A stretch of 63,053 bases of DNA, the filler included, from Stramenopiles sp. TOSAG23-6 (lineage: Eukaryota), in assembly GCA_900128565.1 (NCBI GenBank). It is 49 parts of 49 records of this genome, joined end to end, with 100 filler letters (N's around TTAATTAATTAA, not from the genome) between each part and the next. Parts side by side here need not be neighbours in the genome. Positions count along the whole stretch, not along the records: positions 7,359 to 8,431 come from LT639787.1; positions 8,532 to 9,603 come from LT639789.1; positions 9,704 to 10,775 come from LT639790.1; positions 10,876 to 11,946 come from LT639791.1; positions 12,047 to 13,117 come from LT639792.1; positions 13,218 to 14,288 come from LT639793.1; positions 14,389 to 15,458 come from LT639796.1; positions 15,559 to 16,628 come from LT639797.1; 41 more parts are not named here. One strand, written 5' to 3'. The number at the start of each line of letters is the position of its first letter. Position 1 is the stretch's first letter. Shown piece after piece: positions 1 to 63,053 of the stretch. The notes beneath the pieces are model-generated. The model was not told the DNA's origin and did no database searches. It worked only from the letters and a program-made list of their open reading frames with translations. A program made the translations under genes and the position numbers.

Positions 1-1
1 C

Positions 2-540
2 GATTTATTTATACCAGGAATTTCTGACATTGATATTACAATCAAATGTGACAAATGTGCCAAATATAATGGAAGCGAACAAATGAATCGCTTAGCTACT
101 CATTTAAAAGAGAAGCTGGAGGATCAAATCACCGAATTAATGGTATTGGAAAAAACTAGTTTTCCTGTTGTTAAGTTTACACTTTCGAATGGTCTTAAAG
201 TGGATCTCCTTTTTTGGAAGGCATCCAACAAAGGAAAAGAGGCTGTTGAGATTGTTCAAAGTACATTGAAAGAGCATAAGCATGCTAAAATGTTACTACT
301 CTTACTGAAAATGAATGTTCCACATGAAGGAACTATGGGTAGCTATGTATTGGTGTTAATGTGTCGTTTTTTTTTGAAACGACACGGCAAAGAATTAAAT
401 GGAACATTGACTGAGACTCTAGTACAATTTTTAGAGTTTTATGGTACGCAAAGTAAAGTCATTGGTCCTAATTTGTGTATGTTATTTGAACCTCAAGTTG
501 TGTGTATGCATTGTTCATCTCATAGTAATATTTATCTACA
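2..540 (+). CDS. Non-canonical poly(A) polymerase/TUTase (Trf4/Cid1-like nucleotidyltransferase), partial
   Basis: Frame from nt 2 reads DLFIPGISDIDITI...FPVVKFTLSNGLKVDLLF...GTMGSYVLVLM: SDID catalytic motif, third Asp and GGL-SY-like motif. Confidence 0.7.
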
Positions 541-745
541 NNNNNNNNNNNNNNNNNNNNNNNNNNNNNNNNNNNNNNNNNNNNNNNNNNNNNNNNNNNN
601 NNNNNNNNNNNNNNNNNNNNNNNNNNNNNNNNNNNNNNNNNNNNNNNNNNNNNNNNNNNNNNNNNNNNNNNNNNNNNNNNNNNNNNNNNNNNNNNNNNNN
701 NNNNNNNNNNNNNNNNNNNNNNNNNNNNAGAAGATTTTGGTGAAG

Positions 746-892
746 AGAAAACTACTGGTAAACAGTCAATGGTAGATGAAAAGCCTAAGAAAACTAAGAA
801 AACTACTGGTAAACAGTCAATGGTAGATGAAAAGCCTAAGAAAAGTAAGAAAACTACTGGTAAACAATCAATGGTAGATAAAAAGCCTAAGG
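746..892 (+). repeat. 51-nt coding tandem repeat x~3 (KKTTGKQSMVDEKPKK)
   Basis: aaaactactggtaaacagtcaatggtagatgaaaagcctaag repeated. Confidence 0.9.
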
Positions 893-2622
893 AAACAATA
901 GTAGATGGTGTTGTCGATGTCAAAGAAGAAATCGTTCCACAGCAACAAGATGATAAACCAAAGGCAGTAAGCCGGAAAGTATCTAGAACAAAATTGAGGA
1001 CTCGAAAAAAGAAAAATGCAAAAAAAAATACAAAAAAACAAGAGAAGATAACAAGGATACAAATTTCTAAATTAATTCAAGAAGCATCAAAAGTTGCAAA
1101 AGCAGCTGCGAAAAGCGCTATTACTGCAAAAAAAGAAATGCATAAAGTAATTCAGAGAATAGCAAAAGAAGCCAAGGCTAAAAATGAAGCTCAAAGAAAA
1201 GCTCAGAAAGAAAAAGAGAAAATATTCAGAATTCAATTGAAAGAAAAACTTGATAAAAATGTTCGCGATGTTATACGTAAAATTATTAAAGATGATAAGC
1301 AAGTAACCTTTATGACAGTGAAAAATTATGCATTTGCCGCATTTGATGAGGATAATAATGCATGGACGGGTATTCATAAAAATAAGATCCCAAAACGAGT
1401 AAAAATGATTTTAAGCGAACGTCGAAAGAAGCAGCAAAAGAAAATCGAGGAAGCAAAAAAAGAGAAACAAAAAACTGAATCAAAAGCAACCGCATTGAGT
1501 CAAACAACTTCTACAACTCAATCAGATTTTCAAAATGATGAGAAACGTCGAAAGAATAATCAAGATACAACAAATTTGATTCATCTGAAAAGCCAAGAAA
1601 ATGAGGTAGCCTTGCAGATTTATAAAGCAAGTTTGCAGAAACTTCATGCAAAGTATGTATTAGTGACTCGTAATTGGAAACCTGGCAAAGATTTTGAAAA
1701 TTTAACATCATGGTGCAATTTTGAAATGAAAGTCTATCAAATTCTCCAAGAAATACTTGATGTTCACACAACATTTAGAACAAGTTATCCAAATTTGATT
1801 ACATCTACCGAGGAAAATAATCATCTTCTTATTGTATTTGGAGTTGCTCAAAGACGTTTTGTGACAAATTATTGCAAGACGTTATTAAATAAAGATGATG
1901 TAGACAGGCATGCTATGCAAAAAAAGCTAATAGATGAATGGAGAGAAACAAAGAAGAAATTTGTACAATCGCATAATCCATTTCTCGGCTATTTGGTTCA
2001 AGTAAATAATATGCGTGTTGTCTACCATCAAAAGGTAATTGAATTTAATACAAAAATAGTGAAATACGTTACAAAATATGAAGCACTGAAAGCTATTCAC
2101 ACAGAGACTCCTGTTCGAAAGAAAAAGAAAGACATGTATATTAGTAGTATAAAGCATGAGAGAGCAATGTATCAGAGTCAATTCATCAGAGAAAATCCTC
2201 ATTTAACAATTGATAACTTCTTCGAATGTACCAGGCAAATTATTATGCAGTATAACTTGACTAACACATTGGCCATTAATGAGATGAAAGAAGTAATCCA
2301 GGCATTTGAAAGTCAACCACCTGAAGAGTTAACAGATGTGGTATGGGAAACACACCAAGCACAGTTACGCAGATTTGTATATATGCTTCAAATGTATGAA
2401 AGAAAATTAAAGATTGCTTATCCATATCTTGTGTATAATGAAAAAGGACGTTTTCTTATTGTCGGAGATGATAATGATCAAGAGTATGCATGGAATATAA
2501 TTAGAGATCATGATGCGAGAGTTGATAAAATGTATTCAAAACTGAAAAATGCATCACCAGTTAAAACTACCAAAAAAAAACTGAAAAATAAAAAAAAAAC
2601 TGAAAAATGCATCACCAGTTAA
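769..2622 (+). CDS. Lys-rich hypothetical protein with repeated helical modules
   Basis: 617-aa ORF, intronless; no recognisable family. Confidence 0.6.
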   Translation: MVDEKPKKTKKTTGKQSMVDEKPKKSKKTTGKQSMVDKKPKETIVDGVVDVKEEIVPQQQDDKPKAVSRKVSRTKLRTRKKKNAKKNTKKQEKITRIQISKLIQEASKVAKAAAKSAITAKKEMHKVIQRIAKEAKAKNEAQRKAQKEKEKIFRIQLKEKLDKNVRDVIRKIIKDDKQVTFMTVKNYAFAAFDEDNNAWTGIHKNKIPKRVKMILSERRKKQQKKIEEAKKEKQKTESKATALSQTTSTTQSDFQNDEKRRKNNQDTTNLIHLKSQENEVALQIYKASLQKLHAKYVLVTRNWKPGKDFENLTSWCNFEMKVYQILQEILDVHTTFRTSYPNLITSTEENNHLLIVFGVAQRRFVTNYCKTLLNKDDVDRHAMQKKLIDEWRETKKKFVQSHNPFLGYLVQVNNMRVVYHQKVIEFNTKIVKYVTKYEALKAIHTETPVRKKKKDMYISSIKHERAMYQSQFIRENPHLTIDNFFECTRQIIMQYNLTNTLAINEMKEVIQAFESQPPEELTDVVWETHQAQLRRFVYMLQMYERKLKIAYPYLVYNEKGRFLIVGDDNDQEYAWNIIRDHDARVDKMYSKLKNASPVKTTKKKLKNKKKTEKCITS

Positions 2623-2748
2623 AACTACCCAAGATGGTCGTCAAGGTATTGCAACCGCAGCAGCAGCATCAATGCCAATAAAAGCAACCGCATCAGNNNN
2701 NNNNNNNNNNNNNNNNNNNNNNNNNNNNNNNNNNNNNNNNNNAAAGTA

Positions 2749-3258
2749 TTGCTAGTCAGTAAGACAGGAGGAAGTAGTGCACAGCTTAGTGGGGAAAACA
2801 AAACCAAGACTAACCGGCCAAAGAAGATAATGAAAAATTCCAAAATTAAGAAATTACATGATGAAGATCAACTTCTCTCAAAATTTGCACAACTTATTGA
2901 CGAAGTATCACCATCTGAATTCCTGAATCCGACATCTTTGGAAGCTAGAGTTGGCGCTTATATTGAAGACACAATGGATCATCGAATTCCTGGTGACGAT
3001 GAAACAGAAGATGATAAACTCATGTTTGTATACAAATTTACTCTTTTCATCCAACAGAGAGCAATCTTGAATATTATCAAAAATAGTAGATCTGTTTCAA
3101 GAGATCCAAGCAACAATACTAAGATTAAAATGAAAATATTTGATTTACAGGAAAAACGAAATTTGTTTTGTACATCATACATGCAGAGACACCCTCATCT
3201 CAAAGACGCTATCGAAGCAGTGAATAAGGAACAAGTGTTTGTAATTCCTTTATTTTAA
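2749..3258 (+). CDS. Hypothetical protein, shares a module with ORF 769-2622
   Basis: SYMQRHPHL resembles SQFIRENPHL of the upstream ORF. Confidence 0.5.
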   Translation: MLVSKTGGSSAQLSGENKTKTNRPKKIMKNSKIKKLHDEDQLLSKFAQLIDEVSPSEFLNPTSLEARVGAYIEDTMDHRIPGDDETEDDKLMFVYKFTLFIQQRAILNIIKNSRSVSRDPSNNTKIKMKIFDLQEKRNLFCTSYMQRHPHLKDAIEAVNKEQVFVIPLF

Positions 3259-3498
3259 TATAAACATATCAAAAGCAAGTGAATAAAAAACAATTATTAT
3301 CAATTGGTACATAATTTTTTTCACAAAATTGCATTAAATTTCTTAAATTTCATTTCAACCCTAACCCGCAAGTTTTTTGTTCAGCAGAAATCTTGAAAGG
3401 TTTTGAGGACTTCCTTCCTCCACTTCCTCCTGTCTTACTGACTAGCAATACTTTGGTTGTGTTCCAAGTAAGAAGTCCGTTTAATCAATACATACAGC

Positions 3499-3837
3499 AT
3501 GGGATTTTTTTCAAACTTAAGCCAATCTCACAATGACTTAAAACGCCGTATCCACGCATTTCGCATTCCTCTAGGTCCTCGTGGTCAGGTAATAATGGGG
3601 TGTGTATATTTTAGTATTCCGTTCGTTATAGGTTATCCCATTTACAAGTGGTCTCGTCGTTGTGCTGACGAAAATATTGGCATCAATGGTGAGAACCTTC
3701 ATGTTACAAGAGCTGCACGTAAATCAGTTCAGCGCAATAGAGATCAATTACAGGAACTTTTGCAAAACGCGCAAAATTCCACTTTAGGGAAAGGTAGTAA
3801 CTGGGCAAAAGAAATGGACGCTCCAAGACATCGGTAA
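3499..3837 (+). CDS. Small single-TM hypothetical protein
   Basis: 112-aa ORF with one hydrophobic segment (VIMGCVYFSIPFVIGYPIY). Confidence 0.6.
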   Translation: MGFFSNLSQSHNDLKRRIHAFRIPLGPRGQVIMGCVYFSIPFVIGYPIYKWSRRCADENIGINGENLHVTRAARKSVQRNRDQLQELLQNAQNSTLGKGSNWAKEMDAPRHR

Positions 3838-4306
3838 ACGTATACCTACTGAAATAGTCCTATTACAAATAAGCATGGTTGTATCGAAATAGAAATATTG
3901 AAACATAGAACATATTACAAAAGTATTGTTGATAGATAATATAAAACATAAAATACTTACTCAAATTATAAAAAATACAAAATTTGATTCATAATTTAAC
4001 TATAAGTCATTAATCTCTCATCCAAATTAAATTGGACAATTTAATTATCTACATAAACTTTTGGTATTACATAATTCGTTGTTTCTCAAAGTGTAACTTC
4101 CCAAACAATGGTTACAAGGTACTCTCGTCAATGAAATACTAATATATATAATACATCCAGTCAATTTTTCTCCTCCTCCAGCACTGAAAGGACCACTCAA
4201 ATAATACAAAGAAATCTCCTTTTTCTATATTATTTAAATAATACAAAGAAATCTCCTTTTTCTATATTATTTATGCTACCCTTTCAAAAATGCTGAAGAT
4301 TTAACC

Positions 4307-4911
4307 TCACCCTTTAATTGGTTTCCAGTCTTTAATATTCATACCATCCACGGGTTCTCCAGTAAAACTGATAGAACTTATAGTAGAAATATCAGCTCCA
4401 TCATTGTCTTCTATAAAAATTGTAATAGAATCAACGCGTTGAAAACTAGTAAATTTAAGCAAATTATGTCTATCTTTTGCCATATCGCTCTCTGTCAATT
4501 CAATAACTTGAGTAGGTTTAATATCATCGACATCCTGGAAGTTCATACTCACTTGATTAATATATAACTTTACTAGTACTGGTCGTTCATCAGTAGTAGG
4601 AGCAGTTATATTGAGACTCCAAAGTTTCACAGTTCCTTTAAATGGCATAAAAATCAGTAGCTGTTCATCGTCCAAACTCTTCAAACAATAACTATAGAGT
4701 AAAAATAGTAAAAGAATAAAATGGTTAGTGATACAAACTAGATGAGTGACTTAAACGTTCAAAACTAAAAGTGATGGGTAGTTCAGATTACATACTCGCT
4801 ACTCTCGGTAAACAAATTTAACACCGGATGACCAGAATCTGCATTTAAGCACCATGTTTTGTCTTTATCAACAAGTGCACTGAGATCCTGGTACTTCGAA
4901 CAGCAACTCAT
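4307..4911 (-). CDS. PITH-domain protein, 2 exons, canonical GT-AG intron 4692-4795
   Basis: Spliced MSCCSKYQDL..WCLN..SDYCLKSLDDEQLLIFMPF..FQRVDSITIFIEDN; intron GTATGT..CACTAAC..TAG. Confidence 0.85.
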
Positions 4912-5192
4912 TCTCTTTGACCCTTGCTTTTCAAACTTCAAATGGAAGTTCACCCACCGGAGAACAATCTTGCGTTCTCTACTCGCGAGGATTCTTCTGA
5001 ATTTTTATTCCTTTTTCTTCGAGCACGAAATCCATCAGAACTTTGAAGGGAAATTTAATACTAGCAAAATACTATCAATTTTGCTAGTATTTATTATAAC
5101 AGCTTTTGATTTTTCTCTTACTTTACATAAACTTAACAACAACAATATTTCATTTCAATAACACTTACGAAAACGAAATTTTGAAAAAGACT

Positions 5193-5769
5193 ATGAAATC
5201 TGTATTTCTTTTCTTCGCTGTACTCGCAATTGGTTTTATTTCAGGAAATGCATCCGTAACTGGAACACTCACCTGAACAAATTGCAGCTTCGGTGACCAT
5301 TCAAAGAGGTCAACGCAACAAATGGGAACAGCGAGCTGCTGCTGCTGGAAATGCTGTCGTGGATGGAGCCGAAACAGTTGCTGATGGCGCTGAAGCGGCT
5401 GTAAATACAATGGGAGATGGTATCGAAGCTATTGGAGATGGTGCGGTTGCAGCAGTGAACACAGTTGGTGAAGGTATCGATACAATTAACGAAGGAATTG
5501 AATCTGCCGCAAATGAAGTGACTGAAGCAGCTAACAACATTGAAGATGGTATTCAGTCTGTTACAAAGAGTGTCGATAATGTTGCTGATTCCGCTAATGA
5601 ATTGGGTGATTCAATTGAAGACCTACACAAATCAACGAAATCTTTAGCTGCTAGAATATTTTCATGTATCTTTTGCACTGGTCATGTAGAAGAAGTCACT
5701 CCACCCCAAGGTGGTACTGGAACTGCAAATCCCAAAAATCCCAGAAGTGCAAGAAATCTTCGTCATTGA
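5193..5769 (+). CDS. Secreted Ala/Glu-rich repeat protein (1-nt frameshift near 5262)
   Basis: Signal peptide MKSVFLFFAVLAIGFISGNA joins ORF 5293-5769 after a +1 shift; AVNT.G.GI repeats. Confidence 0.55.
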
Positions 5770-6021
5770 ATTGTGAGTCATTGTTATCATTTGGTACACT
5801 ATCGATTATTCTTTGTAACACTTGTTATTTATCGCAACCCTCCTTCGCAAAATTCGTAATAAAACATCATGATTATATCATATTTTTTTGTAGTCTCATA
5901 AAATATATTCGACAGACTACACGAAAAAACAACTTTCTTTTCATCGGCCGTTCTCGAGTGTAACGTTCACCAAATTACCTATTTTACAATATAGCTACTT
6001 ATACACCTTACTTCGTTAATA

Positions 6022-7258
6022 ATGTCGGATACAGATGACTCGACAGCCTATACGCCATCTGAGACCTCATCATATGAATCAGACGATGTAGAGATCCCAA
6101 AAAGTCACGAGGCTTTTCATAGGCATACACATGAATATGAGTCGGCTGTGTTGGAACATACTAATGGATTAATATTGGACAAACATGTTGGCCAGTATGT
6201 AGACGCTACAAAGGTAGTCTGTAAAATCAATACTCTCAACGATGATGAATCTTTAGGTGTTCGCATTGAGCCTGGTAGCAATAGTGGTTTATGTGCTCGG
6301 ACCACTGCTTTTGTCGATCAAGAAAAAGGTCAAATTACACCTGATTCTGGTATAACATTAGGTATGCACTTAGTTAAAATAGATGAAGAAAATGTGAGTA
6401 CAACCGAGTTTGATAAAATCATGGCTTTACTCTTCAAAGGCGACAAAGGTGTAGTGAAAACTTTAGTATTTGCTGTACCAAAGATTGTAGCGACAGTTGC
6501 TTCTCGTTGAAAAGAACAANNNNNNNNTTCTCGTAGAAAAGAAGAAGACCATGCTACACTAAGTAGAGAAAGAGAACAATTAAGGATTGAAGTCATTGAC
6601 TACTTTGAAGCTCTCGGGTTAAAAGATAAAGTTTTGCAGGTAGATATTATCCTAGATGCTTACTTTGAAGACGATGCACAACATGAATTAATGTCGGATC
6701 TTCGCCTAAAATATGGCGATCCTCAATTTTCTATGCCTAAATCTGTGGTAGAATTACTCTATAAAGAGCAAGATACTAAAAAAAAAGACGTAGAGAAACA
6801 AGCTATTGAAACAAAAATTGATAAAGGAAATCAATCGAAAACGAATAAATCTCAACAAAATAATAATTCCAAATTAGAGTGTGCATTGGCATATGCAGAG
6901 AAGAAAATAATACGTTCAAAAACTGAATTGGGTTTCATTTATTCAGATAGTGATTCTTCGTCGTCTATTGAAAATGATGAAATGAAAAACGAAAATTCTG
7001 ATGAATCTTCAAAAGACTTTGATCAAGTGGTATGGCAAGCTACGCATTTTTTCCAGAGAATTCAAAAACCAAAAACTAAAGAAGAAGTTACGTATATGGC
7101 TCATTGGTATAGAAAAAAAAGTAATGTATATCAACTCATTCTTGATATACATAAATTATTTGCAACTGATTATAGGAATGTAATAGAAAAAGAAGCACAA
7201 CAAAAAAAAAAAAAAGAAGCACAAAAAAAAAAAGAAAAAGAACAAAAAGAACAAAAAG
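6022..7258 (+). CDS. PDZ-like domain protein (gapped)
   Basis: LGVRI...ITLGMHLVKIDEENVSTTEFDKIMALL is PDZ-like; downstream ORF 6634-7258 follows a short gap. Confidence 0.5.
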
Positions 7259-7358
7259 NNNNNNNNNNNNNNNNNNNNNNNNNNNNNNNNNNNNNNNNNN
7301 NNTTAATTAATTAANNNNNNNNNNNNNNNNNNNNNNNNNNNNNNNNNNNNNNNNNNNN
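7259..7358. other. Artificial contig spacer N44-TTAATTAATTAA-N44 (first of ~48, one every ~1.16 kb)
   Basis: Identical 100-nt spacer with six-frame stop linker; intervening contigs shrink steadily from 1073 to 1054 nt (size-sorted). Confidence 0.98.
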
Positions 7359-7418
<60 letters not shown>

Positions 7419-7444
7419 AGTGAAATTTGAAGTAAAGAACATAC

Positions 7445-8402
7445 CGGGTGTTCCACTTGCAATCGAGTATTCATTTCAAGGAAGTAAAAGTTTTGGTCAT
7501 AATCACATAAAAATTCTACTGTACCAGCAGAAAAGTAACCCACCGATTTTGCAAGTTGAACAGCTTGTGCTTGCATTTTTTTTCGTGTTTCTTTTGTAAG
7601 CAAAACAGACGGAGATGTATTGTGAAAAAATATTTTTCAAAAAATTTTGTTAGGTACAAAATTTCGTACGAAATATAAATTCGAAATTGAAAAAAAAAAA
7701 AAACATACATTCTTCCAATACTTTTTGATTGCGTCTTTGAAGAGAACACTCCCGTTCTGGAAAAGCAGCATAATTTCCATGTTTATCACCAATTAATTGA
7801 ATTTCAATATGTCTACCATCCGTTGGGCATACAAAATGTTGTATCAGCATGCGGTCATCTCCAAATGATGAAGCAGCTTCTTCACGTGCAAGATGAAACC
7901 CTTCAACAAGCTCACTTTCATTCCAAGCGACTCGCATGCCTTTACCACCTCCTCCAGCACTAGCTTTCATTATAATGGGATATGTGTTGTGAAAAAATAT
8001 TTCAAAAAAAATCTAAAAAAAATTGTTAGGTACGAAATTTCGTACGAAAAAAAAACTTAAATTAGAAATTCATTCCAAAATACATCCATCATTCCCAAGT
8101 TTTTCACCAATCTCTTTTGTTATTTCAATCGCACGCTCAACAGTAGGACATTCTCCATCGAAACGTGGAGCACAACTTACACCTGCTTTTTCGGCAATCC
8201 TCATACTCTCAATTTTGTCACCCATGGAGAGTATACCGTGGGCATGTATTTTGGAAAAATATTCAAAAAAAAAAACTTAAATTTCTTAGGTACAAAATTT
8301 CGTACGAAAAAAAAAATCGATTTTTTGTTTAAAAAAAAAAATAAAACATACATTTGCACAGCGATGAAGAAGTGTCTTTGGTGAAGGTCTTAAAGACGGA
8401 AC
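7445..8402 (-). CDS. PCCA: Propionyl-CoA carboxylase alpha (biotin carboxylase domain), exons split by 5 element introns
   Basis: [59 protein letters not shown] after removing elements. Confidence 0.85.
7615..7708 (-). mobile_element. Introner-like element intron, GT-AT, 94 nt
   Basis: GAA GAA T|GTATGT..GTACCTAAC..CACAATACAT|CT CCG restores VLEESPS. Confidence 0.85.
7982..8083 (-). mobile_element. Introner-like element intron, GT-AT, 102 nt
   Basis: GGA T|GTATTT..CAACACAT|AT CCC restores GYPIIMKAS. Confidence 0.85.
8244..8351 (-). mobile_element. Introner-like element intron, GT-AT, 108 nt
   Basis: AAT|GTATGT..CCAAAATACAT|GCC; full family consensus. Confidence 0.75.
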
Positions 8403-8670
8403 GTGTATTGTGAAAAAATATGTTATAAAGTNNNNNNNNNNNNNNNNNNNNNNNNNNNNNNNNNNNNNNNNNNNNTTAATTAATTAANNNNNNNNNNNNN
8501 NNNNNNNNNNNNNNNNNNNNNNNNNNNNNNNTTTTTAAATTTTAAAAATTCTAATTACAAAAAAAAACAAAAAAAAAAAAAACAAAAAAAAAAATTTCAA
8601 ATTTTTTTTTTTTCAAAATTTTTTGTACCTAATCAAAATAAATGTTTTGAAATATTTTTGTACTCTATAA

Positions 8671-9367
8671 AAATGAATGCATTGACGAAACACAAAAAAA
8701 AGGTCCAAAAGTAACTTATGATTTTGATTTTTATGATGAAAGATGGTCAGTACATCGTAGTATTAGCGCAGTAGATTGGTCACCTCATTATCGCGAGTTG
8801 CTTTTAGCAGGGTATGTTTTTCATCATAATTATTTTTTAATTTTATTTTTTTTGAATTTTATTTTTTTTTTTTTTTGAATTTTTTTTTTTTTTTACCAAA
8901 ATTTATTTTTTTGTAGCTAAACAAAACAGATTTTTTTTACATATTTTTGATGTATTAGGTATAGTGCAAGAGATGATTGTGTTACATCTACTTTGGATAA
9001 GAATGGAAATCTCATTGGACGACCTTTGCTGTTTTCAACAAGCCAAAATATTCAGAAAACACGAAATCTCAGAAAAACACAAAAATTTCAAAACGATCCA
9101 GATGGTGTTGTTTTAGTTTGGTCTTTGCAACGTCCCAAAAAGCCAGAATTTGTATTTACATGTCCTTCCCCCTTAACTAGTGCAATGTTTCATAAATTTT
9201 CACCTTCCTTGGTCATTGGAGCATGTTTGTTTTATCCACTCAACTCAAATTTCATTGTTTTTTTTGTTACCCCTAACCCTAACAAAAAAAAAAAAAAAAT
9301 TGAAATATTTTCAAACAATACATGTTACTCAGGCCAAATCGTTTTATGGGATAAAAGAGCTTCACAT
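8671..9367 (+). CDS. Cytoplasmic dynein intermediate chain (WD40), partial
   Basis: SAVDWSPHYRELLLAGY, DPDGVVLVWSL, IGACYSGQIVLWDKR. Confidence 0.85.
8812..8958 (+). mobile_element. Degenerate element intron, GT-AG
   Basis: GG|GTATGT..TATTAG|G TAT restores LLAGYS; core motifs decayed. Confidence 0.7.
9225..9323 (+). mobile_element. Element intron, GT-AT, 99 nt, in-frame without stop
   Basis: GCA T|GTTTGT..CAATACAT|GT TAC restores GACYSGQIVLWD. Confidence 0.8.
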
Positions 9368-9557
9368 GTATTTTAATAATTATTCATTTCAAACATACAT
9401 TTATCATTGTAGAAATGATAAAACATGAAAAAAAAATTGAAATTGTTTTTTTTTTTTATAAAAATGTTGTACCTAACAACATTTTGAAAAAAAAAAAAAA
9501 AAAAAAAAAAAAATTAAAATTTTTTTTTTTTTTTAAAAAAATTTTTTCCCAAAAAAA

Positions 9558-9593
<36 letters not shown>

Positions 9594-9872
9594 CACAATA
9601 TAGNNNNNNNNNNNNNNNNNNNNNNNNNNNNNNNNNNNNNNNNNNNNTTAATTAATTAANNNNNNNNNNNNNNNNNNNNNNNNNNNNNNNNNNNNNNNNN
9701 NNNTATATAATAATTTCTATATAATAATTTCTATATAATAATTTCTATATAATAATTTACAATTTATAATAATTTACACATAAAATTTACACATAAAATA
9801 TTTCCCAATAAAATATTGCACAATACTAAATTAATATATACTATATACTATATGTACTTTTATATACAGATA

Positions 9873-10638
9873 TTATGGAAGAACTTGTCTAACATTTAAA
9901 TTAATCCGTTTTGCGTCGTTTCGTAAAAAATCGACAACATTTTTATCATATTTCGTGTTTAGTACCGTTGAAAAATGATTTGGTAAAGTATTTTCAAGAA
10001 TTCGTGGAACACCATGCATACACAATCGACTTTTATTCCCCATAATTATGACATCACCACTACGAATATATATAGCAATTGGTTTTTTTTCATTTTTTTT
10101 TTCAATATTTTTTTTTTCAATATTTTTTTTTTCAATATTTTTTTTTTCAATATTTTGAGACTCTCCTAATAGAAAAATTGCAGAATGACCAAAACTTATA
10201 GATACAACTGGAGCATCATATGTTTCTTCAACTTCATCAGTATGACCACCCATTTATTGTGAAACAAAATGTTGTATAGTTTTGAAAATTTGTTAGGTAC
10301 AAAATTTACTACGAAAAAAAAATTGTAAAAAAAAAAAAATTTTGTAAAAAAAAAATTCAAAATTCGAAATTCAAAATAAGTGATGATACAAAAACATACA
10401 TGAAACTTTTCCGATGATACACGTTACAAATGGCAGCTTCAGGTCGAAACGTAGGAAATCCGACTAAAGCAGACAGTTTTGTGCAAATCCAGTGAACATC
10501 TTGTGGAAAATTTTTACATCTCCATTTTTTTGGATATGTACGATGAGTCCAGTCATAATGAAAACCAAAAGTAGACCACGAAATCTTTGATAAAATAGTT
10601 TTTGCTTTCTTTTGAAATTTTGTATCACTATGAGCCAT
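9873..10638 (-). CDS. ALKBH1: AlkB-family Fe(II)/2OG dioxygenase (ALKBH1-like), partial
   Basis: WSTFGFHYDW, PEAAICNVY, MGGHTD, SISFG, SGDVIIM, HGVPRI, RINLNVRQV. Confidence 0.85.
10252..10399 (-). mobile_element. Element intron, GT-AT, 148 nt
   Basis: TTC AT|GTATGT..CACAATAAAT|G GGT restores FMGGHTD. Confidence 0.85.
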
Positions 10639-10648
10639 ATACCAAATG

Positions 10649-10716
10649 TTATTATTTTTGTTATTATTATTTTTGTTATTATTATTATTATTATTTTTGT
10701 TATTATTATTATTATT

Positions 10717-10775
<59 letters not shown>
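10649..10775 (+). repeat. (ATT)n microsatellite (poly-Asn on minus strand)
   Basis: Direct observation. Confidence 0.9.
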
Positions 10776-10875
10776 NNNNNNNNNNNNNNNNNNNNNNNNN
10801 NNNNNNNNNNNNNNNNNNNTTAATTAATTAANNNNNNNNNNNNNNNNNNNNNNNNNNNNNNNNNNNNNNNNNNNN

Positions 10876-11279
10876 GAGTCTGAGAAAAAATTAAAAATGC
10901 AGTCCTTTAATGGTTTCGAACGGGGCAGGTTGCTACTCAACAGCATCTGCAAATATATTTCTAGCTGCGCTCTCCGTTTCTCCACAAAGTGTGGCGTTCG
11001 GTTTCCAAACCATTTCTTCTTTGGGAACCGCAGCACTTCTAACAAGGTTGGTGCTATTCTACCCAAATCCGTATGGAATTGTTTGATCGAGGAATATCGC
11101 CTAAAGACGGTCCATGTATCGGAACCGTTCGCTACAACAATTTTGTACGCGGCGAAGTTGTCTGCAATTAGGGTTGCTTCTGGAATTTTTATTTGCAACA
11201 TTGCGTATTCGTGGAGCCCATTCCCTTCTGTTTCTCCACCACCACCACCACGCGTTCCTTCGCCGGCCAACGATGCCAT
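10876..11279 (-). CDS. PX-domain protein, partial
   Basis: AYKIVV..WTVFRRYSSIKQFH..FPKKKWFG..FVEKRRAQLEIYL. Confidence 0.85.
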
Positions 11280-12046
11280 TTGAAAACACAAACAAACGTA
11301 TATTTATTTATATGTATTCACAAACAACACAGCAAACACGTTCGATGTTTACAAAAGTTCCTATCTAAAAACACATCCATCTCTTCTTCTATCTATCTCC
11401 TTTCTTGCTCTTCGCATTGTAAGTGTTTTGCATTTTGCATTTTGCNTTTTGCATTCAAAAACCACTCCCCTTTGTCCTCTGTGCGAATGGGATCTTTTTC
11501 TTCTTCTTTTCCCAATACTATTGCCATCTTATTTAATAGATCCAAATGTATACAATTTTCTAATAGAATAGTATCATACTTAAAGAATTTAATACTCTAC
11601 GACGTATTGTATTTAATTATGTAAACTTTGCTATCAAATATTAAATAGAAATATTTATCTTTTTCTAAAGTTTTTAAGGAGGCCTATACTGTGATTATGT
11701 AATTGAGTTTTTTTCATTGTATTGATATGTATTTATGTACATATATTTTAGGTTAAGGAATATATTGTAAAACTAAATTGTATCCTCAGCTTCGCCGTAC
11801 ATACTCATATTTTTCATTGAATTCAATGAAAACAAATCATAGATATAGTGGTACATTCAATGCACAAAGTGATAAAGATAATATGGTAGATAACAAAAAA
11901 GAAAACAAATTTGAAAAAAATCAAACATACATCATTCTCGGGAACANNNNNNNNNNNNNNNNNNNNNNNNNNNNNNNNNNNNNNNNNNNNTTAATTAATT
12001 AANNNNNNNNNNNNNNNNNNNNNNNNNNNNNNNNNNNNNNNNNNNN

Positions 12047-12438
12047 TTTCGATCATTTGCACATAAATAACAAAATCCTAACAGTAACTCTGGTTGAAAT
12101 GATACAACATCAAGAGGAAATGTTTTCTTTCTCCAGTTTATATGAGCTAGAAGCATCTTTGCAGCTTTATCCACATCAAGATTTTTCGCACGTAGGAAAC
12201 GTAGCAAAAAAGCTTTATCTGAAGATATTTCATGACAGAAAAACATTCCTTGAAGCCGTGCGAGTTTACGCGAATGTTCTGGCATGAGACGACGACCTGA
12301 AACAACTTCTGGTGCAGACATTTGCAATTTACTGACCATCTCAAAACCGACAGACCTGCTTTCGGCTAAAAAGCGTCTCTCGCTCCTCTGAAAGTCTTTT
12401 ATGACGCCAACTTCTCGTTTTTCGAGATAAAATTTCAT
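12047..12438 (-). CDS. CRAL-TRIO/Sec14-like protein N-terminus
   Basis: SDKAFLLRFLRAKNLDVDKAAKMLLAHINWRK. Confidence 0.85.
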
Positions 12439-12471
12439 TATTTCAAATTAGATTGACTGTATCATCACAAG

Positions 12472-13117
12472 GTGAAAATGGCAAAGGAGATGAAAAAGAA
12501 TAAGAATATAATCGCAATAGAAGATTTGAATGAAAGCGCAAACTTATGCAACAAGAATCATGATATATCTCTAGGATCAGTGGCGGTTTCACTCTCTAAT
12601 AAAATACAAAATTTGGAGAGAGAAAATTTTCTTGCAGATCTATTTGCGTCCCCACCTCGCACTTTGAAAAAAATGAACGATCATTCTTTATTTAACAAAA
12701 AATTTGAAAATAATGCCACGGAGTTGAGAATAAAGAGTTAGCGTCTCTACGAAGTAGAATAGACCACGATGTTATTCAATTGAGAGACATTATTTCCAAT
12801 ACAGAAGGAACCGAAAAAGAAAATAGTAGTAAAGTACAAAATTTGGAACGAGAAAATATAATTTTGAAACACGATTTAGAAAAACAAAAAAGAATAAATG
12901 CTGCATGTGCGCTAAGTTTGCAGAATGTTGAAAATATTTCAGAAAGTAAGTTGAAAAATTCTGTGGAAAAACAGGAATACTTCAAAAATTTCATGGAACG
13001 AGAAGAGCAAGCCGAAAGAGATGCTGTTGCCCAAAGAATTAAAAGGCATGTTGAAAATGGATTAGATGGAATTTTACAAATGAAGATAGAGCAAGCTCGA
13101 ATTCACGATCAAACACA
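12472..13117 (+). CDS. Coiled-coil hypothetical protein (interrupted)
   Basis: Two ORFs sharing a K.QNLEREN motif. Confidence 0.4.
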
Positions 13118-13743
13118 NNNNNNNNNNNNNNNNNNNNNNNNNNNNNNNNNNNNNNNNNNNNTTAATTAATTAANNNNNNNNNNNNNNNNNNNNNNNNNNN
13201 NNNNNNNNNNNNNNNNNGGAAGTGGTGGCTCACTTTGACGAATCCGTTTCGATGAACTCTCACCTGAACTTCCAGAAGAACAACTACGCTTTTTTTTGCG
13301 AAGATGTGGATTTTTGTAACCCTTCTTACCCATATGTAAAAAAGCCACACCGACAAGAGCGCTTTGTATTTTGTTGAATATCTAAACCTACTTTTGTTGT
13401 TTACACACAAACGTCGATACAAAAAATTTGTAAAGAAGAAACTTGTTTGAGTTTATACTCAGGAACTCGAATTGGAGAAAAAATATCTTTGTTCTTCTTG
13501 AAGGTCGCGCTCAATACGGATACCCGGTACTACGTATATCGGCTTGAAATTTTATCATGACTCGTCGTCTGACAATATAATAAGGCGAAGCATAAATATT
13601 AAATTGTTATCAAAAATTTAATATTGTTTACACCCTTGATTGTGTAAAGTTTTTGTTAAAGTAGCTATATAAAAGTTATAGAAGAAGCAAAAGCCTCTTT
13701 ATCATATCGTTTAAATTGTGAACTCCATTCAAAATATATTAAA

Positions 13744-14288
13744 ATGGCTCAAATCGTATCAGCCGCGTACTCCAGGTCCACAGAAGTCATGGTTGCTCAC
13801 ACAATTTCTGGCCACTCCCGTCCAATAGTGAGTAGCAACCTATTGAATGCTATGCGTCTTCCCACCCAACCTGGTGAGCGTTACTCGGTAGAGCTTCCAG
13901 ATTCCTTCACTGGATTCTTTTTCAGCGTTATGGCTGATCCAAAGGGTAATGGCAATTATTACTCTTGTATATCAAAAAGGGGCGATGCACGGAATTTGCG
14001 ATCAATTTATTCTTGAGATCAAGGATAAATGTAGCATTGGTTCTGATGATGTTGCTCGTGATATCCGATCTGCCATAAATAAATGGAATAAACCAGACGC
14101 AGATCAATTTGGTCGTGTTACGATGCAAATGGATGAGATTAAGTCAACAATGAAGGACGCCATGGACCAAGTTCTTCAAAGAGGTTCCAAGCTTGAAGAA
14201 ATTTTGGAGCAGTCAGAGCAAATTATGGAGTCTGCAAACGAGTTTAATGAAGGTGCAAAAAAAGCATCATGGAAAATGTGGTTGCGAT
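13744..14288 (+). CDS. Longin R-SNARE (VAMP7-like) with 1-nt frameshift near 13988
   Basis: QMDEIKSTMKDAMDQVLQRGSKLEEILEQSEQI..F..GAKK..WKMW synaptobrevin motif. Confidence 0.8.
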
Positions 14289-14464
14289 NNNNNNNNNNNN
14301 NNNNNNNNNNNNNNNNNNNNNNNNNNNNNNNNTTAATTAATTAANNNNNNNNNNNNNNNNNNNNNNNNNNNNNNNNNNNNNNNNNNNNTGCCACAAAAAA
14401 AATCGTTAGGTAGGGAATTTCGTATGAAAAAAAAAATAATTTAAAATTTATCATGAGAACGTGC

Positions 14465-14991
14465 ATATTATGTTTGTGCACATGTTTCAAAGACTCGAAA
14501 AGGCTCCGCATATAATTTTGAATTTCTTTCAAATCCATTGACTTGACGTAGCTACGAAAATTGTCGTGTTCAAAGTAAGGCAGAACAAGAATAGTTTTGC
14601 CCCCAATACGGTGAATATCAAGAAGCTCTATTACATTATTTTGGCCCTTTAGCTGGATTAAATGTTCAACTTCGTTAGATACTCGAGATGGGCTAGATGA
14701 AGCGTGGATAACTTTCAAGACTACGCTAGGACTAGTCGCAGAGACATCGAGAATATCTGAAGACGTGGAAGCTTTTGAAGTAGACTTGTTCCTTTCTATT
14801 CTAGTGGTATTGTTTAGAGTATCGTCAACTTTGTCCGGAGTCGAAACTATGCATTGTTCGGGAAGTATTTCGTCACCTACGCCAGCTCGCCGCGTAGCCT
14901 TATACACTACACTAAAGGTGCCGTATCCAATCTGTCGACCCCATTCATACCCTATTTTAAATACTTTATCGTTGCGTTTACTCGCATCCAT
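14465..14991 (-). CDS. CDC7: CDC7 kinase N-lobe, partial
   Basis: IGYGTFSVVYKA, VLKVIHASSSPSRVSNEV, VLPYFEHDNFR, YMRSLFESLKHVH. Confidence 0.85.
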
Positions 14992-15597
14992 TGAGAATTG
15001 ATTTGAGATGAATCTCAAAATGAAAAAAGAGAAAAAAAATAATAAAGCGTGCATTCGGCGGCATTCAAGTAGGAAACTGTTTTTCGTGTGTGCGTTGATG
15101 TTTGATGTTTGCAAATTGCATCGGTCATTCCAATAATTCCATCCATCATCATAATTTTTTTGGTATTTTTTTTTTTATGAATCTGAAATCTGAAATCATT
15201 CATTCTTAATCATTGGATTTAAGCAGTTTTCAATTAAAAATCATTTTGCTCTGCCTCCAAACTGGGCATTTTGAATGCTTTAGATTACAAAGTTCAAACT
15301 GTAGGTACAGAGTGAAAAAAATATATCATGGGGATTAGTACATCAGTGTACCAGGTAGATGTTCGAAGTTATAGTGAAGCTGATGAGTTGAATACAATGG
15401 CCGGAACCCTACTACAAAAACCGTACGGTAAAGTATTTAAAATAGGGTATGAATGGGGNNNNNNNNNNNNNNNNNNNNNNNNNNNNNNNNNNNNNNNNNN
15501 NNTTAATTAATTAANNNNNNNNNNNNNNNNNNNNNNNNNNNNNNNNNNNNNNNNNNNNATATGTATATATATATATATATATGAAAAGATGAAAACC

Positions 15598-16088
15598 TAC
15601 GTAAGTGACAACCTCTTCCCATTTGATATTTTTATCATAGCCAAGGCGGTAGGCTTCAATCAAGTCATCACCTGTTTTCTTATCTGCTCGTTCCAATGCA
15701 ACAGAATGAGATAGAATAAATGCGTTTTGTGCATACCAATTCATGTCAATCCATCGACCATATGCAATTTTCATATCCTTCAACTGTAGACCTTCATCGA
15801 CACACTGTATACCACTGACGGGGCATTTCAGGCAGACTTGAGTTGTGTTTACTTTATCCATATCATCCGTCATTTTCATTGCTGAACTCGTACGCCAAAG
15901 TACCCCTTTTTACAAAAACATTCTGATGCACCTTCGTGACTGCTGGAACCTGATGGACAAGCGAGACAAGATCCTCCTTTAAAATACGTTCCAGCAGCAC
16001 ATTGTTGACCACAATCCTCTTTGGTTGAGCCATAGACACCAGTCATCAATGTCAGTACAAAGCACAACCGATATGCAAGATGATGCAT
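15598..16088 (-). CDS. Secreted Cys-rich (GCC2/GCC3-like) protein, partial, frameshifted
   Basis: Signal peptide, CAAGTYF..CLACPSGSSS..CFCKKGYF. Confidence 0.6.
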
Positions 16089-16360
16089 TGTGGAACTGCC
16101 AAACTCCTTGGACTTGTTCTTGTGTTTTACAATGTAGTAGTACTACACGTACTAGCTAGAGTAAGAAAAAGTGTAACTGAAGAAGAAAACCCCCATCGCC
16201 GCGATCATTGACTTGCTGAAAAACGCCAGATTTCGTGCTGGTCAACTCGAGTGCATTTTTTTTACGAAACACTTTCTTCTTGACTTTCTGTGTTTTTGTT
16301 ACTTTGTAGACTTTGTTATTGCAGTTGTAAAAATATAACTTGTTATTATCAGCAGCTGAA

Positions 16361-16628
16361 ATGGCAAATTGGTTGCAAGACAATGATCATCTATTCAAAC
16401 ATTTATTCTCTGGCTTAACCGCGGGCGTGACGTCTACTGTATTGCTTTACCCTCTAGATCTTTTGAAGACTCGCTTTCAGGTACATGAAGGCACTACCAG
16501 AACTAGTGTTCCCAAGTATACATCGATGGTCGACGGTATAAAGGCGATGGTACGATCAGACGGACTGCGTGGTATGTATAGAGGAATGTCACCAGCTGTG
16601 CTTGGATCTGGTGTAGCCTGGGGATTTT
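16361..16628 (+). CDS. SLC25A32: Mitochondrial folate/FAD carrier, partial
   Basis: YPLDLLKTRFQV, GLRGMYRGMSPAVLGSGVAWG. Confidence 0.8.
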
Positions 16629-16728
16629 NNNNNNNNNNNNNNNNNNNNNNNNNNNNNNNNNNNNNNNNNNNNTTAATTAATTAANNNNNNNNNNNNNNNN
16701 NNNNNNNNNNNNNNNNNNNNNNNNNNNN

Positions 16729-17798
16729 GGTACCTCTCTGCTGAGCACGCATTTTCTCTCGGAACATTCGAAGCACGCGTTCTTCATCGTCATCAATGCT
16801 AGCCTCATTATCGCTATTATTCGTATCATCTTGAATGATTCCTAGTATACTATCCATTTTATTTAAATCCCTTTTTTCATCAATTCTTTCGATTGAATTA
16901 TCAAAACTAACTACATCTTTTATTTCATTTGTTTTTTCATTGTGTATTTCAGTTTCACTTTGGAGTATTGACCTCTGAAAAAGCTTTGGGTTTGATTCTT
17001 GAACATTTTTTTTTACTGAGGTATTATTACCTTTCTCTTCGTCAATATGTAAAAGGCTATATTTTGAAGGATTTGATATCCCATTACTCTTAGTATCATT
17101 AACTGGGTTAATGAATGACTTCGTAATGCTATTTTTAATATGCCGAAAGAAGCTGCTGCTGCATCCTGAGGGGTTTTTACATTCTCTTGCGATAGGTTTT
17201 TTTTTTCTTGGTTGTTGTTTACTGAATTAAATCGTTTGTCTTTATGATTTGTCTTATTTTGTATTATATATGATATTTTATGATCTGAAGATTCTTTAAT
17301 TTCCCCTTTGATTTTTCTCGTTGAAGTATGTTTTTTATTTGGTTTTGGATACTCTGACCTTTTTCTTCTAATATGAAATCTTGGATGTCGGTTTACCTTA
17401 TTTTCATGGTAAGGATTTGTCCCCTCATGAGTTGATGCATTACCTTTAGATGCAGACTTTTTTCTATTACTCTCTACGACTGCATTATTCTTTTTGGTCG
17501 TTTTATTATTTTTAGTAATCGCCGTTTCTGAAGTAGTAGCTTTTGCTTTTGCGGCAGCTTCTTTTAAGAATCGTTGCCTATTCCGATTGCCGCCACCATG
17601 TCCACCATCACGAAAAAATTTAACTTCACCAATTATCAAATCTCGCAATTCTTTACGGAGCAATTTTGATTCTTCAAATGATGAGTCTAAATCAACAAAT
17701 TCGCCATTGTAATCCGAAAAAAAATTTCGCATATCATCGAAATAAGGATGTTTTAAAGCTTCAGAAATTGTTAATCTATCTGCAGGTGAAAATACTAG
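16729..17798 (-). CDS. Hypothetical protein, partial
   Basis: 239-aa ORF plus further coding-like sequence. Confidence 0.4.
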
Positions 17799-18387
17799 NN
17801 NNNNNNNNNNNNNNNNNNNNNNNNNNNNNNNNNNNNNNNNNNTTAATTAATTAANNNNNNNNNNNNNNNNNNNNNNNNNNNNNNNNNNNNNNNNNNNNTT
17901 TTATTATTTAATTTTATTATTAATTATATACAGTATACTGTATTATTTTTTTACTTCTCTGTAAAAGCTAACTACTTATCGGCAATAAAAGGAAAAAATC
18001 AGAAAAAAGAAAAAAGAAAGAAGCCATTCAAAAATTGTAACTCCTCTTCTTCATTTGTTGATCATTCTTCATTTATTTTAATCGTCTTAAATCTGCTTAA
18101 AACTGGCGAAGGTGACTTTTGAAAACTCGTTTTCTACGAGTTAGAGTTTAAGAATAGGGTTAACGTTTTGAGCTGAGCTTTTTTGCTCGATTGGATCTTC
18201 CTTTTTGTAACTGTATTCTTCTCTCTCTTCTTCCCCGTCCGTCCTCCTTTCTATTATTATGTATTAACAACTATCAGGTTTTTTTATTATCTATCAAGTT
18301 ATAAAATGTACTGGGTTGTTTTACTATAATCATGACCCGCCATTCAAATTCTAACGGATCGTAAGCATCTTTGTGACCACTTCATGG

Positions 18388-18966
18388 TTACTGGGCTTTC
18401 TCGAACTGAGTCTGCATCTTTTGCGACATGAACGCCGCACCGCTGAAAATAAAAAGGACAACAAACGTCAAGATAATAATTGCAACCCCGCTTAACTTTC
18501 CACCACCGCTTACTTGCGCTTCTTTTTTGGCGATGTAGTCCGCATAATTAAACACGTAGCACCCTTTGTCCCCGGCAACTAAATCTTCGCAGGACACATC
18601 AGATCCAGGGCAGCGCTGTGCGAATTCTTCGCATGACGATCGGCATCACCGGCTGCTTTGTGCTACACATGGGAAAACTTATTCTGCACTGAAATTCTTT
18701 GTACTCTTTTTTACAGTTCCACGTGCCTGGCTGGTTGAAATATGACATTTGAATCAGCATCTCTTGACTATCTGTCCCCACGAGCCTCGCTTTCGCCACG
18801 TTCCAGTTCACCATTCCACAAAAGGTTGGCGTAAAATTTCCGCATTTCAAGAGCGCAGGGTCTTCCTGGGTCTCTATTAACGAGCCCCCCGGTACAGCCA
18901 GTGCAGTTGCACTCGCAACAAGGAATAACGCGACAAGTGCAGTCGAACACAACTCTCTTATCGGCT
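18388..18966 (-). CDS. Frizzled-like cysteine-rich type I membrane protein (frameshift near 18645)
   Basis: Signal peptide; C..FQCRISFPMC..CRSSCEEFAQRCP..SC; C-terminal TM. Confidence 0.6.
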
Positions 18967-19152
18967 NNNNNNNNNNNNNNNNNNNNNNNNNNNNNNNNNN
19001 NNNNNNNNNNTTAATTAATTAANNNNNNNNNNNNNNNNNNNNNNNNNNNNNNNNNNNNNNNNNNNNTTTTTCAATTTTGATTTTTTTTTCGTACGAAATT
19101 TTGTACCTAACAATTGTTTTTGATTTTTTTTGAAATATTTTCCAAAATACTT

Positions 19153-20037
19153 GCTGTTTCTCCAAATGCTTTCTTCCAAGTCAATACAAAAGCTGCTGAA
19201 CATTTACTTTCGATCGTCTGTGACTTTGCTATTGGAAGTGATACTAAAAATTCAAAACATTCAAAAAAATCAAAAATAATTCTTGATGTATGTTGTGGGA
19301 CTGGTGTCATGGGTATAGCTGTTGCAAAAAATGCTCCTGGTTCTCAAGTCGTTGGTCTCGAATTAGTTAAATCTGCTACAAAGGATGCTCTCAAAAATGC
19401 AAAATTAAACAATGTGGATAATTACTCGGTTGTCTGTGGTCGCGTAGAGGATACAATTAAAGAAACACTTACTAGTGATGCCAGCATGAAAGAAGAAGGA
19501 ATTGCAATTGTCGATCCACCTCGAGCTGGATTACACCGCAAAGCTCTAAATGCAATACGTAATTGTTCTGCAATTCGTCGAATTGTTTACATTAGTTGTA
19601 ATCCAGAATCTTTGATTCGTGATTTAGTCGCTCTTGGGGCACCGCAACAAAAGATGGAATTTTCATTGGGGAAACGTACTATTGATGATGTGATTCCGAT
19701 AGGTAAAGAGACATCAAAACGAATAAAACTTGATGATGGTGTTGAAACAAAGAAATGTGAAACAAACTGCAACTCCGTAGATCATGTAAAATCTATAGAT
19801 AGTGAAAATAAGGTTGCCCCTTTGCCTTTTGTACCTATAAAAGTTCAGCCTGTAGATATGTTTCCTCAAACACCTCATTGTGAAACTGTGGTCCTCTTAG
19901 AAAGATCAAGTGAACCATCTGCAAAGGCGTTTCTTGTTGGAGTGACAGGGCGGGATTATTGCTGGAAGTGTGGAGATCCAACGCATAGCAAACAAAAATG
20001 CCTTACAAGGGAACTTGCTAGACGTGGGGAATTGTGA
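19153..20037 (+). CDS. TRMT2A: tRNA (uracil-5)-methyltransferase with C-terminal CCHC knuckle
   Basis: SPNAFFQVN, LDVCCGTG, IVDPPRAG, VYISCN, VDMFPQTPHCE. Confidence 0.9.
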   Translation, partial: AVSPNAFFQVNTKAAEHLLSIVCDFAIGSDTKNSKHSKKSKIILDVCCGTGVMGIAVAKNAPGSQVVGLELVKSATKDALKNAKLNNVDNYSVVCGRVEDTIKETLTSDASMKEEGIAIVDPPRAGLHRKALNAIRNCSAIRRIVYISCNPESLIRDLVALGAPQQKMEFSLGKRTIDDVIPIGKETSKRIKLDDGVETKKCETNCNSVDHVKSIDSENKVAPLPFVPIKVQPVDMFPQTPHCETVVLLERSSEPSAKAFLVGVTGRDYCWKCGDPTHSKQKCLTRELARRGEL

Positions 20038-20318
20038 ACAAAACGTCGTATATATATATATATATTTATTGAATTTCTACAAAATATTTTATTGTGTGTT
20101 TTAGATATTTGATTGCATTGTCTTTTTTTTTAGNNNNNNNNNNNNNNNNNNNNNNNNNNNNNNNNNNNNNNNNNNNNTTAATTAATTAANNNNNNNNNNN
20201 NNNNNNNNNNNNNNNNNNNNNNNNNNNNNNNNNTTGATACACTACAAACAGTACAAACGAAGTGCGAATATAGACACTTTGTCAATTGTTGTCCTTTCGT
20301 ATATCTTTAGTGCAAAGA

Positions 20319-21274
20319 ATGAAAGGTGATAATGCAAATGGTGAAAGGTTCAAAGGGAAATCTAACTTTCGTCGAAAGGCACGCAATAATAACACTAGAG
20401 GTGATGATGTTGAGAGAAAACATAAGCCTCGTAAGGAGCATGTATCAAAAAAGAATTCTAATAGGAGACATCGTCGTGAAAAAGGTAATCCAAAAGACCG
20501 AAAAGAAAAGTCACAAAGTATTGGTCGAAATGTAGTTCCACAGGCAACACGTTCAACGTCCAAGACTTCTCATCGTTCTACTGCTGAAGAGGAATCTGCC
20601 AAAGCAAAGCTTTTATTGGAAGAACGTGAACAGAAACGAATATTTGAAGCAAAGAAAGCGGCTCGAATAGCTGAAGAACGTGAAGCACAGCGAGTTACTG
20701 ACGAAAAACTTCTTGCGCAAAGTGAGGCACAAAACTGGTCAAAACAACGTCTTGAACTTAATGCTATTCGCTCTTCCCTTCGATCATCCAATTTACCACA
20801 TGCAATTGATGCTTCAAGAGCTGAATTTTCTACAACGAAACGTCGATTAAAGAGTGATTTAAAAAAAAGTGCATCTCTGATAAATAAGGTGAAAGTTTTA
20901 TCCTCAGGTAATCTCGATGAAGTTTGTCTTGGATTTAAACAACTAAACATGTCTCGGTTTAATGAAGAATTAGTTGCTGCATTTATTGAGAGTAAAATGT
21001 CGGACACACCTGCTCTTGCTCGAGTTTGTTATGAAATTCATTTTAGATATCCTAATTTTTTAGACCGTTTAATAGAACAATTAACAATGATCTTGTCTTC
21101 ATCGACAGATGCAGAAGATGCAAAACATGAAAAAAATGTTTTAGTTTTACAATTTTTAGCTGAACTTCACGTATGTGGTTTTCCTATTACGACGAATGGT
21201 TATAACCCTGCATTGACTATTTGTTTGGACGCAATTCATTTTCAAAAAAAGTCTATTAAACCTTGGTCACCTTT
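20319..21274 (+). CDS. UPF2: Nonsense-mediated decay factor UPF2, first MIF4G domain
   Basis: LKSDLKKSASLINKVK, LNMSRFNEELVAAFIE, VCYEIHFRYPNF; ends at an element donor at 21275. Confidence 0.8.
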
Positions 21275-21529
21275 GTATGTTTTTTTCTTCTTTTTTTACA
21301 NNNNNNNNNNNNNNNNNNNNNNNNNNNNNNNNNNNNNNNNNNNNTTAATTAATTAANNNNNNNNNNNNNNNNNNNNNNNNNNNNNNNNNNNNNNNNNNNN
21401 ATGTATTATATATATATATATATATCTTTGTATATTTTTTATTATCAATTATTTTATGTAATCAATAACAATATATAATGGAAATGTTCTCTACATTGAA
21501 CCCTAATAATATATATAATCAAATTCTAT

Positions 21530-22452
21530 CTACACTGAATGTTGCCACGTAACGTAATGTCTTACAGAATTTTTGTCACTCGCATGATTGGCAGCCAAAT
21601 TCAACTTGGCATATGATAATGCACGATCATCCGAGTCAACAACAAGTCTTCTATGTATTGTATCACATTCGATAATTGAATGACCATTTAAGTGTATAAT
21701 TTCTTCATATGTATGAAAACACGAAATATTAATCCCATTTTGATATCCTTGATTAAATGTATTACAACGTGAATCTAAATTACGTTTTGGGTCGTTTAAG
21801 AGCTCCATTCGCCGACGATTTGTTTCTTCAACATCTGGTGTCAATATTACTTCAGATGTTCCATCTTCACGAAATAGCGTAGATGTTGTTGCTGTGATTT
21901 CAATTCTCATGGAATTGCGAGTATACATTGTCAGTTTTCTTGTGTTTTGGGAGTTTTGATTACCCTGACTATACATCATACCTTGTTTGACAAAAGTAAA
22001 TACTTCGTGTTTCATAGTAGTAACTGTCATTTCTTCAACATGAGAAAGGTCGTCTATTGGAATATTGAGTAAATCGGGTAATAAAATATACGATTTTGCA
22101 TTACCAGTTACGAGTGGTGTTGTACTACATATAATGTGAAATTTTGTTTTTTAGAAAAAAAACTGTTAGGTACGAAATTACGTACGAAAAAAAAACTGAA
22201 TTCGAAATTGAAAAAAAATAAAACATACCTCGTTTTGTAAGAAGACCATCGTCACCAATGTCAAAATCAGCACTTCCCACGAGAACAAGTTCATGTGGAA
22301 TATGAGGCCAGGCGTGTTCTGCAACAGTCCATAATTCATTTCCATTAGCCATGAATTGTCGTAATCCATATGTCGTGATAACGAGAGCTGTTACAGATAC
22401 AATGAGAAGGGCTAAGAATAAAACACAACATTTATGAAATAATTTCTGAAAG
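21530..22452 (-). CDS. Hypothetical type II membrane protein
   Basis: Open frame after removing element 22129-22228. Confidence 0.5.
22129..22228 (-). mobile_element. Element intron, AG|GT..AT, 100 nt
   Basis: CGA G|GTATGT..CACATTATAT|GT AGT joins two ORFs; a more distant in-frame AG exists. Confidence 0.65.
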
Positions 22453-22644
22453 ATATAGTGAAAAATTNNNNNNNNNNNNNNNNNNNNNNNNNNNNNNNNN
22501 NNNNNNNNNNNTTAATTAATTAANNNNNNNNNNNNNNNNNNNNNNNNNNNNNNNNNNNNNNNNNNNNTTTTTTGTCATTTTGTTTCTTTTTTTGGTCTAT
22601 GCAATTAGAATCTTTATATTTGCCAAAATTGCAAGTTCCATTAT

Positions 22645-22769
22645 GTATGTTTTCACAATTAATTTCAAATTTTTTTTTTTTGTTGAAACTAAAAAAAAAT
22701 TTTTGTACCTAACATTTTTTTTTTTTTTTTTTTTACCAAAAAAAAAAAAAATATTTTTCACAAATACAT
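22645..22769 (+). mobile_element. Element copy, GT-AT; host gene unclear
   Basis: AT|GTATGT..GTACCTAAC..CAAATACAT. Confidence 0.7.
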
Positions 22770-23245
22770 TGTGTTTGGGAATGAGAGATCTCACAAACAT
22801 CCTTCAAATCCTTCAACTGTGAAACAGATCAATTTTTCATTATATTTTTCAAGTTTACTTCCAATGTTTTTATTTAAAAAAAAAGAGGCTCAAAAGGATA
22901 TCCAAAAAAGTATGAAATTTACTATGAAAAAAAATATTTCAAAAAAAAAAAAAATTGAAAAAAAACAAAAATTTGTTTCAATTGTGCCATCAAGTCCTCC
23001 TGCACAATCTAGAACATACTTATAAGAAATACAATAGAATGAAACATTCCTTTTCTAATTTTTGATTTTTTGATGTTAAATCACAAAAAGTAATCATACT
23101 TTTTGTGTATTGTAATGGTCATTGTACATGTCAATTACAAAATACATGAAGGAACTAAAAAATTAAAAAATTAAAAAAAAAAATTTGACCAAAAAAAAAA
23201 AAAATCTGAAATAAAAATGTTTTATTTTGTTTTCAAGAAAAAAAT

Positions 23246-23568
23246 TTAAAGCAATTTTTGAATTGCTGTTACCATCTTTGAGCATTCTTTGGTATAATTC
23301 ACCTTTACACATCGAAATAATGTTGATCGGATTCGTTTAGCTCCATTGTATTCATGTATTGTGAAAAAATTCAAAAAAAATCTAAAAAAATTTGTTAGGT
23401 ACAAAATTTCGTATGAAAAAAAACCAAAAAAAAAAGTATTTTGAAATTCACAAAAACAACACACATCTTCTTTCAAACGCAGCCTCATCGTAAAATCCTT
23501 AAACAGCGCTGATTTCATTGTTGATTCATATAGATCTGCATTACTCTCCATTTGTTGTACAGTAATAT
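23246..23568 (-). CDS. RPA1: Replication protein A 70-kDa subunit C-terminus
   Basis: ALFKDFTMRLRLKED|EYNGAKRIRSTL..VNYTKEC. Confidence 0.75.
23354..23464 (-). mobile_element. Element intron, GT-AT, 111 nt, in-frame
   Basis: GAT|GTGTGT..CACAATACAT|GAA. Confidence 0.8.
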
Positions 23569-23733
23569 CTAAAAAATTTGAAATTGGTCAAAATCAAGAA
23601 ATACAAATTTTCATATTTTCACAAAAAAAAAAANNNNNNNNNNNNNNNNNNNNNNNNNNNNNNNNNNNNNNNNNNNNTTAATTAATTAANNNNNNNNNNN
23701 NNNNNNNNNNNNNNNNNNNNNNNNNNNNNNNNN

Positions 23734-24712
23734 TCGCTTCTGAGTTTAGCCGAAATATGTACGTTTTCAATTTCGAATTTCGATGTTTTTTTTCATAGTA
23801 AATTTTGTACCTAACAAATTTTTTTTTGAAAATATTTTCCAATAATATATGTGTACGATCAAATTCGTTTGGTATATCAAGTGGACCTTCGAAAGTGCGA
23901 TCTTTTGGATCTTCATTATATTATTTATTATTTGTAAAATTTCCTGAAGCTTTCCAACGTCAACATTTAGTTGGGCAATTGATTACTCATTCGGGATCTG
24001 CGAATTCTGCTGAAGTAGACGCATCCTTAAGTGTTCTTTCTGTTCTTTCGGAATATCAACCAAATGATCTTTTGCCTTTTGCTGTATTCATAAAAGGTAC
24101 TTTGGATTTTATGTTGGGATTCACACTGAAACAAACCAGAATTGTTTTTATGACAATATGTTCTCTTGCTGTACATGAATGCCATACTCTTGCAGCATCA
24201 GGTGATCAGCAATCAAATGGGGGAGATAATAGCAATCAGTCTTCGTCTGTATCATCCATTAACGCAGGTAAGGAAGCATTAGATGAAGTTCGAATTTTGT
24301 TAAGAAAACTCACTTCAAACAATAATAGTAAGTATAAGCAAGCAGGTATTATTGGTACAGTTACACTTCTCGTTTGTCTAGGAAAAGAATCTGGTTCGAA
24401 TTCATCTGGGGAGGATAAGAATACTCGTGATCATTCGGAAAATTCAGAAGATGATGGTGATTCGTGTGATGAGGAAGAGGAAGAGGATTGGACACATGTA
24501 CATTTTTATCATGAATTTTAAATTTATTTATTGGTACGAAATTTTGTACCTAAACAAAAAAGATTTTTGTTTTACTATTTATCCGTTTTCATCATGAATT
24601 AAAAATTTTCTTGTCTACTCCAAATTCTATGATTTTTCGTACCTAATGAATTCCAAACTGTACACATACTTTTTCACCAACTCATTCTATTGAAATGGAA
24701 AGTTTAATAAAT
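23734..24712 (+). CDS. FANCD2: Fanconi anaemia D2 protein, partial
   Basis: RQHLVGQLITHSGS..EVDASLSVL..FAVFIKGTLDF..ILLRKLTS..YKQAGIIG. Confidence 0.85.
23759..23850 (+). mobile_element. Element intron, GT-AT, 92 nt
   Basis: ATA T|GTACGT..AATAATATAT|GT GTA restores LAEICVRS. Confidence 0.8.
24498..24667 (+). mobile_element. Double-core element intron, GT-AT, 170 nt
   Basis: CAT|GTACAT..two GTACCTAA..TACACAT|ACT. Confidence 0.6.
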
Positions 24713-24899
24713 GTATGTTTTATTTTTTTTAAATTTTGAATGTTTTTTTCGTACGAAATTTTGTACCTAACGATTTTTTTTTTGAAATATTTTTCCAAAN
24801 NNNNNNNNNNNNNNNNNNNNNNNNNNNNNNNNNNNNNNNNNNNTTAATTAATTAANNNNNNNNNNNNNNNNNNNNNNNNNNNNNNNNNNNNNNNNNNNN

Positions 24900-25592
24900 G
24901 AAGTGAAAAAACGTTTACCTGACTTATTTTTAGTAAACTCCGAAAGTGCGTTTAAAAAAAGTTCAGAATTCATTTCAGTACTTTTTGAAATAATCAAATC
25001 TGGTACTACAATTGATGAATTTGCTGCATTGTATTGTGATTCTAGTGCACTCAGATTCGTAGCCAAATCATCTTTACTCAGCTTGTCTAGTAAAAACACA
25101 TACACTACTGGCTTTTCTTTACCATGGAATAAACCTGCGGCATCGCCAATGGCTGTTGGCTTTTCTGAAACAAATACAGACCCAGCTGTACCCAAATCTT
25201 TGATTGAAAGTGGGACATTGTAGTATTTATTTCTTTGGTTCGATAAGAAGCTAATCAAAAAGTATAATTAAAATGAAAGTATCAAGTGAGTAAGTGTACT
25301 ACCTAAATAAAGAACGGGGAAACAAAAACTTGGGAAAGAAGATTCAAACAAAAACTGGGAAAGAAGATTGTAGGACACATAGGGTCCGTATATAACTGAT
25401 AGAAAGGAAACATGTTTTCTATTTGGATGATCATTATGTAGTATTAAAATCACATTTAACTAAAGGACTTCACAAAATGAATAAAAGTGAACTTACTTTC
25501 CGTCCGACCACATCAACAGTGGTACCGATTTTTCAGCATTTACAAAAGCTACAAAACCTATGATAGAAAGCAAGCAAATCATTGCGGTCATT
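24900..25592 (-). CDS. Signal-peptide protein, V-ATPase Ac45/ATP6AP1-like N-terminus, with canonical introns
   Basis: MTAMICLLSIIGFVAFVNAEKSVPLLMWS then GTAAGT donor; exon structure unresolved. Confidence 0.35.
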
Positions 25593-26064
25593 TTGCTATG
25601 CTGTGTATCTAACAATGATTACTTAGGTAGATAGATATATATCGTTCGCTCGCTCTTACTAACTCTCACAAAGACAATGGTTCTATTAGATCTGGCTGAC
25701 ACAATGATTATTTTTTTTCAATTTTTTGTCGATTTTTTGGCATGAAATTGTGGTCAAAAAAAAATATGTTTAGGTACGAAAAAATGGTACAAAACCACAA
25801 AATTGATTTTGTTGAGAGAATAAAATTATCGTGAACCTCATCATAATTTTTCGACTAAAAAAAAGGTGTGTGCTACAGACTTATTGTAGCCTCGGAAAAG
25901 AGCTAATATCCTAGCTATTATGGAGTTAAGTGAAAAACTAGCAATTACTCTCGAAGCATGGGCTNNNNNNNNNNNNNNNNNNNNNNNNNNNNNNNNNNNN
26001 NNNNNNNNTTAATTAATTAANNNNNNNNNNNNNNNNNNNNNNNNNNNNNNNNNNNNNNNNNNNN

Positions 26065-27128
26065 GGACGATACCGAGGTGGTTGTTGTCCAGACGTCACA
26101 GCAACCTGTGGGTGGAAGGCATCCTCCCACGCGGCGCATCATACTCACAAGAGTCACCAACGCGTCGGAGTTTGACCTCGAGGAACTTGCATCACGTTTC
26201 GGCAGGCTCGAAAGCCTTTCGGTGGACCGCAAAGAGGCCACCGCGACCCTCGTGTTCCTGTCACGTGCAGACGCCGAAGGGTTCATTGCGTTTTATACAG
26301 AAAATGAGTTGATCTTTAACGGACAGTCTATCGGGATCCTGTACGCGCCTTGCCCCCCGCTGTCTCAAGAATTGCAGACCGCACTCGAGGCCGGCGCCAT
26401 GCGCTCGCTCTTCATGTTTGGGTTGCCGAGCGCCACGACCGAGGAACAGGTGGCGCAGGTGTATGGGAGCTTTGGCACGGTCTCTAGTGTGTCGATTAAC
26501 CATGCCAAACGCATCGCTTTCGTCAATTTTCTCAGTCTCGGCGCAGCTGTGGCCGCTCAGAAAGCCATGGACGGCGCCTCTTCCTTTGGAACTCCCGTGC
26601 CTGTTAAATACGCAAAGGAGGAAGGCAAACGCCCAGTTGCCAAACGACCTGGTACGCAACCGCACGGCGCTGCTCCGACTTCCACGCCAGTGTCATCCGC
26701 TGCGCCGGGCGCCTCTGGCTCTACTGGCGGCGGCAATCCCCAAAGGTCTGTGTATCTGGGCAACCTGGACACATCAGCCACTCTGTTTGACGTGTGCTCC
26801 CTCGCAAATCTCTTTGGCATGGTCGAACTGGCTCGCATTGTCCCGCCGAAAAGCTGCGCGTTTATCAATTTTGTGGACCCCGACGCGGCGCGCAAACTCA
26901 TCGCCGAGGCGAAGCGACAGGAAGCAAATAATACGCCGCTCCAGTTTGGCGGCAAGACCGTCAATGTGCGCTGGGCAAAATCTTCGCCAATGTCGGCGTC
27001 TCAACGCCGTGAACTGATGACGGGCGCATCTCGTTGTTTGATCGTCACAGGGTCACCCAGTGCCACACAAGAGGAAGTCGGTCGGACATTTTCACAAGGC
27101 TGTACAGTGGTCAATGTCATCCTGAACC
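26065..27128 (+). CDS. Multi-RRM protein (Nrd1/Mrn1-like) on a GC-rich contig
   Basis: RSVYLGNL, KSCAFINF, IAFVNFLS RNP motifs. Confidence 0.85.
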
Positions 27129-27228
27129 NNNNNNNNNNNNNNNNNNNNNNNNNNNNNNNNNNNNNNNNNNNNTTAATTAATTAANNNNNNNNNNNNNNNN
27201 NNNNNNNNNNNNNNNNNNNNNNNNNNNN

Positions 27229-28292
27229 AAACCACAGAAACCGCTAATGTCCTCGTTACTCATCATAAATCCAGGTTCACTCATAGGTATTATACCATAC
27301 AAACTTTTAGCAAGTCTTTTGTCGTTTTTTATATATTCTGTCAACTTTGTAAAAATAGTTATAAAATTTTCCCTTGAGTTAAATCTCCAAAACTTAGGGT
27401 AAGAAGGGTGTACACCATTAAATGAACCATAACCATCACCCCCAGGATAATTACGAATTTCAAGGAGAGTCTGTATTCCGTAGTTTTCGTATAACGATAT
27501 AATAAAATTTGCAACATCTTTAATATATATAGGACACCAGAATGCCTCTTTGATATGAGGATCTGCAAATAATTTTCTATCATCTTTAGAATATCTAGGA
27601 TAGATTTTTTCTACCGTTTTGTCTGTGTCTTCGTTGTAAGTCTTAAGTGTATAATCATCATCGTATTGAATAGCCCAAGTTATTGGCAGTTTAATTTTCT
27701 CAACATTGTTATCAGCATACAACTTCAACTGATTATTAATATACTTATCATCTTCTAAATCACTTATACCGTCAATTATTGAAGGAAATTTTAGCCTATG
27801 CAGACGAAATATTTCAAATATTTCCTGATCACTGAAATGCAGCTTCAATTTTGCTACTAATGTTACATGTGACGAAAATTTCATTTCCGGGTTGGAGGAC
27901 ACAACATGCGACACTTTTTCACCTAATGTACTACAATCTTTGCAACTCTCAGAAGTTGTAGGAAAAGCTGAATTTTTAGATGAATTTAAAAATAATTTTA
28001 CAGATCCATAGGCTTTTTCCGGACACTTCGAAACTTCAGAAGTATAATCTATGATAGCTTTATCAGTCACTAATTGTGCATCAACCGTTTCTGTATATTC
28101 TCCCTCGCTAAAACATACTTCTTCTATATTATATTTACAACGTAATGTTACATGATGATTATGATTATCATATTTAACAAAGGTATATACAAGGGCAACA
28201 CCTATTATCATAAATATAAGAGTGGCCACTGGAACAAAAATTTCTTTTAAAATACCTTTTTTCTCATGAGGTTGTTCCTTGTCTACGTTTTG
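27229..28292 (-). CDS. Membrane-anchored GH5-like glycoside hydrolase, partial
   Basis: N-terminal TM; KIKLPITW, LLEIRNYPGG, GIIPMSEP resemble GH5 RIP/LDLH/NEP motifs. Confidence 0.55.
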
Positions 28293-28392
28293 NNNNNNNN
28301 NNNNNNNNNNNNNNNNNNNNNNNNNNNNNNNNNNNNTTAATTAATTAANNNNNNNNNNNNNNNNNNNNNNNNNNNNNNNNNNNNNNNNNNNN

Positions 28393-29201
28393 AATACAAG
28401 TGATAAAGATGTTTGTTTTCATCATGAATTTTTTATCTATTTTTTTTTCGTATGAAATTTCGAACCTAACAAAAACAATTTTGAAATATTTTTTCACAAT
28501 ATATGTTGTTTTTAGTGGAGAACTTTTATACACTCGTAGTGGTTCAATTAATAAATATAGTAACAATAACAATGGTGCAACATGGAAAATGAATCTTGAT
28601 GAAAGTAAAGGAGGTTGGAATGCTGGGGGAGGGTTATTGTTGAGCAAAGGTCAAATTATGAAACGAACGGCTGCGGCTGCTGCTGCATGCATCTATTGCC
28701 AACTTGAATGGATCTTGTGCTGCTGTTTTTGAGTTGCGTCCAAAAGCCGTTGTAGAATTGGCCATTTCTTTTAGTGCACCACGTTGGATGCCTCCCAGTG
28801 TACTTTTAGCATCAAAGCGTGTAATAGATTTAAATCCAAAACATGATTCTGTATTAGTTCTTCATGCTGATGTTGATCAAAATCTCGCTGGAAATGTTGC
28901 TCGAAGTGGAAGAAATTCACAAAAATGCAAGATAGGAAATCACAATTCTCGGGATAAACCAAAATGTACAATGACACTCAATCTATCTGCTCTTGTAGGT
29001 TTTCCGCAATCACCAAAGGAAACACTTAGTCTTGAGAACAAACCCAGGAATATCGTTGACAAGTATGAAAATGTTGTAGCTGAACTTGGTGTACAAAATC
29101 CAGAAAAACATGAAAAAAGAGTGGTAGATCCTGAATCAAGAACACATGGAATAACTAACCAAGAAGTTTCAGGCATACCTGATATTGACGAAAGAGCGTA
29201 A
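28393..29201 (+). CDS. Hypothetical protein C-terminus (frameshift near 28688)
   Basis: Continuous frame after element removal and +1 shift. Confidence 0.45.
28411..28504 (+). mobile_element. Element intron, GT-AT, 94 nt
   Basis: GAT|GTTTGT..CACAATATAT|GTT. Confidence 0.75.
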
Positions 29202-29556
29202 AAAAGTTAAAAAGTTTTTAAAAAATACAACATGAATTAAAATTTACTTTTTTTTTATTTTGACTTAAAACAAAGAAAATCCTAAACTTAAAAATAAAAG
29301 TAAAAACGTAGGTTGACATACTGATGATATTGCACAAAGTGAAACTCCCTTCTTGGATGGATCATCAGAGTATGCATCAGCGAAACAGGGACACGCCTCG
29401 AGAAATTCCTTTTTATCTTCTTCAAAACGTTGTTTAAAATTTCTATGAGCGACAGTNNNNNNNNNNNNNNNNNNNNNNNNNNNNNNNNNNNNNNNNNNNN
29501 TTAATTAATTAANNNNNNNNNNNNNNNNNNNNNNNNNNNNNNNNNNNNNNNNNNNN

Positions 29557-30619
29557 GTGAGCTTGATCCAATTCTTCCTTGAGAGTATTGATTGTTTGAT
29601 GTGCTTCTGTAATTTGCTTTAAAAGATTTTCTTGCAAACACTTATACTGACGTGTCATGTTTCTTGTTATTTCGTGTTTTCCTTGTTTTTCTTCATGAAA
29701 TTCAGCATGTTTTTCTTTCAATTTATGTTCATATGCTCGCTTTTCAGAAATCGCACGGTGTGCATATTCTCGCTGTCTTGCTAATTCCCTTTCTAATGTC
29801 ATCTTTTGAAACCTCAGAAGATCAAGTTCATCACTCGGAGTTATTTCTCCAGGTTCCGCCGCAGCTTTTTTTGCTTTCCCTCCTTTTTTCTTACCCATTG
29901 TGCTATAAACTATTGTAGCACACTTTATAAAATATGTTTCTCTGAAGAAGCTTTTTTCAAGACTTTGTTTGGTGATTGTAACGGGTTCGTTATGTAACCG
30001 ATTTGATTTTGTCAATTTTGACACGAAAAAATCGAATATTTTAAATTGCTTGAAAATTTCATGAAATTTTCAAGCAATTTAAAATATTCGATTTTTTCGT
30101 GTCAAAATTGACAAAATCAAATCGGTTACATAACGAACCCGTTACAATCACCAAACAAAGTCTTGAAAAAAGCTTCTTCAGAGAAACATATTTTATAAAG
30201 TGTGCTACAGTCTTTACTTACACCAGCTTCCACTATAACAAATACGTTATTTGTATTTAGGCATAGTTTATAGCACAATGGGTAAGAAAAAAGGAGGGAA
30301 AGCAAAAAAAGCTGCGGCGGAACCTGGAGAAATAACTCCGAGTGATGAACTTGATCTTCTGAGGTTTCAAAAGATGACATTAGAAAGGGAATTAGCAAGA
30401 CAGCGAGAATATGCACACCGTGCGATTTCTGAAAAGCGAGCATATGAACATAAATTGAAAGAAAAACATGCTGAATTTCATGAAGAAAAACAAGGAAAAC
30501 ACGAAATAACAAGAAACATGACACGTCAGTATAAGTGTTTGCAAGAAAATCTTTTAAAGCAAATTACAGAAGCACATCAAACAATCAATACTCTCAAGGA
30601 AGAATTGGATCAAGCTCAC
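29557..30619. repeat. Whole-contig inverted repeat centred at 30061/30062
   Basis: Arms are reverse complements apart from a 53-nt indel. Confidence 0.95.
30278..30619 (+). CDS. CCDC153: CCDC153/DRC12-like flagellar coiled-coil protein (mirror copy at 29557-29898)
   Basis: MGKKKGGKAKK..ITRNMTRQYKCLQENL. Confidence 0.65.
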
Positions 30620-30719
30620 NNNNNNNNNNNNNNNNNNNNNNNNNNNNNNNNNNNNNNNNNNNNTTAATTAATTAANNNNNNNNNNNNNNNNNNNNNNNNN
30701 NNNNNNNNNNNNNNNNNNN

Positions 30720-31781
30720 TATTATAATATGTACAATAGAATATTACATGATATATCTACAATACAATATTATTCATAATGTAATGTAAATATAATGTAA
30801 AATGTAATAATTTGTAATAAATGGGAATAATTTGTAATAATTTGTGATGTAATGTAAAATGTAGTGTAAAATGTAGTGTAAAATGTAGTGTAAAATGTAA
30901 TGTAAGTACAAACTCTAATAATTTACTTGCTAGATAAATACAAATATTACAAAACACTTGTGTAATTAAATGCAACTTAATATTTCAAATGTAAACATTA
31001 CTAAACACAACCTGTGAATGCTAACCACAACTCAATCTAGGGTGAAAAATACAAAATATTTCAACACTCTAACCTGAACTTGATCTAGGGTGAAAAATAA
31101 CCTGAACTTGAGCTAGTGCTTTTTCCTTGCTAGATAAATAATAATATTACAAAACGCTTGCGTTTTGTGAATGATGTTTTGTACAAAATGCTTGCATTTT
31201 GTGAATGATGTTTTGTACAAGAACATGTTTTGTACTAAATGTACATTGCAAATGAACTTCACTATGTACAAACACATGGTTACAATGTTGTATTTTTTTA
31301 TGTTGTTTTTCAAAATCAAAATGGACAGTTACAGGTATGTGATTAATGTCCTCCGGACGGGCTGCTCGCCGCAGGGGCTGTGAAGATACTGTGTATCTTC
31401 ACTATGTACAGACACTTGGTGGCACAGAGTAAAAATGATTAGAAGAAAATGACAAAAAAATATTTCAACACTCTAACCTGAACTTGATCTAGGGTGGCTA
31501 ACCTGAACTTGAGCTAGTGCTTTTTCCTCGCTAGATAAATATTATTATTACAAAACGCTTGCGTTTTGTGAATGACGTTTTGTACAAAATAAAAATTTCA
31601 ACACTCTAACCTGAACTTGATCTAGTGCTTTTTCCTCGCTAGATAAATAATAATATTACAAAATAATAATATATTATTATTACAAAATAATAATGTTTTG
31701 TACAAAAACAAAATTTCAACACTCTAACCTGAACTTGATCTAGTGCTTTTTCCTCGCTAGATAAATAATAATATTACAAAA
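30720..31781. repeat. Non-coding mosaic repeat region
   Basis: 12-nt TGTAGTGTAAAA tandems; ATTTCAACACTCTAACCTGAACTTGATCTAG x4; CTAGTGCTTTTTCCT(C/T)GCTAGATAAATA x4. Confidence 0.85.
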
Positions 31782-31937
31782 NNNNNNNNNNNNNNNNNNN
31801 NNNNNNNNNNNNNNNNNNNNNNNNNTTAATTAATTAANNNNNNNNNNNNNNNNNNNNNNNNNNNNNNNNNNNNNNNNNNNNTACAAAATTTCGTACGAAA
31901 AAAAAATTTAGGTAAAAAATTCATAATGAAAACGTAC

Positions 31938-32943
31938 AGACATCGAAACGTTCCACTTGAAGGCTCCACAGGTTTATAGCCAGTAGTATCCTTAGAAGAT
32001 GACAAATGACCGTTCAGTTGATTATGACCATTTAAGTGATTCCTTCGTTTTATTTGATTTTGGATATAGGAAATACCTTTGGCAAGCGCATCATTTACTT
32101 CAGTTGTCTGAGTAATTCTCAGAGCTACAGAATCATTCTTCGGTAATCTTGTGACATTAAATAGCAAGCGAAACTTTTCCAATAAGGCTAAAAGCCCTCC
32201 ATGATAAAGGCTTTTAAGGAATGACCAGGTTTACTGGCTAGCATAGAACAGGATGCATGTGCGACGGCAGAGGATGCGTTTAGGTTTGAATTCGCATTAA
32301 TATTAAGATTTTTATTGTTACTGGACATTTGTTTTTTCATTTGTAATGAAGAATTATTCGCATTAGAATTTAACATAGTGTTTCGATTGAAATTATTATC
32401 TTCGGTAAAGTTCATAGATCCAATAGTAGTACTATTAGATGCGTTGGACTTTTGTTTTGTAGAGATGTGGTTGAAAGGAGAATTATTCTCCAAAACAAAA
32501 ATTCCAGGAAACTTTGAGAGAAGAGGAGACAAACCACCAAAGCGATTCTTAATACTCCGATACCACGTATTATTCGAGCTTGCAAGAGCACTACCAAGGT
32601 TAGCACCAATGACTCTACCTCCATTAAGGTTAATTATTTTTTCAATCCATGCGACAATTTGATAAATATTCTGTGGATTTTGCGGATTATTCAAATTTGT
32701 AAAACCAGACACGTTTTTTGTTTGGTTAGATGTAGATGTTTGTTGTTGCATTAACTGTTGTTGCTGTTGTACTACATAATATTGATTTGCAAGTTTCTGT
32801 TGTGTCAACTGTTGTTGCTTCTGTTGTGTCAACTGTTGTTGCTTCTGTGCCTTTCGTTTCTGATCTTCAATAAGCTGCGATATTTGTTGTTGGTTTCCAT
32901 AGAGGTTCATACTGTTTCTTGTTTGTGAATTATCACCTCCAGT
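31938..32943 (-). CDS. Q/N-rich protein with two OST-HTH/LOTUS-like domains
   Basis: YRSIKNRFGGLSPLLSKFPGIF and (Y)HGGLLALLEKFRLLF; homopolymer frameshift near 32207. Confidence 0.6.
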
Positions 32944-33045
32944 NNNNNNNNNNNNNNNNNNNNNNNNNNNNNNNNNNNNNNNNNNNNTTAATTAATTAAN
33001 NNNNNNNNNNNNNNNNNNNNNNNNNNNNNNNNNNNNNNNNNNNAA

Positions 33046-33177
33046 GTACAGAAAAAGATTATGCTAGAGAGGTTCCAAGAAGAACACCCTGGATTTGACT
33101 TTTCTGGTGCAGAGTTTAATGGTGCCGCCCCAGATCCAAGAAAATTTATGGGTGGCGTCAGTAGTTTAAAAAGATAA
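33046..33177 (+). CDS. NUDCD2: NudC domain-containing protein 2, C-terminus
   Basis: [34 protein letters not shown]. Confidence 0.85.
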
Positions 33178-33313
33178 AAAAGTAGATAATTTTCCAAATG
33201 AACGTTCTTTTTTTTTGAGTATCTTCTGTACATTTTCATCATTCTTTAAGGTTATGAAACATTTTTTATTTTTTTTGTTTCGTAGATAATTTTGATTAAT
33301 ACCATTGAGTATT

Positions 33314-34002
33314 TTATTGTGAATTGCATTCTACATCACTGTGTACCACTGAAGCATTATCTCTTACCTTAGTTCTAATTTCTTCTATTTCTGCATGTGA
33401 GAAAGTCTTTAAACGTCTATCGTTATAAACAAGTTCAATTTCATACTCATTCGTATCTTGATAAAAGTAATGTATTGCGAAAAAATATTTTTTTTTATGT
33501 AAAATAATTTTTGTTAGGTACAAATTTTTCATAGTTAAAAAAAAAATTGAAATTCATAGTGAAAACTTATATGCTCGAGAGCAACGTATGACGCATAAGG
33601 TACCCAAGTTCCATCCCATTCATGTTTCAATAAAGCTGTTAGTAGAGGCATTATTGTAATGTCATGGCCACGTACTGTGAAAAAATATATTTTTTGTAAA
33701 ATTTGTTAGGTACAAAATTTCGTATGAAAAAAATAGTTTAAAAAAAAAAAGTTTTAAAAAAAAAAAAAGTTTTAAAAAAAGAAAATTACACTGTACCAAA
33801 ATATACTTTTTTCAGTTTCTTCACTCATAATGTTGATAGAATTTTGTACTAACTCATCAAGCATATCACCAATAGCAAAATTTAACAAAATTGGATCTTT
33901 ATAATACATACCAAAGCGCCATTGCAGCAGCTCATTTACTGGATTCACATATGTTGCTAATAATTCAGTAGGTAGTGAGACTTTTGTTTCATCATAACAT
34001 CC
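33314..34002 (-). CDS. Histidine acid phosphatase C-terminal part, 3 exons
   Basis: WYSGHDITIMPLLTAL, WVPYASYVALEHY after element removal. Confidence 0.85.
33470..33570 (-). mobile_element. Element intron with AT donor (AT-AT), 101 nt
   Basis: CAT|ATAAGTTTT..CGCAATACAT|TAC. Confidence 0.7.
33670..33789 (-). mobile_element. Element intron with GT duplicated at both junctions, 120 nt
   Basis: AGT|GTAATT..CACAGTACGT|GGC restores YSGHD. Confidence 0.75.
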
Positions 34003-34260
34003 CTGTAGTTTGAAAAAATATTTTTTTTTTTGGATAAAAAACATTTGTTAGGTACAAAATTTCGTATGAAAAAAAATTAGATAAAAAATTAGATAAAAAA
34101 TCGAANNNNNNNNNNNNNNNNNNNNNNNNNNNNNNNNNNNNNNNNNNNNTTAATTAATTAANNNNNNNNNNNNNNNNNNNNNNNNNNNNNNNNNNNNNNN
34201 NNNNNTTTTTTTTTTTTGAAACTAAAAAAAAAAAATTTGAAATATTTTTCCAAAATACAT

Positions 34261-35106
34261 GAACCTTTGAATGGTGGACATCCTGTGCTAAAATGGTACA
34301 AAGTTCAGCCTGCGAAGAGAGGCCAGAAACCAAAAGGAATGATGAAATTGGCTGATGTTACGATACAACGAGCGGATGAATTTAATCGAGATGAAGAAGT
34401 TCATGTACGTTGTTATGAGTACTATGACAATATTTTTTTTTTTTTTTTTCAAACTTCAAATTTTTTTTCATACGAAATTTTGTACCTAACCAAAAAAAAA
34501 TCCAAGAAAAATTAATTTTTTTTTTAAATATTTTTGTACAATTTAGGATGGGAATACAAAGAAGCATATCACTTCAAAATGTTTTCGAATTGTATCACCT
34601 GATAAATCAAAATGTTATTTAATAAATATACACCCATTAATGATCCCAAGTCAAAATGCATATAGGTTTTAGCTTTTTTCAAATTCGATTTTTTTTTTAT
34701 AGTAAATTTCGTACCTAACAATTTTTTTTAGATTTTTTTTGAAATATTTTTCCAAAATGCATTACTTGAAAGAGATGATTGGATGCATAAAATCGAAGAA
34801 GCTGCTGCACAATATGAAACTGACGTAAGTTTTTTTTTTTCATACGAAATTTTGTACCTAAGCCAAAAAAAAAAAAAATTAAATCTAAGAAAAAAAAATA
34901 TTTTAGAAAAAAATATTTTCACACAACATATGATCATGATGTAAAAATTGCACAAAAAAACTCAACTCAAAAGAGCACAGAACGTCTATCCCAACGTCTA
35001 GATATCGTTGTAGGGTTAGGGTTACAAGATCGACTTCGTCCAAGAGAGAAACAAATTATATGGCAAAGTCGACACGTATTTTTTCATACGAAATTTTGTA
35101 CCTAAC

Positions 35107-35144
<38 letters not shown>

Positions 35145-35267
35145 TTAAAAAAAAAAATTTAGCTAATTGTGTATACTATATATACTATTTATATCTTGAC
35201 AACAAAGCGTTTGGTTACTCAGTCCGCTGCATTACCTAAATTTATTGAGTCCGTTGATTGGATTAAN
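34261..35267 (+). CDS. PH-domain phosphoinositide 3-kinase (helical domain), with 5 element introns
   Basis: LKWYKV..PKGMMKL (PH), DDWMHKIE, EKQIIWQSR, ALPKFIESVDW. Confidence 0.75.
34825..34931 (+). mobile_element. Element intron, GT-AT without flank duplication
   Basis: GAC|GTAAGT..ACAACATAT|GAT. Confidence 0.7.
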
Positions 35268-35410
35268 NNNNNNNNNNNNNNNNNNNNNNNNNNNNNNNNN
35301 NNNNNNNNNNTTAATTAATTAANNNNNNNNNNNNNNNNNNNNNNNNNNNNNNNNNNNNNNNNNNNNATAAAAATAAAAAGAATTTCTAAAAATAGATACA
35401 ACAAATACAT

Positions 35411-36427
35411 TTAAAATTCATGATTATCAAGTATGTATTGTGCTCCACTATTACCTGCATTAGCAGATTTAGTATACCACTTGAAAGCTTCTTTTTTGTC
35501 TTGAGCTACACCATGACCATAAAAATAGCATTCACCAAGAAGATATTGTCCTTCGCTATCACCAGCATTAGCAGATTTAGTAAACCACTTAAACGCTTCT
35601 TTTTTGTCTACAGCAACACCATGACCATTAAAATAACAATGACCAAGTTCAAATTGTCCTTCACTATTTCCTGCATTTGCAGATTTAGTATACCACTTGA
35701 AAGCTTCTTTTTTGTCTCTATCAACACCCCAACCATTAAAATAACATAAACCAATTTCACTTTGAGCATAACCATAATCACTATTATCCATATACATCTC
35801 AAATGCTTTTTTCTTATCCTTTTTATAACCATTCCAACCCCAATATGTACAACGTGCAATAGCCATTGGAAAACCAGCAATAGCTGCAGATTCAATCATT
35901 AGTTGTCCATTCTCTTTATCAATTTTCTGAAAGTCATTGCCATTAATTTTTGCTAAACCAAGTTCATATAAATTCTGTGCACCCTTAGTTTCAATCTTTT
36001 GACGTTTTACTGCACTATTAGATGACGATGAACTCAATTTTCGTTTTTTTCCACAACTATTATTATTAGATACAGCATGTGGTATATTCTCATCAAGCAC
36101 TTCATCAATCGGTTCTAAGGCTGCAGATAGTCTTACTTCCTCTTCTTTAAATGATTTTGTCAACTTCTTTAAACCATTCAAACGATCAGTCTGCTCTTTT
36201 TGTGCTTCAACAGCTTCCTCATATATTTCTTCAGCATCTTCAATAGCTTCCTCTACTTTTTCCATATTTGTTTTTGCAGCTTCAAGTCGTTTCTTTGCAG
36301 CTAATAATTTCTTCTTTGCCTTTTCAAATGTAGTTTTAGCATTGTTTATTGCATTGTTTTTTTCCCCCTCTTCCTCTTTTATCTTGCCTTCTAAAACAAC
36401 AACGGATTCTTCATTGACTTTTCTCAT
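35411..36427 (-). CDS. Sel1-like repeat protein with coiled coil
   Basis: Three near-identical 36-aa repeats G.CYF.G.GV..DKKEAFKWYTKSANAG. Confidence 0.9.
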   Translation of the reverse strand: MRKVNEESVVVLEGKIKEEEGEKNNAINNAKTTFEKAKKKLLAAKKRLEAAKTNMEKVEEAIEDAEEIYEEAVEAQKEQTDRLNGLKKLTKSFKEEEVRLSAALEPIDEVLDENIPHAVSNNNSCGKKRKLSSSSSNSAVKRQKIETKGAQNLYELGLAKINGNDFQKIDKENGQLMIESAAIAGFPMAIARCTYWGWNGYKKDKKKAFEMYMDNSDYGYAQSEIGLCYFNGWGVDRDKKEAFKWYTKSANAGNSEGQFELGHCYFNGHGVAVDKKEAFKWFTKSANAGDSEGQYLLGECYFYGHGVAQDKKEAFKWYTKSANAGNSGAQYILDNHEF

Positions 36428-36527
36428 NNNNNNNNNNNNNNNNNNNNNNNNNNNNNNNNNNNNNNNNNNNNTTAATTAATTAANNNNNNNNNNNNNNNNN
36501 NNNNNNNNNNNNNNNNNNNNNNNNNNN

Positions 36528-36875
36528 AATGATGGAACTAATGCAATGGTTTGTATTGATGATGATATCTTATCGATTCCTTCATACCCAAATGGCACGA
36601 TGACTTTACATGAACTGACAGGATTATTACGTGAAGTAGAGACGATGCATTCAGAATCTTTAGTACTAAAGGAAACTATTGCAAAAGATATTCTGCGCCA
36701 CAAACCTGCGTCGACTGTTGCAGGTAGCAAATCCCATGCAGTATTAACCACACTTGTTGCATCATGGGTTACCCAACCCTATATTCAGGACGAAAGATTA
36801 AGTATAATTGATGCCATTGTTGATAATGAAGTGAAAAGGCCTGGCGACTTACAACATTTGAAACCTAAAAATTAA
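36528..36875 (+). CDS. Hypothetical protein C-terminus
   Basis: ORF with coding-like composition. Confidence 0.5.
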   Translation, partial: NDGTNAMVCIDDDILSIPSYPNGTMTLHELTGLLREVETMHSESLVLKETIAKDILRHKPASTVAGSKSHAVLTTLVASWVTQPYIQDERLSIIDAIVDNEVKRPGDLQHLKPKN

Positions 36876-37034
36876 AAAAAATGTTTTATGATCAACTAAT
36901 TTCTTTCAACTTTATTATTATTATTATTACGTTGGTTATCGTACAGACAAATTTCTCTAATTTTCCTACCACACAAAAAATCAGATAATATAAAAACACG
37001 TTTTATGATCAACTAATTTCTTTTATTATCCAAA

Positions 37035-37588
37035 TTAACTATTATTTTCCCGTCGTATAGCTTCTTGTTTTCGCCTAATGGAAGGTGGTATATATCGATT
37101 ATTTGAAGGTACAGATCGAAGAGATAAAAATTCTTTATTCGCAATTGTGTTAGGCGATGGAATTACATTAGCATCTAAATTTATCATACGATCATTCGCC
37201 AGATGAGTATTTCTTTCCTCATTATTTGATTCACTCATATTTCGTGTGGTCAATTCTTCTGCATTCTTCTGACGGAATGACTGAAATGGTTTTAATAGCA
37301 CAACAATCACCGATACATTATCACCACTACCCATGGCTAAACTTACATCAACAACTCTTGTTGTAGCTTCTTGAACAGTAGATCCTGCAATAAGTTCAGA
37401 GCGTACAATTTCGATTGCTTCTTGTTCATTGAGCACATCCCACAACCCATCGCACGCGAGTAGAAGAAACTCATCAGATGCAGTTATATCTTGATCACAA
37501 GTGGATGGTTCGGAGATCACTAAATCTGCATTAAAATTACCATCAGATGAATCATTTTCTTTTTCTTTTGCTTTATCGCGAATATCCT
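37035..37588 (-). CDS. Protein phosphatase 2C, C-terminus
   Basis: EFLLLACDGLWDV, GSGDNVSVIVV. Confidence 0.9.
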
Positions 37589-37688
37589 NNNNNNNNNNNN
37601 NNNNNNNNNNNNNNNNNNNNNNNNNNNNNNNNTTAATTAATTAANNNNNNNNNNNNNNNNNNNNNNNNNNNNNNNNNNNNNNNNNNNN

Positions 37689-40600
37689 CTTTCCCCCTGT
37701 TGTAATGTTACGTATATTTGTCATAATTGCGGTTCTATGCCATGCAACAGATGTGTTGTCAAGTTCGACTGTAAGAAAATTACCAGTTAAATTGAACTTT
37801 TCAGAGTTTTTTGGTGAAATACAACTTATAAATGACCATGCACCTTCAATAATTTTTAAGGATGAACCTAAGTTCGTTGCTAGTAGCCCAAGAGGAAAGT
37901 CTAATAGAGTTGAAAGAGCAAAGCTAAGTCCAAATGTGTCTTCCATTAAAGTTGTTTGTTTTATTTTTTTTCAAATTCGAATGTTTTTTAGTACGAAATT
38001 TTGTACCTAACAAATTTTAGTTTTTTTTTTTTGAAATATTTTTTTACAATACATGGTGTTCCAATTAGATTATACACACGCAGTGGTCGTGCAAGGCAAG
38101 CATTTGGGAAAGTTGCTGCCTCGATGAATCAAGCAGCTGCAAATAAAGCTAAATTGAAACAAGGTGATATTAGTCAAGTGAAAATGGTAAAGGGGAAGGA
38201 AAGGAAGTTTGCAAAATCAAAGGAATATGCTGAAAATCAAAAAATACAATCTAATTTGACAAATTCATTTGGTAAATCTTTTACAGATAATAAAAATGAT
38301 ACTTTACAAAAGAAAAAAAACAAACCACTACGTAAAGGGAAATCTGCTCGAAAGGCAATGCAAAGAAGCATTGGAAAAAATCCAAGAAAAAATAAAGAAA
38401 ATATATTTTGTACACTTGATCAGAATGATACAAGTAAAGAAAAGAAAAAAAGAAGATTACCAAAGATTTTACTTGATCAGAATGATGTAATTAAAGAAAA
38501 GAAAAAAAGAAGATTACCAAAGATTTTACTTGATCAGAATGATACAAGTAAAGAAAAGAAAAAAAGAAGACTACCAAAGATTTTACTGAGTGGTAATAAT
38601 AAAAAGAGTGGTCGAGGTGCATCATCACAAAAGTGGAGAGGTTCTACAATGTAATAAAGGTAATTTCATATAAATGTAATAAAGGTAATCTTGGCTAAAT
38701 GTAATAAAGATAATTTCATATAAATGTAATAAAGATAATTTCATCTAAANNNNNNNNNNNNNNNNNNNNNNNNNNNNNNNNNNNNNNNNNNNNTTAATTA
38801 ATTAANNNNNNNNNNNNNNNNNNNNNNNNNNNNNNNNNNNNNNNNNNNNCTTTCCCCCTGTTGTAATGTTACGTATATTTGTCATAATTGCGGTTCTATG
38901 CCATGCAACAGATGTGTTGTCAAGTTCGACTGTAAGAAAATTACCAGTTAAATTGAACTTTTCAGAGTTTTTTGGTGAAATACAACTTATAAATGACCAT
39001 GCACCTTCAATAATTTTTAAGGATGAACCTAAGTTCGTTGCTAGTAGCCCAAGAGGAAAGTCTAATAGAGTTGAAAGAGCAAAGCTAAGTCCAAATGTGT
39101 CTTCCATTAAAGTTGTTTGTTTTATTTTTTTTCAAATTCGAATGTTTTTTAGTACGAAATTTTGTACCTAACAAATTTTAGTTTTTTTTTTTTGAAATAT
39201 TTTTTTACAATACATGGTGTTCCAATTAGATTATACACACGCAGTGGTCGTGCAAGGCAAGCATTTGGGAAAGTTGCTGCCTCGATGAATCAAGCAGCTG
39301 CAAATAAAGCTAAATTGAAACAAGGTGATATTAGTCAAGTGAAAATGGTAAAGGGGAAGGAAAGGAAGTTTGCAAAATCAAAGGAATATGCTGAAAATCA
39401 AAAAATACAATCTAATTTGACAAATTCATTTGGTAAATCTTTTACAGATAATAAAAATGATACTTTACAAAAGAAAAAAAACAAACCACTACGTAAAGGG
39501 AAATCTGCTCGAAAGGCAATGCAAAGAAGCATTGGAAAAAATCCAAGAAAAAATAAAGAAAATATATTTTGTACACTTGATCAGAATGATACAAGTAAAG
39601 AAAAGAAAAAAAGAAGATTACCAAAGATTTTACTTGATCAGAATGATGTAATTAAAGAAAAGAAAAAAAGAAGATTACCAAAGATTTTACTTGATCAGAA
39701 TGATACAAGTAAAGAAAAGAAAAAAAGAAGACTACCAAAGATTTTACTGAGTGGTAATAATAAAAAGAGTGGTCGAGGTGCATCATCACAAAAGTGGAGA
39801 GGTTCTACAATGTAATAAAGGTAATTTCATATAAATGTAATAAAGGTAATCTTGGCTAAATGTAATAAAGATAATTTCATATAAATGTAATAAAGATAAT
39901 TTCATCTAAANNNNNNNNNNNNNNNNNNNNNNNNNNNNNNNNNNNNNNNNNNNNTTAATTAATTAANNNNNNNNNNNNNNNNNNNNNNNNNNNNNNNNNN
40001 NNNNNNNNNNCTTTCCCCCTGTTGTAATGTTACGTATATTTGTCATAATTGCGGTTCTATGCCATGCAACAGATGTGTTGTCAAGTTCGACTGTAAGAAA
40101 ATTACCAGTTAAATTGAACTTTTCAGAGTTTTTTGGTGAAATACAACTTATAAATGACCATGCACCTTCAATAATTTTTAAGGATGAACCTAAGTTCGTT
40201 GCTAGTAGCCCAAGAGGAAAGTCTAATAGAGTTGAAAGAGCAAAGCTAAGTCCAAATGTGTCTTCCATTAAAGTTGTTTGTTTTATTTTTTTTCAAATTC
40301 GAATGTTTTTTAGTACGAAATTTTGTACCTAACAAATTTTAGTTTTTTTTTTTTGAAATATTTTTTTACAATACATGGTGTTCCAATTAGATTATACACA
40401 CGCAGTGGTCGTGCAAGGCAAGCATTTGGGAAAGTTGCTGCCTCGATGAATCAAGCAGCTGCAAATAAAGCTAAATTGAAACAAGGTGATATTAGTCAAG
40501 TGAAAATGGTAAAGGGGAAGGAAAGGAAGTTTGCAAAATCAAAGGAATATGCTGAAAATCAAAAAATACAATCTAATTTGACAAATTCATTTGGTAAATC

Positions 40601-41071
40601 TTTTACAGATAATAAAAATGATACTTTACAAAAGAAAAAAAACAAACCACTACGTAAAGGGAAATCTGCTCGAAAGGCAATGCAAAGAAGCATTGGAAAA
40701 AATCCAAGAAAAAATAAAGAAAATATATTTTGTACACTTGATCAGAATGATACAAGTAAAGAAAAGAAAAAAAGAAGATTACCAAAGATTTTACTTGATC
40801 AGAATGATGTAATTAAAGAAAAGAAAAAAAGAAGATTACCAAAGATTTTACTTGATCAGAATGATACAAGTAAAGAAAAGAAAAAAAGAAGACTACCAAA
40901 GATTTTACTGAGTGGTAATAATAAAAAGAGTGGTCGAGGTGCATCATCACAAAAGTGGAGAGGTTCTACAATGTAATAAAGGTAATTTCATATAAATGTA
41001 ATAAAGGTAATCTTGGCTAAATGTAATAAAGATAATTTCATATAAATGTAATAAAGATAATTTCATCTAAA
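37689..41071 (+). repeat. Three identical 1061-nt contigs (37689-38749, 38850-39910, 40011-41071)
   Basis: Identical sequence and ends, separated by spacers. Confidence 0.97.
37705..38654 (+). CDS. Secreted basic hypothetical protein with 3x20-aa repeats; element intron 37954-38054
   Basis: Signal peptide; frame restored by GTT|GTTTGT..ACAATACAT|GGT. Confidence 0.6.
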
Positions 41072-41223
41072 NNNNNNNNNNNNNNNNNNNNNNNNNNNNN
41101 NNNNNNNNNNNNNNNTTAATTAATTAANNNNNNNNNNNNNNNNNNNNNNNNNNNNNNNNNNNNNNNNNNNNTACGAAATTTTGTACCTAACAAATTTCGA
41201 ATTTAATTTTTTTTACAATACAT

Positions 41224-42149
41224 GCATATTGGAAATGTACCTTCAACAATTGGAGAAGAAAATTTGCGTGAACAATTTGCAAAGTATGGTCGAATTGATG
41301 CTTTAAAATTAGTTCTTCAGAAAGACCGACGTTATGCGTTTGTGACTTTTCATACTGCGGAAGAAGCTGAAATTGCAAAACATGAGCTTAGTAAGCTTCC
41401 CATGTGGCGCTTGAACATTAGTTATTCTAAGAGAGAAACGATTGCTGTTGCAACAAGGGCAGATAGACTTGCTTTAAATGCGGCAATGCAACACCAGCAC
41501 CAAAGTTTTTTTCAACAAAGACAGACAGAAAATAATAAATTTGGAACGGATAATAAAACGCAGCGAAATATTTATAATTCAACAAAAGATTTGTCTATGG
41601 TCGTAAATTCAGTAAATGACATTCGTGATGCACCAACAGGCCGCCGTCATATCGCTCCTTCTCGTAGTCTTTGGATCGGAAATCTGCAGAGCTGTACAAA
41701 AAAAACAAATATATGAGGCTTGTTCTGCGTATGGTGATATAAATGATATAAATTTTCTTCGTCTCAGGAAATGCGCATTTGTGGATTTTAAAGAGATTGA
41801 CAGTTCGATTTCAGCTTTTAATGGAATGCAAGGTACAAAAATTGGCGAATCTAAAATTTATCTTGGATATGGACGTCCTAGAACTGATCGAGAAAAACAA
41901 AAATACAAAAAAGGGGGAAATATTTTACATCGAACAAAAAGTGAACAATCAGACCACAATGAAAATATTGGAGCAAATGATACAAATGTACATTTTCAAA
42001 ATTAAATTTTTTACCAAATTTTTTTTTTATAAAAATTTCGTACCTAACAAAAAAAATGTTTAAAATATTTTTTCACAATACATGATAATAATGAATGGAA
42101 TGTTGTTGTGAATAGAAAATCTCGTAGCAAAAGTTTGGATAGTACTCAT
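41224..42149 (+). CDS. RRM protein, partial; element intron 41988-42083 (GT-AT)
   Basis: HIGNV..RRYAFVTF; SRSLWIGNL..KCAFVDF; homopolymer frameshift near 41700. Confidence 0.85.
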
Positions 42150-42332
42150 GTATGTTTTATTTTTTTTCAAATTCGATTTTTTTTTTTCGTACGAAATTTT
42201 GTACCTAACGATTTTTTTTTGAAATATTTTTTNNNNNNNNNNNNNNNNNNNNNNNNNNNNNNNNNNNNNNNNNNNNTTAATTAATTAANNNNNNNNNNNN
42301 NNNNNNNNNNNNNNNNNNNNNNNNNNNNNNNN

Positions 42333-43392
42333 CCGGATTTACTGGTGCAACGAAAGCAAATAATCTACAGATTGAAAATGGATCCGATGCGTTGAAATTT
42401 GATCCACAAAACTCTTCTTGGAATAAAGAAAAACAAGAAATGAAAGTAGCTTTTGATTCGGATGAGGCAGAAAACAAATCAATTAGTGTGACCATTGCAC
42501 AGAGTAACGGTATTATGACTCCTGCTACTGGTACTGATAATACTACAACTCAAATAAAACTCGGTCTCTATGGTGAAAATACTTCTGGAAGTCTCACTGT
42601 TATTCCAAAAAAAATAACGTTTAATAATATCGCTCCTTCCGGTACCTTTTCCTCTTTGAGTATTCGATATACAAATCCGACGAATGTCACTCCAATAGTG
42701 TTGAAATATACATATTCCCATGATTTAAACCCAGGAGACTCGATTACATTGAATGTAAACAATTTCACTCGTACTCCTAACTCTTCTATAAATAATCTTG
42801 CTTTAAGTTCCACTGATTATACTGGTTCTTGGGATCATGTTAGCGAGAAAATTGTCCTTACTGTCAAGGCAGGGAAACAGTTTGTGAAGAATATGGAACA
42901 TACTGTAACCATTATGGAATCAAATGGATTATCGACACCTCCAAGTGGTCTCTCTAAAACAGATGTTCGTGTGAATGTCACTGGTTCCACATCGAGATCA
43001 GTGCCTCCAGATTTGGTTATTAATGATTCTCAGGCTGTTGTGATTCACACAGTTTCAAATGCGAGTATTGCATTTACACCATCAGAAGCACAGAAAGTCC
43101 CTGAAATGATTGTTACATTTACATCCTCAAAAGATTTGATAGCAGGTGATGTAATTGTACTTACACTTCCTGGTTGCACTGGACTTGTTTCGGAAGATAT
43201 CCCAAGTACAGGTAACATCGGTGCGAAATGGACAAGTAGTGGTTCAAAAATAACTCTTACACTGAATAATGGTGCAAGTTTTATTAAAAATACTGCACAT
43301 AGTATTAAATTGACTCCAACTCATCTTACATTGCCGAATAAGCGTATTCCTGCTTGTTCATCTGAAGCATGTGAATTTAAACTTAGTATTAC
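42333..43392 (+). CDS. Large beta-rich repetitive surface protein, fragment
   Basis: Repeating L..GD.I.L modules, intronless ORF. Confidence 0.6.
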
Positions 43393-43492
43393 NNNNNNNN
43401 NNNNNNNNNNNNNNNNNNNNNNNNNNNNNNNNNNNNTTAATTAATTAANNNNNNNNNNNNNNNNNNNNNNNNNNNNNNNNNNNNNNNNNNNN

Positions 43493-43867
43493 TTTTAAGA
43501 TCTGCTGCCGCAAGTTACTCAGAAACTCAATATTACTTCGTTTTGTTTCTATCTGAACTTTTTCGTCCATTTCCCGTTCCATGTTTTGAATTTTCATCTT
43601 GAGTGCTTTCTTCTCCTTCTCCAGCATCCAAATTTTATTGGACAACTTCTTTTTGTCGTCACAGCACCCCTCGCCTGGTTTCTTCTTTATGGACGAGTCG
43701 CATTTCGGTGTTTTTGGAGTCCCTCTTGACTTTTTCCCCGATCCTTTTCTAGATTTCTTCTTCTTCCGAGGAGTAGTGTATGTTTGGTATTCCGACGATG
43801 GGGACATGGCAATGCAGCTTTTTGCTCTAGGAGAAGGTCGCCTAGATGGCCAATTCTGGTACTCCAT
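43493..43867 (-). CDS. Basic coiled-coil hypothetical protein N-terminus
   Basis: ORF only. Confidence 0.4.
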
Positions 43868-44651
43868 GATAATCAGAGATTCTATAGGATTATGTTGACA
43901 CGATAGACGCCTAGGCAATGCTTTTACTAATCTAGTCTAGTAGCAACATGTTTGTTCATTGTGGAAAAGAGCACCGGAAGATTTGGTAAAATTGTTAACA
44001 AACAATATCGCTTCGTATTTCAAATTAAATTAGCGAAGAAGGAGAGAGACAGAGAAGAAGAAAAGAAGAAGAAGAGAAGAAGAAGAAGAAGAAAAGATTT
44101 TCTCATGTTTTTGTTGTTTATTATTCTTATACAAAATTTCTTCGACGTTATTCTTTTTTATTTTTACCCCTATGCTGTGCAATCTAACAAAATAATAACG
44201 ATTTTCTGGACAATGTCAGTTGAGTGAGATGAGAGAAGAGAGAGCAAAAGAGTGTGAGAATGAGAAACAATTTTTTATTAATATTAACAATATACTCCTT
44301 AAAATATCATTAATCTCCTTAAATAATTGGTGGTTTCTATAATTTCCCAGTCCGATCAATTGGCATTTTTATGTGGAACTATTTTTTTTTGTCATTCATT
44401 GGTAGTACACTCTGTTTTTCTCTCGTTGTTTTACTTCAAATCGTCCTGCAGAGGATGGTTCTCTATCCGGTCGAAGTAGTCCAAAGCGTTTTCGATGGCC
44501 CTGTCCATATTGAAATATTTGTATGACGCCAATCGGCCGACAAAGTACACCNNNNNNNNNNNNNNNNNNNNNNNNNNNNNNNNNNNNNNNNNNNNTTAAT
44601 TAATTAANNNNNNNNNNNNNNNNNNNNNNNNNNNNNNNNNNNNNNNNNNNN

Positions 44652-45629
44652 AGAGTAACGATTTGCTTGCAGATTGGTGGTCGCCGTGGCCTAAACTTGC
44701 TGCCGAGATTCGACAGACATACGGCATTGAAGAGCCTATCGATGAATTTGATGCCATGAAGGTTCTTGATGAATGCGTCGTTGTTAATCCTAATAATCAT
44801 CACAACTATATGTATTCTTTTAATTTCCGTGCCGCAGCAGCAACTAAATCAATGATGCTCAAGTGGGGACTTCTTGCAAGTGAGATATTTCATGACCTGG
44901 TATCAGTTGAGGCTCTTAGAAATCTGGTTCCTGATGATGTTAATGTTACCCGAAATGGAGTTAATCATTGGCTGAGTGCAAAAGATACCCACCAACCCGC
45001 CATTGCAGGATTACAGAATAGTATAATTTGTTGGGCAAAGTTAAAGAAAGCTGAGATATCAACAAGTAATCGGTTTAAGGCGTACGCTCGACAAACTGCT
45101 GTGACGAAATCGGAACTTCATGCCGCAGTAACTTATGGATTTGGTTCATCTGCTGGATCACTTTTTAATTTATTAACTATTGATAGAGCTATACGATACA
45201 ACTGTCATAAACCTCGTCAAAATTTACCCGCACTAGATGCATCGAATCAACGTTTGCTTCAAATGTTGGATAAAAGTAAGTTTATTCGTGGTACAGGTTT
45301 TGGTTGTCTTGGCGTAGGTCCCAGTGCAGGTAAATCAGTCTTATCGAATAATGGTGCGCATGCCAATGAAGATGTAAACAAAAGAAAGCGTTCAAGAGCT
45401 TCAACTTCAACTCCTCTTAGAAGTGATAATTCTAGGAAGAAGACTTCCAATTCGAATACACCGAAGTCTAGGAAAGATTCGAAGCGTCGTAAATTAAGTG
45501 GTGGTGGTGATTCCAATGTCAAGAATGTCGTTGTTGAAAAAAATGATATTGTTGATGAAGGTAATGATACACAGTGGGTTCCTGTACCTCCAGGAGGTTG
45601 GGGCGAATCAACTGGTGACCAGACATTAT
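44652..45629 (+). CDS. Hypothetical protein exon ending at an element donor (45630)
   Basis: Long ORF terminating in AT|GTATGTTTT. Confidence 0.6.
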
Positions 45630-45866
45630 GTATGTTTTATTTTTTTTTCAAATTCAATTTTTTTTTCGTACGAAATTTTGTACCTAACAAATTTAAGTTT
45701 TTTTTTTTTGNNNNNNNNNNNNNNNNNNNNNNNNNNNNNNNNNNNNNNNNNNNNTTAATTAATTAANNNNNNNNNNNNNNNNNNNNNNNNNNNNNNNNNN
45801 NNNNNNNNNNGGTACAAAATTTCGTACGAAAAAAATAAATTCGAAATTGAAAAAAAAATAAAACAC

Positions 45867-46756
45867 TTCACGGAACTAGTTTTGCCTTCATTTTTTGTAG
45901 TTTTTCTTTTATATTCTCTTTTTTTGTCTTTTTTGCATTCCTCTTCGCTGCAATTTTTTGATCCGCAGAGAAACAATAATGAGTGCCATAAATGTTTCTT
46001 GCTTGGAGTTTGTATGGAGCTTCACCGTGTCGATGCGATAGTATAGAACCCTTTACTAGCACAAGTTCCTTCAATTGTTCTCCATCTTTATGTATTTTGG
46101 AAAAATATTTCAAAAAAAATTCGTTAGGTACAAAATTGCGTACGAAAAATAAATTCGAAATTGAAAAAAAATAAAACATACATGAATTGTATTCCATGTC
46201 CTGCATAAACCTCTACTGAAGCTTCTACGGTATTTTGAATATTTTTTCCTCATAATATTTGAATGAAACTTTTTCCATTCCTTGTCCATGTATTTTGAAA
46301 AAATATTAAAATTTTTTTTTGTTAGGTATAAAATTTCGTATGAAAAAAAAAACTTGGAATTTGAAAAAAAATAAAACATCCATGTTTGAATAATCTGGAG
46401 GTAGTCGACTCAAATCATCTAAAGTTCGATGCCAATCATAAGAAAAATCATCGGTGTTGGAAACTGTAACATGTATTTTGGAAAAATATTTCGAAAAAAA
46501 AATCGTTAGGTACAAAATTACGTATGAAAAATAAATTCAAAATTGAAAAAAAAATAAAAAATCGTTAGGTACAAAATTTCGTACGAAAATAAATTCAAAA
46601 TTGAAAAAAAAATAAAACATACATTCCATCTTAGTTTTTCTTCCTCATTGGCTAAAATAATAGGTGAAATTTCCATAAAACTATTATCATTATTATTAAA
46701 AGTCAACTCAATTTCTGTACCATTTCTCAGCATTCCAACAACAGTAAGCCAAATCC
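45867..46756 (-). CDS. HTTM/gamma-carboxylase-like protein C-terminal region, 4 exons
   Basis: WIWLTVVGMLRNGTEIEL..MDKEWKKF..LCRTWNTIH after element removal. Confidence 0.55.
46090..46181 (-). mobile_element. Element intron, GT-AT, 92 nt (near consensus)
   Basis: CAT|GTATGT..CCAAAATACAT|AAA. Confidence 0.8.
46288..46381 (-). mobile_element. Element intron with GG donor (GG-AT)
   Basis: AT|GGATGTTTT..CAAAATACAT|G. Confidence 0.65.
46471..46622 (-). mobile_element. Element intron with ~59-nt internal tandem duplication, GT-AT
   Basis: AAT|GTATGT..two cores..AATACAT|GTT. Confidence 0.8.
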
Positions 46757-46867
46757 AAGTATTGTGAAAAAATATTTCAAAAAAAAAAAACTAAAATTTG
46801 TTAGGTACAACATTTCGTACGAAAAAAAAATTCGATTTTTTTGTTTAAAAAAAAAAATAAAACATAC
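46757..46867 (-). mobile_element. Element intron ending in TT
   Basis: AT|GTATGT..CACAATACTT|GG ATT. Confidence 0.65.
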
Positions 46868-46969
46868 ATNNNNNNNNNNNNNNNNNNNNNNNNNNNNNNN
46901 NNNNNNNNNNNNNTTAATTAATTAANNNNNNNNNNNNNNNNNNNNNNNNNNNNNNNNNNNNNNNNNNNN

Positions 46970-48028
46970 CTTAATCGTCTACTTCAGGCTTATTTGTCTT
47001 CTATGTCATGGTCTCCAGCTGCTCCACCGAATTGGGGGACTTCTGCTCAAATTCCAAACAATAATCCATGGGGAGCTTCTAGCACACTAGGTAATACCAT
47101 CCCATCACTCAGGTCATGTTCACCGACTACGTCATCAGGGAAATCGAATGAAACTAATCCAGTGAATGATTCAGGGAAAGTATCGATGGAATCTTCATTT
47201 GACGGATCGTTTCTGTCAAATTTGGTGATGGACGAAACCTCTTTAGGTCGTGCACGGTCTCTTCACAATAGTTGGGGTGTGCCAGCACCAACAGCTGAAA
47301 AAACAGGACTTTACTTGACGACACCACCAGACATTAAACCTACTGACAGATCTTACGACAAATCAACGTTTAATTATCCTCCAAAATCTTCCTCGACTCA
47401 GTTTAGATACTGACGTGTGTAATGGCACTGCTAGTAGTTCTAGTATTAGTCCTTGTGCAGTGAATACAAATCCTGCACTTGGAAATGATTTAGGCAGTGG
47501 AGGTAAAAGTCGTATTTTATCTGGATATACTGGAGTAAATGATATAATATCGAGCAATACAGAGCAACAACAACAACAACAACAGCAACTAATGAGTTCA
47601 ATGCCACAGCAGCAACAGCAACAACAACTATATCCAATACAAAAGAGAATGGAGCAAACTGCACATCAACCAAGTTCGACGTCTTTCATATCATATCAAA
47701 ATCAGCAACAAAATAATAATATTTTGACGAATAATATGTGTGGTGTTGGAGTTGATCCAAAGATTAATAATAATAATATTTCACAATTACCACACCCTTC
47801 ATGTTTTCCTTCTGGAAATTCATTAAATAATCTAAATAATCTAAATAATCTAAATAATCCAAATAATCCAAATAATCTAAATAATCTAAATAATCCAAAT
47901 AATCTAAATAATCCAAATAATCCAAATAATCCAAATAATCTAAATAATCTAAATAATCTAAATAATCTAAATAATCTAAATATGTCTTTGCATATGCCAC
48001 CACACATGGCAAACCCTAATCCTAACCC
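46970..48028 (+). CDS. Low-complexity S/Q/N-rich protein; 9-nt tandem repeat 47827-47980
   Basis: AATAATC(T/C)A repeats encoding NNL/NNP. Confidence 0.55.
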
Positions 48029-49287
48029 NNNNNNNNNNNNNNNNNNNNNNNNNNNNNNNNNNNNNNNNNNNNTTAATTAATTAANNNNNNNNNNNNNNNN
48101 NNNNNNNNNNNNNNNNNNNNNNNNNNNNCAACAGGTTTGTTCCAATTAATAAAGCCAGTGATTTTTGTTTTTTGCGCTCGTGGTGTGTCTTCTTCGTCTT
48201 TTTGTTTTTCGTTTTCGCATTGCTTGCTCCAACAAAACCTAAACAAGATGGTACGTTGTCATTATCTATGAATGAATTTCAGAATGGATAAGTGTATAGT
48301 GTGTTTGTGTGTGTTATTTGATTGATTGGCTATAGAGTAATTGTTTGATTGTACAACTCTACCGTTTTTAATGGTACACATGAAACTGGTTAATTATTCT
48401 ATTTTTCAGTCATGTCAACAAACACTACAACACACAAATTGCCTTATCTTTTCTCATCGTCGGACACTACCTATACTTCTATATGTATGACTACTGCGAG
48501 TTGTTACATTTTTGTATACAGCGTTGTATAGCAGTATCTTGTATAAATAGTTATATGATGTAGTCTATAAGAAAAATACATATATATACAAGCGCGCATT
48601 CTATCCTACATTGGACTACAACGCTCTTTTGTTTACGATGTTTTGTCTACTGTATCAGTATTATACTGTATACTTACATAGAAAAATGTGTATTCAAAAT
48701 TGCATGTATGCGAATTATATAGTATTTATTATGCTTTTGGTGTTTCGNNNNNNNNNNNNNNNNNNNNNNNNNNNATATGATGAAAAAGTGTCAAGGTGGT
48801 GCAGATTTCAGAGAATATTTCTAGTCTCTGCTCCACCAAGTTTACTTTACTATTCTATATCTAGCGTGATATAGCGTTCACCACTTCATTTCTTTCTGCA
48901 GTATACTACAATCTATGTATATACTATGGGCTTTTCAGCGAGTGACTATTTCATTTCATGGAAACGTTGCGTTTTAGCTAAAAGTTTTGTCTAGAAAGAA
49001 GAATTGAAGAAACGCAAATGTAACAATATTTCTCTATTTTAGTCTTTTACACATTAGGATGAATATATTCGTTGCACTATATCTTTTATTTGAAACTATA
49101 TTCAAAGATTGATGTTTTGTACAGTGTATATCCTGTTGTTTATGAAGATTTTCAATTTTTTTATACGTGTTTTTTTGCGTCCCTTCANNNNNNNNNNNNN
49201 NNNNNNNNNNNNNNNNNNNNNNNNNNNNNNNTTAATTAATTAANNNNNNNNNNNNNNNNNNNNNNNNNNNNNNNNNNNNNNNNNNNN

Positions 49288-49739
49288 TTTGTACCTAACA
49301 ATTTTTTTAGATTTTTTTTGAAATATTTTTCCAAAATACATGTCAAATATACACAGAGGCAACTGTCTCGGATGCAAAGACAGTTCATTTATCATCATCA
49401 AACATTTACATATGTCCCTATGGAAATATTTGCGATCCAAAATTTGGTCTTAAAGGATGTATATTTTTATCATTCATTTTTTTTTTTTCAAATTAGGTAT
49501 AAAATTTTGTACGATTTTTTTTTTTTTTTTTTTTTTACAATGAAAATTGTATACCTAACAAATTTCAAATTTTTGAAATATTTTTTAACAATATAAATCC
49601 TAATCGATATGATAATTGCAAGTGTTCTAAAGCAGAGGGTGGATTTGGAAATACAGAAAAATATGACTGTTCGATAGGTTTTTATTGTTATGCAAATGGA
49701 AAATGCAGTGAATTTGTACATTTTCAAAATTGAATTGTT

Positions 49740-49786
<47 letters not shown>

Positions 49787-49846
49787 TTTTTTCCCAAAAA
49801 ATTTTTTTTTTTTTTTAAAAAAAAAAAAAAATTTTTTGGGAAAAAA

Positions 49847-49893
<47 letters not shown>

Positions 49894-50345
49894 AACAATT
49901 CAATTTTGAAAATGTACAAATTCACTGCATTTTCCATTTGCATAACAATAAAAACCTATCGAACAGTCATATTTTTCTGTATTTCCAAATCCACCCTCTG
50001 CTTTAGAACACTTGCAATTATCATATCGATTAGGATTTATATTGTTAAAAAATATTTCAAAAATTTGAAATTTGTTAGGTATACAATTTTCATTGTAAAA
50101 AAAAAAAAAAAAAAAAAATCGTACAAAATTTTATACCTAATTTGAAAAAAAAAAAATGAATGATAAAAATATACATCCTTTAAGACCAAATTTTGGATCG
50201 CAAATATTTCCATAGGGACATATGTAAATGTTTGATGATGATAAATGAACTGTCTTTGCATCCGAGACAGTTGCCTCTGTGTATATTTGACATGTATTTT
50301 GGAAAAATATTTCAAAAAAAATCTAAAAAAATTGTTAGGTACAAA
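49288..50345. repeat. Perfect whole-contig palindrome centred at ~49816/49817, containing element copies
   Basis: Arms are exact reverse complements. Confidence 0.95.
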
Positions 50346-50710
50346 NNNNNNNNNNNNNNNNNNNNNNNNNNNNNNNNNNNNNNNNNNNNTTAATTAATTA
50401 ANNNNNNNNNNNNNNNNNNNNNNNNNNNNNNNNNNNNNNNNNNNNCTTTTTCTTGAAACCATTGGAATGTTCTCATACTAGAGTAGCAAGACAAGAAGCA
50501 ATACTATAGGCTACATAACACCAACAACTTTTGTTCGTTGTGTTGAGCTGTGACTGGTTCGGACTTCGGAAGTTCGGAACCTTTGTCAACATGATACCCG
50601 GTACTAAAATTAATCGAGTCAGCTCAATGCGCAATCGCGCGCGAATTTTATTGTTTTTTTGTGTGTCGTCTTTTTTTTTGATAACAACAAACAAACGAAA
50701 CATTTCTGCC

Positions 50711-51178
50711 ATGACAGCTCATTCGAAGCAAACTATTCTTTATGCTGTTGAACGAGGTGATCTGATGTTTCTTATCCGGGAAAGGAGACGGATACCATTC
50801 GATATCTCAACCTGGGATGAGATTTGTCGGTCTGCCATGTTCTATGGCAGAGTTCATATTGTGGCTTGGCTGAACCAGGTAAAGGGAATTCAGCCTGACC
50901 TTAACCCTTACGAAAGCGGATTGGCCATGGTGAATGCTGCTGGAAATGGGCAAGTGGGAGCTTTAAAATATTTTCGGGAAACCTTAAGTCCACCTTTGCC
51001 TTGGGATGAAAGTATGTGTGCTGTAGCAGCTGCATATGGTCACTTAAATGTGTTGCAGTGGCTTTGGGAGGAAAATAAACGTCTTCCCAATGAATTTCCG
51101 TTCAAGTATGATGACAGTTACACAGCAGCACAACTTAATAATCAACGACATGTGTTGCATTGGTTGGAAAGTTTATAA
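50711..51178 (+). CDS. Ankyrin-like repeat protein
   Basis: PWDESMCAVAAAYGHLNVLQWL-type repeats. Confidence 0.75.
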   Translation: MTAHSKQTILYAVERGDLMFLIRERRRIPFDISTWDEICRSAMFYGRVHIVAWLNQVKGIQPDLNPYESGLAMVNAAGNGQVGALKYFRETLSPPLPWDESMCAVAAAYGHLNVLQWLWEENKRLPNEFPFKYDDSYTAAQLNNQRHVLHWLESL

Positions 51179-51691
51179 CTCAATTAAAAATTAATAAATT
51201 TGTTTGTTATCAAATTTTATATTTGGTTTGTCACTTATCACAATAATAGGAAAGAGCCTGTGGTGCTTGTGGAACACCCCTCTTTTTTTTTTATTTATTT
51301 TGAGTCTGAAGCCGGATTTATTCCAAATAAATAGAAAATATTTTTTGTTTTGAAGTTTAAAATGCTATAGAAAAAGAAACAATTTTTTGAAAATATTTTT
51401 GTTTTATATACAATTATTTGTGCAAAATATGATTCATATTCAATTCTAAAATTCTTTCCAAAAAAATAAAATCGAAAAATATTGTACTCGAAAATATTGT
51501 ACNNNNNNNNNNNNNNNNNNNNNNNNNNNNNNNNNNNNNNNNNNNNTTAATTAATTAANNNNNNNNNNNNNNNNNNNNNNNNNNNNNNNNNNNNNNNNNN
51601 NNATTGTTAGGTACAAAATTTCGTATGAAAAATTAAAATTTAAAAAAAAAAAAAAAAAAAATTCGAAATTGAAAAAAAAAATAAAACATAC

Positions 51692-52598
51692 ACGAAACTC
51701 TGCATGTTAAACCACCTTCAGTTGCTCCACTTAATTGACCAATAGTTGAACGCATTGTATTTCGTGTAAATCCATGACATAATCGTTGGTCTAAACAACC
51801 TTTGTTTAAATCCCAGACTAAAATTCCACCATCTTCATCAGCAGACATGTAATTTTTAAAAAAATATTTCATTTTTTTTTTTTTTAGCGTTAGGAAAACG
51901 TACATTGCTCGGCTTCCATCCGTTGAAATACAGACAGAAATTAACGGCACGTTATGCGCTGAAAAATGGAATACTGCGTCACCTGTATTTAATTGCCATA
52001 CATACACAGAAGTATCAGAACTCACGGAGCAACCACGAGAACCATCATCTGAAAGAGCATGTATTTTGGAAAAATATTTCAAAAAATTTTTTTTACCGAA
52101 AAAAAAAAAATTGTTAGGTACAAAATTTTCAAAAAAAAAAAAATGAAATTTTCAAAAAAATAAAAACATACAACACAGGTAACAGTTTTTTTATGTTTCT
52201 TCATTTGACGTATCAAAGTGCCTTCAAGTATATCCCAAAAAATTAATGTATTATCCCAACTTCCTGACAATGCAAAACGTCCATCAGGTGTGATCTCAAC
52301 TGATGCTACAGTGTCTGTATGACCTTCAAGACAATGTAATTTACGACCAGTAGCAAGATTCCATATATTTTGGAAAAATATTTGAAATTTTTTTTTCAAA
52401 AATTTGTTAGGTACAAAATTTCGTACGAAAACTAAAAAAAAAAAATTCGATTTTTTTGTTATAAAAAAAAAAAAAAAACATACATACAATGAGTCGACTA
52501 TCACTAGATGCCGTAACACCTTTAAAAATATTTGTCATTTTCATTGAAGTTTCATCGACAGTTGATAATACAGTAGGATGAACTGTATTCATTGGTAC
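51692..52598 (-). CDS. WD40 repeat protein, 5 element introns
   Basis: GHTDTVASVEITPDGRFALSGSWDNTLIFWD and neighbouring repeats. Confidence 0.9.
51847..51903 (-). mobile_element. Minimal 57-nt element intron, GT-AT
   Basis: AT|GTACGTTTTCCTAAC..AATTACAT|G restores RAMSADEDG. Confidence 0.75.
52059..52171 (-). mobile_element. Element intron, GT-AT, 113 nt (register-informative)
   Basis: GTT|GTATGT..AATACAT|GCT gives VTCVALS. Confidence 0.85.
52363..52483 (-). mobile_element. Element intron, GT-AT, 121 nt
   Basis: GTA T|GTATGT..AATATAT|GG restores RLIVWNL. Confidence 0.85.
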
Positions 52599-52798
52599 AT
52601 GTATTTTGGAAAAATATTTCAAAAATTTTCTATAAAAAAAACATTTGTTAGGTACGGAANNNNNNNNNNNNNNNNNNNNNNNNNNNNNNNNNNNNNNNNN
52701 NNNTTAATTAATTAANNNNNNNNNNNNNNNNNNNNNNNNNNNNNNNNNNNNNNNNNNNNTTTTTTTTTTTTTTTTTTTTTTTTTTCATTATTTTTTTC

Positions 52799-52850
<52 letters not shown>

Positions 52851-52879
52851 AAATTTGAAATTCATAATGAAACACGTAC

Positions 52880-53698
52880 GTAGTTATCACGTAGAGATTG
52901 ATGTGATTCATTTAAAAGTAATCCCAATTCTTTTAATTGTGTTTCAAAAATTGGTTTTGAACAAATTTGTATAAATTGTTCAACACGTTCAACTTCAGAG
53001 TAGACATATATCGTAGTATAATATTTTTTTCAGAAAAAAAAAATGTTAGGTACAAATTTTGGTACAAAAAAAAAATTAAATTTTTAAATTTAAAAAAAAA
53101 AAAAAAAAAAAAATGGTTAGGTACAAATTTTCGTACGAAAAAAATAAATTCAAATCTTTAAAAAAAAAAAAAAAAACATACATGAATTGCCCTTTCTAAG
53201 CATTTAATATCACATTTCGATGCATCTTTAGCCATGGTATTAATAACATTAGTTGCTAAATCTTCACGATTTGGAAACAAAACAGCAGACGTATCTCCGG
53301 ACAGATTTGTTCCAAATCCCAAAGATTTTGCAATGATTGAAGATGAAAAAAATTCTTTTGTAATTGCATTTAAATTCTGTTTTGCAATTTTTTGCATTCC
53401 ACCTGTTAAAACTTTTTTTCCAGTTCTTTTTTCTAAATTAGTTTGAATATGTTTTAAATTTGTACATTTTGCATTAAATTTTAATTGTTTTTGTAATAAG
53501 GCTGAAGCCAAACCACCCTCAACAACACGCCTATTGAAACAGGTTTGTGCCGTATCTGCTTTTTGAGCTTTTTTTCCTGAATGTAAAACAACAAATGAAG
53601 CATTTTTTGGTAATTCAATATTTTTTGTTACTAATTTTGGTTCAAATGTAACATGTAATGCATTCCCTTTTTTTGATAGGCACGAAACTGCTTGATCC
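52880..53698 (-). CDS. GALK2: N-acetylgalactosamine kinase/galactokinase, partial
   Basis: MDQAVS, FNRRVVE, RAIHVYSEVERV, LGLLLNESHQSLRDNY. Confidence 0.85.
53006..53181 (-). mobile_element. Double-core element intron, GT-AT, 176 nt
   Basis: CAT|GTATGT..GATATAT|GTC restores RAIHVYSE. Confidence 0.8.
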
Positions 53699-53765
53699 AT
53701 GTATTTTGAAAAAATATTTCAAAAAAAAAATTTTAAAATTTTTGTTAGGTACAAAATTTCGTATG

Positions 53766-53816
<51 letters not shown>

Positions 53817-53996
53817 NNNNNNNNNNNNNNNNNNNNNNNNNNNNNNNNNNNNNNNNNNNNTTAATTAATTAANNNNNNNNNNNNNNNNNNNNNNNNNNNN
53901 NNNNNNNNNNNNNNNNAAAAATATTTCAAAAAAAAATCGTTAGGTACAAAATTTCGTACGAAAAAAAATTGGAATTAAAAAAAAAATAAAACATAC

Positions 53997-54918
53997 ATGC
54001 ATCAAGGCACTGATACAAATCTAATCGCTGAGGTTCCCCATTGTTCGTATTTTTGAAATTAGACTTAGGAAGTGGTATGTCCACAGACATAAATGGATCA
54101 AATGATACAGAGTTAAGACCACAAAGAGTACATTGAATACGTGAACGAAGTTGACCTTGGAAAACAGAAGTAAAATGACTTTTGTGTCGTTTTTCATGAA
54201 TACTTAAAGTTTCAGCAGCAATCTGAGCATCGGATCGACCAATTGTTTCAACAGACTTTATAATAGACTTATTTTGTGCGATATTACAATCCTCATGCAT
54301 AACATCTAGTAATAAATGCATAAGTTCAGATGCATCCTGTTGCTGGTAACCAATAAATAAGGAATTCTGTTGGCTTACCAACGTCTTGAGAGCCATCGGA
54401 ACACAAATAGTGTATTTACCTGACCACATCGCCTTCATCAAACGTCCATACGCTTCTGCCATACTCAAATTCGATTTGGATTTTGTTGAACGACAAGTAG
54501 AATTATTACTCTTTGTGAGTACATCTTTTGGATTTGGTTTATTTGGTTTATCAGTTAAAACTTCTTCAAATTTTCCATCAAGAAAGAATTTTGTCAATGG
54601 TTCACAATTACTAAGACACTGTATCATCGAATTTAAAAAACATGTATTTCCTAAATTTCTCAACCCAACAACACCAGCCGCTGGAGGTCGACCCACAATG
54701 TGTTCAAAATTAAGAGGCATATTCTTCGCCGAAGACACAGCAGCAACTATTCTACTGATTGCCGAAGTTGTTGTATAAGAATGTATATCATTAACAGCAC
54801 TACCCGCTGAAGAATGCTTCGTATACGTTCCATATTTTTGAAGACATTCACTTTCATTACTGTACCATTCACCTGCACCGAATTCTTTATTTTCCCAATG
54901 AAGCTTTACCCGGAGTTC
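53997..54918 (-). CDS. Ubiquitin-specific protease exon bounded by two elements
   Basis: GLRNLGNTCFLNSMIQCL, QQQDASE. Confidence 0.9.
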
Positions 54919-56239
54919 ATGTATTTTGGAAAAATATTTCAAAAAAAAAAACTAAAATTTGTTAGGTACAAANNNNNNNNNNNNNNNNNNNNNNNNNNNN
55001 NNNNNNNNNNNNNNNNTTAATTAATTAANNNNNNNNNNNNNNNNNNNNNNNNNNNNNNNNNNNNNNNNNNNNCAGTTCGCTGTTGTTGCGGCATTCGGGA
55101 GCTATTCGGTTCACGAAAGCCTTGTCTCTGCTCTTCGGCAGGATCGTTTCGAAACTCATCATTCATACTATGTATTATGTACTATTTTGACAAAAATGCC
55201 AAACGAAAAAAAAATGGGAAAAAGCACGCGCTCTTGGTTTTCAACAGTTTTCAGGTTTGTGTTAGTTGGGCGGTTGGCTTGGTGTGGTCGGGGAAGAGGT
55301 GCTTGGGAGCAAGGGCATATGTTATTGTTGATATTGATGTAATTTGTTGGCCACCTGGTAACATAACGATGCTTACATGTGGAAGTAAAGTTGGTGTTGC
55401 CAGGGTGGGCCTCGCATAAATATGCATTCAAAACGAACGCACAAACATACACGTCTCCGTTTAAGGAAATTTTATATACCACGACGTTAACAGCTTTCCG
55501 TGTGAACAGTAGCACTCCAAGGAGCGCAAGCACGGATCACTTGACATAAGCCATGGATACAAGAGAAAAGGGGACACGGGGGAGGAAGACGGAAGGGCGC
55601 GGAGTGGTGTTTTACTTACTGCTCAGTCAATCACGGACGGACGGACGGACGGATGGACGCACGCACACACAAAAATGAAGTGACCTGACCTGAACCAAAC
55701 TAATCTAAAAAAAACTGTACGAACTTCAAGACGAAACAAGTATCTAGATACATTTAAGAATAAAAGAAAGGAAAGAAAACAACCCAAAAAATAAACGTTT
55801 TTAATTTCATTAATCTCTCCCCTTCCATCGTCTTAAAGGATTCTTTTGACTCTGTGAACATTCCAATTTCCAAATAATATTCTTCCACCACCCACCCACC
55901 AAAAAAGAAGAAAAAAAAACAATAATAATAATAATAAAAACAAAGTTGTTTTTTTACAATCTCCATCATTAGTTAAGGTAATGAATATAAATGAATTGAT
56001 ACGAATGTCTGTATTATAATAGTAATGAATGTATCTTTGTATCTGTAATATTTATATTATTTTCCGTGTGATAATACATATAATGTTCAAAGTATTAATT
56101 TCAAACAACATGAATCATTGACAGTATNNNNNNNNNNNNNNNNNNNNNNNNNNNNNNNNNNNNNNNNNNNNTTAATTAATTAANNNNNNNNNNNNNNNNN
56201 NNNNNNNNNNNNNNNNNNNNNNNNNNNATAAAAATGTAC

Positions 56240-57282
56240 ATATGATTAATAATAACAGGAATATTTGGATATTTTTCTATTAAATCCGCTGCTTTTAAAA
56301 ATTGTGAAGGATTTAGTTGCATATCAAATGACAAATCAAATCTTTCAAGAAGACCAAAATTTTCAATAAATAATTTATCATCTAACAAATCACCTAATTT
56401 CTTATTTCGTGGCCATGATGGTTCAAAATTACAAATTTGACGTACATATATTGTGAAAAAATATTTTTTTTTTGTTCATTTTTTCATTTTTTTTTTTTTT
56501 TTTTTTTTAGGGAAAAATTTTCTTTAAAAAAAAATTAAAAAAAAAAAAAACTCTGAGGTGTTTTTTGATAACATCATTTTTGCATCGCATTCAGGATGAC
56601 AAACAGACATTGCTTCCATCAAAACTCCACCAACAGGTAATAAACGTATAGAATTGTTCTGTATAGATTTCATATCATTGTTATATTCATCTAAACCATA
56701 TTCTAAAAAACTTTTTCCGATGATATTGGAATCATGAACACCATTTTCTGTGACATTCCAAATATGAAAATGAGCGTCAAAAAAAGCTAAATCAAAGCGT
56801 AGTGTTTTTACTTTTACAACTTCTGTATTAGTATCAGTTGTAGTATTACTATTAGTAGTATCGGTATCAGTAGTAGTAGTTGCCGTTTTTGTATCGTCAG
56901 TCGAATTCTTAGTACAAATTTTTGTACTTTTATGAATTTTTACAGATTTTGGATTTCTATCAGTTCGATTCAACGATCCAGAAGAAATTAGACTTGAATA
57001 ATCGCGTTTGTGAACATTTTTTGATCTTTTATAATAATGGTTATCCACTTGTTGAGGAGAATTACTTGAATATCGATACATTCGTTTTTTACTAAAATTT
57101 TCTTCTCTTTCAAAGTTTTCAAAATTTCGTTTTTTTGAATTTTGTTCATCTTCAAAATCATTTCCAAAATCACCTTCAAAATCATTATGACTAGCAAGTA
57201 TTTGATCCTTATTATTACTATCACTAGCAAGTTTTCCTTTCTTACTCTCTTCTCCATTTGACTTATTTTTTAACCATTGTTC
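56240..57282 (-). CDS. Amidohydrolase_2 (sugar lactonase-like) with low-complexity N-terminus
   Basis: FFDAHFHIW, VRQI, LSFDMQL..QF, VIINH. Confidence 0.75.
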
Positions 57283-57907
57283 NNNNNNNNNNNNNNNNNN
57301 NNNNNNNNNNNNNNNNNNNNNNNNNNTTAATTAATTAANNNNNNNNNNNNNNNNNNNNNNNNNNNNNNNNNNNNNNNNNNNNTTTTTTGAAATATTTTTC
57401 CAAAATACATGGTAAATTTGAAATGCTTCAATTGGTTGAGGAATGGATTGAAAAAGAGAAAAAAAACCACGTTGCACGTCTTGCACGTGCAGTCACTGTG
57501 ATCAAGACACTTGATATGGTTCCAATTGATGTAATAAAGTTTGAGATTCTCTCTTTTGCTGGTATTTGTGATACTGAAACACAGACAAATGATAGGAATA
57601 AACTCATGGATGAAGATATGTGTAATTAGGTACAAAATTTTGTACAAAAAAATGAAATGTTAGTAGGATACTATTGTAGCTAGGTTCTGCAAAGTGCAGT
57701 TGCAACAGAAGTAAGTGAAAAGTTATATACGTGATATTAGATGAATTTGAGAAAAATAGGAGCTAAAAATTATATTTTAGATAGTGAAATAAAAGAAAGA
57801 CAATTACGATCATTTTTTCAATGATTTCTGGGGGGTATTATAGAACCCGGTAACGGTGAGATCTGCATCGATCTCGCGAAGATACGAATGGTGTCTACTT
57901 CCGTAAA

Positions 57908-58383
57908 ATGATGAAGACTACAATTGTTTTGGCACTCGTAGCCACAGCTTCTGCTGTTGTGCACCGTATTCCAATGAAGAAGCGCCCTTTTGGATTGGAC
58001 CGAAAAGTTTCTGAAACAGATCAGGACATTATCCGTGCTGTCAATCGAGTGTAAGTTAATTTTGTCTACACGTATCTTCCTCTTATTACAGCTTGTAAAT
58101 ATATTTTATATGTACTAACTTATTATACATTTGTGTATACTGTTTCCAATCTAGACACGTCTCTCGAAAGTATCTTGGAGGAAGCGGTGGAAGAAGCGGT
58201 GATGTCACAATCAATGATTTCGCTAACGTAGGTAGCAATTATATAAAGAATTTTCTTTTCGTGTGTGTATTTGTTCTCTCTTCATATTTTCTAACTAAAA
58301 TCAATACAAATAACTATCGAACATTACAGGCTCAGTACTACGGCTCATTGACTGTAGGAACTCCTCCTCAGAAACTCAACATG
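57908..58383 (+). CDS. Cathepsin D-like aspartic protease N-terminus; canonical GT-AG introns 58051-58154 and 58228-58329
   Basis: Signal peptide, HRIPMKK, INDFANAQYYGSLTVGTPPQ. Confidence 0.9.
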
Positions 58384-58537
58384 GTAGAATTTTAGGACTC
58401 AACTACGTTGTCGTGTCTCTTGCAGAAAATGTATGTTNNNNNNNNNNNNNNNNNNNNNNNNNNNNNNNNNNNNNNNNNNNNTTAATTAATTAANNNNNNN
58501 NNNNNNNNNNNNNNNNNNNNNNNNNNNNNNNNNNNNN

Positions 58538-59591
58538 AAAAGATCAATCCGTGAGCTCCATCACTATACTGGAAGCTGGCAAAAAACAGTCGCTACACCA
58601 CGGAGATAAATTCCCAAAGTGTACAGCTGATGAGAGTCATGTATATTGTAGTGAAAAACAACGAAGAGTTGTAAAAATGCCGGAAATCGTAGATGATACT
58701 CTCAAACATAAGCACAAACATAAGCACAAAGACTGGAAATTCGATGATCTCAAAGATGAGCTCATAGGCTGCTGTGTCACACACGACGTTTTAAATAAGT
58801 TGCTAATAATATCATTTTATAGAGGAGCAAAAGAGCTACCCGTGGTACAAAATAAGGAAACTATGATTACTTATTTTAAAGATAATCCAGAAGAGTTGTT
58901 GCCGGCACTGAATAAGCTGGATCAAGGTAAATCCCTGGATCAAGTTACAACCGTTGATCAAGGTGGTGCTTCATTGGTAACTGTGTCAAATTTGAAGAAG
59001 CTACTATTGCCCAAACTAAAGAAATTTCGTGATAGTATTGATCTGGACAAACAAACAGTTATTGAACAGTTTTGTTATGCGGTCATGTATGGTGTCGATA
59101 ATACTATTCACCATGATACAGACACGGACTGGTATGAACCTAAAGATGGTGCTAGTTTTGAAAGTTACTGTGACCACAAAAAAAATGAAATACTACATAA
59201 GGTAAAAAAACTTCTTCCTCAGAAAGAGGAAGATTTTAATTTTCTTTTTGGGGTTTATCTGGATAATGTTTATTACGTTGATTCCGAAGCAATGATGGTT
59301 GATCTTCTGGCCGATCAACCTCTAACATACCTTAAAGAGAATATTTTTGATACTTTAGAAGACACTGCGAAAGACTTAATTTTAAAAAATTTAAATCAAA
59401 TGTGGGATGATGCAAAATGGCCAAGACGTCCTAGCCCTGATGAAGGTGAATTTAAAACAGAAGAAGAATTTCTTCAGGAATTTTATATACATGGTGTCAA
59501 ATACTGGAACTACATGAAAGAATGGGATGTACCTGATACATTGAACACATTATATAAAATTTATAGACCTGATTTAGATCCACTGTTTGAC
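58538..59591 (+). CDS. Hypothetical protein fragment
   Basis: Contig-long intronless ORF. Confidence 0.55.
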
Positions 59592-60062
59592 NNNNNNNNN
59601 NNNNNNNNNNNNNNNNNNNNNNNNNNNNNNNNNNNTTAATTAATTAANNNNNNNNNNNNNNNNNNNNNNNNNNNNNNNNNNNNNNNNNNNNTTTGCTGCG
59701 TTTTTGATTAATTTGATATTTTTTGCTTTTACTTTTTCTTCTTGATCACCATCGTTATAAACAATATCATACGTATTATCAGGGTAAACCTTGACAATTT
59801 TGCCAGGAAAAGAGTATGATGATGTAAGAAGTCGAGAAGACGGTGGTTATCTCACTTCATGCACGTACGAAAATGAAGAAATTCGAAATGTATAACGAAA
59901 TCATACATTTTCATTTATGTTGAAGAGAGTGTTATTTCATTGATTCTGTATAAAATAAAAAAAATGAGATACTATGTAGAAATTCTTTATCAATTAAATA
60001 AATAATTCATTGTAAAATATGAATTTCAACACTATAACTTGACTTATTGCATAATATATGTA

Positions 60063-60719
60063 TTATAGTTTGTTAACAGGCGTGAGACCTAGGAGTCGCA
60101 TCGCAGTTCGCATAGCTTCACACGTCGCTTGGCACAATAATACTCGACTGAAATCAATTTCGTCTTCATTAATAACACGACAACTTTTCCAAAAAGAGGA
60201 AAAATTCTGACATAAAGTGAACATATACTGACAAAGTAAGTGAGGTTGTAATTGCTCCATGGATTCCTCTAAAACTTCCGGAAGGCGTAAAATTTCAGAT
60301 ACTAAATTAATCTCAGCAACTTCTTTTACGGTAACTGAATATGCTTCTTTAATTTCGTCCATAGTTTTGTTACATTTTGATGTCACATTTCTACCAACGG
60401 ATGCTATACGAGCATGCTGATATTGCATATAGACATTTGTATCGCCGTCAGTGGAGAGCATGCGTTCAAAGCTAAAAACATAATCGTTAATTCGATTTTG
60501 GCGAAGATCAAAATATTTCACACCACCATAACCAACAGCTTCAGCAGTATCCGAAATTTCATCCGCAGCAAGTGGCGACTTACCATCCGATACTCTTTGA
60601 GTAAGTATACCAGTCATTCGAGATCGAGATTCATCCAAAAGATCGACTAAGCGAACACTTTTACCTTCACGAGTTTTAAATTTTTTACCATCATCTCCTT
60701 GAACGACACCAAATTTTAC
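60063..60719 (-). CDS. RARS1: Arginyl-tRNA synthetase C-terminus; last exon preceded by an element AT acceptor
   Basis: VKFGVVQGDDGKKFKTREG, VKYFDL, GDTNVYMQYQHARI. Confidence 0.92.
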   Translation of the reverse strand, partial: VKFGVVQGDDGKKFKTREGKSVRLVDLLDESRSRMTGILTQRVSDGKSPLAADEISDTAEAVGYGGVKYFDLRQNRINDYVFSFERMLSTDGDTNVYMQYQHARIASVGRNVTSKCNKTMDEIKEAYSVTVKEVAEINLVSEILRLPEVLEESMEQLQPHLLCQYMFTLCQNFSSFWKSCRVINEDEIDFSRVLLCQATCEAMRTAMRLLGLTPVNKL

Positions 60720-60898
60720 ATATATTGTGAAAAAATATTTTTGTTNNNNNNNNNNNNNNNNNNNNNNNNNNNNNNNNNNNNNNNNNNNNTTAATTAATTA
60801 ANNNNNNNNNNNNNNNNNNNNNNNNNNNNNNNNNNNNNNNNNNNNATTTTGTACCTAACAATTTTTTTTTTTTTTTGAAATATTTTTCCAAAATACAT

Positions 60899-61750
60899 GT
60901 GTTCATCCTACAGTGTCTAATCTTGAAGGATCTCAACAAAATTGTTCATGTAAAACTCGTTTGTTATATAACCCTAAACCTAACGCTATATATATATTTC
61001 TAACCCTAACCCTAATTCAATTTTTTTTTTTTTCAAAATATTTTTTTTTCATAGTAAAAATTTGTACTTAGACTGTTTTTTTTAATTACATATTGTCCAG
61101 AACATAGTAGTAAAGGATAAAAATTGTAAATTTAAAAATGGTGTTGATTCGTATGTATTAAAAGAGGAATTTCGCAAAGTAAAAAATAGTCTACATACGA
61201 ATTCTCAAAATTTTCCAAAAAAAAAAAATTTCCAAAAAAATCAAAAAAATCAAAAAAATCAAAAAAATCAAAATATGAATAGTTTTTCTAATTTTTTAGA
61301 TATGACGTCAGAAATCTTGGATATTGAAGAATTGGCTAACCAAGGCAAAGAACACGAAATATGTCCTTATTTTTTAATGAGGCAAGCATCCATTCAAAAT
61401 GAAGCTGATCTAATTTTTGTACCTTATAATTATCTCATCGATCCAGATGTTAGAGAATTGACATGTACGTGTTATCAAACCCTAACCCTAATTTCAAATT
61501 TATTTTTTTAGAAAAAAATTTCGATTTTTTTTCTAAAATTTTTTTTTTTTTTTGGAATTTTTTTTTTTTTTTTTTTTCTAGACCTAAATTCTCAAAAAGT
61601 CTAAAACTTTGATATATCGTGACGTCATACAGTTCAGAATCTTGATTTATCAAATTGTATAATTCTATTTGATGAAGCTCACAACTTAGAATCCGTTTGT
61701 ACTGATGCTGCATCATTTGACCTTACACCGACAGATCTTGCTCTTAGTAT
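60899..61750 (+). CDS. RTEL1: XPD-family helicase RTEL1-like; degenerate GT-AG introns 60959-61107 and 61465-61632
   Basis: [38 protein letters not shown]. Confidence 0.75.
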
Positions 61751-61825
61751 GTACGTTTTTTTGTACCTAAACAAAAAAAAACAAAAAAAAAAAAAAAAAA
61801 AATTTAATTTTAATTTTAATTTTCA

Positions 61826-61861
<36 letters not shown>

Positions 61862-62377
61862 TTTTTTCCTTAAAAAAAAAAATTTTTTTTTAAAATTTTN
61901 NNNNNNNNNNNNNNNNNNNNNNNNNNNNNNNNNNNNNNNNNNNTTAATTAATTAANNNNNNNNNNNNNNNNNNNNNNNNNNNNNNNNNNNNNNNNNNNNT
62001 ATTAATACATGAAGTGGAGCTTTTGATGTCATTGTTTCAGAGAGAGAGTAAAAAAATATACATAGATAGAGAGATTAATAAAATTTCGAAATTAAAAAAA
62101 TAGCAAAATTGACGGTCCGTTTTTTGTTTGATTGACTAAAAAAAATGAGTTCTTGTTGTTGACTGCTGCATGAGAAAACAGCGAGAAAACAACCTCAAAA
62201 TTAATATTTTTAATTAAATTTACTTCTATTACGTCTATTACTTGCTACAATATAAACTCAAGTAAGGAGCAAACTGTGTGCAATAGAATTAATTAGTGGT
62301 GAGCTGCTTTATTATAATTTTTTGCCGTCATATATAGCCAGGACACGTGACAATGATTTTCGTTCAACTTACTATTA

Positions 62378-62812
62378 ATGGAAGAACCGAGTACCCACAC
62401 ATGTAGGGTTTCTTTTTTTCACTGTTTGAAACTTTTTCTCCTCGCATATCTCGAATTTTGTATTTATACGTTTTCGATTATGAAATGTTCTTGGTTATAT
62501 TTATATATTTCTGGAAATAGAAAATTGTGGCGGAATATTCAATTAAGACATATAGTTATTGCTTTAGTTGTGTCTTCATTTGGACGTTGTGTTGTATTGC
62601 TGGTCACTGTATGGGAATACCCAAAGACTTTTGTTAGACTTGTCGATTTATTCATTTTATCTTCTAATGTAGCGGCGATTGCAGCAACTTTAAACCAGGA
62701 TAATTTTCTAAAAATTTCAATGATAGTCATACCTGCGTTTACTTGTCGCATCATATTTCGTCTATATACATTACCACTACTATATGATCAAAGCTTATGT
62801 TTGGATAAGTGA
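62378..62812 (+). CDS. ARV1: ARV1 lipid-trafficking protein C-terminus (5' boundary uncertain)
   Basis: ALVVSSFGRCVVLLVTVWEY..LFILSSNVAAI. Confidence 0.65.
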   Translation: MEEPSTHTCRVSFFHCLKLFLLAYLEFCIYTFSIMKCSWLYLYISGNRKLWRNIQLRHIVIALVVSSFGRCVVLLVTVWEYPKTFVRLVDLFILSSNVAAIAATLNQDNFLKISMIVIPAFTCRIIFRLYTLPLLYDQSLCLDK

Positions 62813-63053
62813 TGATTTTTTTTATGAAACAAAAATGTAAAAATTAATAAATGAAAGTTTAAAATTCAGGATGACTATTTTTTACGGAAAAATAAAATTT
62901 AGTTTTAAAGATGTACAACTCAATCTGGAAGACTCCAAACTCCACTATGTATACTAGTATTTCACTAGCTGGCGCTAGGACCAGGATGTTTCCAATGTTT
63001 TTTCATGTTTTTAGTAAGTTTTTTTTGGGCTAAATAATAAGTGCTAAATAAAT

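What the first reader, a model, noticed from the sequence alone, without database searches (positions are those of the whole stretch)
7359..61899. Genome-wide introner family that appears to create non-canonical GT-AT spliceosomal introns
Seen: one ~90-120 nt family, (AT)|GTATGTTTT..TTCGAA..TTTCGTACGAAATTTTGTACCTAAC..TTGAAATATTTTTCCAAAATACAT|, occurs about 50 times on more than 20 unrelated contigs. Nearly all copies are sense to the host gene and sit inside conserved coding sequence (PCCA, dynein IC, ALKBH1, RPA1, FANCD2, GALK2, WD40, RARS1 and others). About 20 of ~30 complete copies end in AT where AG should be. Using the first downstream AG instead gives a stop or frameshift at 7615, 10252, 52059 and 53006, and at 10252 it would also delete the AlkB HxD motif. 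Known: GTATGT and CTAAC are U2-type donor and branch motifs. Transposon-derived introners are known from Micromonas and Aureococcus, and mass non-canonical introns from Fritillaria, Amoebophrya and euglenids. Inference: a major spliceosome that routinely accepts AT 3' splice sites, in an organism invaded by one introner family. I am not aware of a GT-AT-dominated system but cannot search the literature.
Basis: partly seen in the sequence, partly recalled or inferred. Interest (0 to 1): 0.95.

Follow-up and report, generated by a model that had tools for sequence, protein, structure and literature searches.

The report
Repeat-derived introns that lack AG ends
A short mobile-element-like repeat has inserted itself, always in the sense direction, into many genes of an AT-rich marine protist, and the genes only make sense if each copy is cut out exactly at an end that reads AT instead of the near-universal AG, which would make this a rare natural case of rule-breaking intron removal, though no RNA data could be found to prove it.

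Summary
A ~57-176 nt repeat family gives 51 profile hits on 25 of 54 short contigs, against 0 in shuffles. I could test 25 complete copies. In every one, removing the copy from its first G to its last base restores one long reading frame, and in PCCA it reproduces the relatives' protein exactly. Of the 25, 21 end in AT, 3 in AG and 1 in GT; 22 start with GT.

- **Ambiguous cut sites.** In 18 of 25 copies the two bases before the copy repeat its last two bases. GT-AT, TG-CA and AT-AC cuts then give the same mRNA. Three informative copies, and variants with AG at the same position, favour GT-AT.
- **No RNA evidence.** The laid RNA and DNA runs covered only the repeat, never the exons. No same-species transcript was found in any collection.
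- **Not unprecedented.** Fritillaria tunicates use 3' AT in 34-44% of introns, with the same YAY boundary signature. Amoebophrya has repeat-bounded non-canonical introners.

Best reading: a MITE-like introner carrying a yeast-like donor and branch site, whose target-site duplication supplies a non-AG acceptor. It is a new variant of a known kind, in a probable marine stramenopile.

The parts
7615..7708 (-). Family copy in PCCA (94 nt), AT|GTATGT...ATACAT|C
   Evidence: Removal gives ...NQKVLEE|SPSVLL..., identical to the relatives' junction. Shifting the cut by +1 gives C instead of the conserved S.
7982..8083 (-). Family copy in PCCA (102 nt), AT|GTATTT...ACACAT|A
   Evidence: Removal gives ...[17 protein letters not shown], as in P0001 and in the intronless relatives. 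An internal AG 31 nt before the end must be skipped.
8244..8351 (-). Family copy in PCCA (108 nt), AT|GTATGT...ATACAT|G
   Evidence: Removal gives ...[14 protein letters not shown]0001 has GPN|AHAILSMGDK. The 51-nt exon upstream does not match the relatives (see Noticed in passing).
8812..8958 (+). Diverged intron in the dynein intermediate chain gene, canonical GG|GTATGT...TATTAG|G
   Evidence: Open frame 53/67 codons across it; sequence. Shows that GT-AG introns exist in the same organism.
9225..9323 (+). Family copy in dynein IC (99 nt), AT|GTTTGT...ATACAT|G
   Evidence: Removal gives ...SLVIGA|CYSGQIVLWDKR. The profile missed this copy at E<=0.01.
10252..10399 (-). Family copy in an AlkB-like gene (148 nt), AT|GTATGT...ATAAAT|G
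   Evidence: Removal gives ...YHRKSF|MGGHTDEVEE. The next AG (+20) shifts the frame and removes HTD.
22129..22228 (-). Family copy (100 nt), AG|GTATGT...TTATAT|G. Informative, because the 5' flank is AG, not AT.
   Evidence: The AT end gives 66/67 open codons. The AG 4 nt downstream gives a stop after 7 codons. Distant homologues align across the junction without a gap.
23354..23464 (-). Family copy (111 nt), AT|GTGTGT...ATACAT|G
   Evidence: Open frame 41/35 codons across it.
23759..23850 (+). Family copy (92 nt), AT|GTACGT...ATATAT|G
   Evidence: Open frame 8 (limited by the contig edge)/80 codons.
28411..28504 (+). Family copy (94 nt), AT|GTTTGT...ATATAT|G
   Evidence: Open frame 6 (limited by the contig edge)/75 codons.
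33470..33570 (-). Family copy (101 nt) in a histidine-phosphatase-like gene, CAT|ATAAGT...ATACAT|T. Starts with A, not G.
   Evidence: Open frame 33/51 codons; sequence.
33670..33789 (-). Family copy (120 nt), AGT|GTAATT...GTACGT|G. The boundary repeat is GT/GT and the copy ends in GT.
   Evidence: Removal gives ...IFWYS|GHDITIMPLL. Using the AG 5 nt upstream would remove 115 nt and shift the frame (read by eye).
34405..34546 (+). Family copy (142 nt) with a canonical end, AT|GTACGT...ATTTAG|G
   Evidence: Open frame 48/38 codons; whole exons stay open.
34662..34762 (+). Family copy (101 nt), CAT|ATAGGT...ATGCAT|T, with a 10-nt direct repeat at both ends and no GT at the aligned start
   Evidence: Removal gives ...PSQNA|LLERDDWMHKIEEA; sequence.
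34825..34931 (+). Family copy (107 nt), AC|GTAAGT...ACATAT|G. A T-run followed by TAG, ending at 34906, lies inside it.
   Evidence: The AT end gives ...AAAQYETD|DHDVKIAQ, with both exons fully open. In that exon frame the internal AG leads to a stop after 8 codons (read by eye).
35076..35162 (+). Family copy (87 nt) with a canonical end, AC|GTATTT...ATTTAG|C
   Evidence: Open frame 48/34 codons.
37954..38054 (+). Family copy (101 nt), TT|GTTTGT...ATACAT|G. Informative (flank TT). Identical copies lie at 39115-39215 and 40276-40376 in duplicate contigs.
   Evidence: Open frame 80/80 codons. Register 0 gives V and register -2 gives D. Duplicate contigs shown.
41988..42083 (+). Family copy (96 nt), AT|GTACAT...ATACAT|G
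   Evidence: Open frame 80/49 codons.
46090..46181 (-). Family copy (92 nt), CAT|GTATGT...ATACAT|A
   Evidence: Open frame 76/73 codons. The next AG (+4) breaks the frame.
46288..46381 (-). Family copy (94 nt), CAT|GGATGT...ATACAT|G. GG where GT is expected.
   Evidence: Open frame 51/59 codons.
46471..46622 (-). Composite copy (152 nt) with its 5' half duplicated and two CTAAC motifs, AT|GTATGT...ATACAT|G
   Evidence: Open frame 56/54 codons. The AG 7 nt downstream gives a stop after 14 codons.
51847..51903 (-). Short derivative (57 nt) in a WD40 gene, AT|GTACGT...TTACAT|G
   Evidence: Removal gives ...STDGSRA|MSADEDGGILVWDL.
52059..52171 (-). Family copy (113 nt) in the WD40 gene, TT|GTATGT...ATACAT|G. 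Informative (flank TT).
   Evidence: Registers 0, -1 and +1 give ...TVTCV|ALSDDG; register -2 gives D for V. The gene's own neighbouring repeats have V at that place. The next AG (+10) shifts the frame.
52363..52483 (-). Family copy (121 nt) in the WD40 gene, AT|GTATGT...ATATAT|G
   Evidence: Removal gives ...SRLIV|WNLATGRKL.
53006..53181 (-). Composite copy (176 nt) in a galactokinase-like gene, CAT|GTATGT...ATATAT|G
   Evidence: Removal gives ...LERAIH|VYSEVERVEQF. The next AG (+13) shifts the frame.

Best explanation
A non-autonomous, MITE-like element has spread through the genes of an AT-rich marine protist and acts as an intron (an 'introner'). The usual copy is ~92-121 nt; derivatives span 57-176 nt.

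Each copy carries:
- a perfect yeast-type donor (GTATGT) at its own 5' end
- a branch-site-like TACCTAAC in its most conserved core
- a T-rich tract
- a conserved 3' arm ending in ...ATAC

Insertion duplicates a 2-nt target, usually AT. The copy then sits as AT|GTATGT...ATAC-AT|. The pre-mRNA is cut at the G of GTATGT and after the 3' copy of the duplicated dinucleotide. This removes the element plus one repeat copy and restores the original exon exactly.

The acceptor is therefore whatever the duplication supplies: AT in most copies, GT in one. It is not AG, and AGs inside the element are passed over. Copies in which the last T has changed to G have become ordinary GT-AG introns.

**Shown here:** the family, its sense-only orientation, the exact excision needed for open frames and for agreement with homologues, and the boundary repeat.
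**Inferred:** that removal happens in RNA, that the major spliceosome does it, and that the register is GT-AT rather than AT-AC.
For: **Family and excision**
- Family size and chance control.
- In 25 of 25 complete copies, removal from the first aligned base to the last gives one frame open on both sides. In contig 34206-35266 a chain of five exons stays open.
- Two PCCA junctions reproduce exactly the sequence of P0001 (96% identical in that exon). They also match P0003-P0005, which look like intronless transcripts: 677-744 aa on contigs of 2.1-2.7 kb.
- Distant homologues align without a gap across the 22129-22228 junction.

**Evidence for the GT-AT register**
- GT is kept in 33 of 38 5' ends, while the AT before it is kept in only 27 of 38 (read).
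- The hexamer is the exact yeast consensus in this register only (consensus recalled).
- Family members ending ...ACAG...ATAG or ...TTAG carry their AG at the aligned position of the AT.
- PCCA_c excludes register +1 (C against a conserved S).
- The WD40 copy disfavours register -2 (D against V).
- Copy 22129 weakly disfavours -1 and -2: C against G, where the homologues have D, D and S.

**Evidence for a transposon origin**
- The flank equals the last two bases in 18 of 25 copies, including one GT/GT pair.
- The termini are complementary over 6 bp (83% of cells paired).
- All five single-copy MFE folds pair the two ends.
- Many contigs break inside the repeat.
- Thousands of pieces in three seawater studies match only the repeat. 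One DNA run gave 3377; three RNA runs from two further studies gave 770, 561 and 37.
- An RNA-library contig reads from exon-like sequence into the 5' end of a copy at another locus (X10 loose end at 52159). This fits transcription of the element.
Against: - **No spliced transcript was seen.** The laid runs give zero depth on the exons of contig 51603-52659, in RNA and DNA alike. The protein and contig collections hold nothing closer than 96% (a gene model) or 90%.
- **Element sequence in RNA libraries** could mean retention, or DNA carry-over.
- **Ambiguous register.** In 18 of 25 copies an AT-AC cut gives the same product.
- **Copies that do not fit GT-AT.** Two copies start with A at the donor position (33570, 34662) and one with GG (46381). 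The A-starting ones would suit an A...C rule in register -2 better.
- **Skipped AGs.** AGs 10-13 nt after the branch motif occur in 5 of 18 copies. A T-run plus TAG at 34906 would also have to be skipped. A scanning spliceosome is not expected to do that.
- **No sign of special selection on the ends.** The last two bases are about as conserved as the rest of the element.
- **No structural support.** No consensus RNA structure and no compensatory change were found.
- **Assembly quality.** Contigs come from a fragmentary assembly containing chimeras. One exon next to a copy does not fit its gene.
Confidence: 0.5

Rival explanations
1. Same introner, but the cut lies two bases upstream at both ends. 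The intron would then be the 5' repeat copy plus the element, AT-GTATGT...ATAC. That is an AT-AC intron handled by the major spliceosome, as in the known U2-type AT-AC introns.
For: - In 17 of 25 complete copies AT precedes the copy and ...ACAT ends it, so AT-AC gives the same mRNA.
- AT-AC is an accepted terminal pair, with the first A matching the last C (recalled knowledge).
- The two copies that begin ATAAGT or ATAGGT, both preceded by CAT, fit A...C in this register.
Against: - In this register the termini are less conserved. The 5' AT is kept in 27 of 38 ends, against GT in 33 of 38. The 3' AC is kept in about 28 of 41 ends, against AT or AG in 37 of 41 (hand tallies).
- Four copies would become TT-AC, TT-AC, AG-AT and AC-AT.
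- The WD40 junction would read D where the gene's own repeats have V.
- The T-to-G variants that create AG would be exon changes in this register.
- /ATGTAT is a poor match to a donor consensus, while GTATGT two bases on is perfect (consensus recalled).
Confidence: 0.2
2. The copies are removed from RNA by a route that does not read terminal dinucleotides. It would be guided by pairing of the two complementary ends, as proposed for euglenid non-conventional introns and for Amoebophrya introners.
For: - The ends are complementary over 6 bp, including the flanking AT.
- All five MFE folds bring the ends together.
- Internal AGs are ignored.
- The last two bases follow the flank rather than a fixed signal (GT/GT copy).
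Against: - GTATGT and CTAAC are kept.
- RNAalifold finds no consensus structure (0 pairs).
- The folds are weak (-11 to -16 kcal/mol, z -0.5 to -2.5).
- There is no compensatory change in 9 pairs.
- Variants that break the terminal pairing still sit in open genes (37954, 52171).
- Canonical GT-AG relatives of the family exist.
Confidence: 0.12
3. The copies are not removed at all. The interrupted genes would be pseudogenes, or the contigs would be assembly artefacts joined through the repeat.
For: - The assembly holds triplicate and palindromic contigs.
- The 51-nt exon before 8351 does not fit PCCA.
- RNA libraries contain element sequence.
Against: - 25 of 25 complete copies keep the frame on exact removal.
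- Exons on both sides are consecutive pieces of the same conserved proteins. The PCCA exon is 96% identical to a relative.
- The sense-only orientation on 11 multi-copy contigs points to selection on transcripts.
Confidence: 0.05
4. The copies are cut out of the DNA of a somatic genome, like ciliate internal eliminated sequences.
For: - Short AT-rich elements bounded by a 2-nt direct repeat inside coding sequence resemble Paramecium IESs (recalled).
Against: - The element-bearing form is what was assembled from DNA.
- It is abundant in an independent seawater DNA run (3377 pieces).
- Long open frames under the standard code (up to 697 aa) and the PCCA neighbours do not suggest a ciliate.
- The boundary repeat is AT, not TA.
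- The copies carry donor and branch motifs.
Confidence: 0.03

Closest known systems
Non-canonical introns of Fritillaria tunicates (PMC13326754, section 21 read; the earlier Henriet et al. work is cited there as ref. 4 and I did not read it)
   Same: - The 3' end is AT in 34% (F. borealis) and 44% (F. pellucida) of introns.
- A YAY triplet often sits just before the 5' site and almost always forms the last three intron bases. Here the last three bases are CAT or TAT in 24 of 32 automatic anchors, and CAT, TAT or AAT usually precede the copy.
- A U-rich tract is kept.
- Processing is assigned to the major spliceosome.
   Different: - In Fritillaria the main classes start with AG (AG/AC, AG/AT) and only 5% of introns are canonical. 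Here the donor stays a perfect GTATGT and a yeast-like branch motif is kept.
- Here one sequence family accounts for nearly all cases seen.
- The host is a protist, not an animal.
- RNA proof exists there and not here.
Introner elements of Amoebophrya (PMC7789003, passages read)
   Same: - Repeated introns with direct repeats overlapping the exon/intron boundaries and inverted repeats at the two ends.
- Non-canonical termini, MITE-like, with no transposase inside.
   Different: - Amoebophrya has direct repeats of 3-5 nt and inverted repeats of 8-20 nt, many families, and no dominant terminal dinucleotide pair.
- Here there is a 2-nt (perhaps 3-nt) repeat, about 6-9 bp of terminal complementarity, one family, and a dominant GT...AT pattern with conserved donor and branch motifs.
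Canonical introners of Micromonas, Aureococcus and many other eukaryotes (PMC12130899, passages read; the Huff et al. 2016 paper was seen only as a reference-list citation within those passages, and its content is recalled)
   Same: - A DNA-transposon-like element that carries one splice site and uses the insertion site or target duplication for the other.
- Sense-biased in genes, with near-identical copies.
   Different: - Those families end in AG.
- The 2025 survey states that families with mainly unfamiliar splice sites were kept only if transcript alignments supported them. A GT-AT family in an unannotated single-cell assembly would therefore not have been catalogued.
U12-type and U2-type AT-AC introns
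   Same: - Non-AG 3' ends are tolerated.
- The AT...AC reading fits most copies.
   Different: - There is no /ATATCCTT donor.
- The branch motif lies 34-57 nt from the 3' end, not 10-26 nt (consensus values recalled).
- No snRNA was found in the window (0 Rfam hits in 63 kb).

Membership tests
Introner (transposon-derived spliceosomal intron family) | Many near-identical intron-sized copies at unrelated loci | tested here: met
   33 core matches against 0 expected. 51 profile hits on 25 of 54 contigs, and 0 in 5 shuffles.
Introner (transposon-derived spliceosomal intron family) | Copies lie in genes in the sense direction, and their exact removal restores the coding frame | tested here: met
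   25 of 25 complete copies meet this. The PCCA junctions equal those of the relatives. A cruder flank-ORF test was weak: sense longer in 37 hits, antisense longer in 6, ties in 8, of 51.
Introner (transposon-derived spliceosomal intron family) | Transposon hallmarks: target-site duplication, terminal inverted repeats, an autonomous partner | tested here: inconclusive
   The flank equals the last 2 nt in 18 of 25 copies. The termini show 6-bp complementarity. No autonomous copy could be sought, because no genome is held.
Introner (transposon-derived spliceosomal intron family) | Shown to be absent from mature mRNA | tested here: inconclusive
   The laid RNA contigs covered only the repeat. No same-species transcript was found in the protein or contig collections.
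Introner (transposon-derived spliceosomal intron family) | Absent from the same sites in relatives (recent gain) | tested here: inconclusive
   None of 80 related PCCA loci holds the element. One genomic relative (L002) has an uninterrupted PCCA, but it is only 53% identical overall.
U2-type (major) spliceosomal intron | GT (or GC) donor with U1-complementary hexamer | tested here: met
   33 of 38 5' ends start with GT. The commonest hexamer is GTATGT.
U2-type (major) spliceosomal intron | Branch-site motif upstream of a pyrimidine tract | tested here: met
   CTAAC lies in the most conserved core, 34-57 nt from the 3' end, followed by T-runs.
U2-type (major) spliceosomal intron | AG as the last two bases | tested here: not met
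   AG in 3 of 25 complete copies and in 5 of 41 3' ends. AT in 21 of 25 and 32 of 41.
U12-type (minor) intron | /RTATCCTT donor, and a TCCTTAAC branch site 10-26 nt from the 3' end (consensus recalled) | tested here: not met
   The donor is GTATGTTTT. The branch motif lies 34-57 nt from the end.
Fritillaria-type non-canonical introns | YAY before the 5' site and as the last three bases; 3' AT or AC | tested here: met
   The last three bases are CAT in 20 and TAT in 4 of 32 anchors. The flank is AT in 27 of 38 5' ends.
Fritillaria-type non-canonical introns | 5' end AG (classes AG/AC, AG/AT) | tested here: not met
   5' ends are GT in 33 of 38. None starts with AG.
Amoebophrya-type introner elements | Direct repeats of 3-5 nt over the boundaries, and inverted repeats of 8-20 nt | tested here: inconclusive
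   The repeat here is 2 nt, or 3 nt if the frequent G after the copy is counted (21 of 32). Terminal complementarity is 6 bp plus a weaker 3 bp.
Euglenid non-conventional introns | No conserved borders, no U1-complementary 5' end, stable end-pairing structure | tested here: not met
   The donor hexamer is conserved. RNAalifold finds 0 pairs. The single-copy folds are weak.
Ciliate internal eliminated sequences | TA-bounded; removed from somatic DNA | not testable with these tools
   The boundary repeat is AT. The DNA run covered no exon of the laid contig. The element-bearing form is the one that was assembled.

The most novel reading that the evidence does not exclude
A free-living marine protist, probably a stramenopile, has a major spliceosome that cuts the 3' end of hundreds to thousands of introns at a position set by the introner itself, not by AG. 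It would accept AU, and occasionally GU or UU, while skipping AGs inside the intron, yet keep a textbook GUAUGU donor and UACCUAAC branch site. This would be an independent, protist counterpart of the Fritillaria system. It would also be the first case in which a transposon's target-site duplication directly supplies a non-AG acceptor.
Probability: 0.45. Interest if true: 0.8.

Novelty: new variant of a known kind. Interest (0 to 1): 0.68.

Why it matters
- **Acceptor choice.** If RNA data confirm it, this organism separates 3' splice-site choice from the AG rule while leaving donor and branch signals canonical. That would be a cleaner natural experiment than Fritillaria, where both ends changed, or Amoebophrya, where no pattern dominates.
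- **Intron gain.** It would show how an introner can be viable the moment it lands in an exon: it brings the donor and branch site, and lets the duplicated target serve as the acceptor.
- **Gene prediction.** Predictors that allow only GT-AG will break most genes of such organisms. I found no mention of such introns in the two MAST single-cell genome papers or the related 2026 preprint I searched for 'intron' and 'splice'. Published proteomes of related uncultured marine protists may therefore be affected.
- **A field marker.** The repeat is abundant in seawater DNA and RNA libraries of three studies, so it can be used to find material for the decisive test.

Tried and rejected
**RNA and DNA evidence**
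- The one run search used window 45811-54972. It listed 11 runs, 5 of them RNA, with shares of 0.05-0.47.
- Laying 50446-63053 was not possible because of the short spacer pieces.
- Laying contig 51603-52659 with X3, X5, X6 and X10 gave cover on the repeat only. The listed joints run between different copies of the repeat and say nothing about splicing. The low RNA shares were therefore probably repeat words.

**Transcripts in protein collections**
- PCCA exon, longer proteins: best 96% (an EukProt gene model), then 90%.
- PCCA exon, similar lengths: best 84%.
- WD40 exon: only generic WD40 proteins, mostly from bacteria, and no orthologue.

**Related DNA**
- The metagenome scan returned 80 loci, the best 86% identical, none with the element.
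- The viral collection gave 0 matches.
- The prokaryote genomes gave one 20-mer match in a Bacteroidales MAG. By my own arithmetic about one match is expected by chance in that volume. I did not follow it up.

**Other checks**
- Rfam: 0 hits in the window.
- Whole genome: none is held.
- RNA structure: no consensus fold and no covariation.
- A Pfam scan of six exon pieces failed on a frame error and I did not repeat it.
- One script that was to tally the ends did not run. The tally was then made from profile-derived anchors and coordinates.

**Organism placement**
- A single-gene PCCA tree puts the window next to an unnamed EukProt model (support 98; 85% identity over 212 columns), among unnamed marine transcripts and the row INCI705.
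- That tree mixes bacteria and eukaryotes and does not place the organism firmly.

**Literature**
- No paper holds both 'GT-AT' and 'introner'.
- Searches for MAST/stramenopile with non-canonical introns and for GT-AT in protists found no description of this system.
- Supplementary tables of the introner surveys were not open to me and may list related families.

Full report
**What the window is**

The 63,053 bases are 54 short contigs, mostly about 1.05 kb, joined by N-runs and a 12-nt spacer. GC is 22-43%, apart from one contig at 57.5%. No whole genome is held and Rfam finds nothing. Long open frames under the standard code, up to 697 aa, show a eukaryote with ordinary codon usage.

The PCCA fragment is closest to an unnamed EukProt gene model: 96% in one exon, and 85% over 212 columns with sister support 98. 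Next come unnamed marine transcripts and EukProt row INCI705. Named oomycetes and labyrinthulids are further off. I take the organism to be a heterotrophic marine stramenopile of the uncultured 'MAST' kind, but a single-gene tree does not settle this. The best DNA holders are small 2015 runs of one coded organism. Exact triplicate and palindromic contigs fit an amplified single-cell assembly.

**The observation**

The family is real.
- The 25-nt core occurs 33 times with up to 3 mismatches, against none in 100 shuffles.
- An iterated profile gives 51 hits on 25 of 54 contigs, and none in five shuffles.
- Four hits are duplicates and two pairs of hits belong to composite copies.
- Several degenerate members were missed by the profile and seen only on reading the sequence.
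- Many contigs end inside a copy, as expected for a high-copy repeat.
- Eleven contigs carry two to six copies, always on one strand.

A typical copy reads AT|GTATGTTTTATTTTTTTTCAAATTCGAA...TTTCGTACGAAATTTTGTACCTAAC...T-run...GAAATATTTTTCCAAAATACAT|G.

**Exact excision is required**

For 25 copies both flanking exons lie in the window. In all 25, removing the copy from the base aligned with the G of GTATGT to the last aligned base leaves one frame open on both sides. In contig 34206-35266 five exons chain into a single frame.

In PCCA the spliced product reads ...[17 protein letters not shown]... and ...NQKVLEE|SPSVLL.... This is letter for letter what the close relative P0001 has. P0003-P0005, which look like intronless transcripts (677-744 aa on contigs of 2.1-2.7 kb), have the same residues around both junctions. 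Other junctions rebuild recognisable motifs:
- GGHTDE of an AlkB-like protein
- IV|WNL and VTCV|ALSDDG of WD40 repeats
- AIH|VYSEVERV of a galactokinase
- WYS|GHD of a histidine phosphatase
- IGA|CYSGQIVLWD of a dynein intermediate chain

**The ends**

| Set | n | Counts |
|---|---|---|
| Complete copies, last two bases | 25 | AT 21, AG 3, GT 1 |
| Complete copies, first two bases | 25 | GT 22, GG 1, AT 2 |
| All 3' ends read by eye | 41 | AT 32, AG 5, TT 2, GT 1, AC 1 |
| All 5' ends read by eye | 38 | GT 33, AT 2, GC 1, GG 1, ambiguous 1 |
| 5' flank (two bases before the copy) | 38 | AT 27, other 11 |

An automatic tally agrees, with AT in 27 of 32 3' anchors. Canonical GT-AG introns do exist in the same genes (8812-8958, 34405-34546, 35076-35162). 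They are diverged members of the same family.

**The catch: a boundary repeat**

In 18 of the 25 complete copies the two bases before the copy equal its last two: AT/AT in 17 and GT/GT in one (33670-33789). This looks like a 2-nt target-site duplication. It means that cuts at GT...AT, TG...CA and AT...AC give the same mRNA, so 'GT-AT' is not directly readable from most copies.

Informative copies help:
- At 7615-7708 a +1 shift gives C where all relatives have S or A.
- At 52059-52171 (flank TT) a -2 shift gives D where the gene's own neighbouring repeats have V.
- At 22129-22228 (flank AG) shifts of -1 or -2 give C instead of G. Three distant homologues have D, D and S there, which is weak support for G.

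Only the GT...AT register fits all three. Three further points agree:
- GT is better kept than the preceding AT.
- GTATGT is a perfect donor in that register only.
- The family members that end in AG have it exactly where the others have AT (a T-to-G change).

Against it, two copies start ATAAGT or ATAGGT and one starts GGATGT. The A-starting ones would suit an A...C pairing in the -2 register. I put GT-AT at roughly 0.5 and AT-AC at 0.2.

**How it probably works**

- The element has complementary ends. ATGTAT pairs with ATACAT in 83% of cells, without covariation.
- All five single-copy MFE folds pair the ends, but weakly, and there is no consensus fold.
- It also has a palindromic core.

It looks like a non-autonomous DNA transposon that brings a donor, a branch site 34-57 nt from its end and a T-tract. 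It leaves the acceptor to the duplicated target. Exact removal of 'element plus one repeat copy' restores the exon, which would make new insertions viable at once.

The awkward part is acceptor choice. AGs 10-13 nt after the branch motif (5 of 18 copies) and a T-run plus TAG ending at 34906 must be passed over. The one GT/GT copy suggests that position, not sequence, sets the cut. A structure-guided or otherwise unusual second step therefore remains possible (0.12).

**What could not be shown**

Removal in RNA was not shown.
One DNA run gave 3377 pieces. Three RNA runs from two further studies gave 770, 561 and 37. Exon depth was zero in all.
- That result shows the family is abundant in seawater DNA and present in RNA libraries. 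One RNA-library contig reads from exon-like sequence into the 5' end of a copy. It says nothing about splicing.
- No transcript of this species turned up in the protein collections or in the metagenome contigs.
- DNA-level excision and pseudogenes are unlikely for the reasons given under the rival explanations, but neither is formally excluded.

**Comparison with what is known**

- **Fritillaria.** Routine use of a 3' AT by a major spliceosome is already described for Fritillaria tunicates. 3' AT occurs in 34% and 44% of introns. A YAY triplet sits before the 5' site and forms the last three intron bases, and U2AF is duplicated in F. borealis (PMC13326754, section 21 read). The YAY signature is the same here, but those introns mostly begin with AG.
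- **Amoebophrya.** Its introners have boundary direct repeats and terminal inverted repeats, with no dominant termini (PMC7789003, passages).
- **Canonical introners.** These end in AG. The 2025 survey kept families with unfamiliar termini only when transcripts supported them (PMC12130899, passages).
- **Searches.** Searches found no description of a GT-AT introner family or of such introns in marine stramenopiles. Two MAST genome papers and a 2026 preprint do not mention them in the passages matching 'intron' or 'splice'. Supplements were not available to me.

**Verdict**

This is a new variant of a known kind: an introner with a non-AG acceptor, in a new lineage and with canonical donor and branch signals. 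Its interest is high but depends on RNA proof.

Noticed in passing
window 8352-8431 (minus strand): The 51-nt exon between a partial copy (ending ...ATACAC) and copy 8244-8351 reads [17 protein letters not shown]. Relatives have ...GIEFIGPN there. Pieces of the expected sequence appear in two other frames. It is either a frameshifted stretch or a chimeric join through the repeat.
   Followed up: partly
window 37689-38749, 38850-39910, 40011-41071: Three contigs of 1061 nt are 100% identical, so counts of copies must be de-duplicated.
   Followed up: yes
window 49288-50345 and 29557-30619: One contig is a perfect reverse-complement palindrome of itself. Another has inverted duplicated ends of 357 nt around a 296-nt self-complementary centre. 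These look like amplification chimeras of a single-cell library.
   Followed up: partly
window 26065-27128: This contig has 57.5% GC and a 387-aa open frame with RRM-like sequence. It is far from the 22-43% GC of the other contigs and probably comes from another organism in the sample.
   Followed up: no
window 1-7258: The first four contigs are longer (up to 3777 nt), carry long unbroken frames (up to 697 aa, lysine-rich) and have no hit of the family. Whether they belong to the same organism was not checked.
   Followed up: no
window 14435, 24508, 28411, 31937, 33570 (5' ends): A subfamily shares a different 5' arm (…TTTTCATCATGAATTT…) in place of the usual T-run plus CAAATTCGAA. It has the same core and 3' arm.
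   Followed up: no
window 46471-46622 and 53006-53181: Two introns are composites with part of the element duplicated in tandem, giving two CTAAC motifs in one intron.
   Followed up: partly
window 10357-10827 and 47319-48080: Long asparagine- and glutamine-rich low-complexity tracts lie inside open frames.
   Followed up: no
L081 6187-6206 (a Bacteroidales MAG contig): There is a single exact match to a 20-nt part of the core among the prokaryote genomes. By my own arithmetic about one such match is expected by chance.
   Followed up: no

What the first reader, a model, noticed from the sequence alone, without database searches (positions are those of the whole stretch)
46090..46181. MITE anatomy: terminal inverted repeats and a 2-bp (mostly AT) target-site duplication that supplies the acceptor
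Seen: the ends (AT)GTATGTTTT and AAAATAC(AT) are reverse-complementary, giving an element GTAT...ATAC. In most AT-ending copies the last two exon bases equal the last two intron bases, and at 33670-33789 both are GT. Inference: a non-autonomous DNA transposon inserts at AT and duplicates it; splicing from the element's GT to the end of the second TSD copy restores the exon exactly. The 3' splice dinucleotide is therefore simply the TSD. AT-targeting PIF/Harbinger-related (ISL2EU-type) transposases are a candidate mobiliser. No transposase is visible in this window.
Basis: partly seen in the sequence, partly recalled or inferred. Interest (0 to 1): 0.8.

Follow-up and report, generated by a model that had tools for sequence, protein, structure and literature searches.

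The report
Transposon-like introns ending in AT
A short repeated element sits inside many genes of an AT-rich marine protist as an intron that begins with GT but ends with AT instead of the usual AG, a new variant of the known transposon-made introns.

Summary
The sequence facts hold. Window 46090-46181 (minus strand) is a 92-nt insert reading AT|GTATGT...CCTAAC...AAAATACAT|. It is one of 24 complete relatives I mapped, and 23 of 49 contigs in the window carry at least one copy.

Removing GT through the final dinucleotide keeps the reading frame in 17 of 18 testable copies. It also joins Pfam profiles and relatives' proteins without a gap, so these are introns. No RNA evidence was obtained.

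- The 2-nt repeat is real: 16 AT/AT and 1 GT/GT among 24 pairs. But the match between flank and end within a locus is no better than shuffling (P=0.29). A target-site duplication is therefore plausible, not shown.
- The terminal inverted repeat is only GTAT/ATAC, intact in 7 of 24 copies. One copy has a true long inverted end.
- The ISL2EU target A|AT|T is not seen.
- None of the 52 ORFs scanned carries a transposase domain.

The 3' consensus A-Y-A-T mirrors the canonical YAG, which favours GT..AT over AT..AC.

Verdict: an old introner-like family in a stramenopile, and a new variant of a known kind because the acceptor is non-canonical.

The parts
46090..46181 (-). Focal element, a 92-nt intron reading GTATGT...ACAT
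   Evidence: Excision leaves 76 and 73 open codons, phase 0. nhmmer E=2e-20.
46182..46183 (-). Exonic AT, the 5' copy of the 2-nt direct repeat
   Evidence: flank AT equals the last two intron bases.
46176..46181 (-). GTATGT, candidate 5' splice site
   Evidence: Twenty of 24 copies start with GT.
46123..46147 (-). Most conserved core, TTTCGTACGCAATTTTGTACCTAAC, holding a CTAAC branch-point-like motif 34 nt from the 3' end
   Evidence: Conservation line of the 21-copy alignment. The branch-point role is inferred.
46090..46098 (-). 3' terminus AAAATACAT; the last two bases AT lie at 46090-46091
   Evidence: Family consensus is A-Y-A-T| (counted from the rows).
7615..7708 (-). Copy in the biotin-carboxylase gene, AT/AT
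   Evidence: Pfam CPSase_L_D2 profile runs 38-127 | 128-188 across it. Relatives read VLEESPSV.
7982..8083 (-). Copy whose 5' end is an inverted copy of the family's 3' end (ATGTATTTTGGAA..), AT/AT
   Evidence: Relatives read [12 protein letters not shown] across it.
8244..8351 (-). Copy, AT/AT
10252..10399 (-). Copy in a 2OG-Fe(II) oxygenase gene, AT/AT, ending AATAAAT
   Evidence: Pfam 2OG-FeII_Oxy_2 profile runs 27-109 | 109-194 across it. Frame 99/100.
22129..22228 (-). Copy, flank AG and end AT (discordant)
   Evidence: frame 79/100.
23354..23464 (-). Copy, AT/AT, 5' GTGTGT
23759..23850 (+). Copy, AT/AT; the upstream exon is too short to test the frame
28411..28504 (+). Copy, AT/AT; the upstream exon is too short to test the frame
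33470..33570 (-). Copy starting ATAAGT (A at +1), AT/AT
   Evidence: frame 45/51.
33670..33789 (-). Copy with GT flank and GT end, the only concordant non-AT copy
   Evidence: frame 86/44.
34432..34546 (+). Copy ending in canonical AG in the same register, flank AT
34662..34762 (+). Copy starting ATAGGT, AT/AT
34825..34931 (+). Copy reading GTAAGT...ACATAT, flank AC and end AT
   Evidence: In frame only with the end at 34931.
37954..38054 (+). Copy, flank TT and end AT; identical duplicates lie at 39115-39215 and 40276-40376 in duplicated contigs
41988..42083 (+). Copy, AT/AT, 5' GTACAT
46288..46381 (-). Copy starting GGATGT (G at +2), AT/AT
   Evidence: frame 51/59.
46471..46622 (-). Copy with an internal tandem duplication of the core, AT/AT
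46757..46867 (-). Copy, flank AT and end TT
52059..52171 (-). Copy in a WD40 gene, flank TT and end AT; it decides the register
   Evidence: Only GT..AT gives ..TVTCV|ALSDDG, which matches the other two repeats (..ASVEITPDG..ISVCISTDG).
52363..52483 (-). Copy, AT/AT, ending ATATAT
51847..51903 (-). 57-nt deletion derivative, AT|GTACGT..TCCTAAC..TTACAT|
60950..61091 (+). Diverged relative with CCCTAA-like repeats inside, AT/AT
61465..61632 (+). Diverged relative ending ATACAG (canonical AG), flank AT
   Evidence: Pfam DEAD_2 profile runs 46-137 | 135-172 across it.

Best explanation
The 92-nt stretch is one member of an old, high-copy, non-coding element family. The family has colonised protein-coding genes of an AT-rich marine stramenopile and now serves as their introns, that is, an introner family.

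Each copy brings three signals: a strong 5' splice site (GTATGT), a CTAAC branch-point-like core followed by a T-rich tract, and a 3' end reading A-Y-A-T. The pre-mRNA is cut before the G of GT and after the T of AT, so one AT stays in the exon and the original codons are restored.

The most likely origin is a cut-and-paste DNA element (GTAT...ATAC) that inserts at AT and duplicates it. The second AT then falls where AG normally sits and is used as the acceptor.

Shown: the repeat family, the sense orientation, frame restoration and exact junctions.
Inferred: spliceosomal removal, the GT..AT register, and the origin of the second AT as a target-site duplication.
For: Family:
- 50 nhmmer hits at E<0.01 in 23 of 49 contigs.
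- 24 complete copies of 57-168 nt.
- In four seawater runs, 63 to 8485 contigs lay on the element parts of one contig.

Introns:
- 17 of 18 testable copies keep at least 20 open codons on both sides, against 6-8 of 18 at shifts of 1, 2 or 4 nt. The 18th copy and three more introns fit.
- Pfam profiles continue across three junctions.
- Relatives P0122 and P0124-P0126 read straight across two junctions.

Register:
- 20 of 24 copies start GT. Position -3 is C or T in 23 of 24, -2 is A in 22 of 24, and -1 is T in 22 of 24 (G in the other 2) (counted from the rows). This mirrors the canonical YAG.
- Copy 52059-52171 gives the conserved V only under GT..AT.

Duplication:
- Flank AT in 19 of 24 copies and end AT in 20 of 24.
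- The mRNA keeps one AT.
- One GT/GT copy.
- Copy 7982-8083 has a 13-nt perfect inverted copy of the 3' end at its 5' end.

Precedent: introners that carry one splice site and take the other from the duplication (PMC11282704 section 5; Gozashti preprint passages).
Against: - No RNA evidence. In the RNA runs laid, the exons of the one contig I could lay had zero depth.
- The flank-to-end match is no better than shuffling (P=0.29), and 7 of 8 copies with a non-AT dinucleotide are discordant.
- The TIR proper is 4 bp and intact in 7 of 24 copies. Changes in the end stem are not compensated.
- Fold z-scores are modest, from -2.5 to +1.4.
- The site consensus AT|G is not palindromic.
- Four of 24 copies lack GT: three start AT and one starts GG.
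- No transposase, no empty site and no antisense or clearly intergenic copy was seen.
- Copies are old, with median pairwise identity 0.68 and maximum 0.87, so no recent mobility is visible.
Confidence: 0.62

Rival explanations
1. The family and the splicing are the same, but there is no target-site duplication. The mobile unit is GTATG...ATACAT itself. It is placed next to a pre-existing AT, with the site AT|G, either by a DNA mechanism without a staggered cut or by reverse splicing of the excised intron followed by reverse transcription.
For: - Only across-intron matches are seen; the shuffle test gives P=0.29.
- The site AT|G is asymmetric, with G at +1 in 16 of 23 sites and no partner base at -3. 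This resembles a proto-splice site.
- In the antisense control no copy reached more than 36 open codons on both sides, whereas 12 of 18 sense copies reached 49-50.
- The TIR is very short.
- Gozashti et al. state that this case cannot be told apart from a TSD.
Against: - One GT/GT copy exists.
- One copy has a long inverted end.
- The element has a nested inverted-repeat layout.
- Elements making AT duplications exist, namely ISL2EU.
- With copies about 68% identical, 7 decayed repeats of 24 is what a true duplication would leave.
Confidence: 0.25
2. The introns are read two bases further left, as AT...AC introns (|ATGTATG...ATAC|AT). They would be removed like the rare AT-AC class.
For: - The 2-nt repeat makes both registers give the same mRNA in 17 of 24 copies.
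- 13 of 24 copies have both AT and AC in that register. It would also rescue the copies that start GG or AT in the other register (counted from the rows).
- An A-first, C-last pairing is a known workable combination (recalled).
Against: - AC is kept in only 17 of 24 copies, and C varies with T as at -3 of YAG.
- Copies with TT, AG or AC flanks would start TT, AG or AC.
- Copy 52059-52171 would give D where three WD repeats have V.
- The 5' motif is GTATGT, not ATATCC or ATAAGT, and the CTAAC lies 34 nt from the end, too far for U12-type introns (recalled consensus).
- The Rfam scan found no snRNA in the window.
Confidence: 0.07
3. Removal is not by the spliceosome. It is guided by pairing of the two ends, as proposed for the nonconventional introns of euglenids.
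For: In 6 of 7 folded copies the minimum-energy fold pairs AUGUAU with AUACAU. Boundary repeats and non-canonical ends are also features of euglenid introns (PMC11282704 section 6).
Against: - The anchored 6-bp stem is intact in only 5 of 24 copies, without compensatory changes.
- Only 3 of 7 folds beat all but 5 or fewer of 200 shuffles.
- The conserved GTATGT, CTAAC and T-tract are spliceosomal signals.
Confidence: 0.04
4. These are not functional introns. They would be insertions in dead gene copies or artefacts of a fragmented single-cell assembly.
For: The assembly is fragmentary. It contains three identical contigs and one contig that is its own reverse complement.
Against: Seventeen of 18 copies preserve long open frames exactly. 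Conserved domains continue across the junctions. One seawater DNA contig bridges an element end and its exon with 2 differences in 142 nt (record 15).
Confidence: 0.02

Closest known systems
Introner elements of Micromonas pusilla and Aureococcus anophagefferens, and other introner families (as described in PMC11282704 section 5 and the Gozashti et al. preprint; original papers not read)
   Same: Short, non-coding, many-copy elements inside genes. The element carries one splice site and the other lies in the duplicated target. Splicing leaves the mRNA length unchanged. Chrysochromulina introners likewise carry the 5' site and co-opt the 3' site.
   Different: Those use canonical AG acceptors and 3-8-bp duplications. 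Here the repeat is 2 nt (AT) and the acceptor is AT. The copies are old (median identity 0.68), and the duplication is not proven.
MITE-derived non-canonical introns of the tunicate Fritillaria borealis (from PMC11282704 section 6; original paper not read)
   Same: Transposon-like introns with boundary repeats whose 3' end (AC or AT) comes from the repeated exonic motif. This implies a tolerant spliceosome.
   Different: Fritillaria introns are mostly AG-AC or AG-AT after an exonic TAC. Here the 5' end stays a strong GTATGT and only the last base departs from the rule. The host is a stramenopile.
Introners of Amoebophrya (PMC7789003, passages read)
   Same: Non-canonical repeated introns with inverted repeats and 3-5-nt direct repeats over the boundaries.
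   Different: Amoebophrya shows no fixed terminal dinucleotides, has 8-20-nt inverted repeats, and U1 was not detected. Here one dominant GT..AT pattern is seen with very short inverted ends.
ISL2EU group of the PHIS (PIF/Harbinger) DNA transposons (PMC4482050, passages read)
   Same: A 2-bp AT target-site duplication.
   Different: The target A|AT|T is not seen. No DDE transposase or long copy was available, and the end sequences were not compared.
AT-AC introns, U12-type and U2-type (recalled consensus)
   Same: The element can formally be read as AT...AC.
   Different: The 5' and branch motifs and the branch-to-end distance do not fit. Conservation favours GT..AT.

Membership tests
Introner (transposon-derived intron family) | Many similar intron sequences at unrelated gene positions in one genome | tested here: met
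   24 complete copies; 50 hits in 23 of 49 contigs.
Introner (transposon-derived intron family) | Removal restores the coding sequence | tested here: met
   17 of 18 copies in frame. Three Pfam profiles continue across junctions. Relatives' proteins read across two junctions.
Introner (transposon-derived intron family) | Spliced out of RNA | tested here: inconclusive
   The RNA runs did not cover the exons of the contig laid.
Introner (transposon-derived intron family) | Positions specific to the lineage (recent gain) | tested here: inconclusive
   The relatives fetched were intron-free bacterial or transcript-like contigs.
MITE (non-autonomous cut-and-paste element) | Terminal inverted repeats | tested here: inconclusive
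   4 bp, intact in 7 of 24 copies; 6 bp with the ATs, in 5 of 24. One copy has a 13-nt inverted end.
MITE (non-autonomous cut-and-paste element) | Target-site duplication that varies with the locus | tested here: inconclusive
   16 AT/AT, 1 GT/GT and 7 discordant pairs; shuffle P=0.29.
MITE (non-autonomous cut-and-paste element) | Small size, no coding capacity, high copy number | tested here: met
   57-168 nt. Up to 8485 contigs of one seawater DNA run lay on the element parts.
MITE (non-autonomous cut-and-paste element) | Autonomous partner with the same ends | not testable with these tools
   No whole genome is held. None of 52 ORFs has a transposase domain.
ISL2EU (PHIS superfamily) | AT dinucleotide duplication | tested here: inconclusive
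   The AT/AT pattern fits, but a duplication is not proven. The definition comes from PMC4482050.
ISL2EU (PHIS superfamily) | Target A|AT|T | tested here: not met
   A at -3 in 7 of 23 sites and T at +1 in 3 of 23 (G in 16). Selection on exons may have distorted this.
ISL2EU (PHIS superfamily) | DDE transposase of the PHIS type | not testable with these tools
   None in the window; no genome.
Tc1/mariner | TA duplication | tested here: not met
   The repeat is AT, and no register gives TA...TA.
U12-type intron | RTATCCTT 5' site and TCCTTAAC branch site 10-20 nt from the end (recalled) | tested here: not met
   The 5' site is GTATGTTTT, and the core TACCTAAC lies 34 nt from the end.

The most novel reading that the evidence does not exclude
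An uncultured marine heterotrophic stramenopile removes a large share of its introns as GT..AT. A 2-bp-duplicating element flooded its genes, and its spliceosome accepts U in place of G at the last intron base. This would be an independent third case, after a tunicate and a parasitic dinoflagellate, of transposon invasion coupled to relaxed splice-site rules. Here the departure is clean: a single base at the acceptor.
Probability: 0.5. Interest if true: 0.75.

Novelty: new variant of a known kind. Interest (0 to 1): 0.6.

Why it matters
If transcripts confirm it, this family offers a simple natural test of what the second splicing step needs at the acceptor. Thousands of introns would have normal donor and branch signals and differ from the rule only in the last base. 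A few copies that mutated to AG in the same register would serve as internal controls.

It would also add a stramenopile to the few lineages where intron gain by mobile elements goes together with non-canonical splicing.

It has a practical side as well. Gene finders that insist on AG will miss these introns, so gene models of this organism and its relatives will be broken.

Tried and rejected
- Whole genome: none is held. A search for long autonomous copies and a genome-wide flank table were therefore impossible.
- Earlier findings: two look-ups returned nothing.
- Reads: the first read-laying request failed because the linkers leave pieces shorter than 80 nt. On contig 45811-46869, only the element parts were covered in three RNA runs and one DNA run. 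The exons had no RNA cover, and no informative joints were listed (15 shown, 327 not shown). This gives no evidence for or against splicing or empty sites.
- Collection scans for the core motif: viral contigs 0 and metagenome contigs 0. Prokaryote genomes gave 31 single hits, which nhmmer matched only over the seeded core, so they are chance.
- The search for related loci with P0122: the 7 of 80 loci that I aligned showed no introns, so they say nothing on empty sites.
- Homologue search with the WD40 exon: only generic repeat proteins at 61% identity or less, and no orthologue.
- Rfam: no match in the window.
- Pfam on three short exons of contig 33044-34105: nothing usable. The YSGHD motif there rests on recall only.
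- A gap-between-ORFs listing to find unrelated introns was too noisy to use.
- A 3-nt ATG duplication was considered. It fits 15 of 23 sites, but G at both places is expected anyway.
- A CATG palindromic target was considered. C at -3 occurs in only 7 of 23 sites.
- Literature: searches listed no report of a GT..AT introner family in stramenopiles. The library lacks most subscription journals, and supplements were not opened.

Full report
WHAT THE WINDOW IS

The 63,053 bases are not one stretch of chromosome. They are 49 separate contigs joined by 44 N, TTAATTAATTAA and 44 N. The first contig is 7,258 bases; the rest fall steadily from 1,073 to 1,054 bases. G+C is mostly 0.22-0.41.

An arginyl-tRNA synthetase exon finds its best matches in Blastocystis (51%) and other stramenopiles. 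Public runs that hold parts of the sequence are small 2015 DNA runs of one coded organism, plus seawater metagenomes and metatranscriptomes. I read this as a fragmentary assembly of an AT-rich marine heterotrophic stramenopile. No whole genome is held.

THE OBSERVATION

On the minus strand, 46181 down to 46090 reads GTATGTTTTATTTTTTTTCAATTTCGAATTTATTTTTCGTACGCAATTTTGTACCTAACGAATTTTTTTTGAAATATTTTTCCAAAATACAT. It is preceded by exonic AT at 46183-46182.

A profile built from eight copies finds 50 hits at E<0.01 in 23 of 49 contigs. I fixed both ends of 24 complete copies of 57 to 168 nt, counting once a copy that recurs in three identical contigs.

In a 21-copy alignment the best conserved parts are:
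- the start, ATGTATGTTTT;
- the core, TTTTCGTACGAAATTTTGTACCTAAC;
- the end, AATATTTTTYCAMAATACAT.

Median pairwise identity is 0.68 and the maximum is 0.87, so the family is old.

In four seawater runs, 63 to 8,485 contigs lay on the element parts of one contig. The family is therefore very abundant in nature.

ARE THEY INTRONS?

Removing each copy from its first base through its last two bases leaves at least 20 open codons on both sides in 17 of 18 testable copies. Shifting the 3' end by 1, 2 or 4 nt gives 6-8 of 18; shifts of 3 give 17 again, as they must. The one failure (34825) fits when its end is placed 2 nt further on, where it again ends in AT. Three more diverged introns also fit. 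Three copies have too little upstream sequence in their contig to test.

All testable copies lie in sense orientation. The same excision read on the opposite strand never gives more than 36 open codons, whereas 12 of 18 sense copies give 49-50.

The exact junctions are confirmed where the protein is conserved:
- Pfam CPSase_L_D2 matches profile positions 38-127 in one exon and 128-188 in the next.
- 2OG-FeII_Oxy_2 matches 27-109 and then 109-194.
- DEAD_2 matches 46-137 and then 135-172.
- Four relatives of the biotin carboxylase read [12 protein letters not shown] (P0122 only; the other three differ just upstream) and V(L/I)EESPSVLL with no gap. P0122 is 96% identical over the middle exon, and P0124 sits on a 2,145-nt contig too short to hold introns.

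The mature message therefore keeps exactly one copy of the dinucleotide. I obtained no RNA evidence. The one contig I could lay had no exon cover in the RNA runs.

WHICH REGISTER?

Because the flank repeats the end, GT..AT, TG..CA and AT..AC give the same mRNA in 17 of 24 copies. Three things favour GT..AT.

1. Twenty of 24 copies begin with GT, within GTATGT-like motifs.
2. The last four bases behave like a normal acceptor with T in place of G. Position -3 is C or T in 23 of 24 copies, -2 is A in 22 of 24, and -1 is T in 22 of 24. The two exceptions at -1 are G, which makes a canonical AG in the same register (34432-34546 and 61465-61632). A partial copy ending at 34004 does the same. If C were the last intron base, it should not vary freely with T.
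3. Copy 52059-52171 has flank TT and end AT. GT..AT gives ..HKKTVTCV|ALSDDGS.., which matches the neighbouring repeats ..HTDTVASVEITPDG.. and ..HNVPLISVCISTDGS... The AT..AC register would put D in place of the conserved V.

Against a simple picture, three copies begin with AT and one begins with GG. How these are processed is open.

IS THE SECOND AT A TARGET-SITE DUPLICATION?

- The flank is AT in 19 of 24 copies, against a background AT frequency of 0.099 (P 2e-15). The end is AT in 20 of 24.
- Pairs: 16 AT/AT, 1 GT/GT (33670-33789) and 7 discordant (AG/AT, AC/AT, TT/AT twice, AT/TT, AT/AG twice).
- Shuffling the ends among loci gives 16.0 identical pairs on average against 17 observed (P=0.29). 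At least one non-AT match arises in 20% of shuffles.

The window thus shows a motif shared across introns, not a locus-specific repeat. Gozashti et al. say of exactly this case that a duplication cannot be told from an insertion preference without duplication (passages).

With copies this diverged, a true AT-specific duplication would also leave mostly discordant non-AT cases. The result therefore does not refute the idea either.

The rebuilt empty site is N-A-T|G. G follows in 16 of 23 sites, while -3 is A, G and C in 7 sites each. The site is not palindromic, and it is not the A|AT|T target reported for ISL2EU, the group that makes AT duplications (PMC4482050 passages). The G may instead reflect selection for a good exon context.

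INVERTED ENDS

Without the ATs, the anchored perfect complement is GTAT/ATAC. It is intact in 7 of 24 copies and absent in 8. With the ATs it reaches 6 bp in 5 of 24. Changes in one arm are not compensated in the other.

RNA folds pair the two ends in 6 of 7 copies, but z-scores run from -2.5 to +1.4.

The best sign of a true inverted-repeat element is copy 7982-8083. Its 5' end, ATGTATTTTGGAA.., is a 13-nt perfect inverted copy of the family's 3' end. This suggests an ancestor with symmetric ends, and a successful subfamily whose 5' end changed to the better donor GTATGT. That last step is inference.

MOBILISER

None of the 52 ORFs I scanned (of 143 listed) has a transposase domain. Rfam finds nothing in the window. 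The core motif is absent from the viral and metagenome collections, and only chance hits occur in prokaryote genomes.

COMPARISON WITH WHAT IS KNOWN

The working model is that of introners: short mobile elements that carry one splice site and take the other from the duplicated target. This is as described for Micromonas, Aureococcus, Chrysochromulina and others (review PMC11282704 sections 5 and 6; preprint passages; PNAS 2025 passages).

Non-canonical ends that stem from boundary repeats are described for Fritillaria (AG-AC, AG-AT) and Amoebophrya. The case here differs in three ways: it keeps a strong GT donor, it departs only at the last base, and its host is a stramenopile.

My five literature searches listed no report of such a family. 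That library is incomplete, and I did not open supplements. The supplements of the introner surveys may list this or related genomes.

VERDICT

The finding is real and more than chance. The intron reading and the GT..AT register are well supported by sequence and protein evidence, but not by RNA. The origin of the second AT as a duplication and the ISL2EU link remain hypotheses. This is a new variant of a known kind, of good but not exceptional interest.

Noticed in passing
whole window; linkers e.g. 7259-7358: The window is 49 contigs sorted by falling length and joined by N44-TTAATTAATTAA-N44 linkers. Neighbouring genes are therefore not neighbours in the genome.
   Followed up: yes
37689-38749, 38850-39910, 40011-41071: Three contigs are identical over their full 1,061 bases. 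Counts of copies must treat them as one.
   Followed up: yes
49288-50345: This contig is exactly its own reverse complement. It is probably an amplification chimera of a single-cell genome.
   Followed up: partly
26065-27128: This contig has G+C 0.58 against 0.22-0.41 elsewhere. It encodes an RRM protein and holds no element, so it may come from another organism.
   Followed up: no
1-7258: The long first contig has long uninterrupted ORFs (one of 697 codons) and no element hit at E<0.01.
   Followed up: no
8352-8431 (minus strand): Upstream of copy 8244-8351 lie 51 bases that do not encode the conserved ..FIGPN of relatives. Before them lies the 3' end of another copy, ending ATACAC. This may be two elements within one intron, with the true exon off the contig.
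   Followed up: partly
46471-46622 and 53023-53181: Two copies carry an internal tandem duplication of the core region.
   Followed up: no
60966-61020 and 61478-61494: Telomere-like CCCTAA repeats lie inside two diverged introns of a DEAD_2 helicase gene.
   Followed up: no
10360-10773 (minus) and 47319-48026 (plus): The proteins contain long asparagine runs and a 9-nt repeat coding for LNNPNN-like units, typical of very AT-rich protists.
   Followed up: no
45811-46869: In polyA RNA libraries from seawater, hundreds to over a thousand contigs match the element parts (1,367 in X5). Element RNA, or DNA carry-over, is therefore present there.
   Followed up: no
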